Shown here: positions 1 to 64,000 of the stretch, piece after piece
How positions within the stretch are numbered: the stretch's first letter is position 1
Layout of the letters: each line of letters starts with the position of its first letter
From: an uncultured bacterium
Lineage (GTDB): Bacteria; Macinerneyibacteriota; Macinerneyibacteria; Macinerneyibacteriales; CAYRFE01
Direction: 5' to 3'
Length of the DNA: 64,000 bases
NCBI GenBank assembly: GCA_964423645.1
Contig: CAYRFE010000010.1
Coordinates: forward strand, 21,264 to 85,263
The notes under the pieces: model-generated
Seen by the model: the letters and a program-made list of their open reading frames with translations, nothing else
Database searches by the model: none
Told to the model about the DNA's origin: nothing
Made by a program: the position numbers and the translations under genes

Positions 1-310
1 GCTCACGTCAGTTTTTTAAAACGGTTATCGTATCTGAAAGAGACTACCGATAAATTCAAATTTCCAATGATTCTTTGTTTTATAAAAAAGATGTATGTAA
101 CGAAATATCCACTCAATAGCATGTTAAACCCCTCGAAGGTCATCGAGTGATTTCGATGAATTACCGTACGAAGAGGCTATAAGTTTTTTGTAAGAGCGAT
201 CGTTATTTTTACAGTAGGATTTTTATCGTCGAACTATTCAATGAACGCCGATGCACAATCAACCGGTATATTTGAGGAAGAAAGAAGATTAATCTCAAAA
301 AAATAGTTTG

Positions 311-347
311 CCCCTTGCAAAACTACCATTTTGAGAATTTTGCAAAG
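311..347 (-). repeat. Partial copy (tail arm only) of dispersed intergenic repeat family A
   Basis: ccccttgcaaaactaccattttgagaattttgcaaag resembles the tail arm of the copy at 22169-22200 (gacctttgcaaaactaccgtttttttgaattt). Confidence 0.35.
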
Positions 348-396
348 ATAGTACGAGACACATTCGCTGATGATCGGCACAACAGGCTTATATGAA

Positions 397-430
397 AATC
401 CCTCTTAAAAAAATCAAGAGGGATTTCACT
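397..430 (-). terminator. Hairpin immediately 3' of the minus-strand MCP gene (putative intrinsic terminator)
   Basis: Inverted repeat AAATCCCTCTT...AAGAGGGATTT just past the stop codon at 450; only a partial T-tract follows on the minus strand. Confidence 0.45.
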
Positions 431-449
431 TATCATACGTTACATAGAA

Positions 450-2534
450 CTACTTAATCGTCAAACCGCGTTCTTGACTGTCATCAGTTTTAAACTTCTC
501 CACAAGATCTTTTAACATCTCCGATTGCCGTGCAAGTTCTTCTGCCGTTTTCGCTACCTCATGCACAGCCTTTGATGATTCATCACTTGCAGTCGCCATT
601 CCGTGAATATTATTGTTTATCTCCTCAATGGTCACGCTTTCTTCTGCGATCGCCGTAGCCACGGTCGCCGCAGACTCCATCACTTTGTCGCTTGATTTTA
701 CAATTAACTCAAGCACGGCAAGCGACTCATTACCAAGTTCGACACCTTTTTTCACTTCTTTGGTGACATCATCCATTGAGGTACCGGCTTTCTCGGCTTC
801 TCCCTGCAAACTCTTGATAATAGCTACGATCTCTTTCGTTGCTTCTGCAGTTTTTTCTGCTAACTTGCGCACTTCGTCGGCTACGACAGCAAAACCCTTA
901 CCTGCTTCACCTGCGCGTGCGGCTTCGATAGCCGCGTTGAGTGCGAGAAGATTTGTCTGATCGGCTATGTCGTCGATAACAGTGATAATACTGCCGATTT
1001 TATCGGTAGATGTACCAAGATTGGCAATGATCATTGAAAGATTCGATGCCTGCTTGTCTATTGAATTCAAACCGTCGATCGTTTTTTGAATGATCTCGCC
1101 GCCTTTTGAAGTATCTTGAGCGGATGTTTCTGTAGTCTTTTTTGCATCTTCCATCGATTCGGAAATACTTTCGGAAGTCACCGCAAGCTCATTCAATGCC
1201 GTAGCGATCGACTGCGCCTGTTCGCTTTGTTCGAGTGCCGTTGAGGCAAGCTCTTCTGATGAAGATGAGATTTGTTCCGCAGCCGCGCTCACATTCAATG
1301 CGCCTGATTTAACATCTACGACAAGAGAATGGATTCGATAAATAAACTTATTAAACCATTCTGCCAGCTCTCCCAATTCGTCTCTACTGTCTACCTGTAT
1401 AGTACGTGTCAGATCTGCTTCCCCTTCTGCCAAATCCTTTGCACGTAGCACCATTATCTTAACAGGTTTAACAACGAGTTTTGTCACAAACCAAATACAA
1501 GCTAAAATAAGTATTATAGAAAATAACCCGACAATAATCGTATACCTGATCAATTTATTTGATTCTTCCACGACTTTATCCATTGGAATAGAAACACCAA
1601 AAGACCAAAACTGATTTTCTGTATAATTTACAGAAAACGGCTCATAAATAATTTTTGAAGAAATTCCTGTGGCAGCTTCATATGCCATATACTCGAACTC
1701 AGTTCCGTTTAAAATCTTTTTATCAATAGACTCTTTCGTATTAATATCTTTTTCAAAATCTCCAACTTTTTTACCATTCGCTTCTTCTAAAGGATGTGAT
1801 ACGGCGGTAGAGTTATTTGAAAATAAGAATGCATACCCAGTGCCCATTGGTTTAATATTTGAAATCATCTTCTGAAAAAGCTCCATTGATATATCAACGC
1901 CAACAACACCGACAACGGTTCCGGCAGTGTTTTTTATGGGAACACACATACTGACCATTAAAATATTTTGATTATTAACCGGATATATAAACGGATCCAT
2001 AATAACAGGCTTTCCTAAGTTTTTCGGTTTATTATAATAGTCTCCGGCAGAATCCGTCTTGTCGTAATCAACACAAGTCTCTAAATGAACACCGTCGACA
2101 CGATTCCAGTAAGGAGCAAATCTTCCGGTGGCATCACTACCTGGCTGTCCCATAAAATCGGCATCAAGCCCGTCTAATGCATTCGGCTCCCACACCGACC
2201 AAACACCCAACAACCGGTCATGTTTTTCCAATACACTTTGTAATTGTTTACTAATATCAGCTCGACGTTCTTTGGGATCTAATGATTCGTAATTTGAAAA
2301 TATTGCTCCTAACACATAGGGAATTTGCATTGTTGCATCCAATTCTCCTTTAATGATTGCCATATTATACTTTGTTAAAGTATCCGAGTAATCTACTGCC
2401 ATTTTATTTGCCATAACATTCGCCTTATAGCCGACAATAACAATGGTGAATGCAAATCCGACTACTACCGCAAGTGTTATCCAAATAAACATCTTCAACT
2501 GAAACGACACATTCTTAAACATACGCACCTCCAT
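450..2534 (-). CDS. Methyl-accepting chemotaxis protein, double-Cache periplasmic sensor + HAMP + MCP signalling domain
   Basis: N-terminal TM, Cache-like region, second TM, HAMP, conserved MCP hairpin tip ([41 protein letters not shown]); RBS ggaggtg before ATG. Confidence 0.9.
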
Positions 2535-2671
2535 TATTTCATCAATAGATTCACATACACAGTACTGTTGTATATTACAATAAAATCAAATATTTTTCAA
2601 TGTTTTTTTTGTGTTCTTGCTCCCATGGCAATAAAAATCCTTCCCCGGAATGGAGAAAGAATATACTAAGA

Positions 2672-2792
2672 ACGTTTTGCGAATTAACACTATCCCGATT
2701 TCGGCTACATTTAAAACGGAGACGTGGAGGCGAAGTCCCTGATATATAACAAGTTAAACCCCTCTCGATTTTCAAAAGAGGGGTTTAGGGAA
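2672..2792 (+). repeat. Repeat family A copy 1 (degenerate)
   Basis: ggaggcgaagtccct...TATATAACAAGTTAAACCCCTCTcgattttcaaaAGAGGGGTTTAGGG; hairpin 2 at 2759-2783 carries a compensatory C>T/G>A pair. Confidence 0.65.
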
Positions 2793-2854
2793 GACTCAAT
2801 GCCAAAAATGAGCAACATAGCAAAGATCTCGATACAGTATAAAAATTCAAACGG

Positions 2855-4522
2855 CTATTTAATTGTCATACCACGCCGGGGTGTATCGTTCAATGTAAAA
2901 TGTTCAACAAGTTCTTTGAGCATTTCTGACTGTCGCGCCAATTCTTCCGCAGTACGTGCAACCTCTGAAACCGCTTTCGATGACTCATCGGCAGCTGAGG
3001 CCATTTGCTGCACACCGCCGTTGATCTCTTCTATGGCCTCGGTTTCCTGCGCTACAGCGGTTGCCACTGTTGCAGTGGCTTCAAGCACATTATCGCCGGT
3101 TTTGACGATACTATCAAGAACATCAAGTGACTCTTGGCCTTGTTTCACCCCTAATTTCACTTCATCGCTTACAGTCTGCATTGCATTCCCTGCATTTTCA
3201 GAGTCGGATTGTAATTTTTTAATAATATCAACAATTTCTTTGGTAGCGTCTGCTGTTTTTTCTGCAAGCTTTCGTACTTCATCAGCAACGACCGCAAATC
3301 CTTTTCCCGCCTCACCGGCACGTGCGGCTTCTATCGCCGCATTAAGTGCCAGTAAATTAGTCTGATCCGCAATATCATCGATAACGGAAATAATACTTCC
3401 TATTTTTTCGGTAGATTTCCCAAGATTACTGATGATGTGGGCAAGATTATCGGTTTGTGAACTTATCGTCTTCAAACCGTCTATTGTTTTTTGTATGATG
3501 GTAACGCCTTTTGTGGTCTCGTGATTTGATGTTTCGGTAAAATTCTTGGTTCTTTCAACTTCTTCTGCAATATTATCAGATGTCGTTGAAAGCTCATTGA
3601 GCGATGCGGCAATTGTTTGTGTCTGGGCACTTTGTTCATTTGCCGTCGCCGCCAACTCTTCCGATGACGCTGATATCTGTTCTGAAGCTGCCGCCAAGCT
3701 TTGAGCAGAGCCTTGTATTTCGCGAATCAGATTCGCAATATTATCCGCCGCTTGGTTAAGTGCATTTCCCAACATCCCTAACTCATCTTTTTGGTCTAAC
3801 TCGATACGAGTACTCAAATCGCCCTGCTCAAGTCGTTGAGCAAATACTAATCCCTTATTCACCGGAATAGAGACCGCACGCGACAACAGCGTTGAGGTAA
3901 AAAATGACATAATGAGAGCCGCCGCCAACATGATAATCCCTAGTATCGTTCCGTTTTTCGTATCACCGTGAATTTCTTTTTTCATCACTTCACCATACGA
4001 TGATTGGACTTTCACCAAATCTTCAGTGATGTTTTTCAGTTCTTCAAACGGAATAAACCATTCATCATAACTTGTTTTTGCCAGAAAAAGATCACTCGCC
4101 GTGACCGCTGACATAAAATTCTCACGTTTCCCCGCAGCTTTCGGCAGGACCTCTTCCCATTTTGCGATCAATGTTTTTTCTTCCTCTATAAGGTAGGTCA
4201 TCTTGTACGCATCCCATTTTTCCTTATATTCTTGTGTCAGTTTTTGAATATTTTCGGTACGCTTTTGGATTTCATCAGTATTTCCCTCTACTGCAGCAAT
4301 GTAGATACTCGCCATATCAATACGAATTTGCAAAATATTTTTTAAAATATTATTTAATTCGATAGCAGGAATAAAACGATCGTCGTAAAATGAGTTGAAT
4401 TCTTTTTCAGATTCTTTAAGACTTCGAAACTGTTCAATTGAAAGAAATACAATAACGGATATAAATAAAAGTGTTGCAACAAAGATTTTTCCTTTCACGG
4501 GAAGATCGTTTAACCACTTCAT
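2855..4522 (-). CDS. Methyl-accepting chemotaxis protein (four-helix-bundle sensor, HAMP, MCP domain), paralog of 450-2534
   Basis: Same signalling-domain motifs as the first MCP; strong RBS aaggaggcggaaATG. Confidence 0.9.
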
Positions 4523-4778
4523 TTCCGCCTCCTTCTTTATGACCGTTCGTCACGCCGCATTATCATAACGAATTCCCAATGGAAAATAGCATCTGGACAT
4601 GTAGCTACGCAACATTCATAATGGTGCGATATATACGTTATTATAACAATAACCTTTTCCGAATACAAGTGAAAACATGTTTTTCCTTGACAATTTTGCA
4701 CTCTCCGTCCATACTGAGTGAAGAAATCACGCAATTGAAAGGTATATTTTTCCGTTTCAAAAAAGAAAGAAGGTATCC

Positions 4779-4958
4779 GTGAGAAAAAATTATTCCGGTG
4801 AAAAACGTCAACTTCAACTTAAAAAACAAAAAAAACGCGAAGAAAAAGAACAAAAACGTCTTGAACGAAAAGGTATCAAACCAACTTCGGATAATCCCGA
4901 ACTCAACGAAGATACACCGCAAGAAACTGAAACAACAGAAGAGGATTCTGCAGAATAA
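4779..4958 (+). CDS. Candidate unannotated small ORF (59 aa, GTG start) for a highly charged Lys/Glu-rich protein
   Basis: MRKNYSGEKRQLQLKKQKKREEKEQKRLERKGIKPTSDNPELNEDTPQETETTEEDSAE; RBS agaagg 5 nt before GTG; stop lies inside a palindrome; below the 60-aa cutoff of the ORF track. The region is A-rich, so Lys-richness is partly compositional. Confidence 0.3.
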   Translation: MRKNYSGEKRQLQLKKQKKREEKEQKRLERKGIKPTSDNPELNEDTPQETETTEEDSAE

Positions 4959-4966
4959 TTCTGCAG
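4941..4966. terminator. Palindrome TCTGCAGAATAATTCTGCAGA between the convergent small ORF and copZ (possible bidirectional terminator)
   Basis: Perfect 10-bp inverted repeat around position 4957; no strong T-tract on either side. Confidence 0.3.
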
Positions 4967-4989
4967 ACACCTCATCGTTTGTTCATGCT

Positions 4990-5196
4990 TCAATGAGTTA
5001 CCGGAAATCCTTCGTCCTCAATGGTCATTATGATCGTCTCACGTGATATAATTCTCTCATCATAGACGATCGTCGCTGTTTTATCCGCAAGTTTTACTGA
5101 CACATCCGAGATTCCTTTAAGATTTTTTACTGCACGTTCCACGGCCGCCGTGCAATGTCCGCATGACATTCCGTTGACCTCAAATGTTTCTTTCAT
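4990..5196 (-). CDS. copZ: Copper chaperone CopZ (heavy-metal-associated domain)
   Basis: GMSCGHC metal-binding motif, 68 aa; 4-bp overlap with the upstream copA. Confidence 0.85.
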   Translation of the reverse strand: MKETFEVNGMSCGHCTAAVERAVKNLKGISDVSVKLADKTATIVYDERIISRETIIMTIEDEGFPVTH

Positions 5197-7403
5197 AGTA
5201 TCTTCCTTTCATGGAGAGGATTAAACCGTCTTAACCGAAGTGAATTCGATACCACCGATACCGAACTGAATGCCATCGCCGCTCCGGCAATGATAGGGCT
5301 TAACAATCCTAAGGCGGCAAGAGGAATTCCTACCGTATTATATATGAATGCCCAAAATAAATTCTGATGTATCGTACGAACAGTTTTTTTCGCAAGTTTT
5401 AACGCTGCAGGTATAAGACGTATATCGCCGTTCATCAATACAATATCTCCGGACTCAATCGCAATATCAGTGCCTGTCCCCATCGCGATCCCGCAATCGG
5501 CAGCAGCCAACGCAGGAGCATCATTGATGCCGTCACCGATCATCGCCACGCGTCGTCTTTCTTTTTTTAATCGTGAAACAATATCAGATTTCCCCTCAGG
5601 CAGAACACGCGCAAAAACATTGTGCGGATCAATACCTATCGTGTGTGCGATCATGTGTGCGACATCCTCGGAATCACCTGTCACAAGAAACGATTGTACG
5701 CCGATCTCTTTGATAGCATGAATAACGTCTTGTGCATGCGGTTTTAACGCATCTTTAATTTCAAAATATCCCGCGACCGTTCCGTTGATCGCGACAAAAA
5801 GAACGGATGCCCCGGGAGAAATATCGACCGGTATGAGGGGAATATTTCGTTGTGTCAAAAGCAAATCCGTGCCGGCTATAACTATCGATCCCTTAATATC
5901 TGCCTCTATCCCTTTACCGGGGATCGCACGAAAAGAATTAGGCTCATCAATATCTGCAGACTGTGATGCATATGAATAGACAGCTTTACCTATCGGATGT
6001 TCAGAATGCTTCTCGGCAGCTCCTGCAAATCGAACAACTTCCTCTGCCGAAAACGGAGGAAGCACATGCATGGCATGAACAACAGGCACACCCGCCGTGA
6101 GCGTACCTGTTTTATCAAATATGACCGTATCGATCGTTGCCGCTCGTTCGAGTGCTTCGCCGGAGCGAATCAAAATACCGAGCTCGGCTCCTTTTCCCGT
6201 GCCCGTAATAATCGCCGTAGGTGTCGCTAATCCCAATGCACATGGGCACGCAATAACCAAAACACTCACTGAAGCTATTAAACCCTGAACCGTATCACCT
6301 GCGAACAACCACCAAATAAGAAATGTGACCACTGCGATAGCAAGTACGACCGGACCAAAAACACCGGCTATTCTATCGGCCAACTGCTGTACCGGCGCTT
6401 TTGATGCGTGTGCAGTTTCGACCACACGAATGATCCTTGCAAGCATGGAACGTTCTCCGATATCGGTCGCTGAACAGTAGAGCAGCCCGTCGGTATTCAC
6501 TGTGCCGCCAAAGACCTTCATTCCGGTCGTCTTCACAGCCGGCATACTTTCTCCGGTTATCATACTTTCGACGACTGCCGATTCACCTTTTATGACAAGA
6601 GCATCAACGGGGATTTGTTCTCCGGGACGTACAACTACCGTATCTCCCGAAACAACATCTTCAACCGAAATATCCGATTCGACACCATCTCGCACCACAT
6701 GCGCATGTGTCGGTTTGAGAGCTATCAACTTTCGAATGGCTTCTGATGTCTTTCCCTTCGCACGTGCTTCCAAATATTTACCGAATGTAACCAGCGTGAT
6801 CACAAATGCAGATGTTTCAAAATACAAATAACCGTGAACCGGGGAGCCGTGCGGAGCAAAAAATGCGGCATAGACGCTGAAAAAATACGCGGTGGTTGTC
6901 CCCAATGCGACAAGTGCGTCCATACCCGGGCTCATGTTTTTTATTGTATGCCAGGCATTCTTGTATAAACGAAATCCCACATAGAACTGCACCGGCGTGG
7001 CACAGATAAAATGCAACAATCGGTTGTGAAAGATCGGATCATTTGAGTGAAAGAACATCGCGATCATCGTTACCACAAACGGTGCGGTAAATACTGCGCC
7101 GATCATTGAAAGAAGCCGCAACGATCCCAGCGTCTTGTGCCTGTCCTCTTCATTATCGCCCTCGATCTTCTCATGTGCGCCATAACCGAGATCGATGACA
7201 GCGTTGATGATAGAATATGGTTGAATCTCCGAATCAAGATGAATTTCAGCACTGTCATTTGCCAGATTGACCGCAACCGATTCAACACCCTTTATTTTCA
7301 ATAACCTTTTTTCAATTCTCGCAGAACATGCCGCACAGGTCATTCCGGTTATTGCTATATTGATGACTTTTTTTGACACATACACCTCGCCTTTCCATAC
7401 CAT
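5193..7403 (-). CDS. copA: Copper-translocating P1B-type ATPase CopA
   Basis: N-terminal HMA GMTCAACS, CPC motif (CPCALGLATP), DKTGTLT phosphorylation site, GDGINDAP; true start may be the internal GTG near 7379, which has an RBS aaaggcgagg. Confidence 0.92.
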   Translation of the reverse strand: MVWKGEVYVSKKVINIAITGMTCAACSARIEKRLLKIKGVESVAVNLANDSAEIHLDSEIQPYSIINAVIDLGYGAHEKIEGDNEEDRHKTLGSLRLLSMIGAVFTAPFVVTMIAMFFHSNDPIFHNRLLHFICATPVQFYVGFRLYKNAWHTIKNMSPGMDALVALGTTTAYFFSVYAAFFAPHGSPVHGYLYFETSAFVITLVTFGKYLEARAKGKTSEAIRKLIALKPTHAHVVRDGVESDISVEDVVSGDTVVVRPGEQIPVDALVIKGESAVVESMITGESMPAVKTTGMKVFGGTVNTDGLLYCSATDIGERSMLARIIRVVETAHASKAPVQQLADRIAGVFGPVVLAIAVVTFLIWWLFAGDTVQGLIASVSVLVIACPCALGLATPTAIITGTGKGAELGILIRSGEALERAATIDTVIFDKTGTLTAGVPVVHAMHVLPPFSAEEVVRFAGAAEKHSEHPIGKAVYSYASQSADIDEPNSFRAIPGKGIEADIKGSIVIAGTDLLLTQRNIPLIPVDISPGASVLFVAINGTVAGYFEIKDALKPHAQDVIHAIKEIGVQSFLVTGDSEDVAHMIAHTIGIDPHNVFARVLPEGKSDIVSRLKKERRRVAMIGDGINDAPALAAADCGIAMGTGTDIAIESGDIVLMNGDIRLIPAALKLAKKTVRTIHQNLFWAFIYNTVGIPLAALGLLSPIIAGAAMAFSSVSVVSNSLRLRRFNPLHERKIL

Positions 7404-7425
7404 ACCCCCCTATAGTATTAGCGCA

Positions 7426-7441
7426 TGACAGTAATTTGTCA
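7426..7441. promoter_or_regulatory. Inverted repeat TGACAgtaattTGTCA about 22 bp upstream of copA (candidate operator)
   Basis: 5-bp arms and 6-bp spacer in the copA promoter region; no metalloregulator gene is adjacent. Confidence 0.25.
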
Positions 7442-7504
7442 AGAGGCAGACGAGCTTCAATCAAAAAAATAGCGATTGTAAACTTGAAATATAAAAAAAG
7501 GCAC

Positions 7505-7864
7505 TCAGTATGGCAGTTTAATGTATGCTAACCTGTTTTTCAAATTACCGGCTACATCATACGAAAATGTTGTAACACCGTTTTTATCTGCGATTGCTTT
7601 ACCTGTTATATCTTGTTCATAATTCCCATCCCATAAATAAATTTTACCATTCAATGAGTATACAGTTTTCTCACCTACTGAGCCCACATATTCAGCCGGC
7701 TTTTCTCCCCCATTCCTATTTGCTATTAATATCCCAGGTAAATTGTCGGGAGCAATGTCGGATCCGTGAAAAACATTACCGGCATCATCCTCCCACCACA
7801 AAAATTCACCCCATGGATCATATACTCTGTGTAAATTATTACCTAAATTAGTACCCATAATCAC
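7505..7864 (-). CDS. Hypothetical protein, possibly an orphan YD/RHS-repeat-like fragment
   Basis: TTFSYDVAGNLKNRL fits the YD-repeat pattern (xYxYDxxGNL); 119 aa with no partner core gene nearby. Confidence 0.35.
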   Translation of the reverse strand: MIMGTNLGNNLHRVYDPWGEFLWWEDDAGNVFHGSDIAPDNLPGILIANRNGGEKPAEYVGSVGEKTVYSLNGKIYLWDGNYEQDITGKAIADKNGVTTFSYDVAGNLKNRLAYIKLPY

Positions 7865-7963
7865 TCCTTATTTTTTATCTTTATTAAATTAACTCCTTAT
7901 TTTTAATATTTACATACCCATTATTTTTACTTGTATTATATATTTAATAATTGTAATTTATAT

Positions 7964-8956
7964 TTATTTTATTTGCAGCTTATTTTTTTCATCAATAGTT
8001 AATCGATTCTCAATGTATTTCTTTTTAAATACTGCCCGTATCTCCCCATTAAGTGCAGCCTTTTTATACCATAAATAGGCATAATAGTTACTCTTTACAT
8101 AATTTTCATAATATTCCCCTTGAGCATATTGAGCTTTTGAAAAATTTAAATCCGCTGCTTTTTTGAGCATTGTGATAGCCTTTGAGTTATATTTTCCATA
8201 AAAGTCTCTTATTGCTAAATATCCCACATACTGCATTTCAGCATAATTATTAAGATATGAACTAGATTGTAACAATTCAAACATCTCATCTAATCCTATT
8301 TTTAAATCCTCATCAGTAAATTTTTTGTTGTGTTCTTTAATAAAATCATAAATAAAAATATTAAAATCGTTTTTAAAAACAAGAGCTTCATATCTTATAA
8401 ACAAAAACCACATGGCAGCGGTATGTGATTTTTTTATACTAAGATAATAACCTACTAATGCTATTTGTGCATCTATTTCATAGTGCTCTGCAGCAAGATT
8501 TAAAATTTTCAACTGGTATTCATTAGAATATTCTCTATGTTTTAAGTCATACATCATATATAAATAATTATTCTCTTTTATACAAAGATCCAACCAATTG
8601 TTTAATCGATTAGTACCTTCCAATTTATCCGCCTCAGAAAGGTTTTTAAAATAATTTTCATCATCTTTACTTTTTTGACTATCAATAATAGCATATAGCT
8701 TATAATATTTATATGCTTCAATATAATCTACAGACGTTCCAATCCCAAAATAATTCATTGTCATAAGTGCATACACAGCATCAACATATCCCTTTTTGGC
8801 ATTTTTCTCATACTCTTCATAAGCTTCATTGTATTTTTCAGAGACAAAATATTGTGTGGCAACCTTTAAATCATTTTGTTTTTTTTCAAAATATGATGCA
8901 TTCATCAGCATAGTAATAACAGCAATTAATAGGCACAACAAAAATACTTTTTTCAT
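7964..8956 (-). CDS. Secreted Sel1-like/TPR repeat protein, very AT-rich
   Basis: Signal peptide MKKVFLLCLLIAVITML; Tyr/Lys-rich Sel1-like repeats (KAAx..G...A.Y.LG..Y); local GC visibly lower than the flanks. Confidence 0.7.
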   Translation of the reverse strand: MKKVFLLCLLIAVITMLMNASYFEKKQNDLKVATQYFVSEKYNEAYEEYEKNAKKGYVDAVYALMTMNYFGIGTSVDYIEAYKYYKLYAIIDSQKSKDDENYFKNLSEADKLEGTNRLNNWLDLCIKENNYLYMMYDLKHREYSNEYQLKILNLAAEHYEIDAQIALVGYYLSIKKSHTAAMWFLFIRYEALVFKNDFNIFIYDFIKEHNKKFTDEDLKIGLDEMFELLQSSSYLNNYAEMQYVGYLAIRDFYGKYNSKAITMLKKAADLNFSKAQYAQGEYYENYVKSNYYAYLWYKKAALNGEIRAVFKKKYIENRLTIDEKNKLQIK

Positions 8957-8990
8957 AAAGTTCCCTTCTTAAATTCATTAAAATAAATTT

Positions 8991-9030
8991 CTATCCCAAT
9001 CCCCAACACCACCGTATTCTCCCACCTGCT
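8991..9030 (-). promoter_or_regulatory. Conserved 5' element shared with the second Sel1-like gene at 60505-60540
   Basis: 32-bp identical core ATCCCCAACACCACCGTATTCTCCCACCTGCT about 35 bp upstream of both start codons. Confidence 0.5.
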
Positions 9031-9393
9031 AAACTCATACCTCATATCCACCCTATACCTCATATACTTCGCTCCTATCCCGCAAGACACCTTCTGCACC
9101 GCGTTCTTCACACGCATGAGATCGCCATACATATCGTCAGCAATGCGTAATAATAGCGTAAAATCGAATATTTGCAATTTGATTTATTGCAATTCGCTCG
9201 ATCCTACGTCCCATAAGACACACTATGTTGCGTTGATAAACGTTCTGTAAAAACAATGATCATAAAAAATGTTTTCGATAGGAATTTCTCAAAGATTAAA
9301 ATGAAGGCCCGTTTAAATCGATTTTAGGGAGCTTCCTTTACAAAGATTGATAACAGTATTTTTTCACATTTTGCATTAACTTCCAATTAAATA

Positions 9394-9422
9394 TTGACAT
9401 TATAACACTTATCGGATATTCT
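9394..9422 (+). promoter_or_regulatory. Candidate sigma70-type promoter for the first SBP gene
   Basis: TTGACA-N17-TATTCT about 40 nt upstream of ATG 9462; strong RBS aaaggaggcgaacaATG. Confidence 0.35.
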
Positions 9423-9461
9423 AAACGGTGGCGTTTTTGATAACACAAAAGGAGGCGAACA

Positions 9462-10199
9462 ATGAAAACTTATTTCCTTATTTTCATTTCACTTGTATTT
9501 GCTGCGGTTACCTATGCCGAAACCATTACATTGGCAACCGGCGATTGGGCTCCTTACGTTTCGGATAAGATGTCTGGCTATGGAGTTACTGCTGAAATTA
9601 TCACAGCAGCATTTAAAACCGTCGGTATAGAAGTGAAATATTCACTCATGCCATGGAAACGTTGCGAAGAAGAGGTTGCCGCAGGGAAATTCTTTGCCAC
9701 TTTCCCATATGCAAAAACACCTGAAAGGCAACCGAAATTTAATTTTTCACAAAAATTCATAACTTCACGAAGCGTGTTCTTTTTTGTCTCCGATAAGTTT
9801 AATTCATTCCACTGGACTACGCTAGCGGATTTTAAACCATACATGATTGGTGGAACTCTTGGATATTGGTATGAAGCTGATTTTAAAAAAGCCGGCTTAA
9901 AAACAGAATTTGTATCCAATAATGATTCAAACTTTTTAAAACTTCTGACAGGTAAAGTTGATTTCATTCTTGAAGATGAACTTGTCGGCAAAGACCTTGT
10001 GAAACGTATAGCACCCGATCAATTATCAAAATTAAAAACACTGAAACCTGCTTTTAACACTTTTGATCTTCATCTTATGATTTCAAAAACATTTCCCGGC
10101 GCTGATGAATTAACCAAAAAATTCAATGAGGGACTGACAAAAATACGTGCATCCGGGGACTATAAGAAAATTCTTGCGAAATATGGATTTTCAGAATAA
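9462..10199 (+). CDS. Periplasmic substrate-binding protein, SBP_bac_3-like; orphan with no permease or ATPase nearby
   Basis: Signal peptide; MPWKRCEEEVAAGKF motif typical of family-3 binding proteins. Confidence 0.75.
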   Translation: MKTYFLIFISLVFAAVTYAETITLATGDWAPYVSDKMSGYGVTAEIITAAFKTVGIEVKYSLMPWKRCEEEVAAGKFFATFPYAKTPERQPKFNFSQKFITSRSVFFFVSDKFNSFHWTTLADFKPYMIGGTLGYWYEADFKKAGLKTEFVSNNDSNFLKLLTGKVDFILEDELVGKDLVKRIAPDQLSKLKTLKPAFNTFDLHLMISKTFPGADELTKKFNEGLTKIRASGDYKKILAKYGFSE

Positions 10200-10212
10200 T
10201 TATAGTCATTTA

Positions 10213-10246
10213 CAACGACAGGCAGACATGACGCTGCCTGTCGTTG
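10213..10246 (+). terminator. Stem-loop 3' of the SBP gene
   Basis: Perfect 13-bp stem CAACGACAGGCAG/CTGCCTGTCGTTG right after the stop; followed by tgtagtgt. Confidence 0.45.
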
Positions 10247-10385
10247 TGTAGTGTAAGATTAAAACCGGATTAGTTTGGACAAAAATGATAGATATTCTTT
10301 TGTGTATACCATAGTATGCACGATATGATGTTTCTGTTCTCAATAACAATTTTCTCCGGCAAGAGAGGGAGGTTATTGAAATAAT

Positions 10386-11150
10386 ATGGAGCATATTAAT
10401 AAAAGCAGATTAGTGCCATTTCTATTCTTTGTGGTAATGTTTATCACGTTTTTATGGGGTGAAGAAACTATTATTTTGGGCACAGGAGAATGGTCTCCGT
10501 TTTCAACGGAGACACTAGAAGGCAATGGTTTTTGTTGTGAAATCATTACGGCCGCTTTTAAGGAAATGAAGATTGATGCAAAATTTAAATTCATGCCATG
10601 GAAACGAAATGAAGCTGAGCTTGAAGACGGAAAAGTGTTTGGGATATTCCCTTATACAACCACAAAAGACAGAAAAGAAAAATTTGATTTTACGGATAAG
10701 ATCGCTACAATGACCGGTCGTTTATTTTATTACATTCCTTCGAATAAAATACCTAAAGGATTTAACTGGAGGACATATGCCGACTTGAGGTCATACAAAA
10801 TCGGCGGTGGATTCGGTTATTGGTATGAAAAGCCTTTTGCTGAGGCAGGACTAACCGTTGAATATGCCGCAACAGATGAACAAAATATCAAAAAACTTGC
10901 TGCCGGACGCGTTGATCTTGTTGCAGTTGAGGAAAAAGTTGGGTGGTCTTTGATAACCAAGCTTTTCCCGGATATCAAAGGGAATTTTTCAACACTTGAT
11001 AAACCAACCGATAACAGCGATGTATTTATCATGGTCTCAAAAAAATACCCAAACTATAAATTGATGAAAAAAAAATTCAATATAGGCTTAGCGATAATTA
11101 TTAATAATGGCACCTATGAAAAAATTCGCCATAAATATCGCAATAAATAA
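10386..11150 (+). CDS. Periplasmic substrate-binding protein, tandem paralog of 9462-10199
   Basis: Collinear similarity (TGEWSPF..., MPWKRNEAELEDGK...GGGFGYWYE). Confidence 0.75.
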   Translation: MEHINKSRLVPFLFFVVMFITFLWGEETIILGTGEWSPFSTETLEGNGFCCEIITAAFKEMKIDAKFKFMPWKRNEAELEDGKVFGIFPYTTTKDRKEKFDFTDKIATMTGRLFYYIPSNKIPKGFNWRTYADLRSYKIGGGFGYWYEKPFAEAGLTVEYAATDEQNIKKLAAGRVDLVAVEEKVGWSLITKLFPDIKGNFSTLDKPTDNSDVFIMVSKKYPNYKLMKKKFNIGLAIIINNGTYEKIRHKYRNK

Positions 11151-11235
11151 TTACATTATGTTTAAAGTCACGCATATAAGTATGTGTTCTTTCCTTTAGT
11201 TCTGGCATAGACACTCCCTGTCCTTCGTAAATCCA

Positions 11236-11386
11236 GGCCTTTGTAAAATTCAAAATTTACAAACAATCTTTATTTTCTTAAAAGGAATGTGGGGGCAGAA
11301 AATCTTTCTGCCCGCCTCCCGATTTTCACGGGAGGGGTTTGGGGTGTGGGCACAATTTCAAAAATTGTAGTTTTGCGAAGGTCTAT
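11236..11386 (+). repeat. Repeat family A copy 2 (full length, variant hairpin 1)
   Basis: 5' arm ctttattttcttaaaagg; hairpin 1 replaced by GGGCAGAAAatcTTTCTGCCC (11293-11313); hairpin 2 at 11314-11338; GGGGTTTGGGGTGTGGGCACAA and tail tttgcgaaggtct. Confidence 0.75.
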
Positions 11387-11642
11387 AATTGATGATCATC
11401 GTTTGTTCTATAAAATATCCGAAGAAATTGTCATTGTGTTTGTTATCGATATTGAAACCCGCAAAGATGCATATCAATAATGCGAAGGAATATCCCCAAC
11501 AATATGTTTCATATTCCTCGCCATGAATACAAAACGTCCCATACGACCATCCATATTGAATAACAACCTATTCTAAAAACATACCCTTAGTGTGTGAAAA
11601 AGTAACTGTCTTCCAGCTTCACACACCTTACAACGCACAGAG

Positions 11643-12995
11643 TTACGCACGTCCGTACACATCATCTAACCTTACGATATCATCCTCGCCCAAATACTCA
11701 CCGCGCTGGACTTCAATAAATTCTATTTCCGTCTCGGCAGATATTCTATGCCGCACCGTAGCGGGAATATGGATCGCATCGCCCTCATTCACTACAAATT
11801 CACGCTCTCCTAAGGTCATACTGCCTTTACCGCGAACAATTGTCCAAAACTCTTCACGTTTGTTGTGATATTGTAACGACAAACGCTCCCCTGCACATAC
11901 GGTTATTTTTTTCACTTTATAGCCGGCACCACCGCCGATCACCTCAAACCGTCCCCACGGACGTTCATCATACAGGGGAGAGTGATTTGTAGTTTCTTTT
12001 TTCTCTTCGAGAACCGCCGCAATTTTTTTTACGTCCTGAGTTCTGTCAAGATTACACAGCAACAAGACATCATCGGTATCAATGCAGATACAATTATCAA
12101 TTCCTACAACCGCCACAGTTTTCTTGGGACTATAGACAAATACATTGTGCGTATCAACAAGCACGTTGTCGCGGGCCTGCACGACATTTTCCTGTTCCCA
12201 CATTTCTTTATAGGACATCCAACTGCCGACATCAGACCACCCCATGTCGACAGGTACTACGACGGCTTTATCCGTTTTTTCCATTACCGCCACATCTATT
12301 GCAATATTCGGTGCTGTTTGATAGAGTTCGTGAATATTTTCGCGTGCGTCGCGAAGATTACAATACCAGTTATACAAGTCGGGTGCAAAACGCTTCACTT
12401 CATTAAGCAACGTTTTTTTCGTACTTACAAATATGCCGGCATTCCAGTAGTGTGTCCCGCTTTTGTAAAATATCTCAGCACGCGCACTGTCGGGTTTTTC
12501 TACAAAACGTTTTACGTGTGATACCGCATCATTTTCACGTTCTCCGCACTCAATATATCCGTACCCGGTTTCGGGACGTGTCGGAATAATACCAAACACA
12601 CATATTTTCCCTGCTTCAGCACTCGTTTCAGCGTGGTGTAACGCCGCACGAAAGGCATTGGCATCGCGTATTATATGATCGGAAGGGAAAATACCCACTA
12701 TTTCGTCGTCACCTACTCGTGTTAGCGCAAAAAGAATCGCCGGAGCAGTATTTCTTGCATAAGGCTCTGATAAAAAACTTACCGTTCCCTTACGAGAAAG
12801 CATATCCGATTGTCGAGCACACAAATGTGCGGTCGCTTGCGCCGTAACAACAATAACATCACCGTCCAGTCGTAAGATCGTTTCTTGAAAAAACGATTTC
12901 CCCGATTGAGTCGGTAAAAATTGTTTCGGATAATTACTTCTGCTCAGCGGGTAAAGACGCGTCCCGCTTCCACCTGCAAGCACAATGTGCCTCAT
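11643..12995 (-). CDS. manC: Mannose-1-phosphate guanylyltransferase / mannose-6-phosphate isomerase
   Basis: N-terminal GGSGTRLYPLSR nucleotidyltransferase motif plus C-terminal cupin; start overlaps the stop of the upstream PGT gene. Confidence 0.9.
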   Translation of the reverse strand: MRHIVLAGGSGTRLYPLSRSNYPKQFLPTQSGKSFFQETILRLDGDVIVVTAQATAHLCARQSDMLSRKGTVSFLSEPYARNTAPAILFALTRVGDDEIVGIFPSDHIIRDANAFRAALHHAETSAEAGKICVFGIIPTRPETGYGYIECGERENDAVSHVKRFVEKPDSARAEIFYKSGTHYWNAGIFVSTKKTLLNEVKRFAPDLYNWYCNLRDARENIHELYQTAPNIAIDVAVMEKTDKAVVVPVDMGWSDVGSWMSYKEMWEQENVVQARDNVLVDTHNVFVYSPKKTVAVVGIDNCICIDTDDVLLLCNLDRTQDVKKIAAVLEEKKETTNHSPLYDERPWGRFEVIGGGAGYKVKKITVCAGERLSLQYHNKREEFWTIVRGKGSMTLGEREFVVNEGDAIHIPATVRHRISAETEIEFIEVQRGEYLGEDDIVRLDDVYGRA

Positions 12996-14431
12996 TATAC
13001 TCCTTTGCCACTGAGCATGATTCGTATAGTTTTTAATACGATCAGGACATCCAGCAGAATATTTGCGTTTTTCACATAATACAGATCATACTGCAATTTA
13101 TAAATTGAATCTTTCACACTGCTGCCGTAAGAATAATTGACCTGAGCCCAACCGGTGATACCGGGACGAACAATATGACGCTGATGATAAAAAGGTATTT
13201 CTTTTTGATATTTTTCAACCAATTCAGTCCACTCGGGACGCGGCCCGACAAAATTCATATTACCCGCAAGAATATTCCAAAATTGCGGAAATTCATCAAC
13301 TCGAAGTTTGCGCATTATCTTCCCTAACCATGGAATTCGAGGATCATTCTTTGAGGAGTATTTCGAATGCTTTTTCGGGTCATGCACACGCATTGTCCTG
13401 AGTTTATAAATCTTGAAGACTTTCCCGTCTTTTCCGACCCTATCTTGAGAAAAAAATACCGGGCCCCGACTCACACAACAAAAAACAAAGCCAAAAATGA
13501 TCATGATCGGTGCAGTGAGGATCAACCCGACTATCCCCATAAGAATATTTCCTACCCGAGTAACAATTCCATAAAAAGTAAATTCTTGTTCATGTTTTTC
13601 TATTTGACGAAATAAGTAATAAAAATAATCGCTGTTAAGGTGTAAAACAGGAATTTTTCGAGAAAATATCTCAAAAATCTCATCGGCAAAATACACGGTT
13701 GTTCTTAATCGTTTTAAGCTTTCGATATCCGAAACAAGGTTTTTATCTAATTTTCTGTCCTTTGCGATAACGACAAAATTGATACAATAGGTTTTTAATA
13801 TCGCGATAAGATCACTTTGTTGGCCAAGATAGGCGATCGTACCGTGAGGAACAGATCTTATCTCTTCAATCTCATCCCCGTCATAGATCTCAATACTGTC
13901 AGATACTTTATCTGAGATAAACCCCGAAATACTGCATTTGATGATCCGTTGTGCAAGAAGTTCACGTACAACCGCTCGGCCGGTTTTCCCTCCGCCTACA
14001 ATGAGAATTCGCTTTTCATTACTTCGATTGATATGAAGCGTGATCAGGAGAAGAAATAACGTCACTATAAGCGCTATAGATGCGTTTTTATACACATTAC
14101 TTACAAAATCGCTCATTTCTTGTCGTATGAGAGCACGTGTAATGATCGTTACGACGAGAGATACTAAAAAAACGCTGATCACTTTCCTGAAGAAAAAGGT
14201 CGATTTTCGTATCGCACTCACATTAAATACTTCATGCGCGAACAACACCACAAGCCAAATACCGCCGTATCCAAGACAATCCAGCCAAAAATTATAGCTG
14301 AACAACGTCTCTTTGTGAAGCATTCTGCCTACTATCATCCCAAAAAACACGGAGACTATAGACAAAAAAATGACAAGATATCTGATTTTTTGCAACGAAT
14401 TCTTCATATTTACCTGAGTGAATTGTAACAT
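12995..14431 (-). CDS. WbaP/CpsE-type polyprenyl-phosphate glycosyl-1-phosphate transferase (large bacterial sugar transferase)
   Basis: Multiple N-terminal TM helices, central Rossmann-like region, C-terminal sugar-transferase domain (EFPQFWNILAGNMNFVGPRPE). Confidence 0.88.
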   Translation of the reverse strand: MLQFTQVNMKNSLQKIRYLVIFLSIVSVFFGMIVGRMLHKETLFSYNFWLDCLGYGGIWLVVLFAHEVFNVSAIRKSTFFFRKVISVFLVSLVVTIITRALIRQEMSDFVSNVYKNASIALIVTLFLLLITLHINRSNEKRILIVGGGKTGRAVVRELLAQRIIKCSISGFISDKVSDSIEIYDGDEIEEIRSVPHGTIAYLGQQSDLIAILKTYCINFVVIAKDRKLDKNLVSDIESLKRLRTTVYFADEIFEIFSRKIPVLHLNSDYFYYLFRQIEKHEQEFTFYGIVTRVGNILMGIVGLILTAPIMIIFGFVFCCVSRGPVFFSQDRVGKDGKVFKIYKLRTMRVHDPKKHSKYSSKNDPRIPWLGKIMRKLRVDEFPQFWNILAGNMNFVGPRPEWTELVEKYQKEIPFYHQRHIVRPGITGWAQVNYSYGSSVKDSIYKLQYDLYYVKNANILLDVLIVLKTIRIMLSGKGV

Positions 14432-14586
14432 AATACGACAAATTTGTAAACTACTAATCCCTTCTCTTCGCCACGCGTTTGGAGAATACCCGCGCGTATC
14501 CTACGTTTTGAGTTGACAGCGTTCATCGACGTCAAGATCATGCAATGAATGACGAGTTGGTGACAATTTCTTGTATTGGTGATCTT

Positions 14587-14683
14587 TGCGAAATTCGAAT
14601 TTTTTCATTTTCTATTTTTCATAAATAGGGGTTTGGGTGGGCACAAATCATAAAAATAGTAATTTTGTAAAGCTATCATTGTC
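14587..14683 (+). repeat. Repeat family A copy 3 (internally deleted: both arms present, hairpins missing)
   Basis: tttgcgaaattcgaa...aaatagGGGTTTGGGTGGGCACAAatcataaaaatagtaattttgtaaagct matches the 5' arm and 3' tail of the full copies at 39.4 kb. Confidence 0.55.
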
Positions 14684-14712
14684 ATATATAACTTTTATGG
14701 TATAATCAGCAC

Positions 14713-15879
14713 ATGGAAAAAATTAAAACAGCAGTGCTCATCTCATTATTCGTTTTTTTTATAGGCGGCATGTATAGCCTTCCGCTTGAGTATGCGGGCG
14801 CATTCCTTGTTCTTATGACCGGTATCATTACCTATGTGGTATACGGAAACACAAAAAAGTTGGCCCCGTCGAAATTTTGGCTGGTACTCCTTGGCGGTAT
14901 CAGTTTGAGTTTTTTTTTAGGATACTTTCATGTGATCAATTCACAGCGCTTTTTCAGTCAAGCTGAAAAATACTGGGGCAGTTTCTTGCTGTTCACCGCA
15001 GGGTATATACTTATTTCAACGTTCGAGAACATTATTCAGATCGTAATGAAGGTATTTATCTCGGGTATTGCAATGACCTCATTCATCGGTATTATTACTC
15101 TGACCCAAACCCTCATCGACACCCACCGGCTTCCTTTATTGAACACTCCTTTAGGCATGTCAAATGATTACGGTTCGATCTTGATCATCGGCATACTGCT
15201 TATGCTGGGCATCATACTCTTCAAACACATACTTTTTAGTCGAATGATTGATAGAGTCATTCTCGGATTTTTTTGCATTGCTCTTGTATTCGTTCGCAGT
15301 GATGCCAATGCGCTCGGGCTTATTATCGGATTCATTCTTTTAATGTGGCCGTTAATCCCCGTCACGAAAAAAACATTTTTCAAGATCGCATTTATTGTAA
15401 TTTTTTGTTGCACACTCACTGTCGCCGTCCATTACAGGCATTATTTTTTACGTTCCGGAAATGCCGTGCGAATTGCGTTATGGCACGGTTATTCGAAAAT
15501 GATACTGAAATACCCTTTCACGGGAGTCGGGCTTTCACAAATGCCGTATCATTATGATGAATGGAAGGTGCCGGTTCCCTTCACGAAACAAGTTCGCATG
15601 GTCGAACCTCTGACCGCGCACTCCTTGCCGGTACAATATGCAGCTGAGAATGGCATACCGGCATTACTTCTTTTGTGTTTTTTCCTCTATCGATATTGGA
15701 AAACCTGCATTCGGAAAATAAATCCTTATTATGGCGTTTTTGCGGGGTTTGTTGCATTTTCTATCGCGGCATTATTTTCAAATCATTTTTTCATGATACG
15801 ACAAATGCTTTATTTTTGGTTCCTGGCGGGATGTTATTTGGCACATATTCATCAAATAAATGCGTTGAAAAAATCTTAA
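14713..15879 (+). CDS. O-antigen polymerase/ligase-like (Wzy-type) polytopic membrane protein
   Basis: About 10 predicted TM segments with a large loop near the C-terminus; sits in the glycan cluster. Confidence 0.65.
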   Translation: MEKIKTAVLISLFVFFIGGMYSLPLEYAGAFLVLMTGIITYVVYGNTKKLAPSKFWLVLLGGISLSFFLGYFHVINSQRFFSQAEKYWGSFLLFTAGYILISTFENIIQIVMKVFISGIAMTSFIGIITLTQTLIDTHRLPLLNTPLGMSNDYGSILIIGILLMLGIILFKHILFSRMIDRVILGFFCIALVFVRSDANALGLIIGFILLMWPLIPVTKKTFFKIAFIVIFCCTLTVAVHYRHYFLRSGNAVRIALWHGYSKMILKYPFTGVGLSQMPYHYDEWKVPVPFTKQVRMVEPLTAHSLPVQYAAENGIPALLLLCFFLYRYWKTCIRKINPYYGVFAGFVAFSIAALFSNHFFMIRQMLYFWFLAGCYLAHIHQINALKKS

Positions 15880-15882
15880 ATC

Positions 15883-17418
15883 TTACTGTTTCCCGTGTAG
15901 TGTTTTGATTCGATATACAATTTTTCTAAAATACTTATCCGGCAAATAAACCATCAACAGAATAACATTGATAGTCACGAAAACGACGATCGCGTTGATC
16001 AAAAAATCAATGAGAGCATGTTCAAAAATAAATGTATGTCCCAATTGACGTATGACTATAAATGCTAATGCGATACTTACGGCAGACATCATCAGATGCT
16101 TACCATACACAATCATATATCCGCCGAGAGGCTTATGAAAGCCCTGACCAAAAAGCAATTTCGGCCGTGTCCAAAAAGATGTCAACACAAATGACACACT
16201 TGTGCCGAGTATTACACCGGCCGGTCCCATCAGGCGTCCCAAAAACAAAGAAATGATGAAGTTACTGGTAAATTCCGCAACAGTATTGCCCTTATCACCT
16301 TTGAACAGACCATAGGCGGTTTTAAAAACTTCAGTCGGCTCACGTGTGATCTTAAAAAATACATTTGAAACAAGTGCAATAAGAAAAATATTATCCAACA
16401 GCATGGTTTTCCCGATCCATAGTTCAATGAAAGAATCGGTTATCATATACAGACAAAACACACTGACGGATGCGATATAAAATGAAATTGAAAAAAACTC
16501 TCGCCAAACCGCATATGATTTTTCATCATTTTTTTCGACAATAAGATTCCCGACACTTGATTTCGCATTCCATATGGTAGTGGTTAAAAAATTTGAAATA
16601 ATCGTCGTCACCATCGTATAATTCACAATCATACCCAGAACAGTAAGATTTGCGAAAAAAGCGATCAGCAACGAATCGGTCTGATTAACGACAACATTAC
16701 CGATCTTGTATAAAAATGTCGTTGAAATATTATGAAACGCTTCTTTGTTCTCCCTGAATGATTCTCTCAACTTTATGGACGGTATAATTCGCAACCATGG
16801 GTACATTGATGAGACTTTTCGATTACTTAAAAATATCGAAACGATATCGAACGCTATTCCGACAATAAACCACAGCATAAAAGATCGTGTAAGATACAGC
16901 AACGCGATCAGCACCAACACCTTTATGATTTTGATGATCCCTTGCAGTTTGGTCAGCACATAATTCTTCTGGTCCGCCTGTATGACAATAAACTTATATG
17001 ATGCATAGTAGCTTATCATTGTATAGACAACATATGCCCAAAAATACGATATCGACAATCCCGGTTCAATCTGACCTTTCGACATCATCGGCATAAAAAA
17101 TGATAATCCTGTTCCGACAATCAAAATAATTATACCGATAGCTTTCATGAGAAACGCATAGAAGGTCAGTATTTTGTTGATCGCATCATAATCATTATCA
17201 TGAAGCGGTTTATACAGCGCATACGTGATCGCTACACCCAGTCCTAATTCCGTAAGATTCAAATATCCGAGCAGATTCTGCACAAGGCTAATAAATCCGA
17301 GATAATTGGGACCTATCGCATCTAAAAAAGCTTTTCTTGATACAAACGACAAAAGCGTATGTATAAAGAAAAATAACGATGTGTATTTGATATTAATGAA
17401 CGTTTTAGCGGTACGCAT
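15883..17418 (-). CDS. Polysaccharide flippase (Wzx, MOP superfamily)
   Basis: 511 aa, 12-14 TM helices, typical Wzx topology; 14-bp overlap with the downstream GT2 gene. Confidence 0.75.
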   Translation of the reverse strand: MRTAKTFINIKYTSLFFFIHTLLSFVSRKAFLDAIGPNYLGFISLVQNLLGYLNLTELGLGVAITYALYKPLHDNDYDAINKILTFYAFLMKAIGIIILIVGTGLSFFMPMMSKGQIEPGLSISYFWAYVVYTMISYYASYKFIVIQADQKNYVLTKLQGIIKIIKVLVLIALLYLTRSFMLWFIVGIAFDIVSIFLSNRKVSSMYPWLRIIPSIKLRESFRENKEAFHNISTTFLYKIGNVVVNQTDSLLIAFFANLTVLGMIVNYTMVTTIISNFLTTTIWNAKSSVGNLIVEKNDEKSYAVWREFFSISFYIASVSVFCLYMITDSFIELWIGKTMLLDNIFLIALVSNVFFKITREPTEVFKTAYGLFKGDKGNTVAEFTSNFIISLFLGRLMGPAGVILGTSVSFVLTSFWTRPKLLFGQGFHKPLGGYMIVYGKHLMMSAVSIALAFIVIRQLGHTFIFEHALIDFLINAIVVFVTINVILLMVYLPDKYFRKIVYRIKTLHGKQ

Positions 17419-18421
17419 TACTATCTCCGTATGAAAAAATAAAATTCTGCATTTTCTTTTTCAATTTCCACAAAAAAACAAAAAGCAAAAACCCGCGAAG
17501 CGCTCCCAGTAACGTGCATAAAACGAGTAACAGTGATTCGCGATAGGTATATTTTTGTAAGATGTTTTGCCGTTCATATAACATCGTTTGCAGCATATTA
17601 TCGTGATCGAACATTTTATACGATCGTACAACGTCCACAATGAGTTTAAATATCTTACACTCAAGAAACAATCTTTCTTCACGAGATTCAACCTGTCCGA
17701 CAAATGAATGAAGGCTGTCGATAATACGTATTTTATCCCTAAAATGTTGCAATCCGATCGATGACATTATCGAACCGGATGCACGGATCCTATAACGATA
17801 GAACGGTTTTTCATATGCAATAAAAGTATCGGCACAACATAATAATCTCGGTGTCCACTCTTCGTCTTCGTGATAAATACCTTCATAAAAGTAAAGCCCC
17901 TGTGTGTCGAGTATTTTTTTCTTTACAATATATCGCCATGCAACAAATGTCATTCCGCTTGTACGAACATAGTTTAAAAACGAAGCTTTGGAATTATTAT
18001 TGATCGCTTCGGCATTGAGCACAATATCATACAGCGGAACAGCATTTTCTTCGGTATTTGGCATAAACATTCCCACGACAACATCCGGCTGTGACTGTTC
18101 GATTAATACGCTGATATCACCAAGGCACCCGTTGATGATCGAATCATCGCTGTCAAGAAACATGCAATATTCTCCCGATGCCGCACGGATCCCTGTATTT
18201 CGAGCTGAAGACAAACCCTTATTCGTCGTATGAATAACGTGTATACATGAATTATTCTGCGCAAGCCGGTCACACAAATATTGGCTTCCATCGGTCGATC
18301 CATCATCAACTAACACAATTTCACAATTTGAATAATTTTGCGCCAATACGCTTTCGACACATTCGGTAAGATATGCCAACACATTATAGACAGGGATAAT
18401 AACACTTATGTTAGGTTGCAT
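17405..18421 (-). CDS. Family-2 glycosyltransferase
   Basis: ISVIIPVYN...DDGSTDGS...DSDD motif set. Confidence 0.85.
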   Translation of the reverse strand: MQPNISVIIPVYNVLAYLTECVESVLAQNYSNCEIVLVDDGSTDGSQYLCDRLAQNNSCIHVIHTTNKGLSSARNTGIRAASGEYCMFLDSDDSIINGCLGDISVLIEQSQPDVVVGMFMPNTEENAVPLYDIVLNAEAINNNSKASFLNYVRTSGMTFVAWRYIVKKKILDTQGLYFYEGIYHEDEEWTPRLLCCADTFIAYEKPFYRYRIRASGSIMSSIGLQHFRDKIRIIDSLHSFVGQVESREERLFLECKIFKLIVDVVRSYKMFDHDNMLQTMLYERQNILQKYTYRESLLLVLCTLLGALRGFLLFVFLWKLKKKMQNFIFSYGDSNAYR

Positions 18422-19490
18422 TTTTTTTCATTTCCGTATTCACCAGAAAAAAACGGGACTGCAAGCGCTTTGCGGTTCTACGCGTTTTAATAAATCCAAT
18501 ACACGTGTATATCAGGGAAAAACGTATAAAACATTTCATGATCATATAAAAAGATGTCATTTCGGTCTGTGTATGCAGTGATTCTGTTACGAGAGGATCA
18601 TGCATGACCGCACGAATTTTATCGGTTAAAACCGCAAAGGTCATTTTATCCGCGTGATGAACAAGATACTCAATGGCTGTACATGCATTTTTTAGCGCTA
18701 TCCGTGCAACGGCCACGCACTCGGACGCCGCACTCGATTCTGCATGTTTACGGCAAAATTCGTTGACAGCATGCGAAAATCGCAAACAGTAATTATAGTA
18801 ATCAGGATGATATTTGCTTGTGATGGAGATACCGTTTATTTGCCTGTATACATACAATGTATCCGAAATCACACACACCGATCGTACAAATTCCCAATAA
18901 CGCAATGCAAAAAACTGGTCTTCGCTTATCGGTATACTAACAGGGAAAATGATATTGTTTTTGTGAAGAACAGACCGTCTGTATAACTTATTCCACGAGA
19001 CATTCATAAGTCCCTTTTCGCGCAACAAGCAAAAACGGGTTACCATATTCTTTTCACATGACAGTATACCGGGCTCAGGAACTATATCAATTACTCTTAC
19101 AATATCTTCATTATTAAAAAATATGGTTTTAAACCCGCAAATAACCGTATCACAGTTGGTTGAAAGGAGTGCAGTGATCAGTTTTTCACACATATTCGGC
19201 ATGATCACATCATCTGCATCGACAAATTGAATAAATTCTCCGTGAGCCAAACCGATCCCCACATTACGAGCAACCGAGACTCCGCTTTTCTTTTGATGAA
19301 ATACTGATATTCGCGTATCACGTACCGCATATGAATCACATATTTCTCCGCTCTTATCAACAGCCCCTTCATTAATAATGATAATTTCAAGATTGGTATA
19401 GGTCTGATTAATAACACTTTCAAGGCAATCGGCAATAAATTTTTCAGCTTTATATACCGGAATGATGACGCTGATTAAAGGACTATTCAT
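18411..19490 (-). CDS. Family-2 glycosyltransferase
   Basis: ISVIIPVYKAEKFIADCLESVINQTY ... FVDADD. Confidence 0.85.
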   Translation of the reverse strand: MNSPLISVIIPVYKAEKFIADCLESVINQTYTNLEIIIINEGAVDKSGEICDSYAVRDTRISVFHQKKSGVSVARNVGIGLAHGEFIQFVDADDVIMPNMCEKLITALLSTNCDTVICGFKTIFFNNEDIVRVIDIVPEPGILSCEKNMVTRFCLLREKGLMNVSWNKLYRRSVLHKNNIIFPVSIPISEDQFFALRYWEFVRSVCVISDTLYVYRQINGISITSKYHPDYYNYCLRFSHAVNEFCRKHAESSAASECVAVARIALKNACTAIEYLVHHADKMTFAVLTDKIRAVMHDPLVTESLHTQTEMTSFYMIMKCFIRFSLIYTCIGFIKTRRTAKRLQSRFFLVNTEMKKNAT

Positions 19491-19774
19491 TATTTACACT
19501 ACTCCATGCTGCAGTAGAACAAAAACACAATCGCGTATGAATTCATTCGACCGCTATCACGGGAGTGATACTACCATATTTTAAACACGTTTCAATCAAA
19601 TTATTTCCAATCATGGAAAGAGTATACTGTATACGCTCATTATTTTCATATGATTTATTATTCTTGACCTCATCACTGCACAATGTTAGTATCGCGCATG
19701 CATTTAACCGAAACTCTCGCCGGAAATGACCGGCATATACTATATGATCGCGCCTATTCAGGAGGTATCGCGTC

Positions 19775-20890
19775 ATGTTAAAGATTTGTCATTTGACAAG
19801 TGCACATATACGATACGATGTTCGAATCTTTTTGAAGGAATGTGTAAGTCTGGCGCATGCAGGATACGACGTAACCCTCGTATGTGCAGATGATAAGGAC
19901 AATGAAATAAAAGATGGTGTATATATCATATCAACACGATTTGTACCAAAAAACAGAATTCACCGTTTACGATGTGCTAAAAAAGCGCTATTGAAAAGTG
20001 CTCGAGAAATCGATGCTGATGTTTATCACTTTCACGACCCCGATCTGCTCTCGGTCGGTTATTCACTCAAAAAACAAGGAAAAACAGTGATTTACGATAC
20101 CCATGAAGACGTGCCGCGACAAATAATGGGGAAAACATGGATCCCGCGTATTTTTCGTACACTCCTTGCATATGCATTCGAAAAATATGAGAATTATCAT
20201 GCCAAACATTTTGATCATATCATCACGGCGACACCGCATATTCGAACACGGTTTGTAAAACTTAATCCCCGTACGACGACGGTAAATAATTACCCGCTTC
20301 ATGCCGAATTTGCAATACCGTCACGATGGGATCACAAAAAATCGGAATGTTGCTATATCGGTTGCATAGATGTCATTAGAGGTATTTACCAGATCATCAA
20401 TTCTCTTGCGATCGCGCAGATTCCCACACATTTTTGCGGGACATTTGAAAGTGCGGTTGTGCAAGAAAAGGCATCTGCGTTAGCGGGATTTTCGTATATC
20501 AAATACCATGGGCAGTTGTCCCGTTCGGATGTTCAGAATATCCTGTCACAGTGCAAAATCGGACTGATCACGTATCTGCCGGACGGCAATCACATCGCGT
20601 CGCAACCCAATAAATTGTTTGAATATATGGCAGCAGGTATCCCTGTCGTCGCTTCAAATTTCCCCCTTTGGAAAGAAATCGTCGAAGAAAATCACTGCGG
20701 AATATGTGTTGATCCGGAAAATCCTCATGAGATAGCCGACGCAATTCGTTTGATCCTTGCGAACGATGAACACGCACGTGTCATGGGAGAGAATGGTAAA
20801 AAAGCAATTACGGAAAAATACAATTGGAGTATCGAAGAAGCGGTGCTCCTCAATATCTACCGGTCTTTACCAACTGTTTTAAAAAAATAA
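19775..20890 (+). CDS. Family-4 glycosyltransferase (GT-B fold)
   Basis: C-terminal E-x7-E-like region (QPNKLFEYMAAGIPVVASN). Confidence 0.82.
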   Translation: MLKICHLTSAHIRYDVRIFLKECVSLAHAGYDVTLVCADDKDNEIKDGVYIISTRFVPKNRIHRLRCAKKALLKSAREIDADVYHFHDPDLLSVGYSLKKQGKTVIYDTHEDVPRQIMGKTWIPRIFRTLLAYAFEKYENYHAKHFDHIITATPHIRTRFVKLNPRTTTVNNYPLHAEFAIPSRWDHKKSECCYIGCIDVIRGIYQIINSLAIAQIPTHFCGTFESAVVQEKASALAGFSYIKYHGQLSRSDVQNILSQCKIGLITYLPDGNHIASQPNKLFEYMAAGIPVVASNFPLWKEIVEENHCGICVDPENPHEIADAIRLILANDEHARVMGENGKKAITEKYNWSIEEAVLLNIYRSLPTVLKK

Positions 20891-20979
20891 GAATGAAACC
20901 AAATATTTATTCAGTGAAAAACCTGACAATAAAGAAGTACCGTCGCGATGCGTAAAAAAAACAAGAAACGAGACCTATC

Positions 20980-22107
20980 ATGTATACACTTATAATAGCC
21001 CGAGGCTATCCCTCGGAAAGATCAAAAAGTTACGGTATTTTCGAATTTGATCAAGCGCAAGCATTGGTAAAAGTCGGATGTAAGGTCGTCTACGCGGCAC
21101 TTGATGTGCGCTCGGTACGACACTGGCGAAAATGGGGTATTGAGCATTTTGAGAAAAATAATGTAACCATAGTCGCGCTTAATATTCCATGCGGGCGGAT
21201 ACCTCTCAAAATACTTTATTTTATCGCTGAAAGAGGATTAAAAATACTGTACTCATATATTGAAAAAAAGTATGGCCCCCCGGATGTGATGCATGCGCAT
21301 TTCCCCGATTATGCTTATGTCGCTACAAAACTCAAAAATAAAACAGGTATCCGATTGGTGGTAACTGAACACTCATCTGAAATAATAAAACCCTCATTAG
21401 TGAAAAACTTGAATAAAATAGCGCAACAAATATATGATAATTCTGACGCGATCATTGCCGTAAGCCCTGCACTTTCGGAAGCTATAGAAAAAAACTACGG
21501 ACACATTGCACGTTACATCCCCAATATGGTTGATATAGACATTTTCACTTACATGCCTCGTCACATACACGATGGTTTTCGATTGGTATCCGTCGGTAAT
21601 CTGATCGTTCGCAAAAGAACAGACCTCACCATTGAAGCATTTCATCAAGCGTTCAAGAATGAACAAAATGTAACATTAACCATTTTCGGCGAAGGCGAAG
21701 AACGTCCGTTCTTGGAAAAACTTATCGAGAAATATAATCTTTCACAAAAAGTATTTCTCAAAGGATTATGCTCGCGTCATGAAATTGCCAAGAATTTTCA
21801 GGAGAGTGATTGTTTTGTGCTTGCATCCCGCGCAGAAACATTCGGTGTCGCGTACGTCGAAGCTATGGCAACCGGACTTCCCGTCATTGCAACAAAATGT
21901 GGCGGAGTCGATGCCTTCATTCATAATGGAAACGGTGTGTTGGTGCCTGTTGATAACCTTGAAGATTTGACCGATGGAATGAAATATATGTATGCGCATG
22001 CTGCTGCTTTTGATCAAAGAAAAATTTCTGAGGAAATGCATCAAAACTTTTCTCCGGAAACGGTATCACGCCAATTGATAGCGGTATACGAATCTTTGAT
22101 AAAATAA
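20980..22107 (+). CDS. Family-4 glycosyltransferase
   Basis: FGVAYVEAMATGLPVIATKCGG GT4 signature. Confidence 0.85.
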   Translation: MYTLIIARGYPSERSKSYGIFEFDQAQALVKVGCKVVYAALDVRSVRHWRKWGIEHFEKNNVTIVALNIPCGRIPLKILYFIAERGLKILYSYIEKKYGPPDVMHAHFPDYAYVATKLKNKTGIRLVVTEHSSEIIKPSLVKNLNKIAQQIYDNSDAIIAVSPALSEAIEKNYGHIARYIPNMVDIDIFTYMPRHIHDGFRLVSVGNLIVRKRTDLTIEAFHQAFKNEQNVTLTIFGEGEERPFLEKLIEKYNLSQKVFLKGLCSRHEIAKNFQESDCFVLASRAETFGVAYVEAMATGLPVIATKCGGVDAFIHNGNGVLVPVDNLEDLTDGMKYMYAHAAAFDQRKISEEMHQNFSPETVSRQLIAVYESLIK

Positions 22108-22168
22108 CCGTTTCAAGATATTTATTAACAATGAATTCCCCTGTCACAAGCTACAGCGTATCAATATA

Positions 22169-22295
22169 GACCTTTGCAAAACTACCGTTTTTTTGAATTT
22201 GCGCCCACCCCAAACCCCTCCCGTGAAAATCGGGAGGGGCTTAAGTTGTTATATAATGGGGACTTCGTCCCCACACCCCTTATAATAACAAAACG
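22169..22295 (-). repeat. Repeat family A copy 4 (reverse orientation), between convergent GT4 genes
   Basis: Hairpin 2 CCCCTCCCgtgaaaatCGGGAGGGG at 22215-22239; hairpin 1 GGGGACTTCGTCCCC at 22258-22272. Confidence 0.75.
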
Positions 22296-22374
22296 ATCAT
22301 AACAAAGCCAAAGCAAGCTTCGGGGAATGTACCCCATTTAGATGAAAAAATGTTGGTTTTACAAAGGTCTCTTA

Positions 22375-23610
22375 TTAAGAATTCTGCAACTCGCGCATCA
22401 CCGCTAAAAACTTTTCCGCAAGAATACTATATTCATGATGAAGGGTAACATATTTTTTCCCTGAATTCCCCATGACCACACGCTGCGCATCAGTATATTG
22501 CGCAAGCTTATGAATAGCATCCATTAATGATCCGATATCTTCGGGAGGAATTGATAGCCCGCAACCTGCCTCGCGCACATCGTCATTACCTGCATCAACG
22601 GCATGGATTATCGGTTTACCGGACATCATATAATCAATCAACTTATTGGGTGAAATTCCGTATCGGTATAAAGGCGAATGCTTCCAACCAATATACAAGG
22701 CATCCATGGATGAAAGCAGATAGGGAATAGCTTTTTTAGGCACTGCATCCAGAAACAAAATATTGTCGGCATGATCGGCCTCACGCTGAAGGCGTTCTTT
22801 TTCCTGACCATGTCCGACCAACACAAAACCGATCTCGGGCATTCTCAGGGCGGCTTGAATAAAAGTATCCAAAGCATTTGCAACGCCGTGTTGGCCTGCA
22901 TACCCGACAACAAATCGATTTTTTCGCCATTTTTTGTAGCACACGACCATTTCTTCCGACAATGCAGCAGTGTCTTCGACCCAATCGCCACTATTTATAC
23001 CATTTGGAATAATGTGCAGTTTGTGTAACGCAAGGCCGTGTTTTTCAACATGTTCATGCACTTTCGGTAAGATCGAAACAACTGCATCTGCATGCGCATA
23101 GGCATAATTTTCGGCATGTTGGCAAAGTATCATAAAAGGATGGTATGGAGACATTTTGCCGACCTCTATGGGTGATAACGGCCACAGATCATGCAATTCA
23201 AAAATCAATTTCGCATGAGACAAATGTGAGATGTGATGTGCAACATAGATATCCATGGGATATGTGCTGGAAGCAATGACCATATCCGGTTTGAATTCAC
23301 GTATTATTTGTGCGGATAACCTGCGAAGTTTGAATAAAAAAGTGAAAATATTACGCACCCTACCGATACCGTTACCGGTATATGAAGGCGTATGAATCCA
23401 GTCATACTCTATAGAATCAATGATTTCCCGTGAACACAGTTTGGTTGTGGTATCAATAGACGGCTGATGCGCACGATAATGGGAATATGATGCGGCGATT
23501 ATTCGTACGGCATGACCGGCATGTACCCATTGACGCGCTAAATAGTACGGACGATGCTCCATCCCTAATGACGGGGTTCCTGCATAGTGTTCAATATACA
23601 GAATATTCAC
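22375..23610 (-). CDS. Family-4 glycosyltransferase
   Basis: GT-B architecture; C-terminal PNKLIDYMMSGKPIIHA motif. Confidence 0.82.
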   Translation of the reverse strand: MNILYIEHYAGTPSLGMEHRPYYLARQWVHAGHAVRIIAASYSHYRAHQPSIDTTTKLCSREIIDSIEYDWIHTPSYTGNGIGRVRNIFTFLFKLRRLSAQIIREFKPDMVIASSTYPMDIYVAHHISHLSHAKLIFELHDLWPLSPIEVGKMSPYHPFMILCQHAENYAYAHADAVVSILPKVHEHVEKHGLALHKLHIIPNGINSGDWVEDTAALSEEMVVCYKKWRKNRFVVGYAGQHGVANALDTFIQAALRMPEIGFVLVGHGQEKERLQREADHADNILFLDAVPKKAIPYLLSSMDALYIGWKHSPLYRYGISPNKLIDYMMSGKPIIHAVDAGNDDVREAGCGLSIPPEDIGSLMDAIHKLAQYTDAQRVVMGNSGKKYVTLHHEYSILAEKFLAVMRELQNS

Positions 23611-23637
23611 TGATTCACCTCGGTGTTCACATTATAT

Positions 23638-24243
23638 TCATATTGACTTAATAAAAGTTATCTCTTTATCAGATGCACGTTGAGCTGAAAACCCCAGCTT
23701 TTCGTAAAATCTGACGCCGCGCGTATTATAATTTTTAACTGATAACACGTATACGTGCTTATTGTGTTTAAGAAGTATCTTCTCAAATTCGCGCACCATT
23801 TCAGCGGCTCTTCCCCCGCCTTGATAATCCGGATGCATACAAATAGACAACAAAGTTGCCTCTTTCGGGTCCACCGCAGAAACAGGTGAAGGTTTTTGTC
23901 TTTTAAAAAAAGATCGTGTTTTTAGAAAAACTCGGCGATAGGCTTCTTTATTGAAAATTGCACATAAATATATCATTCGAATCGCCAAAAAAAACTTATT
24001 TTTTTTCTCAAAATCAGCTCGAGCGTGCGAACCGGTAAAATACCCCATAACAAATCCGACAATGCGATCTTTTTCAACCGCCACGATAAATAACTCATTA
24101 TTCTCAATCATAAACTGCTCGTAATAACGATACAATAACGTTTTTCCCAAAGAGGTAAGAAAATATCCTTGAAAACACTCACAGTGAACTGATACGATAT
24201 TCGAAAGATCAGCAAATGTAGCGACTCTGTAATTCACGTGCAT
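23638..24243 (-). CDS. GNAT-family N-acetyltransferase (candidate amino-sugar N-acetyltransferase)
   Basis: Motif A QGGGRAAEMV; 201 aa; diverges from the aminotransferase gene. Confidence 0.75.
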   Translation of the reverse strand: MHVNYRVATFADLSNIVSVHCECFQGYFLTSLGKTLLYRYYEQFMIENNELFIVAVEKDRIVGFVMGYFTGSHARADFEKKNKFFLAIRMIYLCAIFNKEAYRRVFLKTRSFFKRQKPSPVSAVDPKEATLLSICMHPDYQGGGRAAEMVREFEKILLKHNKHVYVLSVKNYNTRGVRFYEKLGFSAQRASDKEITFIKSI

Positions 24244-24496
24244 GTATGCTCTCCTTCATGAGTGAATGATTCTCCCGTTATAAAGAAACATATACTGTTC
24301 ATCATACGCAGTATTGTATAAGACGTGCAAAACTTTGTCAAGAAGTATGAAAATTTACACAAACGCGATTTTTTAAAACCTTTTATCGGATATTACGTCG
24401 TTTTTTTGTCACGTTGCCGCACAAAGTTTCTTGAATTCTTTCATCAAATGGCATACAATCACAGCGGACGACAGGTCCTTAAAACGGAGGCAATTT

Positions 24497-25666
24497 ATGA
24501 CACTCAAAAAAAGAGACACATTTCTCCCGTATGCCTTGCCATATATGGACGAAAATGAGATCAATGAGGTAATCGACACCATTAAGTCGTGCTGGATTTC
24601 AAAAGGTCCAAAAACAATGGAATTTGAACGTCAATTTGCCGATTATATCGGCGTAAAACACGCTATCGCCATGAATTCTTGTACAGCCGCCTTGCATATT
24701 GCCCTAGTGGCACGCGGCATTGGTGCGGGCGATGAGGTCATAACCACACCGTTCACCTTTGTTTCATCCGCGAATATCATTATTCATGCAGGTGCAAAAC
24801 CGGTTTTTGTCGATATCGATCCTGCCACATTCACGCTGTACCCGCAAAAGATCGAGGCTGCCATCACACCGCAGACAAAAGCGATCATACCGGTACATTA
24901 TGCCGGGCATGCGTGCGATCTTGATCCGATTCGTGCTATAGCCAAAAAACACGGATTATTTTTATTGGAAGATGCAGCGCACGCCGTTGAAACCCGATAT
25001 AAAGGCGCATTGATCGGCAATGGGGCTGATGCGACTGCATTTAGTTTTTATGCAACAAAAAATCTTGCGACCGGAGAAGGCGGTATGCTTACGACCGATG
25101 ATGATGCGTTTGCCGAGAAAGCGCGGATTTACAGTTTACACGGTATGAGCAGAAATGCATGGAACCGTTATTCAAAAGGCGGCTCATGGTTCTACGAAGT
25201 GTTATATCCGGGGTATAAATACAATATGACCGATATTCAGGCTGCCATGGGAATTCATCAATTACGGAAACTGCCTATTATGCAGGGTATCCGCAATAAA
25301 ATTGCTTCACGCTACAATGAATCGTTCGGTGTTATGCCGGAGTTGGAAATCCCCGCATCGCTTTCATATACCACGCATGCATGGCATTTATATCCGTTAC
25401 GCGTGAATGCCGAAAAAAGCGCCGTTGACCGCAACACATTGATCGATATGCTGACAGAACGCAACATCGGCACAAGCGTTCACTTTATACCTGTTCACCT
25501 TCATCCGTATTATCGCGACACGTTTGGATACAAGCGCGGAGATTTCCCCGTTGCAGAACGTGAGTTTGATAAAGTATTGTCGTTACCGTTATACCCATCA
25601 ATGACCGACGATGATGTAGCGTATGTGATAGATGCTGTCCAATCGATAGTTCGAGGTGAGAAATAA
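24497..25666 (+). CDS. DegT/DnrJ/EryC1/StrS-family PLP-dependent sugar aminotransferase (PglE-like)
   Basis: Family motifs including the putative PLP Lys in FSFYATKNLATGEGG; start moved to ATG 24497, which has a strong RBS acggagg (the ORF-track start is 24431). Confidence 0.9.
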   Translation: MTLKKRDTFLPYALPYMDENEINEVIDTIKSCWISKGPKTMEFERQFADYIGVKHAIAMNSCTAALHIALVARGIGAGDEVITTPFTFVSSANIIIHAGAKPVFVDIDPATFTLYPQKIEAAITPQTKAIIPVHYAGHACDLDPIRAIAKKHGLFLLEDAAHAVETRYKGALIGNGADATAFSFYATKNLATGEGGMLTTDDDAFAEKARIYSLHGMSRNAWNRYSKGGSWFYEVLYPGYKYNMTDIQAAMGIHQLRKLPIMQGIRNKIASRYNESFGVMPELEIPASLSYTTHAWHLYPLRVNAEKSAVDRNTLIDMLTERNIGTSVHFIPVHLHPYYRDTFGYKRGDFPVAEREFDKVLSLPLYPSMTDDDVAYVIDAVQSIVRGEK

Positions 25667-25671
25667 CCATT

Positions 25672-26283
25672 ATGCCTTCTAATACGACGCTTTGTTTTAA
25701 ACGGGCCTTTGATTGTTGCGTATCTTTTCTCGCGATCATCTTTTTTTCCCCGCTTCTTGTGATCACCGGTATAGCAGTTGCCCTCACATCGAAGGGGCCG
25801 GTGTTTTTTACTCAAATTCGTGTAGGAAAAATGGGGGAGCATTTCAAGATATTAAAATTCCGCACAATGGTACAAAATGCCGAAAAGATCGGTAAACAGA
25901 TCACGGTTGGTAATGATTCGCGCGTCACCGGGATCGGAGCGATCCTTCGCGCGTCAAAACTTGACGAACTCCCGCAGTTGTTTAATATTTTTATCGGTCA
26001 TATGAGTTTTGTCGGCCCAAGGCCTGAAGTGCCGCGATATGTCGCATTATATACGGACGAGCAACGTTCTGTTCTGTCTGTGAAACCGGGGCTTACTGAC
26101 ATTGCGTCAATAACCTATCGGCATGAAAGCGAACTGCTTGCTGAATCCTCTGATCCCGAATACACGTATATACATGAAATAATGCCACGCAAAATTGAGC
26201 TTAATCAAAACTATATCGCGACAATGTCCATTTTTAATGATATCATCCTTCTGCTGAAAACGGTGTGGGCAGTGCTCCACTAG
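25672..26283 (+). CDS. Small monotopic phosphoglycosyl transferase (PglC/WbaP C-terminal-domain type)
   Basis: Single N-terminal TM then KGPVFFTQIRVGKMGEHFKILKFRTM...FVGPRPE. Confidence 0.88.
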   Translation: MPSNTTLCFKRAFDCCVSFLAIIFFSPLLVITGIAVALTSKGPVFFTQIRVGKMGEHFKILKFRTMVQNAEKIGKQITVGNDSRVTGIGAILRASKLDELPQLFNIFIGHMSFVGPRPEVPRYVALYTDEQRSVLSVKPGLTDIASITYRHESELLAESSDPEYTYIHEIMPRKIELNQNYIATMSIFNDIILLLKTVWAVLH

Positions 26284-26290
26284 GAGAAAC

Positions 26291-28135
26291 ATGAAACGTA
26301 TCGCAAAAAGTTCATTCCTTCCCGTTATTGATGTGATATTGATCAATATCGCATTTTTTGCCGCATTACTTATTCGTTACGACGGGCGTTTTTCAACAAT
26401 TCACACGCAATATATTGAAGCATATACAACTGTCACCTTTTTTATCATCTTAATTTGCACAAAACTGCTCACTTTCGCTTTTTTTCGCTTATATAATAGC
26501 CTTTGGAAATATGCAAGTATTGAAGAAGGAATGCGTATTATCGCTGCTGTTATTGTAGGAAATCTCTTTTTTATCAGCAGTTTATATCTGCTCCAGATAC
26601 ATTTTCCACGGAGCGTTTATCTTTTAACACCGATCTTTGATATCATTTTTATCGGCGGTGTACGCTTCAATTACCGTATGTTACGACATCTTCATACAAA
26701 AACATTTAAGAAAAAAAATCCCGAACGAAAGAATGTCTGTATAATCGGAGGTGGCGAAGCAGGTGCGATGGTCATTCGGGAGATTCGTAACCATGTCAAC
26801 TTGAATATGTCTCCGACAGCGATCATAGACGATGACAAAAAAAAGCACGGGCAACAGATCAACGGCATACCCATCGTGGGAGGACGTGATACAATCAACG
26901 AAACAGTGACACGATACGGGATCGATATAATTATCATCGCGGTACCCTCTGCCCCCCCGCTCGAGATTCGACATTTGATCGAATTATGTAACACAACATC
27001 ATGTAAAATCAAAATTCTCCCCGGTATATATGAGATCATAACAGGGGATGTCTCTTTCGATCAAATTCGCGACGTACAAATCGAAGACCTTTTGGGACGT
27101 GCCCCTGTTGTGTTGGACAATGACGAACTTGAAGCATTTCTATCAAATAAAAGAATTTGCGTTACCGGGGGTGGGGGATCGATCGGCGCTGAGTTGTGCC
27201 GGCAAATTGCTCGTTTTCATCCTGAGGAGATCATCATACTTGATTCATATGAGAACAGCGCTTATGATCTTGAAAACGAACTTAAAAGAACATTTCCTGC
27301 ACTTCATTTATCTGTGGTGATCGCTTCCGTTCGCGATAAAGAGCGTATGATTTCGGTCTTTACCGCACTCAAACCACACGTGGTCTTTCATGCTGCCGCT
27401 CACAAACACGTTCCCCTTATGGAGCACAATCCGTCAGAAGCAATAAAGAACAATGTTTTCGGCACTATCAATACGATCGAGGCGGCAGTCGCGGTCAATA
27501 CGGAAAAATTTGTACTCATTTCTACTGACAAAGCGGTGAACCCCACTAATGTAATGGGCACCACAAAGCGAATATGTGAAATGGCAGTACAGGCATACAA
27601 CGGAAAAAGCTCAACCGAATTTGTCGCGGTCCGGTTCGGAAATGTCTTAGGAAGTAACGGAAGCGTGATCCCGTTGTTTAAACGCCAGATCGAAACAGGC
27701 GGCCCTATCACCGTTACTCATCCTGATATTATTCGGTATTTCATGACTATTCCGGAAGCGGCACAACTCGTACTGCAAGCCGGAGCTATGGCGCAAGGCG
27801 GAGAAGTATTTATTCTCGATATGGGTGAACCTGTTAAAATCGTTGATCTCGCACGAAATTTGATAAAACTCTCAGGGCTTGAACCCGACATTGATATTCG
27901 TATCGAATTTACAGGGTTACGACCGGGGGAAAAGTTATATGAAGAACTACTTCTTGCAGAAGAAGGAATTGAAAAAACACGTATCGATAAGATTTTTATC
28001 GGAAATCAGATCGCACCTGATTATCAACAATTCCATGCACATTTAGCCAATTTATCGACAATAGTAAATGCCGATACCGAGACCATCATACAAACATTAC
28101 AAGAAATTGTTCCGACCTATACACCGAAAAAGTAA
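26291..28135 (+). CDS. Membrane-anchored NDP-sugar 4,6-dehydratase (PglF/CapD/WbpM family)
   Basis: Four N-terminal TM helices, two Rossmann regions (GGGEAGAM..., TGGGGSIGAELCRQ), SDR-extended catalytic region. Confidence 0.9.
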   Translation: MKRIAKSSFLPVIDVILINIAFFAALLIRYDGRFSTIHTQYIEAYTTVTFFIILICTKLLTFAFFRLYNSLWKYASIEEGMRIIAAVIVGNLFFISSLYLLQIHFPRSVYLLTPIFDIIFIGGVRFNYRMLRHLHTKTFKKKNPERKNVCIIGGGEAGAMVIREIRNHVNLNMSPTAIIDDDKKKHGQQINGIPIVGGRDTINETVTRYGIDIIIIAVPSAPPLEIRHLIELCNTTSCKIKILPGIYEIITGDVSFDQIRDVQIEDLLGRAPVVLDNDELEAFLSNKRICVTGGGGSIGAELCRQIARFHPEEIIILDSYENSAYDLENELKRTFPALHLSVVIASVRDKERMISVFTALKPHVVFHAAAHKHVPLMEHNPSEAIKNNVFGTINTIEAAVAVNTEKFVLISTDKAVNPTNVMGTTKRICEMAVQAYNGKSSTEFVAVRFGNVLGSNGSVIPLFKRQIETGGPITVTHPDIIRYFMTIPEAAQLVLQAGAMAQGGEVFILDMGEPVKIVDLARNLIKLSGLEPDIDIRIEFTGLRPGEKLYEELLLAEEGIEKTRIDKIFIGNQIAPDYQQFHAHLANLSTIVNADTETIIQTLQEIVPTYTPKK

Positions 28136-28204
28136 TTAAGAATCGGTCTGACTCCCACACAATATACTGAGAGATCATATTCTCTCGTTATAAAAAACAA
28201 TATC

Positions 28205-29719
28205 TTGCCTAAAAGCATTTTTCAGGATATACTCTCTTTCGTTATGGCAAAAATTCACTATACAAATGGTCACGTATACACCGCATCACGCGGTTTTATT
28301 AAAGATTTTTATGTTCATGATGGTGTATTCTCATCTTCTCCCGTCGGCACTGCGAAAACGATTGATCTGCGCGGTGCTACCGTTGTTCCCGGCTTTATCG
28401 ACTCGCATACGCATATTTTATCTGCGGGATTGAATACACTTGGACTTGATTGTCGTCCCTTCACCACGTTAAGTGATCTTTTAGGGGAAATTGCTGACTA
28501 TTGCTCCGCACATGCCCACAACAGTGTCTTATTTGCATATGGATTTGATGAATCAGTGTTGAGTGAAAAGCGCTTTCCTACGCCGGAAGAGTTACGTGAT
28601 GTTACCGGAACCTTGCCGTTTTTCATCAAACGTGTCGATATGCATTCGATGATGGTAAATACTACATTTGAACGTGAATATAACGTCAAATCAGACAACG
28701 GTATCATTCGCGGCTTAGAATATGATGCTGTTATCGTTAAAACCCAAAAACGATTTTCCGACAGTGAACGATATGAAGCCCTTCGCGTTATGGAGAAAAA
28801 AGCATATGCCGCAGGAATCACCGCGCTTCACACTATGGAAGGATACTTGGATGATTATACAGCGATTGACTTTCATCTCAAATATCGCGGAACTCCGGGT
28901 ATCGACTATATTGTATATCCCCAAGTAATGAATGTCGCCGGAATGAAAACCCGTGGATTCGATCGAATAGGCGGATGTATTCTTCTTGACGGCTCACTTG
29001 GCTCACGTACCGCAGCGATCACAGGGGACTATTCAGACGATCCCGGAAACAATGGGCGTTTATATCTAAACGATGATGAACTGTATACATTTGCTGAAGA
29101 AGCGCATCTCGAAGGTATGCAATTAAGTTTTCATGCAATCGGTGACCGCGCGGTGCATCAAATTGCGAATGTGTATGAAAAATTATTGTCACGACATCCG
29201 CGTGCCGACCATCGTCACCGTATTGAACATGCAATTCTTATTCAAGATAAGGACTTTGAGCGCTTGGCTCGACTGGGAATTTGGCTCGACTATCAACCGA
29301 TTTTTGAATATTTGTGGGGAGGCTTTAATAAACTTTATCATGCTCGAGTGGGAGACGCGCGTGTCCCCTTACTCCATAGATTACGTACGACACAATGTTT
29401 CGAAATACCTTTTGCATTCGGGTCTGATTGCGATGTTACCGTGCTTAATCCGCTTGCCGGTATTCACGGAGCCGTTAATCGAGAAATAACCGAAGAAGCG
29501 ATAACGGTAGAATCGGCGGTGAACGCATTTACTATAGACGCAGCAAAGATCGGATTTGGCGAATCCGCCTTAGGGTCAATCGATGATGGAAAATATGCCG
29601 ACTTTACACTGCTTGAACGAGATATCTTTTCAAATCCAGCGACCATTAAAGACTGCTCCATTAGCGCCGTATATAAAAAAGGTGAATGCGTATTCGGTTG
29701 TATTGACACGATAGTATAA
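28205..29719 (+). CDS. Amidohydrolase-family metal-dependent hydrolase (Amidohydro_3-like)
   Basis: GFIDSHTHIL metal-binding start and downstream His/Asp ligands; true start may be Met 28244. Confidence 0.8.
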   Translation: MPKSIFQDILSFVMAKIHYTNGHVYTASRGFIKDFYVHDGVFSSSPVGTAKTIDLRGATVVPGFIDSHTHILSAGLNTLGLDCRPFTTLSDLLGEIADYCSAHAHNSVLFAYGFDESVLSEKRFPTPEELRDVTGTLPFFIKRVDMHSMMVNTTFEREYNVKSDNGIIRGLEYDAVIVKTQKRFSDSERYEALRVMEKKAYAAGITALHTMEGYLDDYTAIDFHLKYRGTPGIDYIVYPQVMNVAGMKTRGFDRIGGCILLDGSLGSRTAAITGDYSDDPGNNGRLYLNDDELYTFAEEAHLEGMQLSFHAIGDRAVHQIANVYEKLLSRHPRADHRHRIEHAILIQDKDFERLARLGIWLDYQPIFEYLWGGFNKLYHARVGDARVPLLHRLRTTQCFEIPFAFGSDCDVTVLNPLAGIHGAVNREITEEAITVESAVNAFTIDAAKIGFGESALGSIDDGKYADFTLLERDIFSNPATIKDCSISAVYKKGECVFGCIDTIV

Positions 29720-29742
29720 CACATATTAACGGAGGTATTCGT

Positions 29743-31059
29743 ATGCAACAATGGTTTAATACCCATAAACAAGAAATTTTTGATGACCTCAAAGGTCTTA
29801 TCGCTATTCAGAGCTTAGAATCTCCAGAAAAACCCGGCGCACCGTTTGGTGATAATGTTGCAAAAGCATTAAAATATTGTCTTGCCTTAAGCGAACAATT
29901 CGGTTTTAAAGCGATCAATCTTGATGAAAAAGTAGGCTACGCTGAATGGGGTGAAGGAGAAAAAACATTTGCGATCCTTGCGCACGTTGATATTGTTCCG
30001 GAAGGTACCGGGTGGACCACAGACCCGTTAATCCTTGCTGAGCGCGACGGCAAATGGTTTGCTCGCGGTGTGTTGGATGATAAAGGTCCATGCATTGCCG
30101 CACTTTATGTAATGCGTTATTTAAAGGAAATCGGTATAATCCCCTCCATGAAAGTACGCTTAATTTTCGGTACAAACGAAGAGACCGGCATGGAATGCAT
30201 CAAACACTACCTTTCCTGTGAACCGATGCCGGATTATGGGATCACGCCTGACGCAAGCTTTCCGCTTATATACGCCGAAAAAGGGATCACCAGTTATGAA
30301 TTTTTGCGTACGGACAAACACCCGGATATAATATCGCTGAAAGGCGGAACAGCAGCCAATATGGTTCCGGCGTATGCCGAAGCAGTGATAAAAGGGAATT
30401 ATACGTTCAAACCTGCAGAATCCGTAACTATCACCACGCAACCTGACGGTACGTTTAAAATCAGTGCAACAGGGAAATCCGCTCATGCCAGTTTGCCTGG
30501 ACACGGAGTGAATGCGATATCCATTCTTTTGATGTATTTATCTGATTATATCGAATCACCATTCATTAACTTTTACTACGATCGAATCGGTATGGATTAT
30601 TATGGCGAAAAAATAGGGGTTGCATTTGAAGACGAAAGCGGTAAATTAACATTGAACACCGGGGTATTAAGCGATGACGGTATAATCGTGAATATACGAT
30701 ATCCGGTTACGTTTAACAATTCCACCATTGAACGACAATTTTCTCATGCGATTTTACCATTTTCAGGGATGAAAGTTGAGTGTAAAGGTAATTCGCTCCC
30801 TCTCTATGTCCCCAAAGACAGCCTCTTGGTACAAAAACTTCTTGCCGCCTATCAAAAAGTCACCGGCGACACCACAAGCGTTCCCCTTGCAATAGGCGGA
30901 GGTACGTATGCACGTGCATTAAAAAACGCAGTTGCATTTGGTCCGGTTTTCCCCGGAGAAGAAGAAACAGCACATCAAAAAGATGAATATATATCTGTAG
31001 AAAGTTTCAAGAAAACAATGATTATTTATGCTGAAGCATTGCAAAGTTTAGTAATCTGA
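29743..31059 (+). CDS. M20-family dipeptidase (PepV/Sapep-like)
   Basis: HVDIVPEG, DDKG and C-terminal EEETAHQKDEY motifs. Confidence 0.85.
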   Translation: MQQWFNTHKQEIFDDLKGLIAIQSLESPEKPGAPFGDNVAKALKYCLALSEQFGFKAINLDEKVGYAEWGEGEKTFAILAHVDIVPEGTGWTTDPLILAERDGKWFARGVLDDKGPCIAALYVMRYLKEIGIIPSMKVRLIFGTNEETGMECIKHYLSCEPMPDYGITPDASFPLIYAEKGITSYEFLRTDKHPDIISLKGGTAANMVPAYAEAVIKGNYTFKPAESVTITTQPDGTFKISATGKSAHASLPGHGVNAISILLMYLSDYIESPFINFYYDRIGMDYYGEKIGVAFEDESGKLTLNTGVLSDDGIIVNIRYPVTFNNSTIERQFSHAILPFSGMKVECKGNSLPLYVPKDSLLVQKLLAAYQKVTGDTTSVPLAIGGGTYARALKNAVAFGPVFPGEEETAHQKDEYISVESFKKTMIIYAEALQSLVI

Positions 31060-31063
31060 AAGG

Positions 31064-31531
31064 ATGATCCAACGAATGCGTGCCAATAACTATGTGAATG
31101 AAAATCTTTTTAAAGAATTTGAAAAGGTTGATTTTTTCAACTCGCTCAATTATGAAGATATTGAATGGATTCTCATGCGGGGTGATATGACAATTATTCC
31201 CCCGCATGTGCACCTTATTGAAGAAAATACATCAGGAAAAGATTTTTACATACTCCTTGATGGAGAAATGTCTGTGTATCAATCTGTTAATAATAAACGG
31301 ATCGATATACTTACCCTTACCGCAGGAGCGATCATAGGTGAAATTGGCGCTCTTTTACATTTAAAACGAACCGCAACGGTTGAAGCCCTCACTGAATGCG
31401 TGGTCTTGCGTTATACGGATGCGCTTTTTTCTGAAACTGAGCATATGAAACCGACTCTCGGAAATGCATTATACCGAAATGTAATCTCAATACTTATTCA
31501 TCGATACGCGATCACCAAAAAAGATGAATGA
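31064..31531 (+). CDS. Cyclic-nucleotide-binding-domain protein
   Basis: GEIGALLHLKRTATVEALTEC matches the cNMP-binding phosphate-binding cassette. Confidence 0.65.
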   Translation: MIQRMRANNYVNENLFKEFEKVDFFNSLNYEDIEWILMRGDMTIIPPHVHLIEENTSGKDFYILLDGEMSVYQSVNNKRIDILTLTAGAIIGEIGALLHLKRTATVEALTECVVLRYTDALFSETEHMKPTLGNALYRNVISILIHRYAITKKDE

Positions 31532-31656
31532 ACAGTCGTTGTCAGCATACAACCGTACTATGTTCGATCTCAAAATTTAATTAATTTTTTATTGTTCGCC
31601 CCCCTTGCACAATGTGGTTTTTTTGTGTACTATCACTGTAGCACAAGGAGGACAAC

Positions 31657-32874
31657 ATGCCGCATCATAAAGGAACCGTCGGAATTCTTACCGGCGGAGG
31701 TGACACCTGCGCACTCAATAAAAGTATTGAAACTATTAAAGATATCGCCTATCTCTTAGATTACCGTGTGTACGGCATTTACGGCGGATGGAAAGGTTTA
31801 CAAGGCGACGGTTATGTAATAAACATTACCGAACAAGATGTCAACGGCAATATCGGCGGTTCGATCCTCGGGTCGTCACGCACCAATCCGTATAAAAAAG
31901 ACGCAACCGGTAACGACAATGTCGATGAAGTCCTGGCAAATATCAAACGATACGGTATTGATATTATTATCTCGATCGGTGGTGATGATACCAATAGTGT
32001 TTCTCAACGACTATATAAAGAACACGGAATAAAAGTGATCGGATTTCCCAAAACAATTGATAATGATTTACGTACTCGCACGATGCACACTTTAACTGAC
32101 GGCACAGAAATCGAAGCGTCCCTTTGCCCCGGCTTTCCCACCGCTGCCGATAAGATCATTCACATGACCGCCAATTTGCATACAACCGCGATGACACACA
32201 ATCGTATATTTGTCGTTGAGATAATGGGGCGCGATGCGGGATGGCTGCCTGCCACCTCCATTCTTGGCGGTGCGGATATGGTGTTAATCCCCGAGATCGA
32301 AATGACCAAAAGCCGTATTGAAGATTTCATGTCTTATGTTGAGGAAAAATATAAGGACCGTCAATCGCTTATTATCGGTGTATCTGAAGGAGTTCGTTGG
32401 TGGAATGATACGACGAATGCATGCGACTTGGTAAAAGCAAGCCAGGAGCTCGATTCGTTCGGACATCCGCGTCTGGGCGGTATCGCGGCGCATATAGCAA
32501 ATGAAATTAACAATCGCAAGATCGCTGATGCACGCTCGCAAGTGGCAGGATATGTCCCGCGTAGCGGCTACGCTTCGGAATACGACAAAATGCTCTCCAC
32601 GTCACTGGGACAAATGGTACTGAAAATGATACTAAAAGAACAGTATGGTCACATGCCGACCATGGCACGTGTAGTGAACTTCCGTCAGCTTGAAACCTAT
32701 AATGCACATACAATCCCGTTGGATGATATCGGCAATAAAGGATTTGATGCAAAGCATTACTATGACGCCGCGCGCTTTAATGTAAATGCAAATTTTAAAG
32801 ATTTCATAAAACGCATCGCGTTTCGCGAGCCGACATTGCCGAAAAAAATCGATTATACAAAAATAGTTCCGTAA
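31657..32874 (+). CDS. pfp: 6-phosphofructokinase, predicted pyrophosphate-dependent
   Basis: PFK fold with GGDDT (Asp replacing the Gly of GGDGS) and PKTIDND (Lys); these are the two residues known to correlate with PPi rather than ATP use. Confidence 0.9.
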   Translation: MPHHKGTVGILTGGGDTCALNKSIETIKDIAYLLDYRVYGIYGGWKGLQGDGYVINITEQDVNGNIGGSILGSSRTNPYKKDATGNDNVDEVLANIKRYGIDIIISIGGDDTNSVSQRLYKEHGIKVIGFPKTIDNDLRTRTMHTLTDGTEIEASLCPGFPTAADKIIHMTANLHTTAMTHNRIFVVEIMGRDAGWLPATSILGGADMVLIPEIEMTKSRIEDFMSYVEEKYKDRQSLIIGVSEGVRWWNDTTNACDLVKASQELDSFGHPRLGGIAAHIANEINNRKIADARSQVAGYVPRSGYASEYDKMLSTSLGQMVLKMILKEQYGHMPTMARVVNFRQLETYNAHTIPLDDIGNKGFDAKHYYDAARFNVNANFKDFIKRIAFREPTLPKKIDYTKIVP

Positions 32875-32878
32875 TGAA

Positions 32879-32905
32879 AAGGGTGCAAAACATTGCACCC
32901 CTTTT
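32879..32905. terminator. Hairpin between the convergent pfp and large-paralog genes
   Basis: AAAGGGTGCAAaacatTGCACCCTTT then ta. Confidence 0.5.
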
Positions 32906-32965
32906 ACAAGACTTATACCATCAGATTTACATTATTACTCTTACTTATATACGCTTACTCTTACA

Positions 32966-35524
32966 TCATTCGATACTCTCAATCACCAATTCTTGTATCC
33001 ACATCGGCATTTTCCCTTTTAGCTTTTTTAACTTGTCGGTTTTGGTTTCGACAGTTTCTCCTTCTTGCGGATATACCTGTTCGCGCCATGTTTCGTCAGT
33101 CAGTAATTCATTATGCATAAACTCATAATAACTGTATACATATCCCGCTCCGATTCGCTTTCCGCCATAAGGATCATTGAGCGCGACATATAGTTTCAAC
33201 GGTTTTCCTATCGCATTGAGTTGATAGGTATCTATTTTTGCTTCAGGATTTATCCACTTTGCAATATCGGTTACAAGCGCCATTCGCGGATCGTCAGTTC
33301 GTATACCAAGCTGCGCTGTTCCAATCAAATCAATCGTTTCCTGTAATGTTGATTTAACCTGTATAATTTTCTCCATTTCATTTACCAATGTATTGATGTA
33401 TTCATTTTCTTCAGCCGAAATTGGTTGCTGAAGAGCCTGTTTTTCTGCAATTATAGTGAGTGTATCAATGACTTTCGAATATCGTTCAAGCCCCACTTGT
33501 AGTTTCGCATCGAGCACTCCCACAATAGGAAACATTTCGTTGTAGCGGTTTAACAATATACGCATTCTGTAAAAAAATGGTAGATTAGGTTCAACATAAT
33601 TAATAACAGGATTTTTATATACATGAAATCCCATAGAACTGGCCAATTGTAAAGGGCGTCTGTATAACACGGTATCATGCATTCGTTGAGTCCACGCACT
33701 AAGCCCTGTCATGAGTGATTTTTTCTCCCAATTCTTACTCTGAGTGAAGTAAAAATCCGGACTGCTTCCAAATTCATACAACGTCGTTATGATGCCTAAA
33801 TAATTCATGTGAATATTCGATTGCCACTCGGATTCTGAATACCGACTACTAAGCGAGGTAAGTTGTGTATAATTACTCTCAAGCTGTGAAAAGGTTTTGA
33901 AATCCTTTTGGATCAACTCGCGACCAAAAGTATTCCCAAATACCGCAGACGTATCATACCCGTGCGGAATACGACGTTCATCGTGAGATTCTTCAAAAAC
34001 TGCGAGTTTTTCCAGTGCATATAAATCAAGATTATAGGTTTGCGGCACTATTTCAAAGAACTCTGCTCGCGAAATACCATCAGAAGAGTAATTACTTTTC
34101 AAGGATTCAATAAAGGCTGCTCTGACTTTGGCATCAAAGATAATATCTCTTCTGTTATCAATATTTTGAAGTAACTCATATGAATAAGCATTACTGTCTC
34201 CGAAAAAATTACGCATTGTAGCAATATACACACTGTATGTCTCCATCAAGTCGGTATTTCGCGAAAGAATCTCATAGAAAAGCACAAATAATGCTGCATC
34301 ATTAGGATACTTGTGTATATCCATCTCAAATCTTAAAGAACTTAACCAGGTAAATACTCGCCAATATTTTTGCAATTGTTCTGTTTCCCGATAATGTATA
34401 CGTGGAGAAAACCGCATGTACGCGATTTCTTTATCGATAATATCAGAGCTTTCAACCCCGGATTCACGTTTAATTTTTTGCAGTTCATTCCGGGCGTTTG
34501 TACTCATTGATTCTTCTTTCACTTGTTCACCGGATAACACAGCAGCAACAGTGAAAACATCATATAACGTATTAAAATAACGTTCATAAGCGGTATAATT
34601 CTTATTTTTTGAATAACTTTGTAAATCGTGATACATTCCACTTACAAATGAAAATAGAAGAGGGGCGAGTATTTTTCGCTCAACATCTATCTGTATCTTA
34701 TAATTCAAAGTACGGAATGTATGCATCAGCCAATCGGTCGTTACAAATATCGACACGGTGCTCCCTTTAGGCTCTACAATATCATAAAGACTTTTATATG
34801 CTTGAATCATATCATCATTATCTTTATATACCTCAAAATTTTCATCCACAATAGCAAATTTGTCACGAATGAGCCGTTGCTGCACGTCGTCAGGAATTCT
34901 TTTAAAACCAACATACGGCAAGAATGCTTTCGGACGATTTTTGTTTTTTGTATAATATTTATCCAATCCGGACTCATCCATCTTCAAAAACGTTACTTTT
35001 TCAGAGTTATACTTACTATTTGATTTAATTATGGTTTTTTTTACATCTACTATTTGATGTTTACCAATACTATTCAATGCCTTAACAATACGTTGAAGCT
35101 TTTCAGGCGAAACATAAGTCATCTCATCAATTAAATCTGTATTACTACCTTTTTTTTCATCCGAGCAAATAGTAGTCCATTGACTTTGAAGAGAATCAAA
35201 CATAGTTTCTGACATATTCGGATGTTTGTTGACTAATTTCTGGAGCCAAAATTTCGCCTGAATGTAATCTTTGTATTCTGCTTGATAAATATGGGAGAGC
35301 ATGCTCATTGCATTATAATAACCATAGGACATTTCAGCAATCTTTTTATAAATTTCAATTGCTTTATCAAATTCTTTATTATTGTAATAAATATATGCGA
35401 CTTGCTCTAAAGCGTCCTTATCCCCCTCATGCGCTTTTTTCTGTAAATCTGCAGGGATATCAATAGCACCGCATAGCGACTTCACAACACACACAAAAAA
35501 TATTATTAAAAGCACACGTTTCAT
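32966..35524 (-). CDS. Large secreted protein (852 aa): N-terminal Sel1/TPR-like region plus conserved C-terminal domain of unknown function
   Basis: Signal peptide; collinear paralog of 35634-38258; the C-terminal 84 aa are identical. Confidence 0.8.
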   Translation of the reverse strand: MKRVLLIIFFVCVVKSLCGAIDIPADLQKKAHEGDKDALEQVAYIYYNNKEFDKAIEIYKKIAEMSYGYYNAMSMLSHIYQAEYKDYIQAKFWLQKLVNKHPNMSETMFDSLQSQWTTICSDEKKGSNTDLIDEMTYVSPEKLQRIVKALNSIGKHQIVDVKKTIIKSNSKYNSEKVTFLKMDESGLDKYYTKNKNRPKAFLPYVGFKRIPDDVQQRLIRDKFAIVDENFEVYKDNDDMIQAYKSLYDIVEPKGSTVSIFVTTDWLMHTFRTLNYKIQIDVERKILAPLLFSFVSGMYHDLQSYSKNKNYTAYERYFNTLYDVFTVAAVLSGEQVKEESMSTNARNELQKIKRESGVESSDIIDKEIAYMRFSPRIHYRETEQLQKYWRVFTWLSSLRFEMDIHKYPNDAALFVLFYEILSRNTDLMETYSVYIATMRNFFGDSNAYSYELLQNIDNRRDIIFDAKVRAAFIESLKSNYSSDGISRAEFFEIVPQTYNLDLYALEKLAVFEESHDERRIPHGYDTSAVFGNTFGRELIQKDFKTFSQLESNYTQLTSLSSRYSESEWQSNIHMNYLGIITTLYEFGSSPDFYFTQSKNWEKKSLMTGLSAWTQRMHDTVLYRRPLQLASSMGFHVYKNPVINYVEPNLPFFYRMRILLNRYNEMFPIVGVLDAKLQVGLERYSKVIDTLTIIAEKQALQQPISAEENEYINTLVNEMEKIIQVKSTLQETIDLIGTAQLGIRTDDPRMALVTDIAKWINPEAKIDTYQLNAIGKPLKLYVALNDPYGGKRIGAGYVYSYYEFMHNELLTDETWREQVYPQEGETVETKTDKLKKLKGKMPMWIQELVIESIE
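33042..33295. repeat. 254-bp block identical to 35731-35984 (3' ends of the tandem paralogs)
   Basis: Base-by-base identical, against roughly 50-60% identity across the rest of the genes. Confidence 0.85.
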
Positions 35525-35633
35525 ATGCTATACCTCCATATGCTTTGAATTAATGGGTACCCATTCTATCCAATGTCTTGGTTATCACCTTTTCTTTTGC
35601 GAATACTTTTTAATCACCATTTTCAATCACCAT

Positions 35634-38258
35634 CTATTGCGGCCAAATAGGCATTTTCTCTTTTCCTTCAATCACCAATTCTTGCACCCACATCGGCATT
35701 TTCCCTTTTAGTTGTTTTGACTTGTCGGTCTTGGTTTCGACAGTTTCTCCTTCTTGCGGATATACCTGTTCGCGCCATGTTTCGTCAGTCAGTAATTCAT
35801 TATGCATAAACTCATAATAACTGTATACATATCCCGCTCCGATTCGCTTTCCGCCATAAGGATCATTGAGCGCGACATATAGTTTCAACGGTTTTCCTAT
35901 CGCATTGAGTTGATAGGTATCTATTTTTGCTTCAGGATTTATCCACTTTGCAATATCGGTTACAAGCGCCATTCGCGGATCGTCGGTGCGTATAGCCAAC
36001 TTTTCGGTGGCATATAGATCAATAACTTCCTGAAGAGAAGACTTTGCTTCAACAATTTGTTCCATTTCATACACCAACGAATTTATATACTCATTTTCTT
36101 CAGAGCTTATAGGTTGATTCAATGCCTCTTTATCTACAATCACTGATAAAATATCAATGACAGCCACATAGCGATTTAAGGCTTCCCGAAGCTTCTCATC
36201 GACGATGTCATGGGTGGATATAAAATCGGTATAACTTGCTAGAATTTGCTTCATGCGGTAAAAAAACATCAGATTTGGCTCTACATAATTAATAATAGGA
36301 TGCTTTGTTAATTCAAATGCTTGTCCCCAAGCTGTTGCAAAAGGTTCTCTGTACAAAACGGAATCATGCATACGCTGTGTCCATGCGCTTAAACCGGTCA
36401 TTAATGCTTTTTTCTCCCAATTCTTACTCCGGGTGAAATAAAAATTATCGTTGCTACCGAACGAATACAACTCCTTAAGCAACGAAAGATAGCGCATATG
36501 CAAATTCGATTGCCACTCGACTTCCGAATATCGACCGGCAAGTGTTGTTACTTTTGTATATTCGCCTTCAAGTAATGAAAAGTCCTTAAAGTCTTTTTGA
36601 ATCAATTCATTGCCAAAGGCATTGCCGAATATTGCGGCAGTATCATACCCGTGAGAAATACGATATTCCCGGCGAGATTCTTCCTTAACGCCAAATCGTT
36701 CGATCGCATACAGATCGATATTGTTGGTTTGAGGTAGTATTTCAAAGTACTCTGCAGCAGGCAACAACGGAGCATTTGCGCTTTTGGGCAATGCAGCAAT
36801 AAAATCAGCACGCGTATTCGCATCCGAAATGATGGCGTTCAAATCGGTGATTTTTTCAAGCGTTTGAAAAGAATATGCATCGCTGTTGCCGAAAAACAGC
36901 TGCACTGTTTTACAATACGCCGTGTACAGTTCTGTTGATTCCTTATTGCGGGACAGCACGGTATACAGCAATGCAAATTGCTGTATATCATCCGGATATT
37001 TATTCATATCAATGCTAAACCGTAAGCTGCTCAACCATGTAAAAACACGCCAATATGTGCTCAGTTGCTCTGTTTCTCTATAATGGATTCGCGGGATAAA
37101 TCGTGTATAATCTATTATTTTTCCCGTTACATAGGATTGACGATAGCTTTCTTTTCCGTCCCGAATGAGCGCGAGCTCTTTCTTCGCGTTTTGCGACAAA
37201 TTCTTTTCTGCCGAAGCATCTCCGCTCAATACTGCGGCAATCGAAAAGATGTCATACAGCACATTTGTATGGTCTTTAAACTGCAATCCCTCTTCCGTCG
37301 TGCGATACTCATCGATCTCCTTATACATTTTTCCCGTAAAAGAGATGAGCAAAGGAGCCAATGCTTTGCGCTCTACATCAACTTGAATCTTATAGTTTAT
37401 TGTTCGAAATGTATGCATCAGCCAATCGGTTGTCACAAATATTGACACAATACTCCCTTTAGGATCCCAACGTGGACATAAAGTTTTATACGCTTGAATC
37501 ATATCATCTTTTTTTTCAAACATATCAATGTCTTCATCAACAATAGCGAATCTGTCACGAATGAGACGTTGTTGCACATCATCAGGGATACGCTCAAGCC
37601 CGACATACGGTAAGAATACTTTAGGATGATTTTTATTGTTCTTATAATAGTCCTTCACCTGTGAGTCATCAATCTTCGCAAATACGACTTTTTCATTGTT
37701 TAACTTTTTATTCGGTTTATACACGGGTTGTTTAAGCGGATAAATCCGGGTTTCCTTTGTGTCATTCAATTCTGCACTCAGATGACGAATTTGCTCCGGA
37801 GTAACACTTGTGAGCGCGTTGATTATCTCGGTAGTGTTTATCCCTTTTTCATCTTTACGTATATCATTCCAAATTCCTGAGATTTCCTCATAAATAAAAT
37901 CCGGCAAGTTATTAGGATGTTTATTTACTAGTTTTTGGAGCCAATATTTAGCCTTAATGTAATTTTTGTATTCTATATGATTAATACGAGCAAGCATGAG
38001 CATAGCCATAAAAGAACCGTCCTGTAAGTCTGCGACCTTCTCATATACTTTAACAGCCTTATCGATTTCTTTGTTATTATAATATAGGTGTCCTATTTGT
38101 ATTAACGCTTGCCGATCCCCTTCATTTGCTTTTTTCTGCAATTCTGCAGGGATATCAACAGCGCTGCAAAACAGGTTTAAACACATGTAACAAAAAACCA
38201 TCATTATACAAACACTGCATTTCATACCCTCATCCTCCACTTTGATATCTATACTCAA
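35634..38258 (-). CDS. Large secreted protein (874 aa), tandem paralog of 32966-35524
   Basis: Shared blocks (RIPDDVQQRLIRD, VTTDWLMHTFR, IHYRETEQL, WRVFTWLSSLRF, identical C-terminus). Confidence 0.8.
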   Translation of the reverse strand: MSIDIKVEDEGMKCSVCIMMVFCYMCLNLFCSAVDIPAELQKKANEGDRQALIQIGHLYYNNKEIDKAVKVYEKVADLQDGSFMAMLMLARINHIEYKNYIKAKYWLQKLVNKHPNNLPDFIYEEISGIWNDIRKDEKGINTTEIINALTSVTPEQIRHLSAELNDTKETRIYPLKQPVYKPNKKLNNEKVVFAKIDDSQVKDYYKNNKNHPKVFLPYVGLERIPDDVQQRLIRDRFAIVDEDIDMFEKKDDMIQAYKTLCPRWDPKGSIVSIFVTTDWLMHTFRTINYKIQVDVERKALAPLLISFTGKMYKEIDEYRTTEEGLQFKDHTNVLYDIFSIAAVLSGDASAEKNLSQNAKKELALIRDGKESYRQSYVTGKIIDYTRFIPRIHYRETEQLSTYWRVFTWLSSLRFSIDMNKYPDDIQQFALLYTVLSRNKESTELYTAYCKTVQLFFGNSDAYSFQTLEKITDLNAIISDANTRADFIAALPKSANAPLLPAAEYFEILPQTNNIDLYAIERFGVKEESRREYRISHGYDTAAIFGNAFGNELIQKDFKDFSLLEGEYTKVTTLAGRYSEVEWQSNLHMRYLSLLKELYSFGSNDNFYFTRSKNWEKKALMTGLSAWTQRMHDSVLYREPFATAWGQAFELTKHPIINYVEPNLMFFYRMKQILASYTDFISTHDIVDEKLREALNRYVAVIDILSVIVDKEALNQPISSEENEYINSLVYEMEQIVEAKSSLQEVIDLYATEKLAIRTDDPRMALVTDIAKWINPEAKIDTYQLNAIGKPLKLYVALNDPYGGKRIGAGYVYSYYEFMHNELLTDETWREQVYPQEGETVETKTDKSKQLKGKMPMWVQELVIEGKEKMPIWPQ

Positions 38259-38461
38259 ACGATACTACCAGTTCAACTTTTCGATGTCAATTATATTGTT
38301 TTTGCGTACTATTTACGTTCAGATAGTAGCGTTGTCAAAAACACATGCAACGCATAAATACTGCAAAATCGGTACAGTTTGACCAAATAGTTTGTTGCAA
38401 ATATTTTTTTTTCTTACATTTCCCTTGAGAAATTCACCACAGCGATATACAATTAGAGCAT

Positions 38462-39289
38462 ATGATGCAATATATTGTTCAAAACAACTCCACCCTTGTA
38501 GATTTTATCGTTGAGATGTGTACGGTGAGTCGTTCACAAGCAAAACGTATGATTGACATGAGAACAATATTCGTCAACGATCGTCGCGTGTGGATTGCGG
38601 GATATGAACTCAAAGTCGGTGACGTTGTTGAATTACCTGAAGACACTTCGCTAGCACGCGGGCTCCCCGGCATACCGATCCTTTATGAAAACGAACACAT
38701 TATCGTGGTCAATAAACCGGCAGGAATCGTCTCGGATGATGCCAAAAATTCCGTTGAATCCATTCTCAGAACTATTTATGGTGAATCAGTGCAAGCGATC
38801 CACCGGCTTGATAAAGAAACCACCGGAGCGTTATTATTTGCACGCACACCGGAAATATTTGAAAAATATAAAACCTGGTGGAAAGAAGGACGTACCGTGA
38901 AATTGTATGCCGCCTTATGCCTGCACACGGCACGTTTCAAAGAACGTACCGTAACAACACGTGTGGACAATAAACCCGCCCGGTCGATCATTTATGTGCG
39001 TGCAGTATCAGAAAATGCTTCATATGTTGAAATAAATGCAGTTACCGGGCGTAAGCATCAACTACGAATTCATTGTGCATCTATCGGAATACCCATTGCG
39101 GGAGATAAATTTTATACGCTTGAAACACTGGCTGATACGATCGTCAAGTTAATTCCCCGTCAGATGCTTCATTGTATACAGTTAACCGTTCCGCGACCTG
39201 ATGGAGACGGGGAGATCACATTCACAGCGCCGATACCTTCAGATTTCATAAAAACCGCACGAAAACTCGGAATTTCGATTCATATTTGA
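38462..39289 (+). CDS. RluA-family pseudouridine synthase
   Basis: HRLDKETTGALLFAR catalytic-Asp motif. Confidence 0.85.
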   Translation: MMQYIVQNNSTLVDFIVEMCTVSRSQAKRMIDMRTIFVNDRRVWIAGYELKVGDVVELPEDTSLARGLPGIPILYENEHIIVVNKPAGIVSDDAKNSVESILRTIYGESVQAIHRLDKETTGALLFARTPEIFEKYKTWWKEGRTVKLYAALCLHTARFKERTVTTRVDNKPARSIIYVRAVSENASYVEINAVTGRKHQLRIHCASIGIPIAGDKFYTLETLADTIVKLIPRQMLHCIQLTVPRPDGDGEITFTAPIPSDFIKTARKLGISIHI

Positions 39290-39315
39290 TCCGCTTTAAA
39301 GACAGCAATACGATA

Positions 39316-39457
39316 CCTTCGCAAAATTCATCATTTCAAAAATTTCTTTATTTTCTTAAAAGGGGTGGGGGGACAAAGTCCCCACTATATAACAAGTTAA
39401 ACCCCTCCCTATTTTCATGGGAGGGGTTTGGGGTGGGCACAATTCGAGACCTTTGCA
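39316..39457 (+). repeat. Repeat family A copy 5 (first of a tandem pair)
   Basis: Hairpin 1 GGGGACAAAGTCCCC at 39369-39383; hairpin 2 CCCCTCCCtattttcatGGGAGGGG at 39402-39426. Confidence 0.8.
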
Positions 39458-39610
39458 AAATTCATCATTTCCAAAATTTCTTTATTTTCTTAAAAGGGGT
39501 GTGGGGACGAAGTCCCCACTATATAACAATTTAAGCCCCTCCCGATTTTTACGGGAGGGGTTTGGGGTGGGCACAATTCATAAAAATAATAGTATTTTTG
39601 CAAAGCTCTC
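39458..39610 (+). repeat. Repeat family A copy 6 (second tandem unit, closest to a consensus)
   Basis: Hairpin 1 GGGGACGAAGTCCCC at 39504-39518; hairpin 2 CCCCTCCCgatttttaCGGGAGGGG at 39537-39561; tail ttcataaaaataatagtatttttgcaaagctctc. Confidence 0.8.
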
Positions 39611-39616
39611 AAATAT

Positions 39617-40174
39617 TTATTTCAAAAGGTGCGTAAATTCATTTACTTTCACATAAAACTGTTCAAACAAGGTAATATACGGCGTTACATCACCGTGCGA
39701 TCGAAAAGCATCACGCAACGAAGTAAAATACCACAGTTGTTCATTATACCCTCTTTTGAAACGACTCCAGACTTCATCGCCTAAGCGCGCATGTTCATCG
39801 ATTAACGAGGATATATTATCAAGTTTATCGGCACATTCGACCACTCGGACAGTAAGTGATTGTGTCGATATTTTATCAATAGTGTGTCGCTTCCGCGCTT
39901 CCCATGAAAGTGACTTATCACATTCCGAACACTGCCTCACGATATCTGCAATCTCATTTCCGAATTCAACACCCAGTTGTTCATAAGTTAGATCAGTATC
40001 TTCAAGTGTATCATGCAACAAACCGGCAGCAACAATAATATCTCCTGCTCCCGCTCGAGTTAATCGCATGGCAACGCTGACCGGATGGACCAAATACGGC
40101 ACATCCATACCTTTACGACGTTGTCCGTCGTGCGCCATGGCGGCAAAAAATAGGGCTTTTTCGACAATTGTCAT
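39617..40174 (-). CDS. Small HD-domain alarmone ((p)ppGpp) hydrolase-like protein (SAH/Mesh1-type)
   Basis: 185 aa; HD motif context LVHPVSVAMRL...AAGLLHDTLEDT resembles the RelA/SpoT hydrolase domain. Confidence 0.7.
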   Translation of the reverse strand: MTIVEKALFFAAMAHDGQRRKGMDVPYLVHPVSVAMRLTRAGAGDIIVAAGLLHDTLEDTDLTYEQLGVEFGNEIADIVRQCSECDKSLSWEARKRHTIDKISTQSLTVRVVECADKLDNISSLIDEHARLGDEVWSRFKRGYNEQLWYFTSLRDAFRSHGDVTPYITLFEQFYVKVNEFTHLLK

Positions 40175-40185
40175 CTATTCAACAC

Positions 40186-41118
40186 TCATTTATCAATGAT
40201 AACTAAATTATTCATACGTGAAGATTCATAAATCGATTCTTCCAGAAGTTCCAATATATCGTCAATCGTTTTCATTTTCCGCACATACACCAAACCTTTG
40301 TCAAAACGAGCGGTAATTTCTTTGTCATGTAAAAACTTGCTCATTTCTTTTTCTATTCTATTGATAACGTCGATGATGGTCACCTCTTCAGGATTTTCCA
40401 AAATGACCATTAAACCGGTTCCTCCATGTAATGATATCGTATCAATGGCGCGAATATGTTTCTTTATTGTTTTGGCTAATCCTGCAACAGCAAGATCCAT
40501 CGTTGCCGACCCGTAACGTTTTTTCAATTCGATAAACTCATGATAGCGAGTATAAAAAACTGCAAAACATTGCTTGTGGCGACGTAACCGCTCAAGCACT
40601 TCCTGTAATTTGATATAGAAATAACTGGCACTGTATGCACCCGTTTCCTCATCATATACTGCCATATTATGTACCATCTCATCAAGGCTCATCGTTTTTA
40701 AAATAAATGCGGCAAGCATACTGATATTCTCGAAGAGCGTAAGGTCATCATCATGGAATTCACGTTCAGATGCCATTATTGAGAGACCAACAGTGACGTT
40801 TTTAACGGTCAATGGAAACAGATATACCGAACCGGGATTATTTTCCAACGGGTATTCGCTTCCTGCTCGCACACCTTCATGCGATTCAAAAGCTTTCGCG
40901 ATGCATTCATCAGTCAATGTCAACGTATTACTATTGATAAATGCCGCACTTACTCCACGTGCCATTTTTACACGGAAACGATCATGACTGAACACATATA
41001 ACACACATTGCTTTAAATGCAACTCTTTCATAAGCGCAGTCATCAGATTTGATAAAATTTCTTCATACGTTGACGCATGCGACACGTTTTTTAAAAATGC
41101 ATTATGTTTTTTTTGCAT
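40186..41118 (-). CDS. GAF-like domain plus degenerate GGDEF-like domain protein (predicted catalytically inactive)
   Basis: RYHEF where GG(D/E)EF is expected; start reassigned to Met 29 (41118), which has the RBS aaggagagggcATG. Confidence 0.6.
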   Translation of the reverse strand: MQKKHNAFLKNVSHASTYEEILSNLMTALMKELHLKQCVLYVFSHDRFRVKMARGVSAAFINSNTLTLTDECIAKAFESHEGVRAGSEYPLENNPGSVYLFPLTVKNVTVGLSIMASEREFHDDDLTLFENISMLAAFILKTMSLDEMVHNMAVYDEETGAYSASYFYIKLQEVLERLRRHKQCFAVFYTRYHEFIELKKRYGSATMDLAVAGLAKTIKKHIRAIDTISLHGGTGLMVILENPEEVTIIDVINRIEKEMSKFLHDKEITARFDKGLVYVRKMKTIDDILELLEESIYESSRMNNLVIIDK

Positions 41119-42787
41119 CGCCCTCTCCTTTATTTTGCTGCGTATGCAGCATCGTTTTCTTTTCGACATAAGAGCTCTGCACCACATAATCGGATCCCTC
41201 AAATTCTTTCACGACCGTCGATACATCATTCACCGCTGCAACAATTCGATCGAGCATCGCACGCTCTGAGGGGAATTTTCGCATCAATAATTCGATTGTA
41301 GCCAAGATCGTGGTAAGTGGCGAATTAATGCGATGATTAAGTGTTACCGAGAGATCATGCACAAGATGAAGTTTTTCTTTGACCACTTCTGATTCATCAG
41401 CACATAAGCGTAGATAGATCATGCCGGTATATGATAAAAAATCAACAATTTCTGCTAATTCTTCCTGAGAAACCATTCGCTTACTAAAGACGTTATCACC
41501 ATAAATGAATCCGCTGATTGTTCCGGGACCGGGTATAGGAAAAACATAATATGTGCTTGACCCGACTCTTTTTGTAAAACTTTGATGGAGTAAATTATCT
41601 TTTTCGGTATAAAACTCTTTATCGCCGAATGATTCCGGCATCGTAATAATCTGTTGAGAAAAAATATCAGGTTTGCAATCGGCAAGATACTCACGTAAAT
41701 GATACCCGTGAGTATTTTTATCAAAAAAGAATACTCTGTCAAAATGAAAATATGTAGTGAATGTCGTAAAAAAAGAAGTAAATGCTCGTGACGGATCACC
41801 ATATACTAAATCTTTTAAAAATTCATGCAAGAATTCCTGTTTATATAGACGTTTGTTAAGTGTGACGATGACATCTCGCGAGAATTCATGCTTTTCAGCG
41901 GCAAAAAATTTATGGATATTTTCAAAATCGTTGTAATATGATGTGTCAAGAGAATATGAATCCAAAAAATTCTTGATCTTCGGTAATACGCCGCCTATCA
42001 CCTCATCAAGAAGTGAAAGCGACATGAGCAATTCTTTCTCAGTGAAAATAAAAAAGTAGGGTAATTCTTCAATAATATGATTATGCAATACAGCCCATAC
42101 AAATTCTTCGCAAAAGGTCATTATCTTTCGATGCGAGGGATCTTCCGGAGAATGGAGATTACTACACGCTGCATCCACAAATGTTTGCGGTAAATGCCAT
42201 TTTTCAAGAATATATTTACTCAACGCAATGTGTGAAAAACCCAGTGACCGTATTTGTGACTCGAGAAACGTTTGAAGTGTTTCCGTATCTTTCTTGAGTA
42301 TATCGGAAAGTAGCTCATACTGAGTTTCATATAAAAACAAATACCCAATATGCCGTAACAACATTTGTGAAAACAGTATTCCTTGTATAGGAATGCCTTT
42401 TATCTGAGCAAGACGCTGGGTAAGTAACGCAGAGACAAACGAAAAAAGGAAAAAACGTTTTGTTTCTTCTTCCGGGACATTGGCAAATGATCGTGTGTGT
42501 TCATAAAATAAGACACATAACAACACCTCGCGTAATTTATCCAGCCCGAGTAGTGACACCGCATGTTGTATATCGGTAATTTTATGCGGTAAATAGTAAT
42601 AACCTGAATTTATTAAATTGAATACTTTTGCAGAGAGCATCGCATTCTGCTCCAACTCACTGCTTATCATTTTTATATCGGTTTCATCCGACATCAGTAT
42701 TTGAATGATTCGAATAACGATCGTCGATGGTAAATGATGATGATTCAGTAGAGTATCTATTGCCGAATAATCTATGCCTTGCGTCAT
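41102..42787 (-). CDS. HDOD-domain protein with a C-terminal HisKA-like dimerisation/phospho-acceptor segment and no ATPase domain
   Basis: N-terminal HDOD features; C-terminal [25 protein letters not shown] matches an H-box; the protein ends about 60 aa later. Confidence 0.65.
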
Positions 42788-43431
42788 ATCTTTAAGTACT
42801 TTCTTACCTTAACCTGCAAAAATAAAGGAAGAAGCGAGAGGGATCGGCTCACGACATTTTTATATCCCCTGATCGAATTATCGATCATATATACTAAGAG
42901 CACGTATTTTTCACTTACCTCCGCGGCGATCCAAAAATCTTTCACCAAAAACATATTGGATAAATCCGTTAAATACGTGATTAAGAAATCATGCGCGATC
43001 GCTCTGTTTCCTGAATTGGGATCCTTTTTAGCCGCATGTATCAGTGCTTTCAGTGCCATTTCTCGACGCTCGAACAAAACATACATTGCTTGGCGACGAA
43101 CCAGATAATTTCCGGAATACATCACCAGATTCACAATTTCTTCTGCAGGCATACGGCGAACAAGCGGATCAATAATATGAAAAAAGAAATATTTCTTTTT
43201 CGGTTTGGGCGTTATTTGCTTCACGGCCATATCCGGTTTCACTCGATAATCTATCGGCGTTCTGCAAACACTTGAATACGCATCTTGAATGTGTTTGAAT
43301 TTTTCAATATCTCCACCGGGATTATCGGGATGATACCGTTTTACAAGCGCACGATAGGCTCGTTTAATCTCTTCTTTGTGCGCATTTTTTGAAACACCCA
43401 GCACTTCATACCATACTTCGACATCGTTCAT
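42784..43431 (-). CDS. J-domain co-chaperone (DnaJ-like N-terminal domain only)
   Basis: [30 protein letters not shown] with an HPD motif; no Gly/Phe, Zn-finger or C-terminal DnaJ domains; ATGA overlap with the Hsp70 gene. Confidence 0.8.
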
Positions 43432-45143
43432 TCGTTGTGGCCCTCCGTAATAATACGTGCGGTTTCTATAAGTTCACGCAACACGGTGATATCTCTGTCT
43501 GCAATATGCCGATCAATATCTTGTATTAAATGCACTACATCTTCATGCTCGCTGTCGTGAGCTAATGTGGCATACTCATTTAACGCATCGATCATTGTGT
43601 GAGCAGTCGCAATAATTGACTCTTCTTTCTCATGAATCATCTCATCTTGTCGTTCGCTCTCTTCAATAATCGCTTGAACTTCTTCATCGGAAAGCGAACT
43701 CATGTTTTGAATTTCAAGTTCTTTCTTTACACCTGAGTGCATGTCCGCTGCTGATACGGACAATACACCGTTTTGATCCATACTGAACGTCACTTCAATA
43801 TCGGGTTCGCCCTTTTTCATGGCTTGGATATCCGTCAGCTCAAAACTCCCTAAAAAATGATTGTCTTTTACATTCGATGATTCACCTTGGAAAACCTTCA
43901 CTTCAACAATCTTCTGATAATCCGAAACAGTTGTAAAGTTCTGCATACGCGAGACCGGTATCGGCGTATTTCGTGTAATTAACGGCGCAAAAACACCTTT
44001 ATCTATTTCAATCCCTAAAGAAAAAGGAGTCACATCAACCAAAATCATATTCTCGCCAATTTCCCGCGTCACCACACCCTGTATAATCCCCGCCTGAATT
44101 GCCGCACCCATGGCAACACATTCATCGGGATTAATATTTTTATACGGTTTAGTATCGGAAAGGTCCTGCAGTTTTTTTTCTACGATAGGAATTCGCGTTG
44201 ATCCGCCAACCAATATCATCTTTGATAATTCACTGACTTTTACCTGTGCATCATCCAAAACACGATAAAACGGTTCATCAAGTTGATCAATATAATCATG
44301 TATCAAATCTTCGAATTGTGCACGAGTAAGCCGCATTTCTAAATGCCGAGGTCCAAGTTCATCGGCAGTAATAAACGGAATACTTATCGCAGTATGCTTC
44401 GCCTCAGACAATTCGACCTTCGCCTTCACCGATTGTTCATAAATACGCTGTAATGCCATACGATCGGTTGAAAGATCGATACCGGTTTCATTTAAAAAAG
44501 CCGACAATATATAATCTGCAATTCGAGTGTCAAAATCATCTCCCCCAAGCTTATTGTTTCCCGACGATGCAAGAACTTCAAAAACATTGTCTCCTACATC
44601 AAGGAGAGACACGTCATACGTCCCACCACCCAAATCCATGATGATTATACGCTCTCCGTCGGTTTGATTATTCGCTCCGTACGCCAGCGCTGCTGCAGTC
44701 GGTTCGTTAATGATACGTAATACGTTCAAACCTGCAATTTTAGCTGCCTGCATTGTCGCCGATCGTTGATTGTCATTAAAATATGCGGGGACTGTTATAA
44801 CGGCATCAGTGACACTGTCACCTAAAAAAACCTCTGCATCATCTTTCATTTTTCGCAATATAATTCCCGAAACTTCTTCGGGGGAATACTCAATGGAGTC
44901 AATTTTTATTTTTTCTTTTGTTCCCATCAAACGCTTTACGGATACTATTGTCCGTTCAGGACTTATAACCGCTTGATTTTTCGCACTTTGACCTACCAGA
45001 ATTTCCTTGTCTTTTGTCACTGCAACACAGGAAGGAGTAAGTCGCTCTCCTCTGTTATTGGGAATAATTTCCGGTTTGCCATCTTTTAAATATGCCATTA
45101 CCGAATTTGTGGTTCCCAGATCAATACCTATAGTAATACCCAT
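43428..45143 (-). CDS. Hsp70-family ATPase, short HscC-like form
   Basis: [20 protein letters not shown], Hsp70 substrate-binding beta domain; 571 aa with a truncated C-terminal lid. Confidence 0.88.
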
Positions 45144-45157
45144 AGCTGCTCCTTAAT

Positions 45158-45988
45158 TCAATCAAATAATAATTCACCATTTTTATGTGCGCTATCGGCT
45201 TCAGCAGTAATTGTCTCGATATCTGCGCCGGTCAATCCCAATGTACGTGCAGATTCCAGTTGCGTAAAATCGTGTGCTGTTTGATATAAACCAAATCCCA
45301 AATGATATGCCAACGCATCAGCGACATTGATATACACAGCCAAAGGGCTTTCGGCAGCTGCCGTCATATCATGATGAAAGCGAATACCATCTATAAGTGC
45401 ATCGCTGAATTTCCATTTTATTGCAATCTCCCGACCAATATCTGCATGAGTATATCCAAGAATCCGCAGTTCAGGATCCACAAAAGATTTTTTCATATCA
45501 TATACATCGGTAAGCACCAATTCATATTCCTTTTGAAACATTTGATACATAAATGTCTTTCCAAGATCATGTAACAATCCCGCGACAAAGGCTTCTTCAG
45601 GCACAGGATATTTTCGTATTTTCGCAATAGACCTCGCAACAAATGCAACAAATTGTGCGTGTTCCCATAGTTTTTTTGACACAAGAGACTTTGAATCAAA
45701 ATACATGTTTTTCGTTGAATATGCAACGACAAGATTGCGAACGGTGGATAAACCCAAAACAACCACCGCATCCCGCACGGTTGTGATTCGTCGTATTGTT
45801 GAGTAATATGCCGAGTTGGCCGTTTTCAAAAGTGCAGACGTCAACGCTTCATCCCGATATACGGCATCTTGAATCTCGCGTGCAGTAACATTTTCGTCAT
45901 GCAACAAATCGATGACTTGTCGAGCAACATGCGGCATGACAGCCAATTCTTGCAATCTATCCAGTACACCTTCCGGGACGTTATTCAT
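45158..45988 (-). CDS. HDOD-domain signalling protein
   Basis: 276 aa with the conserved HDLGK region. Confidence 0.8.
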   Translation of the reverse strand: MNNVPEGVLDRLQELAVMPHVARQVIDLLHDENVTAREIQDAVYRDEALTSALLKTANSAYYSTIRRITTVRDAVVVLGLSTVRNLVVAYSTKNMYFDSKSLVSKKLWEHAQFVAFVARSIAKIRKYPVPEEAFVAGLLHDLGKTFMYQMFQKEYELVLTDVYDMKKSFVDPELRILGYTHADIGREIAIKWKFSDALIDGIRFHHDMTAAAESPLAVYINVADALAYHLGFGLYQTAHDFTQLESARTLGLTGADIETITAEADSAHKNGELLFD

Positions 45989-46674
45989 ATCTCTCCTTCA
46001 ATTTTCATGATCGGTATAACAATTGACTGAACACATCCGGATGCTTCATGTTCTATACGATACACCCCCGCATGTTTTTCCGCCGTTCGTTTACAAAATG
46101 CCAACCCTAGATATATTGCACCTGTATAGTCGTGTGAAAAAGGATCGGGTACAATTTCAGGCACACGATACGAATCATCAACTTCACTGATCACTCGCAC
46201 CGTAAACATTTCGTCTTTAGCGGTCGTATACACACGAATAGTTCCTTTTTGTGTAATTGCGCAGGCATAGGTGATCATTTCAACAAGAGCTGATACCAAC
46301 TGATCTTTATCACAGCGGAGCATGGTTTCATGTGCAGTATCCTCGATAGTAATTTTTGATAACGGATGTATTGTCTGCCAACAATCTCTCAGCGCAACAA
46401 TATCTTCAACAATCGAACGCACGTCACAATCGTCCCACGTGTATTCGCGCCCTGTTTTTTCACGTACCGAACGAATATACGCACTCATTTCTTCAACGAC
46501 ATGGGCCATTTTCTTTTTCATTTCATCATTACCCTCGATGAATGTGGCATAATTGATCAAAAGAAAAAGGTAATTATTCAATTTGTGGGTCATTGCACTG
46601 ACTACTTCTCCGACAGATGTATTCCGTTGAAGATTAATAAATCGTTCGACCGATGATTGCTCATAAGTATTCAC
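45985..46674 (-). CDS. Minimal cytoplasmic histidine-kinase-like protein (DHp + CA core, no sensor or TM)
   Basis: H-box THKLNN; HATPase-like C-terminus with weak G-boxes; 229 aa; 5 nt downstream of cheA. Confidence 0.6.
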   Translation of the reverse strand: MNTYEQSSVERFINLQRNTSVGEVVSAMTHKLNNYLFLLINYATFIEGNDEMKKKMAHVVEEMSAYIRSVREKTGREYTWDDCDVRSIVEDIVALRDCWQTIHPLSKITIEDTAHETMLRCDKDQLVSALVEMITYACAITQKGTIRVYTTAKDEMFTVRVISEVDDSYRVPEIVPDPFSHDYTGAIYLGLAFCKRTAEKHAGVYRIEHEASGCVQSIVIPIMKIEGEI

Positions 46675-46679
46675 AAAGT

Positions 46680-48830
46680 TTACACTCCTGCGATTTCTTT
46701 TTTCACCATTCCTGCCATACCACTTACATCAATAATAAGAGAAACGCGCCCGTCACCTAATGTGCTCGCGCCTGAGATTCCGGGAATATTACCTAAATAT
46801 TCACTTAATGATTTAATGACTATTTCTTCTCTTCCTAAAAGTTCATCCACGAGCAAACCTAATTTTCGTCCGCCGACGGATACGATTACTACATAATACT
46901 CTTTTTTATTAACATCATAATTGGGGACATCAAATACTTCCGATAAACGTAACAATGGAAGAACCACGTCGCGCAAATTGAGCACTTCTTTATTATTAAT
47001 GGTTCGTATTTCGGAGAAAGTAACCTTGCTTGTTTCAATAACTGATGTTATCGGCACCGAGTATATTTCATCAGATACCGATACCAATAATGCCGTAACG
47101 ATCGCAAGTGTCAGCGGTAAGCGAACTTTCATTTTTGTCCCTTTACCAAGTTCGGTTGTAATCTCAATCATACCGTTCAGTTTTTGCACATTCGAACGTA
47201 CCACATCCATACCCACACCGCGTCCCGATGTATTGCTGACCAACTCAACCGTTGAAAAACCGGGGAGGAATATAATATTCAAAATTTCATTTTCACTCAT
47301 ATTTCTCAACGATGTTTCGTCAACAATACCTTTTTCTATCGCTTTGCGTGCAATTTTTTTGGTATCAATACCGCGTCCGTCATCTTCAACCTCAATGACA
47401 ATATTGTCACCTTCCTGATATGCCGAAAGATAGATCGTTCCGACCGCAGGCTTTCCCATTCTTTTACGCTCTTCCGGTGTCTCAATCCCGTGGTCAACGG
47501 AGTTACGAAGAATATGAACTAAAGGATCCCCTATATACTCCACGATCGATTTATCCAATTCTGTCTCTTCCCCAGAAATGATCAAATCAATTTCTTTGTT
47601 TTTTTCTCGTGCAAGAGTGCGAATCATACGCGGATATTTGTTGAACACTTTTCCAATAGGCAAAAGACGAGTTTTCATAACCGCCATCTGCAATTCAGAT
47701 GTCACAAAATTAATATTCGCAGTATTGTCGTTCAATTGTTCAATAAATTCATTATCCTTTGTCGACGATAATATACCCGAGATTCGCAAAAGTCTGTTCT
47801 TTGCCTGCACCAACTCTCCCACAAGATTCATCAGTTGATCCAGTCGCTTCACATCGACACGTATCGTCTGTTCAACGCCTCGCTCTTTCACTAAGGCACT
47901 CGCATTTTTCTGCTCAACGGGAATATCATCTTTGTTCTTATCAGACGAGGTTTGCTCATGCTTGTGCGCTTCACCGGTAAGTTGAGCCAATTTGATCATG
48001 ATCGATTTTGTCTCGACTTGCGGTTGTTTTCCCTCTTTTAGATCTTTGTTGATTAATTGCAATTTATCGATTCCCTCAAGCATACCGTCAACAAGTTCTC
48101 GCTCGAGCGTAAATACTCCATCTCGAATTTTATTAAGAATATCTTCAATTTTATGTGCAACTTCAGCCATTTGATTCACACCAATAAAACCTGCAGATCC
48201 CTTCACCGTATGTATTTTACGATAAAAATCATTCAAAATTTCTTTGTTATCCTTATGTTTCTCCCAATTCACCAACTCTTGACTCAAAAAATCAAGATTT
48301 TCTTCCGCCTCAATGACAAATTCTTGCAACACCTCGCGAAGCACTTCGTCTTTAAAATATCCGGGTTGTGCATCATCCTCGGCATCCTCATCGATATGTT
48401 CGTCTTTGATTTTCACATCGGGTACTTGGACGACACTGTCTTCACTCGCCTTCTCAAGTCGTTGGATCAATTGTTGTATATCCACAGATTCCGGGTCACC
48501 TTTGCTGATTTGTTCAAGTAATTGCTTCATATTATCCATTACGACAAATAACATATCAACAATTTCAGGTGTTGCTTCCATTTCATTTTTACGCAATTTA
48601 TTGAGCACATCCTCGGCATGATGCGTGAGTTTGGTTAAGACATCAAATCCTAAAAATGATGCCGAACCCTTAATAGTATGCGCCGAACGAAATATACTAT
48701 TAAGTAAATCAAGATTTTGCGTGTCCTTCTCAAGCTCAAGAAGGTCTTTTTCCATTTGATCTAACAGTTCATTCGATTCTATAATAAAATCCTGAATGAT
48801 ATTATCCATGTCATCTGAACGGGGTGTCAT
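46680..48830 (-). CDS. cheA: Chemotaxis histidine kinase CheA with two tandem HPt (P1) domains
   Basis: HTIKGSASFLGF and HTVKGSAGFIGV phospho-acceptor motifs; dimerisation, HATPase (DDGRGID, GRGVGMDVV) and CheW-like domains. Confidence 0.92.
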   Translation of the reverse strand: MTPRSDDMDNIIQDFIIESNELLDQMEKDLLELEKDTQNLDLLNSIFRSAHTIKGSASFLGFDVLTKLTHHAEDVLNKLRKNEMEATPEIVDMLFVVMDNMKQLLEQISKGDPESVDIQQLIQRLEKASEDSVVQVPDVKIKDEHIDEDAEDDAQPGYFKDEVLREVLQEFVIEAEENLDFLSQELVNWEKHKDNKEILNDFYRKIHTVKGSAGFIGVNQMAEVAHKIEDILNKIRDGVFTLERELVDGMLEGIDKLQLINKDLKEGKQPQVETKSIMIKLAQLTGEAHKHEQTSSDKNKDDIPVEQKNASALVKERGVEQTIRVDVKRLDQLMNLVGELVQAKNRLLRISGILSSTKDNEFIEQLNDNTANINFVTSELQMAVMKTRLLPIGKVFNKYPRMIRTLAREKNKEIDLIISGEETELDKSIVEYIGDPLVHILRNSVDHGIETPEERKRMGKPAVGTIYLSAYQEGDNIVIEVEDDGRGIDTKKIARKAIEKGIVDETSLRNMSENEILNIIFLPGFSTVELVSNTSGRGVGMDVVRSNVQKLNGMIEITTELGKGTKMKVRLPLTLAIVTALLVSVSDEIYSVPITSVIETSKVTFSEIRTINNKEVLNLRDVVLPLLRLSEVFDVPNYDVNKKEYYVVIVSVGGRKLGLLVDELLGREEIVIKSLSEYLGNIPGISGASTLGDGRVSLIIDVSGMAGMVKKEIAGV

Positions 48831-48843
48831 AAAACCTACCTCC

Positions 48844-49425
48844 TTATTTTAGCGCAAAAGCTAAATCTTTCGACAACAACGGGACCGCTTTCTTATGCAT
48901 TTGCAATCGAATCCTTTGAGTCACTTTTTTTGCTCCTAAACTTCCATAAGAAAGCACAGGATACGCGAATATCCGTTCGTTTGATTCTACATGCTCATCA
49001 TGCGTCGTATAGACGGTCATATAGATAACATAATGAGCAACAAGATCACCCTTCTCCGCGACAAAAGGAATCGACGTTTTTTTGTCTTTTACAATATCAG
49101 TTTCACGCAGAGATACGGTTATCACGCGGTCATACCCTTTTCGCCCGTATGATGCCATTTCATGCACAATTCTTGCAGCATCAAATGCACCTCTATCATA
49201 GTGAGTATACTCCATCTGATGCGCTGAATCAAGTGAATTTTCAATGGTCATCTGCCACAGCTCATTCGTATAAGGATACCGATCCCAACCGTCGCCTAGT
49301 ATAATCATCACTCGTTCAGCTTTGAGCAACCCAATCATTGAAAATACCCCAATACACAACATGATACATTTTCGCACCGGATTTAACAGATCCGATACGT
49401 GTGATCTTTGACTCCGTCTTTTCAT
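48844..49425 (-). CDS. Hypothetical secreted or membrane-anchored protein
   Basis: N-terminal hydrophobic segment; tightly packed in the operon. Confidence 0.5.
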   Translation of the reverse strand: MKRRSQRSHVSDLLNPVRKCIMLCIGVFSMIGLLKAERVMIILGDGWDRYPYTNELWQMTIENSLDSAHQMEYTHYDRGAFDAARIVHEMASYGRKGYDRVITVSLRETDIVKDKKTSIPFVAEKGDLVAHYVIYMTVYTTHDEHVESNERIFAYPVLSYGSLGAKKVTQRIRLQMHKKAVPLLSKDLAFALK

Positions 49426-49730
49426 GAGTGCCCCCGCGCTTTCTTGTTTAAACGGTATAAAAACGCATATATTTCTGCGACCACGACAAAGGCATTCTCC
49501 GGTATTTCATGCTCAACTTCGATCGTATCCAGCAGTGAAACAAGATCTTTATCCTCAACAAGGGGAATATGATGCTCTTTGGCAATAGAGATGATCGCTT
49601 CCGCGATATGACCCCAGCCTTTTGCTGACACTTTCGGCGCATGTGCAGTATCCGCGTCATACGTAAGAGCGACTGCCTTTTTGATCAAATCACGCCCTTT
49701 CATACTACGACGTCTATGCCTTCTTCGCAC
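49422..49730 (-). CDS. FlhB C-terminal-domain-only protein (EscU/YscU/FlhB family, YlqH-like)
   Basis: VALTYDADTAHAPKVSAKGWGHIAEAIISIAKEHHIPLVED...VVAEIYAFLYRL parallels the B. subtilis YlqH / FlhB cytoplasmic domain. Confidence 0.8.
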   Translation of the reverse strand: MRRRHRRRSMKGRDLIKKAVALTYDADTAHAPKVSAKGWGHIAEAIISIAKEHHIPLVEDKDLVSLLDTIEVEHEIPENAFVVVAEIYAFLYRLNKKARGHS

Positions 49731-50551
49731 TGAAACGCGAGCATTAAAATAGGATCATGCAATATTCCCGAATGCTTCACCGTTAATGATGCAACCGAAA
49801 TACCTTTTTCATGCAATGCAGTACGCAATTCTCGGAATGCCCCCTGAATGATACGTGCTGAATCTTCCGTCGCAGTATACATATGAATACCTATTGTTGA
49901 GTGCCATTGACGAACGACGGCAAGAATCGTTCCAAGAGATGATAACTCAGCCATTATACGGTACTCTTCCATTCCGGTCGAGTTTTTCGGTGTATACGAA
50001 AAATAGCCGTCTCGCAATAATTCATTCTCCACATAGGGAAATGCCATAAAAAACATCCCTTTTTCACCATATTCTTGTGAAATGATCTTATCAAATTGTG
50101 CATGACGCAATATATCATCTGCTTCTTTTTCATTCGTAAGCAACGGGGAAACCGGTATTTTTGATAATTCCGATTGTTCCTGTAAAAATTCTTTGGTTAA
50201 TTCGGTATCCGGTGATTTAATCACAATCCCGGGCAACCGTATCTGAAGAAAGGTCTTGAAAAAAGCGGCGAGCTTGGGTTCTGCTGACTCGAAAAGCTTG
50301 GGTAAAACCTTTTCCATGTTCACCAGTTCCAAAACCGGCAGTGGCGAAAGTGATTTTACTCGTACAAATATACCTTCCTTATCCTGTAATATCATTTCAG
50401 ACGCCGCAGTTAAAACCGAGCCTTGTATTTTAATCGAAAAAAGATTATTCCCGAGCTGCTCCTGTACCACGGCATGGTATAAGCCGCCTTTAATAAAAAC
50501 AGGAAGCGGTTTCCCCTGCTGCAGGTGTAGTTGGATCGTATCAACGCGCAT
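49700..50551 (-). CDS. Hypothetical protein in the flagellar operon
   Basis: 283 aa; no motif recognised; co-directional and overlaps its neighbours. Confidence 0.5.
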   Translation of the reverse strand: MRVDTIQLHLQQGKPLPVFIKGGLYHAVVQEQLGNNLFSIKIQGSVLTAASEMILQDKEGIFVRVKSLSPLPVLELVNMEKVLPKLFESAEPKLAAFFKTFLQIRLPGIVIKSPDTELTKEFLQEQSELSKIPVSPLLTNEKEADDILRHAQFDKIISQEYGEKGMFFMAFPYVENELLRDGYFSYTPKNSTGMEEYRIMAELSSLGTILAVVRQWHSTIGIHMYTATEDSARIIQGAFRELRTALHEKGISVASLTVKHSGILHDPILMLAFQCEEGIDVVV

Positions 50552-51224
50552 CTCTTGCCTTCAACGCCTTAAGTTTTATAATAAAATCGACCTCACCCGG
50601 TGAAATATTAAAACGACGACTGAGAGTGATCTTATCTGTTCCGTTCACAAACAAACCATACACCGCGTCATAGTCCAAGGTTTGGGAGTCTGTGCTTTTT
50701 TTCTGCATCTCGATACAAGTATTGATGTTTTTTACACCATTACCGGCTTTTAACACCAAGTCACCGATGCCTGCAGCTTCAGGTGCTTTTTCTAAATACT
50801 TCCCGACCTCATCTATTAAATCTTTCATGACAATCTGTAATTTTTGTATCTCCTCACGACTGCCTTTTCGAATCCTACGTTCTCGCGAGAGAAAAAGTAC
50901 GATTATAATAATGATCAATATTAAAAACACACCATAAAATATCATCTCACGTTCACGTATACGAAGCGGAGAGTTTTTAATGGAATCAAGCTCCTGACGC
51001 TCTTCAAGTAACCGCTGTTGTTCAATTTCAAGCTCTCTTAACAATCGCTCATATCGAACTTTTTCCGTCTCTTCCGTTTTTTGAGCAAAGACGGGTGCAC
51101 TTGCAGTTGTGAAAAAAAGAATGAAAAGACTAACCCTTAATATCAATTTCGCTCCCCTTTGAGTCGGTGTACTCAACATGTTTGTTTTTTGTATATACCG
51201 CGCAAAAATATTCTTTCTTCCCAT
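50541..51224 (-). CDS. Membrane protein with signal peptide, coiled coil and TM helix (likely start Met 51179)
   Basis: MLSTPTQRGAKLILRVSLFILFFTTASAPVFAQ; EKVRYERLLRELEIEQQRLLEERQEL; IFYGVFLILIIIIIVLFL. Confidence 0.5.
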   Translation of the reverse strand: MGRKNIFARYIQKTNMLSTPTQRGAKLILRVSLFILFFTTASAPVFAQKTEETEKVRYERLLRELEIEQQRLLEERQELDSIKNSPLRIREREMIFYGVFLILIIIIIVLFLSRERRIRKGSREEIQKLQIVMKDLIDEVGKYLEKAPEAAGIGDLVLKAGNGVKNINTCIEMQKKSTDSQTLDYDAVYGLFVNGTDKITLSRRFNISPGEVDFIIKLKALKARDAR

Positions 51225-51462
51225 TTTTTTCCCGCCTCCGCCTTCTATGTCGCCTACTTTCGTCGCGATCCTCCCCGTGTAATTCGACTATATCTTCCTG
51301 TTGTACTTCGTGAACTTTTTCTATTTTTTCCCGCTGCTCTGTTTTATCGGCATCCCGCACATGTCCTTGTTGCGCGAACGCAGCTTCTTTATTGACACTC
51401 TGCACCTTTTCAACCGAATCACTCCCAGTGATATTAATGCGCACATCATTAATTTTCATCAT
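51130..51462 (-). CDS. Candidate FlgM-like anti-sigma-28 factor (110 aa) immediately downstream of fliA
   Basis: Start codon abuts the fliA stop; begins MMKINDV like Firmicute FlgM (MKIN...); hydrophilic and probably disordered; the C-terminus overlaps the next ORF by about 50 nt. Confidence 0.4.
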   Translation of the reverse strand: MMKINDVRINITGSDSVEKVQSVNKEAAFAQQGHVRDADKTEQREKIEKVHEVQQEDIVELHGEDRDESRRHRRRRREKNGKKEYFCAVYTKNKHVEYTDSKGSEIDIKG

Positions 51463-52209
51463 TTATACCAATGTTTTTAACACCCGCCGCAATCGATGAA
51501 GTGCTGATGCCCGAATTTGTGATACACGTGATTCACTGACACTTAATACGGCACCAATCTCTTTCAAATTGAGTTTCTCATAGTAATAGAGAATAATCAC
51601 AAGCTTTTCCGTTTCAGGTAATGAAGAAACAGAGTCCTTCAGTGCCTCGAATATTTCTTCGATCTCTAATTTTTCTTGCGCCGAGGGATTATTTTTATCT
51701 TCAATGATTGATATGAAAGAATCATGATCAAAAGTCAATTCCGTGTCATATGACAACACCGCCAATGAGTCCAATTGACCTATCACTGCATAATATTCAT
51801 CGACTGTCATATCGGCTTCTTGTGCTATATCTTCCGGTTGCGGTTCGGTTTTCAACCGAACTCTCAGTACGTCTATCGCATGATTGATAATTTTCTCTTT
51901 AGCCCGAAGCGTACGTGAAACCGCGTCATGTTGACGTAAGTAATCCCAAATCGAACCTTTAATGCGTCGATATGCAAACGTGATGAACTCAACACCTTTC
52001 GTGGGGTCAAAATTATCAACCGCTTCGATAAGTCCGACACACCCGACACTCACGAGTTCATGTCGATCGATGCCGTCAAACGACGCAACAGCCATACTGC
52101 CGACAATTTTTTTCACTAAAGTAAGATAATACTCAATAATTTTCGATCTGACCGATTCCGTCTTATTGAGTCGAAAATCTTCCCACAGCGCGAACTCATC
52201 CTTCAACAT
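51463..52209 (-). CDS. fliA: Flagellar sigma factor FliA (sigma-28)
   Basis: Sigma-70 regions 2 and 4 in sigma-28 arrangement; context after flhF-flhG. Confidence 0.88.
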   Translation of the reverse strand: MLKDEFALWEDFRLNKTESVRSKIIEYYLTLVKKIVGSMAVASFDGIDRHELVSVGCVGLIEAVDNFDPTKGVEFITFAYRRIKGSIWDYLRQHDAVSRTLRAKEKIINHAIDVLRVRLKTEPQPEDIAQEADMTVDEYYAVIGQLDSLAVLSYDTELTFDHDSFISIIEDKNNPSAQEKLEIEEIFEALKDSVSSLPETEKLVIILYYYEKLNLKEIGAVLSVSESRVSQIRASALHRLRRVLKTLV

Positions 52210-52483
52210 TCAGGTTGTCTCCTTTATCATTCTCACTGTTCCGTCTTTTGGTCGAATGTAATACATCGCGCAACCGTTTATGTTCCATTTCATTCACAAT
52301 GACGGTCTCCAATATTTTTCCAAGTGCAGAAAAAAAGAAAAAAATGACCGCGGCTCCGGCAGCGATATACCAAAAATCCGCTTTTTTACCGTACAATAAA
52401 AATGCCGCGGCAAATGCCGCAATACCGGCAACCACAACCACTCCATGATGCAATATGACGAGAGAATCATCGTGGGTCATCAC
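52196..52483 (-). CDS. Small two-TM membrane protein
   Basis: 95 aa with two hydrophobic helices; overlaps both neighbours. Confidence 0.45.
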   Translation of the reverse strand: MMTHDDSLVILHHGVVVVAGIAAFAAAFLLYGKKADFWYIAAGAAVIFFFFSALGKILETVIVNEMEHKRLRDVLHSTKRRNSENDKGDNLNVEG

Positions 52484-53103
52484 ATACCGCCGATATAATA
52501 GTAAAATTTCATTCGCTCTTCTTCTGAAAGACTCACAAATTGAACCCCGACCAAATATCCGTCACCTTTCACGTCAACACGCTTTGCATATCCAAATACA
52601 CGAGTTTTCGGACCTTTAGGGAAAAATATCGTTAACTCAATATTTTGTTCATCTTCAAACGGATATTGTGTGGTGATCATACCGCCGCCTGCGCTCATAT
52701 CAATGAATGTCCCCTGCTGATCACGCCAATCAACACTCGGTAAGGGAAGAATTCGCATCGTTACGGGAATTGCACATTCGCGTCGCTCATACTGACGCCG
52801 ATTAGACTCTTTTATGTTTTTCGGATACTCGATACCCAGCATCGGTTCAGGATCAAGAGTTCTACTGACAATGCGCACATAAAATTCAAACATTCGCTGA
52901 GACTCAAAGTAAAAGCAACGCACTATCTCACCGCGAGGCAACGGCATGATCATACCGTTTTTCGAGGGTGTAGAGACGGTAAATGTTGCATTCTTTTGTA
53001 TGCCGAGAATTTGTGTTCGGTACACGCCGGCATACGGATCACCGAAAATCTCAATAAATATTCGCATCTTCTCTTTTAATTGACGACCACCGAACAAACT
53101 CAC
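52480..53103 (-). CDS. PilZ-domain protein, YcgR-like c-di-GMP-binding flagellar brake candidate
   Basis: RRQYERRE (RxxxR) and DMSAGGG (DxSxxG) c-di-GMP-binding motifs plus an N-terminal YcgR-like domain. Confidence 0.8.
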   Translation of the reverse strand: MSLFGGRQLKEKMRIFIEIFGDPYAGVYRTQILGIQKNATFTVSTPSKNGMIMPLPRGEIVRCFYFESQRMFEFYVRIVSRTLDPEPMLGIEYPKNIKESNRRQYERRECAIPVTMRILPLPSVDWRDQQGTFIDMSAGGGMITTQYPFEDEQNIELTIFFPKGPKTRVFGYAKRVDVKGDGYLVGVQFVSLSEEERMKFYYYIGGM

Positions 53104-53945
53104 TTTTTCACCCCCAAAAACGCAAGGGCCTTTGAAAAGAAATTCATTGTCTGTTCATTTTGGGGTTTTCTTTTTATAAGATCTTTCGCAATCTGTCGGA
53201 AACATCCCGATGACATCGACTGCGGGTGCCGTAAAAACACCGGTGTTTGTTCTCGCACAGACTGCTTTAAGCGTTCATCATATAACACATACCCGAAATA
53301 CGTTACTCCGTATTTTAAAAACTTTGTTGACACAAGATTTAATTTTTCAGCTACGTCAACGGCGTCTTTTTTATTATTAACCATATTTACCACGAGTTTC
53401 AACGACGTATCCGGATTATTTCGTGTAATGACCTTTATCATCGCATATGCATCAGTCATGGCCGTTGGATCAGGAGTAGTGATAATGATCGTTTCATCAC
53501 ATGCGTAAATAAAACTCATAACATTTGCACTCATACCGGATCCTGTATCGATAAGTAAAAAATCATATGCGTCTTCCAATTTTGCAAGGTGAAAGGCCAG
53601 GCGATTATGATCATTTTCCGATAACTCACTCATTTCCTGCACACCGCTTGCGGCAGGAACTATCGCAATACCTTCAGGTCCCTGGACGATGACATCATCA
53701 AAAGAGCGTTCATTTCTCAAGAAATGAACCAAATTGTATCTCGGACGGATACCATAGAGGACATCCACGTTACCCAAGCTCAGGTCGGCATCGAAAATGC
53801 ACACGGTCTTTCCCTCGGCACGAAGCGCAAGAGCAACATTTGCGACAAAGTTTGATTTCCCCACTCCTCCCTTACCACTCGTAATAGTGATAATCCGTCG
53901 TTCTTTACCAACGAGTTGCGAAAGGGAATATGCTTGATTCTCCAT
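53100..53945 (-). CDS. flhG: Flagellar number regulator FlhG (MinD/ParA-type ATPase, YlxH)
   Basis: Deviant Walker A SGKGGVGKS. Confidence 0.88.
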   Translation of the reverse strand: MENQAYSLSQLVGKERRIITITSGKGGVGKSNFVANVALALRAEGKTVCIFDADLSLGNVDVLYGIRPRYNLVHFLRNERSFDDVIVQGPEGIAIVPAASGVQEMSELSENDHNRLAFHLAKLEDAYDFLLIDTGSGMSANVMSFIYACDETIIITTPDPTAMTDAYAMIKVITRNNPDTSLKLVVNMVNNKKDAVDVAEKLNLVSTKFLKYGVTYFGYVLYDERLKQSVREQTPVFLRHPQSMSSGCFRQIAKDLIKRKPQNEQTMNFFSKALAFLGVKK

Positions 53946-53947
53946 AC

Positions 53948-55120
53948 TTATACTCCTTTAAGAAGTTTTGTCACAAGGTACTTTTTATCGGCGGTCAAAA
54001 TGTCTTCCGGTATATTCTGTCCATTGGTAACGTACGCCAACGGACGATTTACATTAATACTCATGGATAAAAGAAATCCGAATGTGGTCGTTTCGTCAAG
54101 TTTTGTAAAGATGATTTTATCAATGCGAAAGACGTTAAAGCGTTTGACCGTCTCATACATATCGCGAATCTTAGATGTTGCCGATAATACACAATATACT
54201 TCATCCGGGCTCAAAATAGTGCAGTATTTCTCTAGTTCTTCCAGACTTCTCGTATCACCCGGAGATCGACCGATCGTATCAACAAAAATAACATCTTTAT
54301 CCGAAAAACGTCGCATCGCGCCGGAAATATCGTCTGCGGTATAAGCAATCTCAATCGGAAGATCAAGAATATTCGCAAACGTTTTCAATTGCTCAACCGC
54401 GCCCAAACGAAAAGTATCAATCGTTAATAATCCCACTTTTTTATTTTGATAAATAACCGCATTCGCTGCCAATTTCGCAAGAGTGGTGGTCTTCCCCACG
54501 CCCGTCGGACCGATAAACATAACAACATAATTACTTTTTTTAATAGAGATTCCTTTTGACAGCGATAACAGATCGCCGGCAATACTGCGAAGACGTTCAT
54601 TAATTGTCTCAGGAGATACTTCTCCAAGTTCTTTGTACAACTTGTCGACGACTTGATAGGCAATATATTCTTCTACATCATTACTCATAAGTTTTATGAA
54701 TAACTCTTTGTAATACCCGGAAAACGTTATTCGATCCTGCACGAGCACGGTTTCTTTGAGTTGCTCTATGGTCGTTCGCAATCCCGCGATCTCCTGTTCA
54801 ATGGCTTTTGCAGAAAACGTAGTCGTACTGCTGTATTCAGCTTTGGGACGAATATTCTCCCTCATCGGAGCAACCTCAACCACAGACTCCATATACGAAT
54901 CATTGTCTTCTGCCGGAGGGGCAACCGTAATACCGGATGAATCGGCAGGTTCATAATCGATCGCCGCAGTCACTTCGATCTCTGTCTTACCGATCATACC
55001 TAAAAAACCGTCTTTGACAACCTGTTGCGTCTTCAGTATGACCGCATTTGCGCCAAGTTCGTTGCGAACCATCTTTAACGCATCTTTTATACTGTCTGCA
55101 CGAAATTTCTTGATCTTCAT
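53948..55120 (-). CDS. flhF: Flagellar biosynthesis GTPase FlhF
   Basis: SRP-type GTPase motifs GPTGVGKTTT, DTIGR. Confidence 0.9.
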   Translation of the reverse strand: MKIKKFRADSIKDALKMVRNELGANAVILKTQQVVKDGFLGMIGKTEIEVTAAIDYEPADSSGITVAPPAEDNDSYMESVVEVAPMRENIRPKAEYSSTTTFSAKAIEQEIAGLRTTIEQLKETVLVQDRITFSGYYKELFIKLMSNDVEEYIAYQVVDKLYKELGEVSPETINERLRSIAGDLLSLSKGISIKKSNYVVMFIGPTGVGKTTTLAKLAANAVIYQNKKVGLLTIDTFRLGAVEQLKTFANILDLPIEIAYTADDISGAMRRFSDKDVIFVDTIGRSPGDTRSLEELEKYCTILSPDEVYCVLSATSKIRDMYETVKRFNVFRIDKIIFTKLDETTTFGFLLSMSINVNRPLAYVTNGQNIPEDILTADKKYLVTKLLKGV

Positions 55121-57174
55121 GACTGCACTCCAATCATACCTATTACCTGAACCGAAATACCCGGATCAATTTCATTATACGACAAAACGGTGGCATCGGG
55201 GAAATATCCTTCAATTAATCGTCTGTAATACGGTCTCACGTTGGGAGACACAAGAAATAACGGTGGAATTCCCTTGTCGGTGCTTTGTTTCTTTATAGAA
55301 TCAACTACTCGTTTATATAATCCGGGTTCTAACGATACATTCATGCCGAATGTTGTTTGTTTCAATGAAGAGACGATCGTCTGCTCAAGCTCCGGATCGA
55401 GTGTAAATGCTTGTAGAGTTCCCGCATTGAGATAATTATGAATAAACTGTTTGGAAAGCGATAACCGAACATATTCGGTCAGAATATCGATATCCTTCAC
55501 TGTATCAATGTAATCGGCAACGGTCTCAAGGATCGTCGTCATATCTCGCACAGATATTCCCTCATGTAAAAGATTTTGAAGTATTTTTTGAAGATTTCCG
55601 ACAGATATTTTCCCGGGTATGATCTCGTCCACAACCACTGCATTTTGCTTCTTTGCATTGTCAATGAGCTCATTGACATCCTGGCGGGTTATTATTTCAT
55701 CTGCACGGCGTTTAATGAGTTCAGTAAGATGAGTGGCAATAACCGCCGCAGGTTCTACCACGGTATAGCCGAGCACTTCAGCACGTTCTTTATCCTCTTT
55801 CCGTATCCACGTAGCGGCAAGATTAAAAACCGGTTCAATCGTTTGTATACCCTCGATCTCTCCGGTGACAGTACCCGGGTTCATGGCGAGCACATACTCG
55901 GGCATCAACTCTCCGTTCCCCGCTTCCACGCCTTTGATATTTATCGCATATTGATTCGGTTTCAACTGCATATTATCGCGAATTCGAATAGGAGGCATGA
56001 TAAAACCGACATCCATTGCGATTTGTTTTCGTATCATTGATATCCTGCTTAAAAGGTCTCCGTCACGTTCCTTGTCGACAAGAAAAATCAAACCGTATCC
56101 GATCTCAAGCTCAAGCGTATCAACCTGCATCATTGACCCGATCTCTTTACGTTCGTCTTCGGGTGTCATCACCTGTGAGGCATCTTCCGAAGCCTTCATT
56201 TTCGCCGCTTCGGTCGCAGCAAGAGCTTCTGTTTTGACGGTCGCTTTCATAGTATACGCGATTGACCCGAATATTGCGGCAAGCACAAGAAACGGCAGCG
56301 CGGGAAAACCCGGCATGAATGCAAAAAAAGCCAAAGAAATCGCGGCGACGATCAACGCACGAGGTTGCCCTGTCATTTGTTTAATAAACTCACTGCCGAA
56401 ATCAGACTCACTCGCGGCACGCGTCACGATCATACCAGCCGAGGTTGAAATAATAAGAGCAGGCATTTGTGAAACAAGTCCGTCACCAACGGTTAAAATC
56501 GTATACGTTGCACCTGCAACATCCCAGGGCATGCCCTTTTGTGCGATACCGACGATAAATCCGACAACAATATTTAAAACGGTAATAATGATACCCGCGA
56601 TTGCATCACCGCGCACGAACTTCGATGCTCCGTCCATCGCGCCGTAAAAATCTGCTTCTCGGCGAATTTCCTCACGACGACGACGTGCTTCGCCTTCATC
56701 GATCATGCCGGCATTGAGATCGGCATCAATCGCCATCTGCTTTCCGGGCATTGCATCAAGAGTAAAACGTGCGGCAACTTCGGCAATACGGGTCGCGCCT
56801 TTCGTGATGACCACAAATTGAATAATGACCAATATAACAAAGATCGTAAAACCGACAATGTAATTTCCTCCAACCACGAAATTACCGAATGCGGCAATGA
56901 TACGCCCCGCCTCCGCATTAAGAAGAATGGAACGAGTGGTCGCCACATTCAATGACAATCTGAAAAGCGTCATTACAAGCAGTATCGACGGATATGCCGA
57001 AAGCTCCAACGGTTTTATGATATAGATCGTAATAAACAATAAAAGAACAGACCCGGCAATATTCGCCGCGATGAGAAAATCAAGCAAAAATTGAGGTACG
57101 GGAATGATCATGAGCAATATTACGCCCATAACGGCAAGCGGCACTGCAATACTGTATATCGCACGATTATTCAT
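55117..57174 (-). CDS. flhA: Flagellar export apparatus protein FlhA
   Basis: FlhA TM region and FHIPEP motifs; start set at ATG 57174 (MNNRAIYSIA...) rather than the TTG at 57189. Confidence 0.93.
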   Translation of the reverse strand: MNNRAIYSIAVPLAVMGVILLMIIPVPQFLLDFLIAANIAGSVLLLFITIYIIKPLELSAYPSILLVMTLFRLSLNVATTRSILLNAEAGRIIAAFGNFVVGGNYIVGFTIFVILVIIQFVVITKGATRIAEVAARFTLDAMPGKQMAIDADLNAGMIDEGEARRRREEIRREADFYGAMDGASKFVRGDAIAGIIITVLNIVVGFIVGIAQKGMPWDVAGATYTILTVGDGLVSQMPALIISTSAGMIVTRAASESDFGSEFIKQMTGQPRALIVAAISLAFFAFMPGFPALPFLVLAAIFGSIAYTMKATVKTEALAATEAAKMKASEDASQVMTPEDERKEIGSMMQVDTLELEIGYGLIFLVDKERDGDLLSRISMIRKQIAMDVGFIMPPIRIRDNMQLKPNQYAINIKGVEAGNGELMPEYVLAMNPGTVTGEIEGIQTIEPVFNLAATWIRKEDKERAEVLGYTVVEPAAVIATHLTELIKRRADEIITRQDVNELIDNAKKQNAVVVDEIIPGKISVGNLQKILQNLLHEGISVRDMTTILETVADYIDTVKDIDILTEYVRLSLSKQFIHNYLNAGTLQAFTLDPELEQTIVSSLKQTTFGMNVSLEPGLYKRVVDSIKKQSTDKGIPPLFLVSPNVRPYYRRLIEGYFPDATVLSYNEIDPGISVQVIGMIGVQS

Positions 57175-57180
57175 ACCGCC

Positions 57181-57209
57181 ATTATACAATTTTTACGTTT
57201 AAAAGTCAA
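57181..57209 (-). promoter_or_regulatory. Perfect sigma70 consensus promoter TTGACT-N17-TATAAT abutting the flhA start
   Basis: Minus strand reads GTTGACTtttaaacgtaaaaattgTATAATggcggtATG; only 6 nt separate the -10 from the ATG. Confidence 0.6.
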
Positions 57210-57300
57210 CACATACAGCGCTTTTCTATTGACCGCCGCAGGTATAATGGTATCATAACGTCATTACGGAAAAATAAAACAACCGACGAAAGGCAGCGCC

Positions 57301-58059
57301 ATGACAATTGACCTCAACTGCGATATGGGTGAAGGATACGGAACCTACACGATCGGCAACGACGAAGCAATAATGCCCTTTATTTCTTCTGCAAATATCG
57401 CATGCGGTTTTCATGCGGGCGACCCGTCTGTGATCATGCACACCATTCGTCTGGCAAAAAAACATCATGTCGCGATCGGAGCACACCCTGGATATCCCGA
57501 TCTGGCAGGCTTCGGACGCCGTACTATGCACATGAGCCCCGACGAGCTGTATGCAAGCATGCTGTATCAAGTCGGTGCACTCAAAAGCATGGCCGAAGCC
57601 TTGGGCACGACATTACACCATGTCAAACCGCACGGCGCACTCTATAATGATGCGGCAAAAAACGAAGACATCGCATCTGCGATGATCAATGCCGTGAAGG
57701 ACATCGACAATTCGCTTTTATTCGTCGGACTCGCACAATCTGTCATGCTTCACGCGGCAGAAAAAGCAGGATTACGTACATTACACGAGTTTTTTGCCGA
57801 CCGTTCGTATAATGATGACGGATCCCTTGTTTCACGACAACTACCGGGAGCGGTCATTCACGATACCGAAACTGTACTGCATCGTGTGATCGGCATGATA
57901 AGGACCAATACCGTTCAAACTATGAGCGGTAAAACAATTCCAATCACTGCGCACACGATCTGCATTCACGGCGACAATCCTCACGCCCCCGAATTCGCAC
58001 GCATGTTGCATGAACGTTTAACGGCTGAAAACATACGAATTCACGCTCCCGAAAGGTGA
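57301..58059 (+). CDS. pxpA: 5-oxoprolinase subunit A (LamB/YcsF family)
   Basis: MTIDLNCDMGEGYG N-terminus typical of LamB/YcsF. Confidence 0.9.
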   Translation: MTIDLNCDMGEGYGTYTIGNDEAIMPFISSANIACGFHAGDPSVIMHTIRLAKKHHVAIGAHPGYPDLAGFGRRTMHMSPDELYASMLYQVGALKSMAEALGTTLHHVKPHGALYNDAAKNEDIASAMINAVKDIDNSLLFVGLAQSVMLHAAEKAGLRTLHEFFADRSYNDDGSLVSRQLPGAVIHDTETVLHRVIGMIRTNTVQTMSGKTIPITAHTICIHGDNPHAPEFARMLHERLTAENIRIHAPER

Positions 58060-58060
58060 T

Positions 58061-58789
58061 TTGCGAATGTATAGAATTGTACCCGCGGGAGACTCTGCAT
58101 TCATCATTAAAGCAGGCGATACCATCGCGGCAGAGACAAACGACCGCGTTCACGCATTGTATGCCACAATTAACGCCGCCGCAATTCCCGGCATCATTGA
58201 ATGTATACCTGCGTATTCCGAACTCACCGTATGCTATGATCCGTGTGTCATTGAATACACATCCCTTGTAGCGCAGTTGAAACAATGCACTGCGTCCGTA
58301 TATTCGACCACGCCACGTACGGGGATGCGCATATTCATACCTGTCGCATACGGCGGAGAATACGGCCCCGATCTTGCCGAGGTCGCGGATCGTCACACAA
58401 TGAGCCACGAAGAAGTCATTACTGCGCATACAAAAAACGAATATCGTGTCTATATGCTCGGATTTACACCGGGATTCCCTTATCTGGGAGGACTTGATCC
58501 CGCCATTGCAACCCCTCGCCGCGCGACACCGCGCACACTCATCCCTGCGGGCTCGGTCGGCATCGCCGATATGCAGACCGGCATTTACCCGATAGAAAGC
58601 CCCGGCGGGTGGAATCTTATCGGTCGTACACCGCTCTCATTGTTTACCCCGCATCAAAGCGAACCGTTTCTTATCAACGCAGGCGATACACTTCGTTTTT
58701 ATGCAATAGATGCACAAGAATTCGAACAACTGCACGATGCCGTTCTACGCGGTACTTGTGTCGTGAAAAAAGAAAGCATCACGATATGA
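58061..58789 (+). CDS. pxpB: 5-oxoprolinase subunit B (KipI / allophanate hydrolase subunit 1-like)
   Basis: Family similarity and conserved pxpABC order. Confidence 0.85.
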   Translation: MRMYRIVPAGDSAFIIKAGDTIAAETNDRVHALYATINAAAIPGIIECIPAYSELTVCYDPCVIEYTSLVAQLKQCTASVYSTTPRTGMRIFIPVAYGGEYGPDLAEVADRHTMSHEEVITAHTKNEYRVYMLGFTPGFPYLGGLDPAIATPRRATPRTLIPAGSVGIADMQTGIYPIESPGGWNLIGRTPLSLFTPHQSEPFLINAGDTLRFYAIDAQEFEQLHDAVLRGTCVVKKESITI

Positions 58790-59718
58790 CACAGCTTATC
58801 ATCCGACACGCCGGCATGTTCACCACCGTGCAAGACAACGGACGATACGGTTTTCAGCGCTACGGAATGCCTGTTTCGGGGGTGATGGACACCTATTCAT
58901 ACCGATGTGCAAATCTACTCGTCGGGAATCGTCTCAACGAAGCCTGCCTTGAAGCAACGTTATCGGGACCGCACTTTGAATGCACTGAAGCGTGTTGTAT
59001 CGCGCTCACCGGCGCTGACATGTCGCCAACGGTTAATAATGAACCGATTCTGATGTATACGCCGATCATTATGAAAAAGGGTGACGTCTTTTCGTCATCA
59101 TTTGCACGAAACGGGTGCCGTATGTATATTGCGGTCGCAGGCGGAATTGATGTGCCAGTTGTGATGAACAGCCGTTCTACCTACGTTCGAGCAAAACTGG
59201 GCGGCTATGAAGGACGACAATTACACACAGGCGACAATCTTCATGTAGGGAATACCACTCACAAACCTCTATCATACGCGCTACCGAATGACTACATTCC
59301 ATCGTATGAAAAGAACAGTGAACTGCGAATCATACCGGGACCGGAAGCATCGGCATTTACCTTCGAAGGGATCAGACGTTTTCTCACTACGGAATACGTT
59401 GTCAGTGATCAAAGCGACCGCATGGGATACAGACTCCAAGGTGCGACGATTGATCATAAAACAACTGCTGATATCATTTCCTCAGGCATCACGTTCGGCA
59501 CCGTTCAGGTACCGGGAAACGGGCAACCGATCATCCTTTTGGCAGACCGACAAACCACGGGAGGCTACACACGCATCGCACATGTGATAAGTGTCGATCT
59601 TCCGCGTCTTGCGCAATTGAAACCGGGGAATACAATTCGCTTTCGAGAAGTATCACTTGAATATGCGCAGGAATTATTGAAGAATGAAGTGAGTACGTTG
59701 CAAAAACTTAAGAAATAA
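58786..59718 (+). CDS. pxpC: 5-oxoprolinase subunit C (KipA / allophanate hydrolase subunit 2-like)
   Basis: Start reassigned to ATG 58786 (MTQLIIRHAGMFTTVQDNGR...), which overlaps the pxpB stop as ATGA. Confidence 0.85.
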   Translation: MTQLIIRHAGMFTTVQDNGRYGFQRYGMPVSGVMDTYSYRCANLLVGNRLNEACLEATLSGPHFECTEACCIALTGADMSPTVNNEPILMYTPIIMKKGDVFSSSFARNGCRMYIAVAGGIDVPVVMNSRSTYVRAKLGGYEGRQLHTGDNLHVGNTTHKPLSYALPNDYIPSYEKNSELRIIPGPEASAFTFEGIRRFLTTEYVVSDQSDRMGYRLQGATIDHKTTADIISSGITFGTVQVPGNGQPIILLADRQTTGGYTRIAHVISVDLPRLAQLKPGNTIRFREVSLEYAQELLKNEVSTLQKLKK

Positions 59719-59911
59719 TTGAAATGCAATTAGTTATAAATCTATCTACACATCCTTATAATCCGGGATGCATTCTCTCTTTTCAGCATGTATTCTAATT
59801 TCTAGAATGATTTTTTAACCATTCTTTTGCTTGTATACTTGCCCTCTCGTAAATTTCTGGTATGTACTTCTTGTGCAATATAAATCCTTTCTTCTTATTT
59901 TATTTACAAAT

Positions 59912-60475
59912 CTAAGAATTTATAGTTTTAAAAAATGTTTCTGCTCTTTTTTTAATCTCATCTTGCTCTTGTTTGCTAAGTCGATTAAAGATGTTTTTAA
60001 ATACCATGCCAAAGTCTTTGTATTCTTCTTCGTCATTAATTTTATTTAGAATTGATAAATAAAACCAATACGAAGCTTCTTTTAAATCAATTTCAATATT
60101 GCCCTTGCCCATATAATAATAAAGACCAACTTGAACTTGTGAAATACGTTCATTTTTTAAAGCTGCTCTCATAAAATATTCAAATGCCATTTTATCATCT
60201 TTTTGAACTCCTTTACCTATTTTATATGCACCCCCAACAATTGTTAACGCATGCTTATCGCCGGACTCAGCAGCTCGTAAATACCATTTAAATGCTTCTT
60301 CATAATTTTTTTCTATGCCATCACCCTCTTGATATGCCGTTGCTAAACTCATTTGAGCGCTAACATCACCTTTTTCAGCTCTTATCCGTAAGGATTGTAT
60401 AGGACTTTCGGGCTGTGGAGTACATGATATTAAAACCCAAAGAACAATGCTAAGAGTAAACAATAATCGCTTCAT
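59912..60475 (-). CDS. Sel1-like repeat lipoprotein (AT-rich)
   Basis: Lipobox-like LISCT; Sel1 repeats (KNYEEAFKWYLRAAESGD..., GVQKDDKMAFEYFMRAA). Confidence 0.75.
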   Translation of the reverse strand: MKRLLFTLSIVLWVLISCTPQPESPIQSLRIRAEKGDVSAQMSLATAYQEGDGIEKNYEEAFKWYLRAAESGDKHALTIVGGAYKIGKGVQKDDKMAFEYFMRAALKNERISQVQVGLYYYMGKGNIEIDLKEASYWFYLSILNKINDEEEYKDFGMVFKNIFNRLSKQEQDEIKKRAETFFKTINS

Positions 60476-60504
60476 CTTTGACCTCCGTAATTACCAATAT
60501 CAAT

Positions 60505-60540
60505 TCCTATCCCCAACACCACCGTATTCTCCCACCTGCT
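60505..60540 (-). promoter_or_regulatory. Conserved 5' element shared with 8991-9030
   Basis: Identical 32-bp core upstream of the start codon. Confidence 0.5.
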
Positions 60541-60705
60541 GAATGACAGCCAATAATAGCATGAAAAATGAAAACCGCAAAGTGTGTTTTGAGCTTAATC
60601 AAAAAAAGATCTTAATAGTTCTACATTCCTACCGAATGGAGTCTGGTAAGGGCAATTCATGAATTGCCCTTACGAATTCGGTTGCTAGAGCTGAAATCTC
60701 ACAAG

Positions 60706-60794
60706 GCTGTCATCTCGAACCTACTGCGTGAGAGATCATGCTATTAAAATAACAGGATTTCTCCTCACCCGTAGGGTTCGTCGAAATGACAACA
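60706..60794. repeat. Repeat family B, module B2 (MITE-like, imperfect terminal inverted repeats)
   Basis: TGTCATCTCGAAC ... TTCGTCGAAATGACA termini; internal long hairpin CCTACtGcGTGAG/CTCACcCGTAGG; second copy at 62201-62337. Confidence 0.6.
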
Positions 60795-60804
60795 TACGGG
60801 ATTT

Positions 60805-60888
60805 AGCTCCCCCTCGCGGTTACGCGTTTCCCCCTCTTTGCAAAAAAGAGGGGGAAAAAGAACGGCCTTAAAAAATCAGCATGAAACA
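60805..60888. repeat. Repeat family B, module B1
   Basis: About 94% identical to 61932-62015; contains the perfect hairpin CCCCCTCTTTgcaaaaAAGAGGGGG. Confidence 0.65.
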
Positions 60889-61039
60889 ATTCAAGTATTT
60901 TTTCGTGAAACACCACATACTGTGTGAGCGTAGCGAGTTTATGTGGTGTAGAAAAAATACGCAGAATTGTAGATGATTTTTTACAGCCTTGACCTTTTTG
61001 TTACTTTTTGTGGCAAGACAAAAAGTAAGGCATGATTTT

Positions 61040-61165
61040 ATAAGTTGTGCCATCCCCAAACCCCTTCCGCTGAATTCGGAAGGGGCTTCACGATTTTAAT
61101 AATGGGGACTTCGTGCCCACACCCCTTTAAGATTTCGCTTCTGTTATAAATTTTTCTCTTTTGCC
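61040..61165 (-). repeat. Repeat family A copy 7 (reverse orientation, variant hairpin 2)
   Basis: Hairpin 2 CCCTTCCGctgaattCGGAAGGG at 61061-61085; hairpin 1 GGGGACTTCGTGCCC at 61104-61118. Confidence 0.7.
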
Positions 61166-61190
61166 CACAATTGCACTTTTTTTAGTCCGA

Positions 61191-61790
61191 TCAATTGAAT
61201 TGTTTTTTTATTGGATCATAATTCTGATATTTTTCTATAAACTTCTGATTATTAAAAAATATGTCATACTTTTTCCTTCCATATTTATTTTTATAACTTG
61301 TCACAGGCATCCACATATTGATAACATTATCATAATACTCAATGTTTATATAAAATTCATCCGTCTTCAATCCCTTATAATAATTGTCAGATAGAATTAA
61401 TTTGTATTCCTTTATCTCATGTTCCTTTAATGATACATCAAAAGATTGTATTTCTACCTCTTCAGAACTACCATATGATTTCAAACTAAATCTTATCTTT
61501 CCGGAATACTTTTTTTTATAAATCCAATATCCTTCAGCATTATTTATCAACGACATCTTGTAATAGTAGTTTTTCCCGGGTTCCATTATAAGAACTTTGT
61601 CATCCAAAGGAGATTTGGTAGTGATAGGAAGACCATTCTCATCAGTTATTATTTCATCGGTATACCGTTCGATCTGCACATATCCTGTATCTGAAGTCCA
61701 TGAATAAACGTGTTTGTTAGCAAGAAGTAAAAGAATAACGGTAAGTAAAAAAACATATTTCTGTAATTTTATCACATTCGTTCTTTTCAC
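61191..61790 (-). CDS. Hypothetical secreted protein (AT-rich, Tyr/Lys-rich)
   Basis: Signal-peptide-like N-terminus; 199 aa; no recognisable motif. Confidence 0.5.
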   Translation of the reverse strand: MKRTNVIKLQKYVFLLTVILLLLANKHVYSWTSDTGYVQIERYTDEIITDENGLPITTKSPLDDKVLIMEPGKNYYYKMSLINNAEGYWIYKKKYSGKIRFSLKSYGSSEEVEIQSFDVSLKEHEIKEYKLILSDNYYKGLKTDEFYINIEYYDNVINMWMPVTSYKNKYGRKKYDIFFNNQKFIEKYQNYDPIKKQFN

Positions 61791-61931
61791 CCACCGCTCC
61801 TAATATTTTATTCTCTTTCTTGAAAACTCTACCGTGTTTTTCATACATGTCAAGATATCTTTTACGTTATGGAAACACATTCATCTCAGTACGATTGCTA
61901 CGCAATCACTTAATACTCAAAAGCATAATGT

Positions 61932-62015
61932 AGCTTCCCCTCGCGGTTACGCGTTTCCCCCTCTTTGCAAAAAAGAGGGGGAAGGAAAAACGGCCTTAAA
62001 AAATCAGCGTGAAAA
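61932..62015. repeat. Repeat family B, module B1 (second copy)
   Basis: Same hairpin-containing 84-bp module. Confidence 0.65.
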
Positions 62016-62200
62016 AATTTACAAGTAGAGACGTAGCATGCTACGTCTTTACGAAAAACAACAAAAAGTAATGCATGATTTTCGCAAAAATGACACTACC
62101 CGTTTAAGCTCCCCCTGCCCCTCTTATTGCATTATGAGGGGGAAGAATACAAAAGGGGAATTAAATCCGCGCTAATCTGCGTTAATCTGCGGATAAAAAA

Positions 62201-62337
62201 GCTGTCATCTCGAACACTTCGACGGAGTTTATACTGAGCGTAGTCGAATGTACTCAGTGCATGCCTACTGCGTGAGAGATATTGCTATTCAAATAACAGG
62301 ATTTCTCCTCACGGTAGAATTCGTCGATATGACAATA
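62201..62337. repeat. Repeat family B, module B2 (second copy, with about 48-bp internal insertion)
   Basis: Same termini and internal hairpin (CTACtgCGTGAG/CTCACGGTAG); the insertion carries its own hairpin ACTGAG...CTCAGT. Confidence 0.6.
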
Positions 62338-62434
62338 CTTGGGGCGATATCGAATCGCCCCCTACCAATATGTAACCAAGCATTGACATAACTTTCACTC
62401 CATGCTACTTTTCATCTGCAACAAAGGAGGAAAT

Positions 62435-63202
62435 ATGACACTAAAAAATAAAATTATCCTTATCACCGGTGCTACCGCCGGTATCGGTAAAGCATGCGCA
62501 CTTGCCTTTGCACGCGAAGGCGCACGTTGTATCATCACGGGACGTCGCAAAGAGAAACTCGACGAATTACAAAAAGAAATAACGAACACCTATCATACCG
62601 ATGTATTCTGTGCTGAGTTTGATATTCGCGATCTCAAAAGCTGTACGGAATTTGTTGAGAAACTGCCGAAAGAATGGCAAGAGATCGATGTGCTGGTGAA
62701 CAATGCAGGTTTAAGCCGCGGCATTGAAAAAATTCACGAAGGTACGATTGAAGGCTGGGAAGAAATGATCGATACGAATGTGAAAGGTCTTCTTTACATG
62801 AGTCGCTTGATCATCCCGGGCATGGTCTCGCGCAACAGCGGACATGTTATCAATATCGGTTCTACTGCAAGCCACGAGGCATATCCCGGCGGTAATGTGT
62901 ATTGTGCGACAAAACATGCTGTCGAAGCACTCAGTAAGGGAATGCGTATGGATCTTGTCAATACACCGATTCGCGTCACACAAGTGTCACCCGGGCTTAC
63001 GGAAACCGAATTCAGCATCGTGCGTTTCTACGGTGATGAAGACCGAGCAAAGAACGTGTATAAGGGATTCCAACCGCTTACCGCGGAAGATGTCGCAGAA
63101 ACAGTTGTATTTGCAGCATCTCGTCCTGCACATGTGCAGATCCACGAGATATTGCTTACCTGCACATCACAGGCAAGTTCGTTGGTTGTGCATAAAGAAT
63201 AG
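62435..63202 (+). CDS. SDR-family NAD(P)-dependent oxidoreductase (YdfG-like)
   Basis: TGATAGIGKA Rossmann motif; start moved to ATG 62435, which has the RBS aaaggaggaaatATG. Confidence 0.88.
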   Translation: MTLKNKIILITGATAGIGKACALAFAREGARCIITGRRKEKLDELQKEITNTYHTDVFCAEFDIRDLKSCTEFVEKLPKEWQEIDVLVNNAGLSRGIEKIHEGTIEGWEEMIDTNVKGLLYMSRLIIPGMVSRNSGHVINIGSTASHEAYPGGNVYCATKHAVEALSKGMRMDLVNTPIRVTQVSPGLTETEFSIVRFYGDEDRAKNVYKGFQPLTAEDVAETVVFAASRPAHVQIHEILLTCTSQASSLVVHKE

Positions 63203-63244
63203 ATAAAATGAGCTACCCCTCAGCAAGTTATTGAGTATCGCATT

Positions 63245-63358
63245 GTGCGCCCACCCCAAACCCCCTCCCTTTTATTTTGGGAGGGGCTTAATTTTTTTTA
63301 TAATGGGGACTTCGTCCCCATACCCCTAAAAATGAAATATTTCGAATTTCGCAAAGGG
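63245..63358 (-). repeat. Repeat family A copy 8 (reverse orientation)
   Basis: Hairpin 2 CCCCTCCCttttattttGGGAGGGG at 63262-63286; hairpin 1 GGGGACTTCGTCCCC at 63305-63319; tail tttcgcaaagg. Confidence 0.75.
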
Positions 63359-63391
63359 GTTGTCTTATCTTTAAATATGTATACTTTTTTA

Positions 63392-63820
63392 CTATAAAGA
63401 TTTCGTTTTTAAATACCGCAAAAACTCATCCGGCGACATGATAATCATCTTTTGATCATCAGCAGGATAGTCCTTAATGTTTCGTGTAACAATTATATCT
63501 AGCCCATTAGAAATTGCACAACAATACTGCACGCCATCTTCGAAGTCTTTAAAACCGGATGACAATGCCAAATCTATCATATGAGGATCAACGGATAGAA
63601 TCGTTAAGAGTAGTCGCAAGCGTATTATCGCTTTTTTTGCCTCGTCTTTTCCCTTAAATTTTGCAATTAGGTAATAAATATTAGCTATTACAAGAACAGA
63701 AGTAGATGCACTGATCTTTTTATCCTCAATTAGTGTAAATAACTCACGAGAATCATTAAAAAAAGGATCTCTCATGGTTAATAAATCTACAATAACATCT
63801 GTGTCGAGAAAAACAGTCAT
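63392..63820 (-). CDS. vapC: PIN-domain toxin (VapC-like)
   Basis: MTVFLDTDVIVDLL N-terminus with the acidic residues of a PIN domain; 142 aa. Confidence 0.85.
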   Translation of the reverse strand: MTVFLDTDVIVDLLTMRDPFFNDSRELFTLIEDKKISASTSVLVIANIYYLIAKFKGKDEAKKAIIRLRLLLTILSVDPHMIDLALSSGFKDFEDGVQYCCAISNGLDIIVTRNIKDYPADDQKMIIMSPDEFLRYLKTKSL

Positions 63821-64000
63821 AAATGTTTCTCATTCAAATAATCAGCAATAGCAATCGTTTCATCAACAACATCAATCCCTTGTAAAATACCCGCAAGCTC
63901 ATCAGTAAGCGACAAAGATTTTTGCGGTTGAGTATTTTTTTCGGTTATCAAAACTTGAAAATACCGCTCTACCATCTCTGAAAGAGAAGTATTCTTTTTT
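63817..64000 (-). CDS. Partial upstream ORF, likely the cognate antitoxin; 5' end lies beyond the window
   Basis: Minus-strand frame ends ...TDELAGILQGIDVVDETIAIADYLNEKHL with the stop overlapping the vapC ATG (ATGA). Confidence 0.4.
   Translation of the reverse strand, partial: KKNTSLSEMVERYFQVLITEKNTQPQKSLSLTDELAGILQGIDVVDETIAIADYLNEKHL

Follow-up and report, generated by a model that had tools for sequence, protein, structure and literature searches.

Probable gene conversion between two tandem genes for predicted secreted TPR-DUF3160 proteins in an uncultured Macinerneyibacteriota bacterium

Non-allelic conversion and concerted evolution are known from tufA/tufB in Salmonella and from babA/babB and other outer-membrane paralogues in Helicobacter pylori, and cassette-based antigenic variation by segmental gene conversion is known from tprK of Treponema pallidum, vlsE of Borrelia and pilE/pilS of Neisseria. 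Gene conversion among paralogues has also been described for the rRNA operons of E. coli (PMC8022953), in a survey of prokaryotes (PMC6053082) and at antigen and virulence-associated loci of M. tuberculosis (PMC13061034, PMC12046097). Bacterial paralogue conversion is already well known, and the pair of tandem genes A and B examined here, located in a 64,000-nt stretch (the window) of contig CAYRFE010000010.1 of assembly GCA_964423645.1, adds little in principle. What the locus appears to offer is a clean case of conversion at approximately 62% identity, with a breakpoint placed to within 6 nt and transfer both ways.

Genes A and B resemble the known examples of non-allelic conversion in several respects. 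A short tract of identity lies in otherwise diverged paralogues which, within it, resemble each other more than either resembles its orthologues; the breakpoints are sharp and fall in conserved sequence, with a transfer that looks bidirectional and patchy; and one related contig (L003) carries what would be a deletion/fusion product between direct repeats. They differ in their very high background divergence (62% nucleotide identity), in the uncharacterised function of the genes and in a middle patch that, where phasing is best, seems to have changed places between A and B. Given this background, and since the longest exact run shared outside the identical block, the second longest overall, measures 24 nt, any exchange between A and B must begin at very short identical seeds. 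The locus is also reminiscent of the cassette systems, as the transferred stretch spans a hypervariable surface hairpin between conserved flanks in a predicted secreted protein that is present in several copies. Unlike in those systems, each of A and B is a whole gene that has a start codon and a ribosome-binding site of its own, gene B also having a promoter-like site, and the locus lacks an array of silent promoterless cassettes; only two to four paralogues were seen, and no partial cassettes were found within the window. Neither high-frequency switching in a clone nor a host immune target was indicated.

Genes A and B and their predicted products

The original prediction had described two collinear paralogues of about 860 aa with 50–60% amino-acid identity, in agreement with the 852 and 863 aa and the 59.4% protein identity obtained here (Table 1). 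Outside the identical block the two genes share 62% DNA identity and their synonymous sites are saturated. An exact match to the gene A protein (P0001) is present in NCBI. The open reading frame of gene B reaches a TTG codon at 38258, which would give 874 aa, but this is unlikely to be the start; the ATG, with a GGAGG motif 8 nt upstream, is probably the one used and gives the 863-aa product P0007. Neither a terminator-like nor a strong promoter-like site was detected in the spacer between the genes, and B and A may therefore be co-transcribed. Putative signal peptides were read by eye as MKR, VLLIIFFVCVV and KSLCGA followed by ID in A, and as MKCSVCIMMVFCYMCLNLFCSA followed by VD in B; inspection of both N-termini by eye revealed no classical lipobox.

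Table 1 Features of the A/B locus (positions in the window; segments and crossover refer to the block in gene A)
Feature	Position	Strand	Description
Promoter-like site 5' of gene B	38262..38290	minus	TTGACA, 17 nt, TG-TAGTAT; consensus match only
Gene B	35634..38225	minus	863 aa from ATG 38225; architecture as gene A; PF11369 E 2.6e-79
Identical block, B copy	35731..35984	minus	Same B sequence in two ENA assemblies (L029, L030)
Variable patch, B coordinates	35790..35898	minus	Allele X in the window, L029 and L030; allele Y in JGI contig L001
B–A spacer	35525..35633	minus	109 nt; scanned for terminator and promoter
Gene A	32966..35524	minus	852 aa; N-terminal hydrophobic leader, TPR-like region, DUF3160 domain
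Gene A domains			TPR-like ~aa 25-150; DUF3160 aa 214-820, Pfam PF11369 E 2.3e-80
Identical block, A copy	33042..33295	minus	Codons 744-827; dN = dS = 0
5' crossover interval (gene sense)	33290..33295	minus	6 nt, GACGAT on the gene strand
Segment 1	33174..33289	minus	B-type; 28 consecutive B-type informative sites
Variable patch, A coordinates	33101..33209	minus	109 nt; 16 sites at 33101-33173 and one at 33209
Segment 3	33042..33100	minus	B-type; downstream crossover ~33042-33058
Gene A tail	32966..33041	minus	Last 25 codons and stop; copy-specific, 84% to B, nearest to the L003 orthologue

The tentative suggestion of a DUF3160-like family proved correct. Proteins A and B scored 271 and 268 bits against PF11369 (cut-off 25; E ~1e-80), the match running from model position 4 to 623 and covering 620 of 632 positions. 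All five residues that are invariant among 71 sequences (D264, E282, Y378, E645 and G794) are kept in both proteins, as are most of the near-invariant ones (≥90%), including H616, D617, Y800, E801 and F802; H271→R, G376→I, F388→W, L614→R and E613→Q are replacements in the A/B clade. The closest relative beyond this clade is just 34% identical, in a family of approximately 2,000 representatives at 50% clustering. Thus, A and B resemble other DUF3160 proteins in matching the whole model, in their invariant residues and in having an N-terminal hydrophobic leader, and differ from them in that their clade carries an additional N-terminal TPR region. The invariant D, E, Y and E residues, together with the annotation given by Makarova et al. 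2014 (PMC4158269), make it most likely that A and B are secreted enzymes.

An AlphaFold2 model of the gene A product (pLDDT 87.3, pTM 0.83) contains paired helices at residues 25–150. A Sel1/TPR-like character had been proposed for this region, of which the TPR part was retained and the Sel1 part was not. Specifically, Foldseek aligned about 90 residues with designed TPR proteins (probability 1.0, target TM-score 0.6–0.74), TPR sequence models gave best Pfam scores of 15–23 bits, below their cut-offs of 25–27, with weak partial NCBIfam matches only, and no Sel1 match was obtained for the N-terminal region. The DUF3160 domain is predicted with a confident fold and yet no solved homologue was detectable: in the Foldseek search of the PDB the TPR part alone was matched, the DUF3160 domain having no match at E ≤ 0.001, and comparison of an alignment profile with PDB sequences gave no credible match. 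In the model, the identical block forms strands at residues 750–804 and a helix at 810–817, that is, a C-terminal five-stranded beta-sheet and one helix.

The identical block and its mosaic structure

The longest exact run between A and B measures 254 nt at a fixed offset of 2689 nt, which reproduces the block and the peptide (residues 744–827 of A) of the original prediction, with a mismatch at 33041 on the low side. Chance does not come near such a length: when the aligned codon columns were shuffled 10,000 times, the longest identical run was 21.7 nt on average and 48 nt at most. The block sits in a tract of high identity (32979–33299) with mismatches at 32996, 32998, 33023, 33025, 33030, 33041, 33296 and 33299; copy-specific sites of gene B include 35730, 35985 and 35988. 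Past 33299, A/B identity drops immediately to the background of 60–65%, so that the boundary is sharp and not gradual, as had been noted by eye. The dS between A and B is 0 in the block, approximately 2.0 (saturated) upstream and 0.61 in the 25-codon tail.

Over the body of the gene (35009–33300), window A is 96.7–99.6% identical to A orthologues from other assemblies and 62.8% identical to B, and its match to the A orthologues falls to about 71% past 33300, precisely where A equals B. In segment 1, window A and window B are 100% identical, whereas window A shares 70.5–71.3% with the A orthologues. This segment includes a hypervariable hairpin (aa ~753–767), which reads TDIAKWINPEAKIDT in window A and TELAQVKNQIDGRIQ in the A orthologues. 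The recent gene conversion that had been put forward is well supported by these orthologue comparisons together with the dS values, while the alternative offered with it, strong constraint at synonymous sites, is excluded by the A orthologues, which are about 71% identical to window A over 33174–33295 and 96.7–99.6% just upstream.

An alignment of seven alleles and the typing of informative sites bounded the upstream crossover interval by the last A-specific sites at 33296 and 33299 and by the first B-type site at 33289. Along gene A, A-type sites are followed by 28 of B-type, 12 of A-type, four of B-type and then A-type sites again; along gene B, a run of B-type sites is interrupted by 12 of A-type. 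The middle of the block (33101–33173, segment 2) is A-like sequence that now also resides in gene B, both window copies being 92.7–95.1% identical to A orthologues and about 80% identical to the B alleles of L001 and L005. By this typing, gene A is shown to carry B-type sequence over about 250 nt of the C-terminal beta-sheet module, and gene B to carry an A-like patch of 73–101 nt in mid-block. The presence of a B-type block in A and an A-like patch in B points to exchange in both directions. The transferred segment coincides with a structural module, a C-terminal beta-sheet which follows a low-confidence linker, in keeping with the view that the mosaics which are tolerated respect the limits of domains.

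Allelic states in other assemblies

All comparison sequences were metagenome contigs, several of which end within the A or B gene at positions set by k-mer length, and phasing is therefore unreliable outside the k=141 assemblies. These were two megahit assemblies (k=141), ENA ERZ27262924 and ERZ27262927, from two samples, in which the genome otherwise equals that of the window; each provided a B and an A copy (L029 and L034, L030 and L035). In both, the A and B copies differ at 17 of 254 sites (237/254, 93.3%) and share exact stretches of 86 and 59 nt; the full 254/254 identity was found in the window's assembly only and was not reproduced in the ENA assemblies. Within the block, L034 and L035 differ from window A at exactly the 17 sites of the variable patch. 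Two patch alleles were distinguished: X, which is A-like and encodes FMHNELL (window A), and Y, which is B-like and encodes FMSNDLL (the A copy in L034 and L035). Against A orthologues allele X reaches 95.1% and 92.7% identity, and against Y 80.5%. The A block of L034 equals the B block of JGI contig L001 at 254/254 positions, and in the assemblies with the best phasing the two copies seem to have traded the middle patch.

The ENA contigs differ from the window at 26 positions (17 in the block and nine in the A body), all of them paralogue-informative sites in gene A, and at none in approximately 21 kb of flanking DNA. At the nine sites in the A body, the window has the state of the A' contigs (L002 and L004). 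The junction at which the A body passes into B-type sequence is present in three assemblies, those of the window, of L034 and of L035, and downstream of the block the A-specific tail and then PFK follow in these three and in L039. The JGI contig on the PFK side (L038) also reaches PFK; its A tail differs from that of the window at five sites and shows B-like states at 33041, 32998 and 32996. As one locus appears in three allele configurations across assemblies, perfect repeats in metagenome-assembled genomes should be checked against reads.

Contig L001 differs from the window at 17 positions over 11,271 nt, all within the variable patch. It was no longer taken to prove that B is truly polymorphic, as the JGI contigs (3300020048) break at the block in the way a k=55 graph would: they stop exactly 55 nt past the last copy-specific sites (34955 and 33085). 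A Logan contig stops 30 nt past 33041.

Origin of the block and related loci

We propose that A and B descend from an old tandem duplication of one gene, which encoded a predicted secreted TPR-DUF3160 protein, and that the block very probably arose by non-allelic gene conversion between them. Within the tract A is closer to B than to its orthologues, and in the flanks the reverse holds (segment 1 and body). Misaligned copies would recombine homologously, presumably in a RecA-dependent manner, with short patches moving between A and B at unchanged copy number. The present mosaic could result from a single event in which both duplexes formed heteroduplex and mismatch repair was patchy, or from several events in sequence, to which other paralogues may have contributed (the A' and B-like genes that are linked with a protease-like gene in related contigs). 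The last step to 254/254 would be either a further conversion from B to A, over 109 nt or more, or an assembly product. No unique direction or number of events follows from these alleles. Because of the A-like patch in gene B, a single and simply one-way conversion was rejected.

As to the second origin of the last step, we put it at slightly below an even chance that the conversion is real and the perfect 254-nt identity is an assembly product. The true genome would then have X in B and Y in A, and a collapsed or mis-polished bubble would have written X twice. Two k=141 assemblies from two samples agree on just this arrangement, and, as both traverse the block, any exact repeat in theirs must be shorter than 141 nt; moreover, the window departs from the ENA contigs at paralogue-informative sites only, as bubble collapse or mis-polishing would give, and the ends of the JGI and Logan contigs indicate that the block breaks or confuses assembly graphs. 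However, the window's contig (98.9 kb) spans both copies and 1.7 kb shared with A', which suggests long reads or read pairs, and real allele differences between samples (the five sites in the JGI A tail, and Y in the JGI B) make extra conversions plausible. The objection of a collapsed repeat, raised in the original prediction, stays for the step from 93% to 100%, which concerns the 17 differences kept between the copies in the k=141 assemblies. The replicated junction makes it very improbable that a chimeric misassembly produced all of the B-type block in A, with conversion absent. Such chimeras might be expected from short-read metagenome assemblies of a multi-copy family in which many contigs break within genes, but the junction requires k-mers that join A-specific and B-type sequence over just 6 shared nt, which is beyond a de Bruijn path switch, and it recurs in three assemblies with the A-specific tail and PFK regained downstream.

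Two further readings were considered. That A and B each received the block from outside, from another strain or a third paralogue, with no mutual exchange, seems improbable: segments 1 and 3 equal the resident B gene, an obvious donor 2.7 kb away, and among the sampled outside alleles none matches better. Additional paralogous loci do exist (A' in L002 and L004, B-like in L005), and patch X in B equals no sampled A allele (92.7–95.1%). Selection on the nucleotide sequence with no transfer, for instance to maintain a structured RNA embedded in it, a regulatory site or a second, overlapping gene, is scarcely credible. The block does encode the most conserved C-terminal core of the DUF3160 family, in which G794 is invariant and D753, G773, Y800, E801, F802, D810 and W813 are nearly so, but the divergence of the A orthologues in segment 1 and the 17 sites at which the ENA A copy departs from B indicate that the sequence is free to vary. 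A search of the entire window against Rfam gave no family, the RNA fold of the block is unremarkable (z = -1.25) and the opposite strand of the block holds short ORFs only.

Conversion between A and B might form part of a wider process in which the DUF3160 paralogues (A, B, A' and B-like) act as a diversity-generating module through recurrent, sometimes reciprocal, short-patch exchange, although we regard this extension as unlikely. If it held, the exchange would shuffle the N-terminal leader/TPR end as well as the C-terminal beta-sheet and the hypervariable hairpin it contains, giving new combinations of specificity or antigenic surface of a secreted enzyme in a clonal background at rates far above point mutation.

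Searches for relatives of the locus were of limited yield. A profile search of genome contigs with the DUF3160 alignment returned no relatives, a search of genome contigs with the PFK neighbour returned just one 80%-identical metagenome-assembled genome of an uncultured bacterium with no DUF3160 gene nearby, and a scan of metagenome contigs with protein patterns gave no match. Two metagenome contigs matching a 20-nt conserved DNA pattern (L027 and L028) were set aside as chance matches, and the contigs of the nearest outgroups (P0009 and P0010) were short and uninformative as to genomic context.

Other signs of recombination were observed in the gene family. Contig L003 has one fusion gene, made of the B 5' end and the A body, between the same flanking genes as the A/B pair. 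The window A body is 99.5–99.6% identical to the A' gene, which lies at another locus, and their 5' ends (85.6%) and tails (65.8%) are both divergent. In these related contigs A' is accompanied by a protease-like gene (L002 and L004) and the B-like gene by a homologue of that protease (L005). A gene for a papain-like lipoprotein of 798 aa was found associated with DUF3160 genes in related contigs, an association that provides a lead towards the function of DUF3160.

Two tandem paralogues with an identical block

Genes A and B both lie on the minus strand and follow one another head to tail; a pseudouridine synthase gene flanks the pair on one side and a phosphofructokinase (PFK) gene on the other. 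The mechanical ORF of B opens at TTG 38258 (ORF span 35634-38258), but ATG 38225 is likely to be its start codon, since a GGAGG ribosome-binding site lies 5' of it, a promoter-like TTGACA-17-TAGTAT upstream of B ends at 38262, and the database product of B, with 863 aa, agrees with this start.

Coordinates of the features (window positions unless a contig is named)
Feature	Position	Strand	Remark
Gene A	32966-35524	minus	ORF, 852 aa
Gene B	35634-38225	minus	ORF, 863 aa
Pseudouridine synthase gene	38462-39289	plus	flank of A/B pair
PFK gene	31657-32874	plus	other flank of A/B pair
Chaperone-signalling gene cluster	40186-45143	minus	
Lipoprotein region, A'-linked	L002 3078-5474; L004 2851-5247		
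Lipoprotein homologue region, linked to B-like gene	L005 2858-3559		
~130-nt intergenic repeat	2726-2818, 11229-11294, 22190-22281, 61036-61127, 63237-63328		
~130-nt intergenic repeat	39306-39573		tandem pair, 92% identical

The longest exact match between the genes at the 2689-nt offset was 33042-33295 against 35731-35984, as claimed in the original prediction of a 254-nt identity. Its sharp boundary was also confirmed: upstream (in gene sense) mismatches occur at 33296, 33299 and from 33306 onward, and identity falls straight to ~60-65%, while downstream there are 6 mismatches in 63 nt and then total divergence of A and B from 32978. For the rest of the two genes, DNA identity is 62.0% overall and 46.8% at third codon positions; protein identity is 59.4%. 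Between A and B, dS came to ~2.0 upstream of the block (saturated), to 0 within it and to 0.61 in the tail (32966-33041), and the longest identical run in 10,000 codon-column shuffles was at most 48 nt. The 254-nt identity in the window is therefore exact and far beyond chance expectation.

The suspected DUF3160 membership was borne out, with both A and B matching almost the entire Pfam model PF11369 at E ~1e-80; TPR models matched residues ~37-105 with scores below threshold. An AlphaFold2 model of A, computed from an alignment of 71 family members (pLDDT 87.3, pTM 0.83), starts with a hydrophobic helix at the N-terminus, continues with paired helices at residues 25-150 and then a large helical domain, and ends in a five-stranded beta-sheet (strands 750-804) and the helices that follow it. 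In Foldseek searches of the PDB, designed TPR proteins matched the TPR-like region (probability 1.0), and no PDB structure was matched by the DUF3160 domain of A at E <= 0.001; a profile search of PDB sequences likewise gave no credible match. DUF3160 is described as a secreted enzyme in the sole literature mention found (PMC4158269).

The family is large, with 2,093 representatives at E <= 1e-3, and the A/B clade is isolated within it, its closest outside relative being 34% identical. D264, E282, Y378, E645 and G794, invariant in the 71 members, are retained by A and B. At DUF3160 residues that are at least 90% conserved, the clade carries the substitutions H271 to R, G376 to I, F388 to W and L614 to R, and at position 613 the majority E (61/71 members) is Q; in gene A, residues 271, 376, 388, 613 and 614 lie at window ~34712, 34397, 34361, 33686 and 33683. 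P0009, the nearest relative of the clade, has the H271 and F388 replacements in common with it, has M at 376 and K at 614 and, unlike the clade, retains E613. The replaced residues could signal altered activity in the A/B subfamily.

Conversion, constraint and the mosaic

Four close A variants and two close B variants were identified in a protein index, and their DNA was compared with the window. Among the related contigs, an A-like gene at a different locus, termed A', is present in L002 and L004; L003 has an A orthologue adjoining PFK, L001 the B gene of a near-identical genome and L005 a B-like gene. In 35009-33300, the identity of window A is 99.5-99.6% with A' and 96.7% with L003; in 33174-33295 it is only 70.5-71.3% with A orthologues but 100% with B, and the drop coincides exactly with the start of A = B identity. 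Nucleotide-level constraint on the block was ruled out, since constrained sequence would recur in orthologues and the A orthologues are without the shared sequence in 33174-33295. The block matched no Rfam family and had no unusual RNA fold or long antisense ORF. The orthologue mismatch, combined with the lack of such features, makes B-to-A gene conversion the explanation of the block in A, recent gene conversion having been one of the two readings in the original prediction; the finding falls into a class of events that is already well known (PMC6053082, PMC8022953, PMC13061034, PMC12046097).

The upstream switch fell within 33290-33295, between the last A-specific sites (33296, 33299) and the first B-type site (33289), where A-type and B-type sequence have only GACGAT in common. 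A site counted as informative where the two A references had the same base and the nearest B reference had another. Gene A is A-type to 33299, followed by 28 B-type sites (33289 to ~33180), 12 A-type sites (33173 to ~33100) and 4 B-type sites, and is A-type again from 32978, while B is B-type everywhere save the same 12 A-type sites. Compared with A orthologues, this middle segment of the window block (33101-33173 in A) reaches 95.1% and 92.7% identity, and compared with the L001 and L005 alleles of B only ~80%; it codes A-type FMHNELL, not B-type FMSNDLL. B has thus acquired an A-like patch of 73-101 nt, and transfer ran both ways.

In the model of A, the upstream breakpoint lies at residue 743/744, in a low-confidence linker (737-743) preceding the beta-sheet, so the transferred piece matches a predicted structural module, with a hypervariable hairpin (~residues 753-767) as one of its parts. 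This may reflect selection for tolerated mosaics, or else coincidence.

Alleles of the block in independent assemblies

A-side contigs were recovered by look-up of the neighbouring PFK protein, whose closest genome match was a MAG at 80% protein identity. Contigs L034 and L035, from ENA samples ERZ27262924 and ERZ27262927 (assembly k=141), equal the window in PFK and the genes next to it, and since both contain the A-body/B-type junction the conversion is replicated. In the A block, however, 17 positions (33101-33173 plus 33209) set them apart from the window. The same 17 changes, shifted by 2689 nt, separate JGI B (L001) from window B, which otherwise agree throughout 11,271 nt. With the block sequence of the window designated X and the alternative form Y, the window has X in both copies, both ENA samples have X in B (L029/L030) and Y in A, and JGI has Y in B, its A copy not being assembled. 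Within each ENA sample the A and B blocks match at 237/254 positions, or 93.3%, and share exact runs of 86 and 59 nt; the L034 A block matches the L001 B block at 254/254. The mosaic, its breakpoints, its recurrence in independent assemblies and the two-way transfer are established.

Homologous recombination between misaligned tandem copies of A and B would be the mechanism, either as a single event in which both duplexes carried heteroduplex and mismatch repair was patchy, or as multiple one-way events with further paralogues as possible donors. Two sequential one-way events involving A and B only were ruled out for the ENA state, because the middles are swapped between the copies there (B-like in A, A-like in B).

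The earlier concern over a collapsed repeat may be justified in part: the conversion recurs in ENA contigs, but the perfect 254/254 is seen in the window only. ENA phasing is the most trustworthy, since at k=141 single k-mers join copy-specific sites to X/Y sites, and since the ENA contigs cross the block they hold no 254-nt exact repeat. The remaining assemblies are interrupted at this repeat: contigs from JGI stop exactly 55 nt beyond the last copy-specific sites (34955 after 35010, 33085 after 33030), and a Logan contig stops 30 nt beyond 33041. That the last step in the window, from 93% to 100% identity, is an assembly artefact has in our view slightly less than an even chance. The window and the ENA contigs differ at 26 sites in total (17 in the block, 9 in the body); every one is a paralogue-informative site of A and none lies in ~21 kb of flanking DNA, a pattern that fits either a conversion rate very high relative to mutation or paralogue bubbles collapsed by assembler or polisher. 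Against a pure artefact, the contig of the window runs through both copies, and there are genuine allele differences between samples. The JGI A tail (L038; window 32957-33085) differs at 32957, 32967, 32996, 32998 and 33041; three of these five are B-like and window-A states are retained at 33023-33030, so the A tail is also patchy between samples. The original observation is real and was read correctly, with the exactness of the 100% identity uncertain.

At the 9 body sites (33362-33542, 34871, 34902) the window equals A' and the ENA gene A contigs differ; at 6 of them L003 is also unlike the window. This leaves two readings, further exchange between A and A' or a merging of the two by the assembler of the window. 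Outside 33300-35009, window A is 85.6% identical to A' at the 5' end and 65.8% in the tail. The near-identity of the bodies and the small difference clusters may stem from further conversion or assembler path switching, and neither served as evidence here.

Related loci and neighbouring features

In L003, from a related strain, the pseudouridine synthase and PFK genes enclose a single gene (1200-3764), which is of B type in its promoter region and first ~70 nt and of A type in the remainder. This fusion is what a deletion between the direct repeats should yield, with the crossover in the conserved DIPA(D/E)LQKKA segment; L003 is a k=31 assembly, which would break at any repeat. A' has an upstream region of its own and overlaps by 4 nt the gene for a 798-aa lipoprotein (lipobox LSVGC), in which residues ~237-313 gave two independent weak papain-family signals (PF00112, E 0.033; Blo t 1, E 0.12). 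In L005 the B-like gene has an A'-like 5' region, and the gene after it codes for a homologue with 47% identity to this lipoprotein. The presence of lipoprotein genes beside both suggests an ancestral two-gene operon of DUF3160 and protease; none of these partner genes occurs in the window.

Downstream of the pseudouridine synthase gene runs an unusual chaperone-signalling gene cluster coding for Hsp70/MreB-like ATPase, DnaJ-domain, HDOD, GGDEF and HD-domain proteins, the source of the domains being the annotation of L001, an identical contig. Rfam searches of the whole 64-kb window gave no family at threshold, tRNA included. A dispersed intergenic repeat of ~130 nt, also without an Rfam match, contains two G-rich hairpins (e.g. 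CCCCTCCC...GGGAGGGG); one unit folded better than 200/200 shuffles (z = -3.2), and the repeat looks like a REP- or MITE-like element.

Follow-up and report, generated by a model that had tools for sequence, protein, structure and literature searches.

A dispersed repeat family with maintained hairpin pairing, probably a mosaic element of the REP/MITE type, in an uncultured flagellated bacterium

A tandem repeat at 39306–39610 belongs to a family of sequences, family A, that recurs in the spacers of an uncultured bacterium, and it raises the question of what such a sequence is: a gene for a small structured RNA, a module kept by its host or a mobile repeat. The window (the whole stretch of 64,000 nt analysed here) holds eight clear copies of family A and two stubs (52–134 and 311–347), located by self-comparison of the window and by an nhmmer profile built from the copies. 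Family A is a fresh example of the known bacterial REP/MITE-type repeats and not a new kind of system; the description preferred here, on a modest balance of probability, is that of a non-autonomous, mosaic interspersed repeat of the REP/BIME–MITE kind and not a gene.

The whole repeat unit measures about 100–250 bp and is built around a core of ~105 nt that runs from AGGGGTG through hairpin 1, an A/T linker and hairpin 2 to a near-invariant, G-rich, non-palindromic tail, TTTGGGGTGGGCRCA. Hairpin 1 (GTGGGGAC-GAA-GTCCCCAC, 19 nt) has a predicted folding energy of −14.6 kcal/mol as RNA and −8.5 as DNA, and hairpin 2 (CCCCTCCCG-loop-CGGGAGGGG, 25 nt) one of −24 kcal/mol as RNA and −12 as DNA; both fall under the REP definition of a 20–40 bp GC-rich extragenic palindrome. 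At least two frames enclose the core. In frame A1 it lies, with A/T spacers, between terminal inverted repeats of 15–19 nt (TTTAAAGACCTTTGCAAAA). Frame A2 begins with a T-arm-like hairpin and a CUUG-tetraloop hairpin, and another CUUG hairpin of similar kind stands at its 3′ end, ahead of GTTCATTTT. The long form of A2 (~230 nt, AATGGGTCAAATTCCCC through GGGGTAGTTCATTTT) displays five hairpins, of which the similar H0 and H3 lie in direct orientation near both ends, and its 5′ and 3′ boundaries are sharp and conserved in at least five copies from two genera. The H3 module consists of a stable CUUG-tetraloop hairpin (−17.2 kcal/mol) followed by U-rich UUCAUUUU, a string that also trails other terminator-like hairpins of the source genome. 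A long-range pairing between H0 and the tail was rejected, every pair being an invariant G.U so that covariation support is absent; neither small ORFs spanning the H3 module nor a promoter of the sigma-54 or sigma-70 type within the element received support.

Repeat search and nhmmer confirm the dispersed family proposed by the sequence-only reading, with all of its listed copies at or near the positions given and copy limits that are roughly right, except that the 22 kb copy reaches 22375 once its left repeat and inserted module are included. In the repeat search, 39306–39439 and 39440–39573 are 92% identical with a period of 134 nt, and 22189–22296 is 88% complementary to 39479–39586 over 108 nt. 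Seven copies are matched by nhmmer with E values of ~1e-51 to 3.5e-32 (39442–39613, 22163–22375 on the minus strand, 39308–39446, 2667–2833, 11230–11388, and 61020–61176 and 63224–63364, both on the minus strand). The tandem pair exists as proposed, its units being 39306–39439 and 39440–39610 rather than 39316–39457 and 39458–39610. Unit 1 (plus strand) comprises a left terminal repeat at ~39314–39326, hairpin 1 at 39367–39385, hairpin 2 at 39402–39426 and the G-tail at 39427–39441; devoid of a right terminal repeat of its own, it abuts the left repeat of unit 2. Unit 2 (plus strand) is the most complete copy with terminal inverted repeats (nhmmer E 1.2e-51; covariance-model score 122 bits), with left repeat GAGACCTTTGCAAAA at 39444–39460, hairpin 1 at 39501–39519, hairpin 2 at 39536–39560, G-tail at 39561–39575 and right repeat TTTTTGCAAAGCTCTC at ~39594–39610.

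Two copies on the minus strand are hybrids of the frames. The 22 kb copy (22138–22375; E 8e-46) shows, in element orientation, a left repeat (22357–22369), an inserted Hm1+H0 module with a CUUG tetraloop (22308–22335), hairpin 1 (22256–22274), hairpin 2 (22215–22239), the G-tail (22200–22214), a right repeat (22169–22181) and a decayed H3 module (22138–22157). The 63 kb copy (63205–63366; E 3.5e-32) has a left repeat at 63347–63356, hairpin 1 with an A-U outer pair at 63303–63321, hairpin 2 at 63262–63286 and the G-tail at 63246–63260, and an H3-type end module (63205–63235) replaces its right repeat. The 11 kb copy (11229–11390, plus strand; E 1.7e-34) has terminal repeats at 11236–11248 and 11371–11383, hairpin 2 at 11315–11335 and the G-tail at 11338–11355; the position of hairpin 1 is taken by another perfect hairpin, GGGCAGAAA-ATC-TTTCTGCCC (11293–11313), as the earlier reading described. 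That reading was also accurate on the hairpin forms GGGGACGAAGTCCCC and GGGGACAAAGTCCCC and on the hairpin 2 variants of the next two copies. The 61 kb copy (61036–61176, minus strand; E 1.8e-33) begins 26 nt past the stop codon of the ORF at 61191–61790 on the minus strand; its left end is degenerate and its right repeat absent, with hairpin 1 at 61102–61120 (one C.C mismatch), hairpin 2 as CCCCTTCCG/CGGAAGGGG at 61061–61085 and the tail at 61045–61060. The 2.7 kb copy (2664–2835, plus strand; E 1e-35) is the most decayed of the full-length copies, with mismatches in hairpin 1 (2724–2742) and hairpin 2 as CCCCTCTCG/..AGAGGGG at 2759–2783; in antisense orientation, it separates the stop codon of an MCP gene (2855–4522, minus strand) from the terminator of that gene (2660–2638, minus strand).

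The remaining copies are reduced. At 14.6 kb (14581–14675, plus strand) both hairpins are gone, as had been noted, which makes this copy an internal-deletion derivative; both terminal repeats and the G-tail (14628–14646) are retained, and nhmmer matches it at 14627–14676 (E 6e-5). It occupies a divergent promoter spacer, directly upstream of the TTGTCA-16-TATAAT promoter of gene 14713. The partial copy recognized earlier at 311–347 proves to be a bare pair of left and right terminal repeats, ~15 nt apart (310–350, plus strand). A weak fragment at 52–134 (plus strand; E 0.16) contains spacer, linker and the start of hairpin 2 and then a different hairpin, TCATCGA..TCGATGA, and this junction recurs at the end of L060, a locus of a sister species.

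Sixteen distinct copies are known from the window, other contigs of the source genome (L062, L064, L072/L073), the sister species (L060) and the related MAG CAZIJP01 (L010, L011 and L013; CopA 67% identical), which shares the core. Density varies within the source genome, from no copy in a further 21.8 kb (L070) to 2–3 in 14 kb (L072), and averages ~1 copy per 8 kb over the ~111 kb examined, which makes the earlier figure of several hundred copies genome-wide a plausible but rough extrapolation. Distribution among relatives is uneven, with no copy in 30 kb of a sister species (L061, L074).

A covariance-model alignment of the 16 copies, drawn from several genomes, shows that the pairing of the hairpin stems is maintained across copies. 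Of the aligned cells, 92.3% are paired, and six pairs and ten cells have changed on both sides, values reached by none of 500 shuffles and far above those of slid controls. At the position of hairpin 1, two copies carry a substitute perfect hairpin (11293–11313 and L064:19678–19697). The claim that stems are kept by compensatory change is thus borne out; of the further claim of selection on secondary structure, the maintained pairing stands, and covariation alone cannot separate selection on RNA from selection on DNA hairpins recognised by a mobilising enzyme. Mismatch polarity in the core stems counts 8 G.U against only 4 A.C, and adding the hand-counted terminal-repeat stems (6 to 2) brings the sense-strand ratio to 14 to 6, an excess that is not significant (binomial p ~0.06).

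That sense-strand excess counts in favour of the A2 long form being a family of independently transcribed small RNA genes, of which the shorter forms would be decayed copies. The sharp boundaries of A2 are in keeping with this idea, as are the terminator-like H3 with its U-rich end and the canonical terminator that the upstream gene has of its own before the element in L010, L013 and L073. However, no conserved −35/−10 was found upstream of copies, although the organism uses canonical sigma-70 promoters (TTGACA/TATAAT); the neighbours of copies are unrelated genes without conserved synteny; and copies are mosaic, truncated, tandem or start a few nucleotides past stop codons. A search of Rfam with the window and eight related loci retrieved no family at gathering or permissive thresholds (best sub-threshold scores of 15–23 bits against thresholds of 37–111), and no tRNA or tmRNA gene was found. 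Independent small RNA genes are therefore judged improbable, and the suggestion of the sequence-only reading that the copies form a family of small structured RNAs is not supported, there being no conserved promoter and copies abutting stop codons or being truncated. A promoter of the Bacteroidota type, conceived from TAnnTTTG at the right end, was rejected because the window encodes flagellar and chemotaxis genes (MCPs, CheA, FlhA, FlhF and a FliA-like sigma factor, those of a flagellated bacterium) and uses TTGACA/TATAAT promoters.

The genomic setting points towards gene 3′ ends. Convergent spacers are occupied in 4 of 6 cases, against 4 of 20 other spacers (one-sided hypergeometric p ~0.05), and the four convergent sites named earlier (11.3, 22.2, 39.5 and 63.3 kb) are correct. 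Co-orientation with the upstream gene was dropped as evidence, since it is automatic in convergent spacers and the three informative sites split 2 to 1. As the sequence-only reading observed, no copy is followed by a canonical T-tract: neither hairpin is followed in either direction by the U-tract of an intrinsic terminator, hairpin 2 running into UUUGGGG, hairpin 1 into ACUAUAUA and antisense hairpin 1 into ACACCCCUUUUAAG, and a U-rich tail is present only after the optional H3 module. Native terminators of the source genome do carry U-tracts (396–426, 32877–32905 and in L073), and separate canonical terminators adjoin several copies, so that the element as a terminator was rejected.

A broader proposal treats the core as a cis-acting module that the host has selected at mRNA 3′ ends, where it would block 3′ exonucleases, terminate transcription weakly or with the help of a factor, or insulate convergent genes from each other; mainly recombination or gene conversion, and not transposition, would then have carried it from spacer to spacer. 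Compensatory change in the stems is compatible with such a role, and eight window genes have no strong hairpin past their stop codon other than those of the element. The window contains about as many canonical terminators as chance would give (19, 25 and 25, with 14.9, 16.7 and 17.4 expected), and on the antisense strand the tail becomes a tract rich in C and free of G, UGUGCCCACCCCAAACCCC, on which Rho could load. Across bacteria, stem-loops are found at transcript 3′ ends in Rho-independent as well as Rho-dependent termination (PMC13613805), and REP/BIME clusters of E. coli influence mRNA stability (PMC3184786). Against this, the missing U-tracts set the hairpins apart from native terminators; a separate terminator before or after the 2.7 kb copy and those in L010, L013 and L073 indicates that copies are not needed for termination; one copy, its hairpins deleted, sits in a divergent promoter spacer; and a sister species does without the element in 30 kb. 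Nor is the element better conserved at the orthologous site than ordinary spacers, as described below. Taken together, a host-selected module is considered unlikely.

The preferred reading, a non-autonomous mosaic repeat, draws on the ends and on the history of the copies. Most window copies are bounded by terminal inverted repeats of ~15–19 nt, a point absent from the sequence-only reading, as are the A2 frame, the shuffling of modules, the G-quadruplex motifs and the occurrence in other genomes. With at most one mismatch, CTTTGCAAAA occurs 23 times against 10.2 ± 3.1 expected and forms matched inverted pairs around copies; pairs of GAGACCTTTGCAAAA and TTTTGCAAAG(G/C)TCTC flank the 39.4 kb, 22 kb, 11 kb, 14.6 kb and 0.3 kb copies. 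The ends pair in predicted folds (z −5.3 and −7.0), those of tandem unit 2 in a fold of −58.2 kcal/mol (z −5.3). Modules are shuffled, truncated or deleted from copy to copy, with derivatives that include the repeat-only stub, the hairpin-less copy, the tandem pair and 5′-only copies (L073:1640–1749 and 4377–4481), and assembly breaks fall inside copies in L001, L059, L060, L062 and L072. On these grounds (terminal repeats, deletion and truncated derivatives, module shuffling, breaks in copies) the term 'REP/MITE-like element' of the earlier reading is the best available description. Family A is not a classical MITE, since target-site duplications were not found: at none of the plausible boundaries do the sequences on either side of five complete copies have a direct repeat in common. 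Terminal inverted repeats are missing from the A2 copies (L010, L011, L013 and L064 at 19.6 kb), and their absence from the copies of the related MAG means that they cannot be the sole cis-acting site.

Copies are 70–92% alike and no two are identical, hence there is no sign of present activity. Pfam scans of most, not all, window ORFs and precomputed Pfam labels of the related loci revealed no transposase or Y1 (RAYT) gene, either in the window or in ~200 kb of related sequence; the genes adjoining copies in L005, L010, L011 and L028 are ordinary ones (GH115, a DEAD-box helicase, an M28 peptidase and a cytochrome c-like protein), with no transposase among them. An orthologous site was compared once: a copy is common to the window species and L060, the L061 spacer is unalignable, and no clean empty site was found there. 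The L061 spacer may be a decayed relic, but its alignment scores fall within the shuffled range. The window and L060 copies are 89% identical, whereas fourfold-degenerate sites of RluA are 38% identical; a stronger constraint on the element than on neutral DNA was nonetheless discarded, as control spacers are 86–88% identical too and PFK and DUF3160 are far less diverged, which makes RluA the outlier, not the element.

The tail is the most conserved segment of family A; it survives in the hairpin-less copy and is common to several phyla. This is more conservation than any hairpin requires, and the preferred reading leaves it unaccounted for. The motif GGGAGGGGTTTGGGGTGGG, which overlaps the 3′ arm of hairpin 2, supplies all five canonical G-quadruplex motifs (four runs of at least three G, 1–7 nt apart) of the 64 kb, against 0.13 expected, all five on the element sense strand and in five of the eight window copies. 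Hairpins and G-rich tail might work at the level of DNA while it is single-stranded or supercoiled. They would then form a switch between hairpin and G-quadruplex, or be recognised by a hairpin-directed HUH/Y1 enzyme (RAYT- or IS200/IS605-like), which would make the element PATE-like; recognition of this kind would explain the missing target-site duplication. A2 copies, free of terminal inverted repeats and duplication and with H0 and H3 near their ends, agree with this DNA-level role; GTAG-tagged REP-like palindromes occur in the same genome, one of them inside a family A copy, and the sense strand is the C-rich strand in eight of nine copies of the terminal-repeat type. Yet this bias derives from few, partly linked copies, and strands are mixed (5 to 3) among A2-type and H3-bearing copies and the 61 kb copy. 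Hairpins 1 and 2 are mutually unlike, and the unpaired GTAG or CGTC tag is absent at both (hairpin 1 is flanked by GTGT/GTGC/GTAT on the 5′ side and ACTA/ATTA/GCGA on the 3′ side, hairpin 2 by TAAG and TTTG). In the 2.7 kb, 61 kb, L062 and Paludibacter copies the putative G-quadruplex motif is interrupted, and no Y1 gene was seen in ~260 kb of lineage sequence. A role at the level of DNA thus appears very improbable.

Hairpin 2 together with the tail is also present behind ordinary genes of a Paludibacter MAG and of a contig with 55% GC. Scans with GGGGTTTGGGGTGGGCRCA returned 23 stretches from the genome collection, only 4 of them related, and 31 from metagenomes, of which only L028 is related; the 16-mer gave 31 stretches in viral contigs, all chance, and blastn against plasmids and phages gave no match to family A. 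A literature text search found no occurrence of the tail and hairpin 1 motif strings. It is conceivable, though hardly probable, that the core and its invariant tail (..AAGCCCC-hairpin-GGGGTTTGGGGTGGGCACA) are more than selfish DNA and make up a structured module, active as RNA or ssDNA, that spreads horizontally and is used in several phyla (the deep source lineage, the Bacteroidota through Paludibacter, and the 55%-GC bacterium). At mRNA 3′ ends this module might switch between hairpin and G-quadruplex; alternatively, a mobilising enzyme not yet described might use it for recognition or as a guide.

If family A is the mosaic repeat preferred here, an enzyme working in trans would have dispersed its copies in the past. 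Copies recombine with one another, and the outcome is hybrid and tandem units, internally deleted or truncated forms and exchanged hairpins. They would persist where insertion is least harmful, in spacers at gene 3′ ends and especially between convergent genes, where they are probably read through into 3′ UTRs and may fold into two very stable hairpins. Pairing would be maintained because hairpin formation is needed, perhaps for recognition by the mobilising enzyme, as an mRNA 3′-end barrier that is tolerated or useful as with E. coli REPs, or for both. Were this reading true, a barely sampled, flagellated and uncultured lineage would have yielded a well-defined, structurally constrained repeat family that can be used as a marker of the lineage, explains assembly breaks in its MAGs, warns annotators against taking copies for small RNAs or terminators and offers a test case for hairpin retention in REP/MITE-like elements. 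Two features could lift family A above the routine, namely that every G-quadruplex motif of the region comes from the near-invariant G-rich tail and that the hairpin-plus-tail module is also found in unrelated genomes; should the module work by its own mechanism, whether as a recognition site for an enzyme or as a switch in RNA, this is directly testable.

Known repeat systems resemble family A in different respects. Correia elements of Neisseria and the RUP, ERIC and Nezha MITEs resemble it in size (100–160 bp) and intergenic location, in having terminal inverted repeats on either side of a non-coding core, in their internal-deletion variants, in forming a long stem-loop if transcribed and in lacking a transposase of their own (PMC3184786). 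MITEs are however defined with a target-site duplication, those of ERIC type being flanked by TA, whereas family A has none; its terminal repeats are shorter than in these elements and absent in the related-MAG copies, and its cross-genus conserved part is the internal double hairpin, not the termini. BOX of Streptococcus pneumoniae is likewise modular, with a few box types varying in number and order, and SPRITE of the same species is a dispersed repeat with a terminator-hairpin-like structure (PMC3049150, PMC3184786); both have stable predicted RNA structures and no dedicated transposase. Neither is related to family A in sequence; one subfamily of family A bears terminal inverted repeats, and the family A hairpins, unlike SPRITE, are free of U-tracts. 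REPIN/RAYT systems and palindrome elements derived from IS200/IS605 are hairpin-based repeats without target-site duplication, persistent in lineages and patchy in distribution (PMC3116915, PMC3337134), and A2 with its similar hairpins near both ends recalls them. A REPIN is nevertheless two inverted REPs that form one long hairpin, an arrangement foreign to family A, for which no Y1 transposase and no conserved cleavage tetranucleotide were found.

Family A fits what reviews say of REP/BIME and MITE repeats, which are stem-loops rich in GC that favour convergent genes, gather in clusters and influence the stability of mRNA (PMC3184786, PMC3733652). Family A differs from REPs of the GTAG/CGTC superfamilies in lacking the unpaired tag, and from REP/BIME generally in two hairpins that differ from each other and share one orientation instead of forming inverted REP pairs, in a larger unit (105–250 nt) with a conserved non-palindromic G-rich tail, in the terminal inverted repeats of many copies and in that no RAYT gene was seen. 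The alternating REPs with defined linkers of BIMEs are absent, and the tandem pair is instead head-to-tail with a period of 134 nt. Family A nonetheless shares with the REP/BIME repeats of Enterobacteria and Pseudomonas extragenic GC-rich palindromes of 19–25 nt in an AT-richer genome (PMC3733652, PMC3184786), compensatory stem changes, a preference for spacers after genes or between convergent genes, and an occurrence as single, tandem or mosaic units with linker modules that are probably co-transcribed.

The dispersed intergenic hairpin repeat proposed in the sequence-only reading, family A, exists as described: copies recur elsewhere in the window on both strands, and every hairpin variant quoted in that reading is found there. 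A repeat search of the window resolves its anchor, 39306-39610, into two 134-nt units arranged head-to-tail and 92% identical. A profile built from the copies recovers seven full copies (E 1e-51 to 3.5e-32), at 2667-2833, 11230-11388, 39308-39446, 39442-39613 and, on the minus strand, 22163-22375, 61020-61176 and 63224-63364, together with a copy at 14.6 kb that lacks hairpins (E 6e-5) and, more weakly, a fragment spanning 52-134; a bare pair of family A terminal repeats lies at 311-347. The 22 kb copy extends further than first given, to 22375.

A core of ~105 nt is common to all copies. It opens with AAAGGGGTG(T/C) directly before hairpin 1 (GTGGGGAC-GAA-GTCCCCAC; 8 bp; computed at -14.6 kcal/mol as RNA and -8.5 as DNA), followed by an A/T-rich linker of 16-18 nt with TTAAG at its end, hairpin 2 (CCCCTCCCG-(7-10 nt A/T loop)-CGGGAGGGG; computed at -24 kcal/mol as RNA and -12 as DNA) and the tail, TTTGGGGTGGGCRCAA. 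Two frames carry this core. The terminal inverted repeat frame, A1, comprises the majority of window copies and those of L060 (a sister species) and L073 (a further contig of the window organism). Here the core is flanked by A/T spacers and then by a left terminal repeat, GAGACCTTTGCAAAA, and a right one, TTTTGCAAAG(G/C)TCTC. Some copies have longer repeats, reaching TTTAAAGACC..., and folding predictions pair the two ends (z -5.3 on one strand, -7.0 on the other). Allowing <=1 mismatch, the window contains 23 occurrences of CTTTGCAAAA, where 10.2 +/- 3.1 would be expected. The second frame, A2, is found at L064:19593-19769, in the same genome as the window, and at three loci (L010, L011 and L013) of the related MAG GCA_964539615.1. 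It is without terminal repeats; its 5' end is AATGGGTCAAATTCCCC plus CCGAAG-CUUG-CUUCGG, and its 3' end, module H3, is CGATACCCC-GUAG-CUUG-CUGC-GGGG, then TAGTTCATTTT. Similarity starts and stops sharply at these end modules, as might be expected if the A2 form represented independent small RNA genes, an explanation we regard as distinctly improbable; the copies at 22 kb and 63 kb combine A1 and A2 as hybrids. A different perfect hairpin takes the place of hairpin 1 at 11293-11313, a GTAG-tagged palindrome substitutes for its 3' arm in L064, and L073 holds 5'-only copies. These hybrids, swapped hairpins and partial copies show that family A is mosaic.

The earlier claim that the stems are kept by compensatory change is borne out. 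RNAalifold predicts both hairpins from 10 copies, with double changes in 6 of 21 pairs. When a covariance model of the core is used to align 16 distinct copies from the window and related loci, 92.3% of cells pair, both sides change in 6 pairs (10 cells) and the covariation score is 0.147, values for pairing and covariation that 0 of 500 shuffles match, in an alignment fitted to the structure and made of few, mutually related copies. Sliding the partner by 1-3 columns lowers pairing to 40-69%. In hairpin 2, a U-A pair becomes G-C (CCCCTCCC/GGGAGGGG versus CCCCGCCC/GGGCGGGG), and C-G becomes U-A at two further positions in the 61 kb and 2.7 kb copies; hairpin 1 varies from GTGGGGAC/GTCCCCAC to GCGGGGAC/GTCCCCGC and GCGTGGAC/GTCCACGC. 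Covariation alone does not imply action as RNA. In core stems there are 8 G.U pairs to 4 A.C mismatches, and a hand count of the terminal-repeat stems gives 6 to 2; the combined ratio of 14 to 6 is no more than suggestive of action at the RNA level.

The most conserved part of family A is the tail, which is retained in the hairpin-less copy and is common across phyla; it reads GGGAGGGGTTTGGGGTGGG when the hairpin 2 3' arm is included. All five canonical G-quadruplex motifs in the 64 kb (0.13 expected from shuffles) lie in family A copies on the sense strand, at 11330-11350, 22204-22222, 39419-39437, 39553-39571 and 63250-63269, each overlapping the 3' arm of hairpin 2. A hairpin or G-quadruplex acting at the DNA level, or a site for an HUH enzyme, seems to us very improbable, and so conserved a tail is odd, being required neither by the main explanation nor by any rival. 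In 8 of 9 TIR-type copies (window, L073, L060 and L072, another locus of the same genome) the sense strand is the locally C-rich one; GC skew of the window's plus strand is negative throughout. Strand is mixed, 5 to 3, among A2-type and H3-bearing copies and the 61 kb copy. These copies, few and partly linked, give a weak hint of a replication-related strand bias.

Family A occupies 8 of 26 window spacers, four of the six convergent ones and four of the other 20 (p ~0.05); co-orientation with the upstream gene was left out of the evidence because it is automatic in convergent spacers. A 3'-end module selected by the host and spread by recombination is an explanation that we consider rather unlikely. 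Native U-tract terminators adjoin several copies: the 2.7 kb copy sits between a stop codon and the same gene's terminator, 2660-2638(-), and in L010, L013 and L073 terminators precede the element. The element itself is ruled out as a canonical terminator, no U-tract following hairpin 1 or hairpin 2 on either strand; terminator-like sites across the window are near chance in number. Rfam searches gave no match, ruling out a known RNA family. Native terminators combine a hairpin and an immediate U-tract, some resembling family A hairpins, at 396-426 (-), 32877-32905, L073 ~1880-1915 (-) and L062 ~676-694 (-); one hairpin 2-like example is CCCTCTT..AAGAGGG plus AUUUUCAU. A solo hairpin 1, TGTGGGGACGATGTCCCCACA plus UUCAUUUCAU, lies immediately 3' of a stop codon, and a UUCAUUU tail recurs after several hairpins.

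About 14 copies are spread over ~111 kb of the organism's genome, unevenly: L070 (21.8 kb) has none and L072 two to three. Assemblies break within copies (L001, L059, L060, L062 and L072), the behaviour expected of a high-copy repeat. Copy-to-copy identity is 70-92%. The sister species of L060 has an orthologous copy after RluA, 89% identical and sharing an unusual GGGGTGG variant, an identity that is unremarkable because control spacers reach 86-88%. In 30 kb of another sister species (L061, L074) no copy occurs, and the RluA/HD spacer of that species gives no significant alignment with family A. Comparison of the window, L060 and L061 reveals no clean empty site and no sign of recent movement. 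The RluA gene is saturated, an outlier against the spacers and the L060 element copy: 38462-39289 and L060:10001-10828 are 75.7% identical (third positions 51%), its neighbours PFK 88% (third 69%) and the DUF3160 C-terminus 92% (88%), and flanking spacers 86-89%. Recombination or relaxed constraint at the gene may account for this excess.

Pfam scans identify chemoreceptors, CheA, FlhA, FlhF, a FliA-like sigma factor and a glycan cluster in the window. A long co-directional flagellar/chemotaxis cluster, 40186-57189 (-) (FlhA, FlhF, MinD-like, FliA-like sigma factor, CheA, HDOD, Hsp70-like, DnaJ-like, GGDEF), is almost without spacers and holds no copies. The nearest RluA homologues beyond the organism's own clade (Goldbacteria, Aquificae, Brevinematia) are just 42-44% identical, which indicates a deep, poorly sampled lineage; its nearest named homologues are only 38-49% identical. 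This genome also occurs in JGI 3300020048, in ENA ERZ27262924 and ERZ27262927 and in Logan SRR7760390 and SRR7760392. Among 185,579 species genomes and JGI metagenomes, exact-pattern scans gave almost exclusively chance matches; the related ones are three loci of GCA_964539615.1 (related to the window organism, with CopA 67% identical, and from one and the same JGI sample), a 55%-GC contig, L028 (exact hairpin 2 plus tail; covariance model 35.4 bits), and a Paludibacter MAG, L005 (CTTAAGCCCC...GGGGTTTGGGGTGGGCACA within a hairpin-repeat array; 25.3 bits). The L005 and L028 copies adjoin ordinary genes. At L005:4570-5170 (JAFLKK010000013.1, Paludibacter sp. MAG), ~5 hairpin repeat units lie downstream of a GH115 gene and vary by A-to-G changes in the 3' arm, which would retain pairing as G.U (ACTTAAGAGTGG versus ATTTAGGGGTGG). 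No relative was found among the viral contigs, phages and plasmids searched, nor any occurrence of the tail and hairpin 1 motif strings in the searched literature.

Other repeats accompany family A. GTAG-tagged perfect palindromes of REP type lie at 62025-62048 (+), 62341-62365 (-), L064:19678-19701 and L060:4411-4438; examples such as GTAGAGACGTAGCATGCTACGTCT and GTAGAGCCACGGCATGCCGTGGCT share a frame and a GCATGC centre with compensatory stem differences, and one sits within a family A copy. These palindromes point to a REP/RAYT-like system separate from family A in this genome. The spacers 60476-61190 and 61791-62401, flanking the unannotated ORF 61191-61790, are long and dense with other hairpin repeats, which are further families distinct from family A; non-family-A repeats are 60801-60875/61928-62002 (TTTCCCCCTCTTTGCAAAAAAGAGGGGGAAA), 60720-60768/62264-62312 and 8986-9033/60496-60543. 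The tandem DUF3160 paralogues 32966-35524 and 35634-38258 (-) (period 2689 nt) share 71-76% identity along most of their length; a 300-nt stretch at 98% (32979-33278/35668-35967) suggests local gene conversion.

Taking spread, reshuffling and retention jointly, we think it on balance probable that family A represents a mosaic, non-autonomous repeat of the REP/BIME-MITE type. We infer past mobility through a putative trans-acting enzyme; recombination between copies would have reshuffled them, and retention would be favoured in 3' spacers, where harm is least. Read-through transcription would make the element part of 3' UTRs, and its two very stable hairpins could form there; pairing may be kept because the hairpin is needed for propagation, as a REP-like barrier at the mRNA 3' end, or both. 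No transposase appears in window ORFs scanned by Pfam or in Pfam labels of ~200 kb of related sequence. The original observation is confirmed, and its interpretation as a REP/MITE-like element or a family of small structured RNAs is supported in part. REPs form GTAG- or CGTC-tagged superfamilies (PMC3733652), whereas family A lacks both tags and is ruled out as a tagged REP; MITEs have a target-site duplication (PMC3184786), absent here, which rules out a classical MITE. Within a known class, the bacterial interspersed hairpin repeats, family A has some unusual features; it would gain in significance if the hairpin-plus-tail module turned out to work by a mechanism of its own.

Follow-up and report, generated by a model that had tools for sequence, protein, structure and literature searches.

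It is well established that genes for flagellar export, number control, sigma-28 and chemotaxis may share one long operon, and for that reason the locus described here does not overturn current views. The distal sub-modules of the published "flagellar superoperon", FlhF/FlhG - FlgV - sigma-28 - FapA - YjfB - TM+HTH, occur in spirochaetes, Firmicutes and other phyla (Zamba-Campero et al.; bioRxiv 10.1101/2024.01.09.574855). The flgB operon of Borrelia burgdorferi (bb0294-bb0264) holds 31 genes behind a consensus sigma-70 promoter and combines long co-transcription with three predominant internal transcription start sites (TSSs; bioRxiv 10.1101/2024.01.09.574855). In Pseudomonas putida, flhAF-fleN-fliA-cheYZAB-...-flrD form a 14-gene operon transcribed from PflhA, within which further promoters, embedded in coding sequence, lie ahead of flhF, cheA and parC. 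The fla/che operon of Bacillus subtilis is a very long sigma-A operon that runs flhA-flhF-flhG-...-cheA-...-sigD and then a small membrane protein. Finally, FlhX of Helicobacter pylori (HP1575) is a homologue of the FlhB C-terminus.

In the 64,000-nt stretch of DNA from an uncultured bacterium analysed here (henceforth the window), the listing of open reading frames and the junction analysis revealed 19 consecutive minus-strand genes, from flhA (ATG at 57174) to a small alarmone hydrolase gene (39617). Judged from its sequence, this array corresponds to the superoperon's distal part, with signalling genes added; it varies a familiar arrangement in a tidy way and is no new kind of system. The genes and the signals flanking them are:

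57181..57209, minus strand, sigma-70-type promoter TTGACT-17-TATAAT (11 of 12 positions match)
55117..57174, minus strand, flhA, export gate (FHIPEP 889 bits; TIGR01398 883.9, cut-off 772)
53948..55120, minus strand, flhF, SRP-type GTPase (SRP54 domain; TIGR03499 233, cut-off 174), ATGA overlap with flhA
53100..53945, minus strand, flhG, MinD/ParA-type ATPase (ParA, AAA_31 and CbiA domains; deviant Walker A motif SGKGGVGKS)
52480..53103, minus strand, YcgR-like c-di-GMP receptor, PilZNR plus PilZ (PF12945 64 bits and PF07238 46 bits, both above cut-off)
52196..52480, minus strand, orf94, 94 aa, two transmembrane helices and a polar tail, in the FlgV position, after flhG/pilZ and before fliA
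51463..52209, minus strand, fliA, sigma-28 (TIGR02479 FliA_WhiG 219.8, cut-off 189.6)
51130..51459, minus strand, orf109, small protein of 109 aa in the position of YjfB-like proteins, conserved in four loci
50541..51224, minus strand, TM+HTH membrane protein with a C-terminal HTH-like domain, DUF6115-like, start at 51146 or 51224
49700..50551, minus strand, FliK-like (FliK2-type) protein (Flg_hook 28.6 bits, slightly below the 29.8 cut-off)
49422..49703, minus strand, FlhX, FlhB C-terminal domain only, 93 aa (Bac_export_2 70 bits, profile positions 262-334)
48844..49425, minus strand, orf193, lineage-specific, 193 aa, N-terminal hydrophobic segment, conserved in five loci
46680..48830, minus strand, CheA with two Hpt (P1) domains plus P3, P4 and P5 (Hpt twice, H-kinase_dim, HATPase_c and CheW, above cut-off)
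45985..46674, minus strand, small histidine-kinase-like protein of 229 aa (HATPase_c 21 bits, below cut-off), conserved in relatives
45158..45988, minus strand, HDOD/HD protein (HDOD 186 bits)
43428..45143, minus strand, short Hsp70 paralogue, 571 aa (HSP70 620 bits)
42784..43431, minus strand, J-domain protein with a HEAT-like C-terminal part (DnaJ domain 56.8 bits; HPD motif present)
41102..42787, minus strand, HDOD protein with a HisKA-like end and no ATPase domain (HDOD 101 bits; HisKA 23.7 bits, below cut-off)
40186..41118, minus strand, protein with GAF and degenerate GGDEF domains, encoded by the last of the conserved genes (GGDEF 49.7 bits)
39617..40174, minus strand, small alarmone hydrolase (HD_4), 185 aa, 19th gene (HD_4 54.9 bits, cut-off 27.2)
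39306..39579, minus strand, 134-bp repeat in two tandem copies, each with two GC-rich hairpins, candidate array terminator (TRF 2.0 copies, 92% match)

All 18 junctions in the window lie within -17 to +14 nt, the widest gaps being 14 nt (HDOD/Hsp70) and 13 nt (orf193/cheA); seven of them are 4-nt ATGA or GTGA overlaps, and GGAG-type ribosome-binding sites precede nearly all internal genes. The original prediction, 19 co-directional minus-strand genes with gaps of 14 nt or less or short overlaps, holds for the genes as called. Under alternative starts two of the overlaps would no longer be short: 95 nt if the TM+HTH gene (orf201) begins at 51224, and 101 nt if the GGDEF gene begins at TTG 41202. 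The gene identities it proposed (FlhA, FlhF, FlhG, PilZ, FliA, CheA and others) were borne out by Pfam and NCBIfam matches, including that of the mid-array protein consisting of an FlhB C-terminal domain only.

The order and tight spacing of the 18 genes from flhA to the degenerate GGDEF gene are kept in relatives down to 70% CheA identity, completely in L001 and L003 and partially in L005 and L006, at a DNA identity of only 41-83%. Conserved tight junctions with Shine-Dalgarno sites are a sequence signature of a polycistronic unit, and co-transcription of the array is plausible. Two genes differ between relatives: the 19th, and the upstream neighbour of flhA, which is pxpA, a LuxR-type gene or an SDR gene, depending on the locus. 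In the window it is a divergent pxpA (LamB_YcsF match), as predicted. Equally as predicted, flhA heads the array with no full-length flhB before it, and the same is true of every relative in which the upstream region was recovered (L001, L005 and L006). Among 64 diverse flhA loci, flhB lies directly upstream by strict criteria in 56 and is clearly missing in only three. The array shows a flagellar gene string of deep conservation re-cut and re-wired by an uncultured lineage: flhA now comes first, preceded by a consensus promoter that is perfectly conserved, and its start is probably leaderless.

Like the superoperon and the flgB operon, the array presents flhA-flhF-flhG, a protein with two transmembrane helices (2TM), sigma-28, a small protein and the TM+HTH protein in that order. 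The features characteristic of the superoperon include adjacent FlhF and FlhG, sigma-28 and a TM+HTH protein, all of which were found, and a FapA after sigma-28 and continuity with flhB and the proximal genes, which were not. Indeed, none of the 19 array proteins has a FapA domain, which is present in L091, L007 and L008, and neither flhB nor the proximal genes adjoin the array. Unlike the superoperon, the array also has a PilZ gene inserted after flhG, a 2TM protein without the Type-1 arginine, additional FliK2-FlhX, CheA, HDOD, kinase-like and degenerate GGDEF genes, and a predicted leaderless start.

The inserted PilZNR plus PilZ protein carries the motifs RRQYERR (RxxxR) and DMSAGG (DxSxxG), the combination of domains and motifs expected of a YcgR-type c-di-GMP receptor. 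In orf94 an Asp precedes TM2, and alignment places Tyr at the Type-1 arginine of TM2 in all five lineage members; the arginine is present in the 2TM protein of L091. No Pfam or NCBIfam family matched orf109, and its similarity to positional equivalents was weak (hhalign E = 0.13). For the TM+HTH protein, positional equivalents in five distant loci aligned over the C-terminal HTH-like segment (hhalign 91% probability, E = 9.5e-7), and the L003 orthologue matches DUF6115 (31.3 bits, cut-off 27). The FliK-like protein found, by phmmer (E = 7.9e-6), an ORF of 609 aa ahead of FlhX in L025. Its neighbour in the window has what is expected of an FlhX, namely a length of ~80-95 aa, the FlhB C-terminal subdomain only and no TM region; among NCBIfam families it scores highest with TIGR00789 flhB_rel (102.6, short of the 117.35 cut-off). 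Profile searches with orf193 gave no family match, and its AF2 model was unusable (pLDDT 33).

As in P. putida, flhA comes first in a long array joining the export gate, FlhF/FlhG, FliA and CheA, and a FliK-like gene paired with an FlhB-C-only gene is part of the flagellar cluster. However, the Pseudomonas promoter is sigma-54/FleQ-dependent, whereas that of the window is sigma-70-like with no sigma-54 motif; the Pseudomonas operon contains cheY, cheZ, cheB, cheW and motCD, whereas the window CheA stands alone among HDOD, Hsp70 and GGDEF genes; and fliK2-flhX of P. putida is a separate operon on the opposite strand, whereas the window pair lies inside the array. The array resembles the B. subtilis fla/che operon in its great length, its sigma-70-type promoter, flhA-flhF-flhG, cheA and a sigma-28-type gene, but in B. 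subtilis flhB precedes flhA, the che genes lie between flhG and sigD, and PilZ, FlhX, HDOD and Hsp70 genes are absent. FlhX resembles its H. pylori namesake in its size (~90 aa), its FlhB C-terminal subdomain and its lack of a membrane domain; unlike the H. pylori gene, it is located inside an flhA-headed array, directly after a FliK-like gene, and its function is putative. The consensus sigma-70 head promoter and the long co-directional array recall the flgB operon of B. burgdorferi, and the short Hsp70 near the distal end recalls spirochaete clusters (Spirochaetota MAG L091; BB0264 in the B31 annotation is an Hsp70). Comparison with Treponema, Borrelia and Brachyspira, to which the original prediction had pointed, revealed no close tie: the nearest homologues of FlhA, CheA and Hsp70 outside the lineage are only 43-57% identical and are spread over several phyla.

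A consensus promoter had been predicted at the head of the array, and the site at 57209..57181 fits this well. Both hexamers and their spacing are identical in L001, L005 and L006, the flanking sequence diverges, and the promoter is retained although the upstream neighbour gene changes; it is the only promoter-like site that is both strong and conserved among the relatives. The -10 hexamer ends 6 nt ahead of the flhA ATG, a distance that is constant among loci with variable spacer letters, and inspection of the upstream sequence revealed no Shine-Dalgarno site before this ATG. These two features predict a leaderless flhA mRNA whose start site is the A of the ATG. Automated gene calls in L001 and L005 instead begin flhA five codons (15 nt) earlier, with an ATG or TTG that lies within the -10 hexamer, a start that would be incompatible with the leaderless reading. 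If this were the true start, TTGACT-17-TATAAT would not be a working promoter and flhA would be served by an unrecognised one farther upstream, such as one controlled by a flagellar master regulator, much as sigma-54 and an activator drive class II flagellar genes in many polar flagellates. We hold this to be very improbable: no sigma-54 motif was found anywhere in the window, the loci share no conserved sequence ahead of the -35, both candidate starts lack a Shine-Dalgarno site, and a -35 hexamer held invariant at exactly 17 nt would have no reason. The same architecture of promoter, 6-8 nt and ATG recurs at two other first genes of the window, and the five extra codons show no third-position and two second-position changes among four loci, a pattern that looks like promoter rather than coding constraint.

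Within the array, the original prediction saw neither terminators nor strong promoters. We did find one strong sigma-70-like match (44533..44506, 11/12) and one hairpin with a T-run (52422..52405), neither of which is conserved in relatives, so that the claim stands for conserved signals only. Pattern scans of the window combined with comparison to the relatives revealed no conserved internal sigma-70 site, sigma-54 site or terminator. The scans revealed no conserved internal sigma-28 site either, but the consensus used may not be that of the host lineage, and FliA-dependent internal promoters could therefore have been missed. At the 3' end, the repeat element folds at -40 kcal/mol (z = -3.0); its hairpins lack a canonical T-run, and the repeat recurs, in unchanged orientation, 3' of other genes.

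From these features we infer that transcription would begin at the conserved housekeeping-type promoter, with the A of the flhA ATG as predicted start, that RNA polymerase would read through at least 18 conserved genes and, in this genome, the alarmone hydrolase gene, and that the transcript would terminate at the repeat element with its GC-rich hairpins. Downstream genes would use their own Shine-Dalgarno sites, often coupled via 4-nt overlaps. A single transcript would co-express the FlhA export gate, FlhF/FlhG for placement and number control, a PilZ c-di-GMP brake, sigma-28, FliK2/FlhX as accessory export-switch proteins, a chemosensory kinase, c-di-GMP-linked signalling proteins and a dedicated Hsp70/J-protein pair. 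The account we consider probable, albeit with reserve, sees in the array the superoperon's distal half, split from flhB and read from the conserved head promoter to the terminal repeat. A tentative but serious alternative is a set of nested transcription units, in which the head promoter serves flhA to flhX, and promoters in coding sequence, some of them FliA-dependent, serve FliK2-FlhX, the cheA-GGDEF block or the Hsp70 pair. The internal promoters of the P. putida operon and the FliA-dependent fliK2-flhX pair of that species provide a precedent, as do the internal TSSs of the B. burgdorferi operon, which has several processed ends besides. Moreover, the block after FlhX is lineage-specific, with different genes there in other lineages, a 285-nt gap precedes the Hsp70 gene in L091, and pattern scanning picks up many 9-10/12 promoter-like matches across the window. 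Yet no internal match combines strength with conservation, no terminator was found to be conserved, the intergenic spaces of the array do not exceed 14 nt here and 34 nt in L003, and synonymous-site conservation peaks only at gene overlaps, with no islands elsewhere. On the single-transcript account, weaker internal promoters or RNA processing are, by analogy, likely to modulate expression of the array.

The CheA of the array has the P1, P3, P4 and P5 domains expected of a chemotaxis kinase, with both HT[IV]KG motifs present; the domain search did not detect P2, and no cheW or cheY occurs within the 19 genes. HDOD genes adjoin cheA also in the distant loci L007 and L008. The GGDEF protein was rejected as a diguanylate cyclase, since its active site (GGTGL) is degenerate, with no intact GG(D/E)EF, and the RxxD I-site (RAID), five residues upstream, is retained. 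In an alignment of three orthologues the active-site motif reads GGTGL (window), GGTSI and HANEF, and R-x-I-D is invariant.

Stress-signalling genes had been predicted in the array, and Pfam and NCBIfam confirm the Hsp70, J-domain and HD_4 hydrolase genes; the Hsp70/DnaJ genes, however, are not generic stress genes but form a pair, a short Hsp70 and a J/HEAT protein, of a kind that L091 also carries at the distal end of a flagellar cluster. Each of L089, L090 and L091 pairs an Hsp70 homologue (570-583 aa) with a J/HEAT gene, and the J-domain protein of the window aligns with the J/HEAT_2 protein of L089 beyond the J-domain. A possible flagellum-linked role of this pair becomes newly testable, as does leaderless expression of a large membrane protein.

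The 185-aa protein encoded by the 19th gene has the stand-alone RelA/SpoT-type HD domain expected of a small alarmone hydrolase, with the HDxxED motif in LLHDTLEDT and no synthetase domain. As a long shot, the distal superoperon and a c-di-GMP-linked chemosensory module (two-Hpt CheA, HDOD, GGDEF-derived receptor and Hsp70/J-HEAT pair) might be fused into one leaderless transcript from a housekeeping promoter, which the GC-rich discriminator (GGCGGT) would make (p)ppGpp-sensitive; the appended hydrolase would then close a nutrient-motility feedback loop, linking nutrient state and motility, and the Hsp70/J-HEAT pair would be a flagellar or chemoreceptor assembly chaperone shared with spirochaetes. 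The hydrolase is a member of the array here, as predicted, but it is a genome-specific add-on, its position being taken by other genes in L001 and L003. The 3' end of the array acts as a plastic site at which signalling genes dock, and the GGDEF gene of L001 is followed directly by a T-run hairpin and a new promoter.

From the flhA start codon (ATG at 57174) down to the stop codon of a 185-aa HD_4 protein at 39617, the ORF list and junction table hold 19 consecutive minus-strand genes. When start codons are chosen to match independent gene calls on the contigs of relatives, the 18 junctions between them lie between an overlap of 17 nt and a gap of 14 nt; seven are 4-nt ATGA/GTGA overlaps, and a GGAG-type ribosome-binding site precedes nearly all internal genes. 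Proteins were identified with Pfam and NCBIfam. The original prediction, which had described one co-directional array with gaps of 14 nt or less or short overlaps, ATGA-type couplings, a consensus promoter at its head, a divergent pxpA upstream and a protein made up of the FlhB C-terminal domain alone in mid-array, is correct, since ORF list, junctions, domain matches, promoter and pxpA all agree: FlhX, the FlhB fragment, has 93 aa and is encoded by the tenth of the 19 genes, and upstream of flhA lie the divergent pxpA, then pxpB and pxpC.

Genes of the array, from flhA onward (all on the minus strand)
Gene 1: FlhA (Pfam/NCBIfam)
Gene 2: FlhF (Pfam/NCBIfam)
Gene 3: FlhG (Pfam/NCBIfam)
Gene 4: PilZNR+PilZ protein, RxxxR and DxSxxG motifs intact
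Gene 5: orf94, 94 aa, two transmembrane helices
Gene 6: FliA/WhiG sigma factor
Gene 7: orf109, 109 aa
Gene 8, 50541-51224: orf201, membrane protein of about 201-227 aa
Gene 9: FliK-like protein
Gene 10: FlhX, 93 aa, FlhB C-terminal domain only
Gene 11: orf193, 193 aa
Gene 12, 46680-48830: CheA, two Hpt domains
Gene 13: small kinase-like protein
Gene 14: HDOD/HD protein
Gene 15: Hsp70, 571 aa
Gene 16: J-domain protein
Gene 17: HDOD protein with a terminal HisKA-like segment
Gene 18, 40186-41118: GAF-GGDEF protein
Gene 19, stop at 39617: HD_4 hydrolase

The start of orf201 is ambiguous (51146 or 51224), and it may accordingly overlap the small gene at 51130-51459 by 17-95 nt. A single-sequence structure model of orf193 was unusable (pLDDT 33).

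The flagellar superoperon is widely conserved, and its distal part encodes FlhF/FlhG, the two-TM protein FlgV, sigma-28, FapA, a small YjfB and a TM+HTH protein; the B. burgdorferi flgB operon is headed by a consensus sigma-70 promoter and spans 31 genes (bb0294-bb0264), within which three internal start sites predominate and several ends arise by processing (Zamba-Campero et al., bioRxiv 10.1101/2024.01.09.574855). The array follows this gene string with differences: orf94 matches FlgV in position and architecture but lacks the Type-1 arginine, orf201 corresponds to the TM+HTH protein, orf109 holds the position of YjfB without significant similarity, and FapA is missing. The orthologue of orf201 in the relative L003 matches DUF6115 above cut-off, and hhalign gave 91% probability for orf201 against its positional equivalents; orf201 may be SwrB-like. 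Literature on DUF6115 and on Hsp70 in the flgB operon yielded nothing useful. The other precedent is P. putida, where internal promoters lie upstream of flhF, cheA and parC and a fliK2-flhX pair is part of the same cluster; a FliK-like gene and FlhX are paired in the flagellar cluster of both P. putida and the window. The run fliA, X, ORF of about 100 aa, TM+HTH, FliK-like, FlhX recurs as in the window at five of the metagenomic flhA loci sampled as background.

As background for the position of flhA we used 80 diverse metagenomic flhA loci, a biased sample taken from an FlhA scan that returned only distant loci (44-53% identity). Under strict criteria, a full-length flhB directly precedes flhA in 56 of the 64 loci with enough upstream DNA, and it is clearly absent, as in the lineage of the window, in only three (L016, L071 and L084), so that loci with flhA first are in the minority in the biased sample. 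We conclude that the array is a variant of the distal flagellar superoperon, separated from flhB. Its consensus promoter is conserved, its flhA is predicted to be leaderless, and its signalling tail is specific to the lineage. A specialist would regard it as tidy more than surprising; two leads are mildly novel, the consensus promoter with its predicted leaderless start and an Hsp70/J-HEAT pair linked to flagellar clusters.

The extent of the conserved unit was drawn from the few close relatives, of which a CheA search of genome-collection contigs gave one (L001).

Relatives of the array (identity to the window)
L001: one MAG of the genome collection, CheA 87%
L003: public assembly, CheA 70%
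L005: public assembly, FlhA 89%
L006: public assembly, FlhA 92%

The contigs derive from ERZ27262927, SRR9164852 and SRR29340344. As far as they extend, the relatives keep the window's order of genes between flhA and the GGDEF gene, and junctions remain tight, the largest gap being 34 nt (L003). Because per-gene DNA identity in a five-way nucleotide alignment is only 41-83%, this conserved order and spacing are informative. The position of the 19th gene varies: in L001 the GGDEF gene is followed by a T-run hairpin, a fresh promoter-like site and a gene for an aromatic amino-acid lyase, in L003 by two different small co-directional genes. The upstream neighbour of flhA differs too: L006 shares pxpA with the window, L001 has a LuxR-type gene and L005 a gene for a short-chain dehydrogenase. 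Given both variable neighbours, the conserved unit is 18 genes with plastic ends. A scan of metagenomes with the orf201 alignment returned no matches.

The head promoter, TTGACT-17-TATAAT at 57209..57181 in the pattern scan, is conserved together with its distance to flhA: TTGACT, 17 nt, TATAAT, 6 nt and ATG are kept in all four loci, whose upstream DNA is otherwise unalignable, and the 6-nt spacer is constant in length and variable in sequence (GGCGGT, GGCGAT, GACGGT). A start site 7 nt past the -10 hexamer would be the A of the flhA ATG, and flhA has no Shine-Dalgarno site, in contrast to the genes behind it; leaderless initiation at a predicted start site is therefore probable. In some automated calls flhA starts 15 nt further upstream, from an ATG or TTG that falls within the -10 hexamer. 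Across the five codons concerned, the four loci show two changes at second codon positions and none at third, a pattern more in keeping with promoter constraint than with coding constraint. Two further first genes in the window share the architecture of the flhA promoter.

Other promoters close to a start codon
14713 (14679-14715), plus strand: TTGTCA-16-TATAAT, 6 nt, ATG; Wzy-like O-antigen ligase gene; no Shine-Dalgarno site
38462 (38425-38464), plus strand: TTGAGA-17-TACAAT, 8 nt, ATG; RluA-type pseudouridine synthase gene; no Shine-Dalgarno site

Leaderless first genes may hence be a common habit of this genome. A divergent promoter-like site for pxpA (TTGACC-16-TATCAT with TG, 57229-57256) stands back to back with the flhA promoter, with 19 bp between the two -35 boxes in a flhA/pxpA intergenic region of 126 bp (57210-57300 region).

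Whether the array could be divided by signals of its own was judged by scanning each locus and comparing matches by alignment column. The sigma-70 pattern matched weakly at many places on either strand and strongly at one place inside the array (44533..44506, 11 of 12), and a terminator-like hairpin lies at 52422, so the expectation of no strong internal promoter or terminator does not hold literally; neither element is conserved in relatives, and both were rejected. The flhA promoter alone is both strong and conserved. The motif scan of the window found no sigma-54 motif, and the array holds no conserved TAAA-N15-GCCGATAA-type sigma-28 site, under a consensus that may not be this lineage's; a GCCGATAA at about 51351 is absent in L001 and L003. 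Rfam had zero matches in the window, and synonymous-site conservation is raised solely at the orf94/fliA and orf109/orf201 reading-frame overlaps, in the latter exactly within the overlap. These internal-signal data are consistent with a single transcription unit. Non-consensus or FliA-dependent promoters may also act, and by analogy with the precedents internal starts are likely to exist in the array as well. A single operon, so qualified, is a plausible reading, in agreement with the comparative data and with the precedents.

In the signalling tail, the array keeps together only CheA and the HDOD genes. More distant relatives of its CheA (43% identity; L007 and L008) belong to ordinary che clusters that also encode CheW, CheR and HEAT-repeat and HDOD proteins, CheY and CheB being present variously between the two. 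No cheW, cheY, cheR or cheB was found among the scanned ORFs of the window, which also carries two MCP genes (450-2534 and 2855-4522). CheA itself has two complete Hpt domains, and an HT[IV]KG phospho-acceptor motif stands in each; a P2 domain was not detected. The partner of the Hsp70, which is a short paralogue (pair at 42784-45143, minus strand), combines an HPD J-domain with a HEAT-like part. Unrelated genomes conserve the same two-gene module, in which a J/HEAT_2 gene follows a short Hsp70 of 570-583 aa.

Hsp70 and J/HEAT pairs elsewhere
L089: 10001-12483
L090: 3352-5834
L091 (Spirochaetota MAG): 10001-12628

In L091 the pair directly follows fliR-flhB-flhA-flhF-flhG-159aa-fliA-FapA-228aa. 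Given this placement and the unrelated genomes, the two look less like general stress genes than like a specialised pair with recurrent links to flagellar clusters. In the B31 annotation, BB0264, which closes the Borrelia flgB operon, is an Hsp70. The active site of the GAF-GGDEF protein is degenerate in each of the three orthologues (GGTGL in the window, GGTSI, HANEF), and an invariant RxxD is retained at the I-site position and canonical distance, which suggests that the protein is likely c-di-GMP-binding rather than a cyclase.

A spirochaete origin is unsupported by the database matches.

Best identities outside the lineage, with named sources among the top matches
FlhA: 56%; Synergistetes, Zixibacteria, Latescibacteria, KSB1, Calditrichaeota, Lutispora
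CheA (near full length): 43-46%; Latescibacterota, Calditrichia
Hsp70: 57%; various sources, including one Spirochaetota MAG at 49%

Partial-length CheA matches came from Chrysiogenetes, Deferribacteres and Campylobacterota. Of the 120 matches listed for FlhA or CheA, none is from a named spirochaete, and no identity outside the lineage exceeds 57%. Judged by these sequences, a close tie to Treponema, Borrelia or Brachyspira was not found; the array does share its operon logic with spirochaetes.

After the last stop codon of the array, a 134-bp element stands in two tandem copies (39306-39579), each with two GC-rich hairpins, CCCCTCCC-N9-GGGAGGGG and GTGGGGAC-TTCG-GTCCCCAC. It was not found in the relatives' loci retrieved, and further copies lie at 2743-2786 (minus strand, 3' of an MCP gene) and 22212-22255 (plus strand, 3' of a glycosyltransferase gene). 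Being always directly 3' of a gene and in its orientation, with a tandem duplicate after the array, the repeat is probably a dispersed, REP-like terminator or RNA-stabilising element, and the two small plus-strand ORFs in the stretch after the array (39286-39534 and 39417-39656) are probably spurious. Elsewhere in the window, two tandem paralogous genes at 32966-38258 (minus strand) code for large DUF3160 proteins (852 and 874 aa), of which the second has TPR-like matches as well, and a large mid-window polysaccharide biosynthesis cluster (11643-28135) includes ManC, sugar transferases, GT2/GT4 glycosyltransferases, Wzy-like, DegT and Polysacc_synt_2 genes.

Follow-up and report, generated by a model that had tools for sequence, protein, structure and literature searches.

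An Hsp70/J-protein gene pair lies in a run of flagellar and chemotaxis genes

Within the 64-kb stretch of DNA analyzed here (the window), genes for an Hsp70 and a J-domain protein lie side by side in a co-directional run that proceeds from flhA through fliA, cheA, and an HDOD gene to the Hsp70/J pair, and then on to a second HDOD gene and a GGDEF gene. The features of the run, all on the minus strand, are as follows.

49422-57189, minus: upstream flagellar gene block (from ORFs, public gene calls, and Pfam), consisting of the entries from flhA to FlhB-C-like
55117-57189, minus: flhA
53948-55120, minus: flhF
53100-53945, minus: flhG
52480-53103, minus: PilZ
52196-52480, minus: FlgV-like two-TM protein
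51463-52209, minus: fliA
51130-51459, minus: small protein
50541-51224, minus: TM+HTH protein
49700-50551, minus: FliK-like
49422-49730, minus: FlhB-C-like
46680-48830, minus: CheA, 716 aa (Pfam)
45985-46674, minus: mini histidine-kinase-like protein (mini-HK), 229 aa, with an H-box-like helix and weak HATPase_c
45158-45988, minus: HDOD/HD-domain protein, 276 aa (Pfam HDOD 5e-55, HD 4e-11)
43428-45143, minus: putative specialized DnaK-type Hsp70, 571 aa (Pfam HSP70 4.7e-186)
42784-43431, minus: predicted class C J-protein, 215 aa (Pfam DnaJ 2.4e-15)
41102-42787, minus: protein with HDOD, a central region, and HisKA/DHp, 561 aa (Pfam HDOD 5.5e-29)
40186-41118, minus: GAF plus degenerate GGDEF protein, 310 aa (public gene call, L001; Pfam GGDEF 4.6e-13, GAF_3 2.3e-5)
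39617-40174, minus: HD_4 (RelA/SpoT-type HD hydrolase-like) protein, 185 aa (Pfam HD_4 1.1e-14)

The two ORFs have the lengths reported in a first-pass annotation of this DNA, and Pfam agrees with its description of a full nucleotide-binding domain (NBD) and beta-sandwich in the Hsp70. The genes are tightly packed: the Hsp70 stop TGA overlaps the J-protein start ATG (ATGA, as that annotation had read; the junction is ...GGCCACAACGAATGAACGATG...), and the J-protein stop overlaps the start of the HDOD/DHp gene, likewise as ATGA. On the other side, the HDOD/HD gene lies directly upstream of the Hsp70 gene after a 14-bp gap, a placement shared with L003/L004, and is itself overlapped by 4 bp by the mini-HK gene, so that HDOD proteins do flank the pair on both sides, as had been claimed. 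The flhA, flhF, flhG, fliA, and cheA genes are all upstream on the same strand, again as described; on the other hand, the distance to cheA, previously put at 2.4 kb, measures 1.5 kb from the Hsp70 start to the cheA stop and 3.7 kb to the cheA start.

CheA carries two Hpt stretches, a dimerization domain, HATPase_c, and a CheW-like domain by Pfam, and neither cheW nor cheY adjoins its gene in the window. The HATPase_c match of the mini-HK (4.3e-4) falls under the Pfam cut-off and its NCBIfam histidine kinase matches are weak, while its ortholog in L003 is 51% identical. The HDOD/DHp protein has a HisKA match of 5.1e-5, also under the cut-off, and has no catalytic ATPase domain. The active-site motif of the GGDEF protein reads GGTGL, with a RAID I-site-like motif 5 residues upstream. 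The HD_4 gene is the final co-directional gene, and hutH takes its place in L003/L004; since it is missing from the relative with 77% Hsp70 identity, it is probably outside the conserved unit. A sub-module of sigma28, FapA, YjfB, and TM+HTH has already been described (10.1101/2024.01.09.574855), and fapA is missing from the window, though it is found beside the pair almost everywhere else.

Neither GrpE, a second Hsp70, nor a type-I DnaJ was found among the scanned ORFs of the 64-kb window, which bears out the earlier report that grpE is missing. A search for sigma-28 promoter patterns gave no match, and scans for sigma-70 promoters and terminators gave no clear internal boundaries. PADLOC returned zero defense systems, and a defense-system reading was dropped.

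The Hsp70 resembles DnaK but carries the signature of a distinct subfamily

Pfam HSP70 covers residues 5-556 of the Hsp70 (E=4.7e-186), which comprises a complete NBD, linker, beta-sandwich, and shortened helical lid without a C-terminal tail. Three missing parts account for its short length: the ~24-aa NBD insert typical of Gram-negative DnaK, the ~35-aa C-terminal tail, and 9 residues of lid helix B. The lid had been called truncated; those 9 residues are indeed missing, but most of the lid is present, with the alignment to E. coli DnaK reaching approximately residue 600. At about this position the protein ends in ...IITEGHNE, without the acidic tail motif (DAEF/DADY type); our canonical-type sequences have this motif, and the cluster-linked Hsp70s all lack it. 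The catalytic residues D8, K70, E171, D194, T199, and D201, the J-interface residues R167, N170, and T173, and D393 are all kept, and the hydrophobic linker reads MILVDVTP. This residue conservation predicts that the ATPase and the J-domain interface of this DnaK-type Hsp70 are intact. Its best structural match is G. kaustophilus DnaK (2v7y, 3e-153).

The Hsp70 scored 660.8 bits against the prok_dnaK equivalog TIGR02350, below the curated cut-off of 822.55, while other flagellar-cluster-linked Hsp70s scored 678-758 bits and canonical DnaK controls (n=3) 955-975 bits. On the other hand, it marginally passed NF001413 (PRK00290, DnaK) with 668.6 bits vs a cut-off of 648, where canonical controls scored 997-1068 bits. 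The Hsp70 of a relative carries the public annotation "molecular chaperone DnaK." Because members can pass one NCBI DnaK model and bear the DnaK name, the subfamily is hidden in annotation. HscA identity was rejected, as the TIGR01991 score of 494.2 bits is below the cut-off of 708.55 and there are no isc genes in the window.

At E. coli positions 30/31/56/404/429/467/469, the window Hsp70 reads NRNDVKE. We defined a subfamily by x-R31, N56, [DE]404, [IV]429, K467, and [ED]469 (E. coli numbering), together with the lack of an NBD insert and tail. Within our set, the residue signature xRN[DE][IV]K[ED] is confined to the window clade, cluster-linked Hsp70s, and three short-contig relatives (beyond the window clade: L012, L016, L018, L019, L102, P0008, P0009, P0011, P0005, P0010, and P0013), and it is found in 0 of ~100 canonical-type sequences. 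By these residues, the window Hsp70 belongs to this flagellar-cluster Hsp70 subfamily, which we leave unnamed. The subfamily alters the substrate arch (M404 to D/E, A429 to I/V), the latch loop (APRGV to A/M-K-K-G-E), and nucleotide-cleft and loop residues (A30/E31 to x-R, R56 to N), and the window clade additionally has E267 changed to V.

In a neighbor-joining (NJ) tree, the window Hsp70 falls within DnaK-type sequences together with the cluster-linked Hsp70s, while E. coli HscC is placed elsewhere, beside the second Hsp70 of Synergistetes loci, and HscA is an outgroup. This placement led us to reject the HscC-like assignment of the first-pass annotation; what survives of it is a functional analogy to HscC/DjlC. 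Bootstrap values joining the window clade to the other cluster-linked Hsp70s are weak (31-46%), so a common origin of the subfamily leans mainly on the signature residues and on partner and synteny. Across the flagellar-linked lineages, the Hsp70s are only ~50% identical and the J-proteins ~20-25%.

The partner is a predicted class C J-protein with a helical C-terminal domain

The Pfam DnaJ match of the partner is restricted to residues 7-53 (2.4e-15) with HPD at 34-36, so the J domain is N-terminal only, as had been noted. The C-terminal region was rightly described as non-DnaJ: neither Pfam nor NCBIfam detects a G/F region, Zn finger, or DnaJ C-terminal domain, and the TIGR02349 score is 55.7 vs 377. 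With HPD and without a G/F region or Zn finger, the protein falls in class C (type III). The J domain is followed by a ~30-aa disordered basic linker and an all-helical HEAT/ARM-like C-terminal domain (~89-213), which a moderately confident structural model suggests to be a degenerate HEAT-like solenoid; an earlier AF2 model built from four sequences was set aside (pLDDT 58). Pfam finds zero HEAT repeats in this domain even at E up to 10, and its similarity to a spirochaetal J+HEAT group is marginal (E=6e-3). Among its best 150 matches, the J+HEAT profile picks up another ~30 single-stretch proteins, 260-310 aa long, and it also recovers giant HEAT-repeat proteins. The J-protein variant of the window itself was found in only four protein clusters among 5.8 billion.

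The pair recurs in flagellar gene clusters, while flanking HDOD genes are confined to close relatives

In the window, flhA-flhF-flhG-fliA precede the pair on its strand, and the pair was counted as being inside a flagellar cluster, as it is in 9 of the 11 sampled lineages, where the usual order is fliA-fapA-(TM+HTH)-Hsp70-J. L012, L016, L018, L102, and L019 have (flhA-flhF-flhG-x-fliA-)fapA-x-Hsp70-J; L101 has this order too, followed directly by cheW-cheR-cheC-cheD-cheA-cheY-cheB; and L099/L100 have fapA-(motAB)-Hsp70-J-flgF-flgG-flgA-flgH-flgI..., with no fliA within 10 kb. The pair is found downstream of fliA in the window, L012, L016, L018, L101, and L102. Flagellar clusters with the pair occur across Spirochaetota and in one non-spirochaetal group. 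A J+HEAT-type partner directly follows the subfamily Hsp70 in the sampled loci, the window J-protein being a candidate for this type with the marginal match given above. In two sampled lineages (L017 and L006-L011), a related pair is found outside flagellar clusters, with the L006-L011 pairs beside the stress genes for Hsp20 and HtrA. In a genome-contig search with the J+HEAT alignment, generic J-domain matches predominated, and L019 was the one true locus among the matches listed.

Close relatives keep the exact order of the window, and mini-HK, HDOD, Hsp70, J, HDOD/DHp, and GGDEF still follow one another at 77% Hsp70 identity, where the downstream border differs. HDOD flanking is limited to relatives at 77-100% Hsp70 identity; beyond this close clade, 0 of the 8 flagellar-linked loci (L012, L016, L018, L019, L099, L100, L101, and L102) have HDOD genes flanking the pair, although L018 has one HDOD/HD gene on the opposite strand, at a distance of two genes. 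The recurrence of the subfamily and its J partner in flagellar clusters of distant lineages favors a specialized module connected with motility, and the HDOD link is weakened.

Comparison with known Hsp70 systems

Among described systems, bb0264 (Hsp70, dnaK-1) of B. burgdorferi occupies the syntenic position, where it closes the flgB motility superoperon. It is an Hsp70 paralog that ends the spirochaetal flhA-flhF-flhG-flgV-fapA run and is co-transcribed with flagellar genes, and we infer from this synteny that it may be an ortholog of the window Hsp70. The gene is dispensable in culture: its transposon mutants are viable, with reduced mouse infectivity. It differs in being 491 aa, in having no J partner since the next gene (lepB-3) is on the other strand, and in having neither cheA nor HDOD neighbors. 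Our literature searches yielded no described flagellar Hsp70/J pair, no FapA-DnaK link, and no functional study of bb0264. The first-pass annotation had seen no account of such an arrangement, a statement to be qualified in that bb0264 was already listed as the final gene of its superoperon.

Other systems resemble the pair in part. E. coli HscC/DjlC (YbeW/YbeV) functions as a specialized Hsp70/J pair and likewise combines a short, tail-less Hsp70 with its own non-DnaJ-like J-protein and no adjacent grpE. However, HscC belongs to another Hsp70 clade (35% identity), and DjlC is encoded divergently, is 483 aa with an unrelated C-terminal part, and has no link to flagellar genes. HscA/HscB, which acts in Fe-S cluster assembly, differs by TIGR01991, on which the window Hsp70 scores 494 bits vs a cut-off of 708, and in its outgroup position in the tree and its operon context. 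Myxococcus xanthus StkA, and also SglK, are Hsp70-like regulators of the Dif chemosensory/EPS pathway (PMC4319316). As with the role proposed here, StkA is an Hsp70 homolog in motility-linked chemosensory signaling rather than bulk folding, but it regulates type IV pili and EPS instead of flagella. Finally, housekeeping DnaK/DnaJ/GrpE shares with the window Hsp70 a DnaK-type sequence, domain plan, and catalytic residues, and differs in lacking the class C J partner and flagellar-cluster location and in that the window pair has no nearby grpE.

A dedicated role at the flagellum is the favored reading

On balance, we lean toward the pair being a dedicated machine for a flagellar component rather than the housekeeping DnaK/DnaJ. 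Since the subtype sits in flagellar gene clusters of spirochaetes and of at least one other group, its role is probably in motility rather than in general folding. It is quite improbable that the pair is the housekeeping system, or a redundant stress copy, whose place as the closing genes of a motility operon is coincidental and brings no role specific to motility. Such a protein would pass NF001413, be publicly named DnaK in a relative, and keep every catalytic residue, all of which is seen here, and the L006-L011 pairs do adjoin stress genes; but TIGR02350 is missed by 160 bits where canonical DnaKs clear it by >130, the arch and latch residues are changed, the tail is missing, the partner is without any DnaJ client-binding domain, and the flagellar linkage recurs despite the low sequence identities among both Hsp70s and J-proteins. 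The syntenic B. burgdorferi dnaK-1 can also be disrupted, in a genome that also carries a housekeeping dnaK (BB0518).

We regard it as unlikely, though somewhat less so, that the pair is dedicated to the adjacent signaling proteins (two HDOD proteins, a split kinase, and a degenerate GGDEF protein) and controls their folding, oligomeric state, or activity. The tight packing with ATGA coupling of Hsp70, J, and HDOD/DHp, the order from mini-HK to GGDEF kept at 77% Hsp70 identity across a changed downstream border, and the nearby HDOD/HD gene in L018 are consistent with such clients. Yet the HDOD flanking is absent from all 8 flagellar-linked loci outside the close clade, the Hsp70 signature and J-partner type are older than the HDOD association, and the J-protein variant of the window is as rare as its four clusters indicate. 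With HDOD flanking restricted to close relatives, the evidence speaks more for a flagellar or motility client than for an HDOD one. Also improbable is an HscC/DjlC-type system whose target would here be sigma-28 (FliA) or the corresponding anti-sigma factor, either sequestered or remodeled by the chaperone. HscC-sigma70 and DnaK-sigma32 are precedents for an Hsp70 acting on a sigma factor, and six loci, that of the window included, have the pair downstream of fliA; on the other hand, the Hsp70 is placed apart from HscC in the tree, with 35% identity between the two, L099/L100 have no fliA within 10 kb, and bb0264 retains its syntenic position in Borrelia, which has no sigma-28.

Under the favored reading of a flagellar machine, the linkage across Spirochaetota and a non-spirochaetal lineage makes a flagellar assembly or regulatory component the most likely client. 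The HEAT/ARM-like solenoid of the J-protein would be the client- or site-binding module, holding one client or scaffold, and the J domain, through HPD, would trigger ATP hydrolysis on the Hsp70, which would then clamp a client segment so that the client is held, remodeled, or released. The exchange of nucleotide would probably be spontaneous or provided by the GrpE of the cell; that the pair may be GrpE-independent is argued from the DnaK salt-bridge literature. In the window lineage, the pair would be co-transcribed and translationally coupled with cheA, the two HDOD genes, the split HK-like pair, and the degenerate GGDEF gene, and through these neighbors the lineage may have gained its own c-di-GMP or phosphorelay input. 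A more specific version, which we put forward only tentatively, is that the pair is an ancient flagellar accessory, ranging from spirochaetes to an FCB-like lineage, that remodels an assembly or placement factor and is here wired to CheA and c-di-GMP/HDOD signaling.

Bacteria have few Hsp70 systems dedicated to particular clients (HscA/HscB and HscC/DjlC), and if our reading is true, the pair would be a third, tied to flagella and spanning phyla, and a new player in flagellar assembly or regulation. This would matter for spirochaetes, where flagellar control is poorly understood and where B. burgdorferi is without sigma-28. For trapping the client, handles are offered by the changes in the substrate arch and by the putative solenoid of the J partner. 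Candidate clients for an ancient accessory include FapA, the FlhF/FlhG landmark, and the TM+HTH/FlgV sub-module.

The Hsp70/J pair lies in a co-directional flagellar gene run

We found that the Hsp70 and J-protein genes belong to a tightly packed run in which all genes from flhA to an HD_4 gene point in one direction, with no convincing internal terminator in consensus scans. After flhA come flhF, flhG, a PilZ gene, a two-TM FlgV-like gene, fliA and genes for TM+HTH, FliK-like and FlhB-C-like proteins, while the HD_4 gene forms the downstream end, past the gene for a GAF + degenerate GGDEF protein.

Genes around the pair in the window
55117-57189 (-), flhA, upstream end of the run
46680-48830 (-), cheA, upstream of the 229-aa mini-kinase-like gene
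45985-46674 (-), mini-kinase-like protein, 229 aa, upstream of the HDOD/HD gene with a 4-bp overlap
45158-45988 (-), HDOD/HD protein, 276 aa, upstream of Hsp70 with a 14-bp gap
43428-45143 (-), Hsp70, 571 aa, Pfam HSP70 E=4.7e-186 over residues 5-556
42784-43431 (-), J-protein, 215 aa, J domain at residues 7-53, HPD at 34-36
41102-42787 (-), HDOD + HisKA protein, 561 aa, start overlapping the J-protein stop as ATGA
40186-41118 (-), GAF + degenerate GGDEF protein, downstream of the 561-aa HDOD protein

The TGA stop of Hsp70 overlaps the ATG of its partner (CACAACGAATGAACGATG), in which Pfam recognized the J domain as the sole domain. The first-pass annotation had described both proteins with their ATGA overlap, HDOD proteins on either side, a shared direction with flhA...fliA and no grpE, all of which our reading of the ORFs bears out; among the larger ORFs scanned in the 64 kb, there was no GrpE, second Hsp70, type-I DnaJ or FapA. 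The distance to cheA needed correction from 2.4 kb to 1.5 kb, measured from the cheA stop to the Hsp70 start. The proposed truncated lid was right only in that nine residues of helix B are missing, since the Hsp70, aligned to E. coli DnaK, reaches ~residue 600. The protein is short because it lacks the ~24-aa NBD insert of Gram-negative DnaKs, those nine lid residues and the ~35-residue C-terminal tail.

The window Hsp70 is an atypical DnaK

Judged by sequence comparison, the window Hsp70 is DnaK-type, and it is not a typical DnaK. Among solved structures, Gram-positive-type DnaKs match it best (G. kaustophilus 2v7y, 3e-153). In a distance-based NJ tree with weak deep support (47 sequences, 600 columns, 100 bootstraps; bb0264 and canonical spirochaete DnaKs outside the compared set), it falls inside the DnaK-type sequences; HscA is the outgroup, and the sequence that joins E. 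coli HscC is a second Hsp70 encoded in Synergistetes loci. This position led us to reject an HscC-type assignment, so the earlier description "HscC-like" holds as an analogy only. The second Synergistetes Hsp70 (~520 aa; ~13450-15040 in loci L033, L037 and L039) lies ~4 kb downstream of dnaK-dnaJ.

Against the NCBIfam equivalog TIGR02350, the window Hsp70 scored 660.8 bits, below the cut-off of 822.55, whereas three canonical DnaKs reached 955-975 bits; it marginally passed the more permissive NF001413 (668.6 vs 648). The catalytic residues D8, K70, E171, D194, T199 and D201 are intact, as are the linker aspartate and the J-domain interface (R167, N170 and T173), and from these conserved residues the enzyme looks active.

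Flagellar linkage recurs in distant lineages

Close relatives (77-100% Hsp70 identity; with the window Hsp70, the window clade) match the window exactly in gene order between flhA and the GGDEF gene, beyond which they diverge. Distant lineages were reached via the J partner or the Hsp70, which are ~20-25% and ~50% identical, respectively.

Gene contexts of related pairs in other database loci
L012, L016, L018, L102: flhA-flhF-flhG-(FlgV-like)-fliA-fapA-(TM+HTH)-Hsp70-J
L019: fapA-TM+HTH-Hsp70-J, short contig
L101: same run as the L012 group, then directly cheW-cheR-cheC-cheD-cheA-cheY-cheB
L099, L100: fapA-(motA-motB)-Hsp70-J-flgF-flgG-flgA-flgH-flgI-flgJ-flgN-flgK…
L017: outside flagellar clusters, beside glycosyltransferases
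L006-L011: outside flagellar clusters, beside Hsp20 and HtrA

Flagellar linkage, our principal finding, was present in nine of 11 sampled lineages, with L099 and L100 counted separately; these two carry T9SS-tail proteins and FlgH/FlgI ring genes, which marks them as non-spirochaetal.

Seven positions (E. coli numbering 30, 31, 56, 404, 429, 467 and 469) discriminate the subfamily, reading AER[YLM]AR[VI] in canonical sequences, NRNDVKE in the window clade, KRNE[IV]K[ED] in spirochaetal Hsp70s encoded in flagellar clusters and SRNEIKE or NRNEIKE in the non-spirochaetal cluster-linked group. The combination of [DE]404, [IV]429, K467 and [ED]469 occurs in none of the ~100 canonical-type sequences of the set, and the acidic tail motif is absent from all subfamily members. 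The Hsp70 of L006-L011 retains the canonical arch and latch. In DnaK, residues 404 and 429 make up the hydrophobic arch that covers the bound substrate, and 467 is the latch arginine; arch alterations change DnaK specificity. R56 and E267 presumably form the salt bridges that delay nucleotide release and so tie DnaK to GrpE. The window clade has V at 267 besides the change at R56, and we infer that the subfamily may cycle independently of GrpE. These residue changes suggest altered client binding and nucleotide exchange. Bootstrap support joining the window clade to the other cluster-linked Hsp70s was weak (31-46%, NJ); shared derived residues, partner type and genomic location argue for their common origin.

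The J partner carries a putative degenerate solenoid

Full-length matches to the window J-protein formed four clusters (68-100% identity) among 5.8 billion proteins, with the C-terminal 140 residues conserved as much as the J domain; Pfam found no domain in this part. The genes of the most similar Hsp70s are each followed by one for a J-protein of 255-299 aa, which in the spirochaetal group carries HEAT_2 repeats (J+HEAT). The window protein has an S-x-N-x-[YF]-[VL]-R motif in common with these partners. In profile-profile comparisons of the C-terminal domains alone, the window domain matched the L099/L100 partners (E=4e-4, 118 columns) and the spirochaetal J+HEAT group (E=6e-3), which matched each other at E=5e-8; BLASTP against the L099 partner was colinear up to residue 180. 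An AF2 model from 15 sequences has eight short helices (pLDDT 67; 74-88 at residues 90-150). The family profile gave 133 matches at E≤1e-30 among 1.84 billion representatives; of the best 150 listed, ~30 more are single-stretch proteins (260-310 aa) that span the profile wholly or for the most part, and the remainder are mostly giant HEAT-repeat proteins aligned on the C-terminal half. With moderate confidence, the C-terminal part can be read as a shortened, degenerate HEAT/ARM-like solenoid.

A flagellar client is the favored reading

The best-supported reading is that the pair is a client-dedicated Hsp70 machine of a flagellar-cluster subfamily, in which the solenoid would pick the client or site, the J domain would fire the Hsp70 ATPase, and Hsp70 would then act on the client so picked. 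Because flagellar linkage persists between highly diverged lineages whose flanking genes differ, a component of flagellar assembly or regulation is the most likely conserved client, the obvious candidates being FapA, FlhF/FlhG and the TM+HTH/FlgV sub-module. Sigma-28 alone is an unlikely client, since Borrelia does not have it and no fliA lies within 10 kb in L099 or L100. The chaperone could be coupled to the HDOD, kinase and GGDEF proteins, but support for this possible coupling comes only from within the close clade, and these genes look like a lineage-specific addition. Context therefore favors the flagellar side of the earlier proposal of a dedicated chaperone for a chemotaxis or flagellar signalling component, and the HDOD flanking is confined to close relatives.

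The 31-gene B. burgdorferi motility superoperon (bb0294-bb0264) contains flhA-flhF-flhG-flgV(bb0268)-fapA(bb0267), with bb0268 co-transcribed with bb0272-bb0264 (10.1101/2024.01.09.574855). The same paper describes a conserved sub-module of sigma-28, FapA, YjfB and a TM+HTH protein, and its text mentions no Hsp70 or J-protein. The last gene of the superoperon, bb0264, encodes an Hsp70 (dnaK-1, 491 aa) in the syntenic position, and lepB-3, which comes after it, is read from the other strand. Transposon insertions in bb0264 are viable with reduced mouse infectivity (PMC3485029). M. xanthus StkA is an Hsp70-like regulator of a motility-linked chemosensory pathway (PMC4319316). Targeted literature searches returned no flagellar Hsp70/J pair; the earlier impression that the arrangement was undescribed needs the qualification that bb0264 is already listed in a motility superoperon.

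Additional observations on neighboring genes and loci

The L017 Hsp70 (8310-10004), which has a J+HEAT partner, has diverged strongly from the window protein (30% identity), and with E171D, T199S and D201S at catalytic positions it may be ATPase-impaired. A Sua5/YciO/YrdC-family gene lies directly 3' of the J+HEAT gene in L012, L016 and L017, the last being the one without flagellar genes. In L018, otherwise a fapA-type spirochaetal locus, an HDOD/HD protein (12454-13323, -) two genes off the pair is 27% identical to the window 276-aa HDOD protein (E=8e-29). Loci L044, L055, L058, L063, L067, L068, L075, L079, L083 and L090, from Oxalobacteraceae and other Burkholderiales and reached via canonical dnaJ, have an HDOD gene (~200-4300) on the strand opposite dnaJ, ~6-9 kb away from it; this arrangement probably reflects synteny at the family level rather than a functional link.

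In the window, the GGDEF active site reads GGTGL (…SLHGGTGLMV…), with an I-site-like RAID motif five residues upstream, which points to a receptor that binds c-di-GMP and away from a cyclase. A HisKA/DHp domain closes the 561-aa HDOD protein, which has no ATPase domain, while the 229-aa protein encoded two genes upstream of Hsp70 combines an H-box-like helix with a weak HATPase_c; the two look like a split histidine kinase, with both Pfam matches below curated cut-offs. Two small window proteins drew no Pfam match. One, of 94 aa (52196-52480, -), is encoded between the PilZ gene and fliA and has two TM helices plus a polar tail, in agreement with the position and architecture described for FlgV. 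The other, an acidic/basic protein of 109 aa (51130-51459, -; MKIN…), is encoded directly after fliA and could be YjfB-like or an anti-sigma (FlgM-like) protein. The cheA gene has no adjoining cheW, cheY, cheB or cheR, and its product contains two Hpt stretches; two MCP genes lie far from cheA (450-2534 and 2855-4522). Tandem large DUF3160 paralogs of 852 and 874 aa occupy 32966-35524 (-) and 35634-38258 (-), the second with an N-terminal TPR region.
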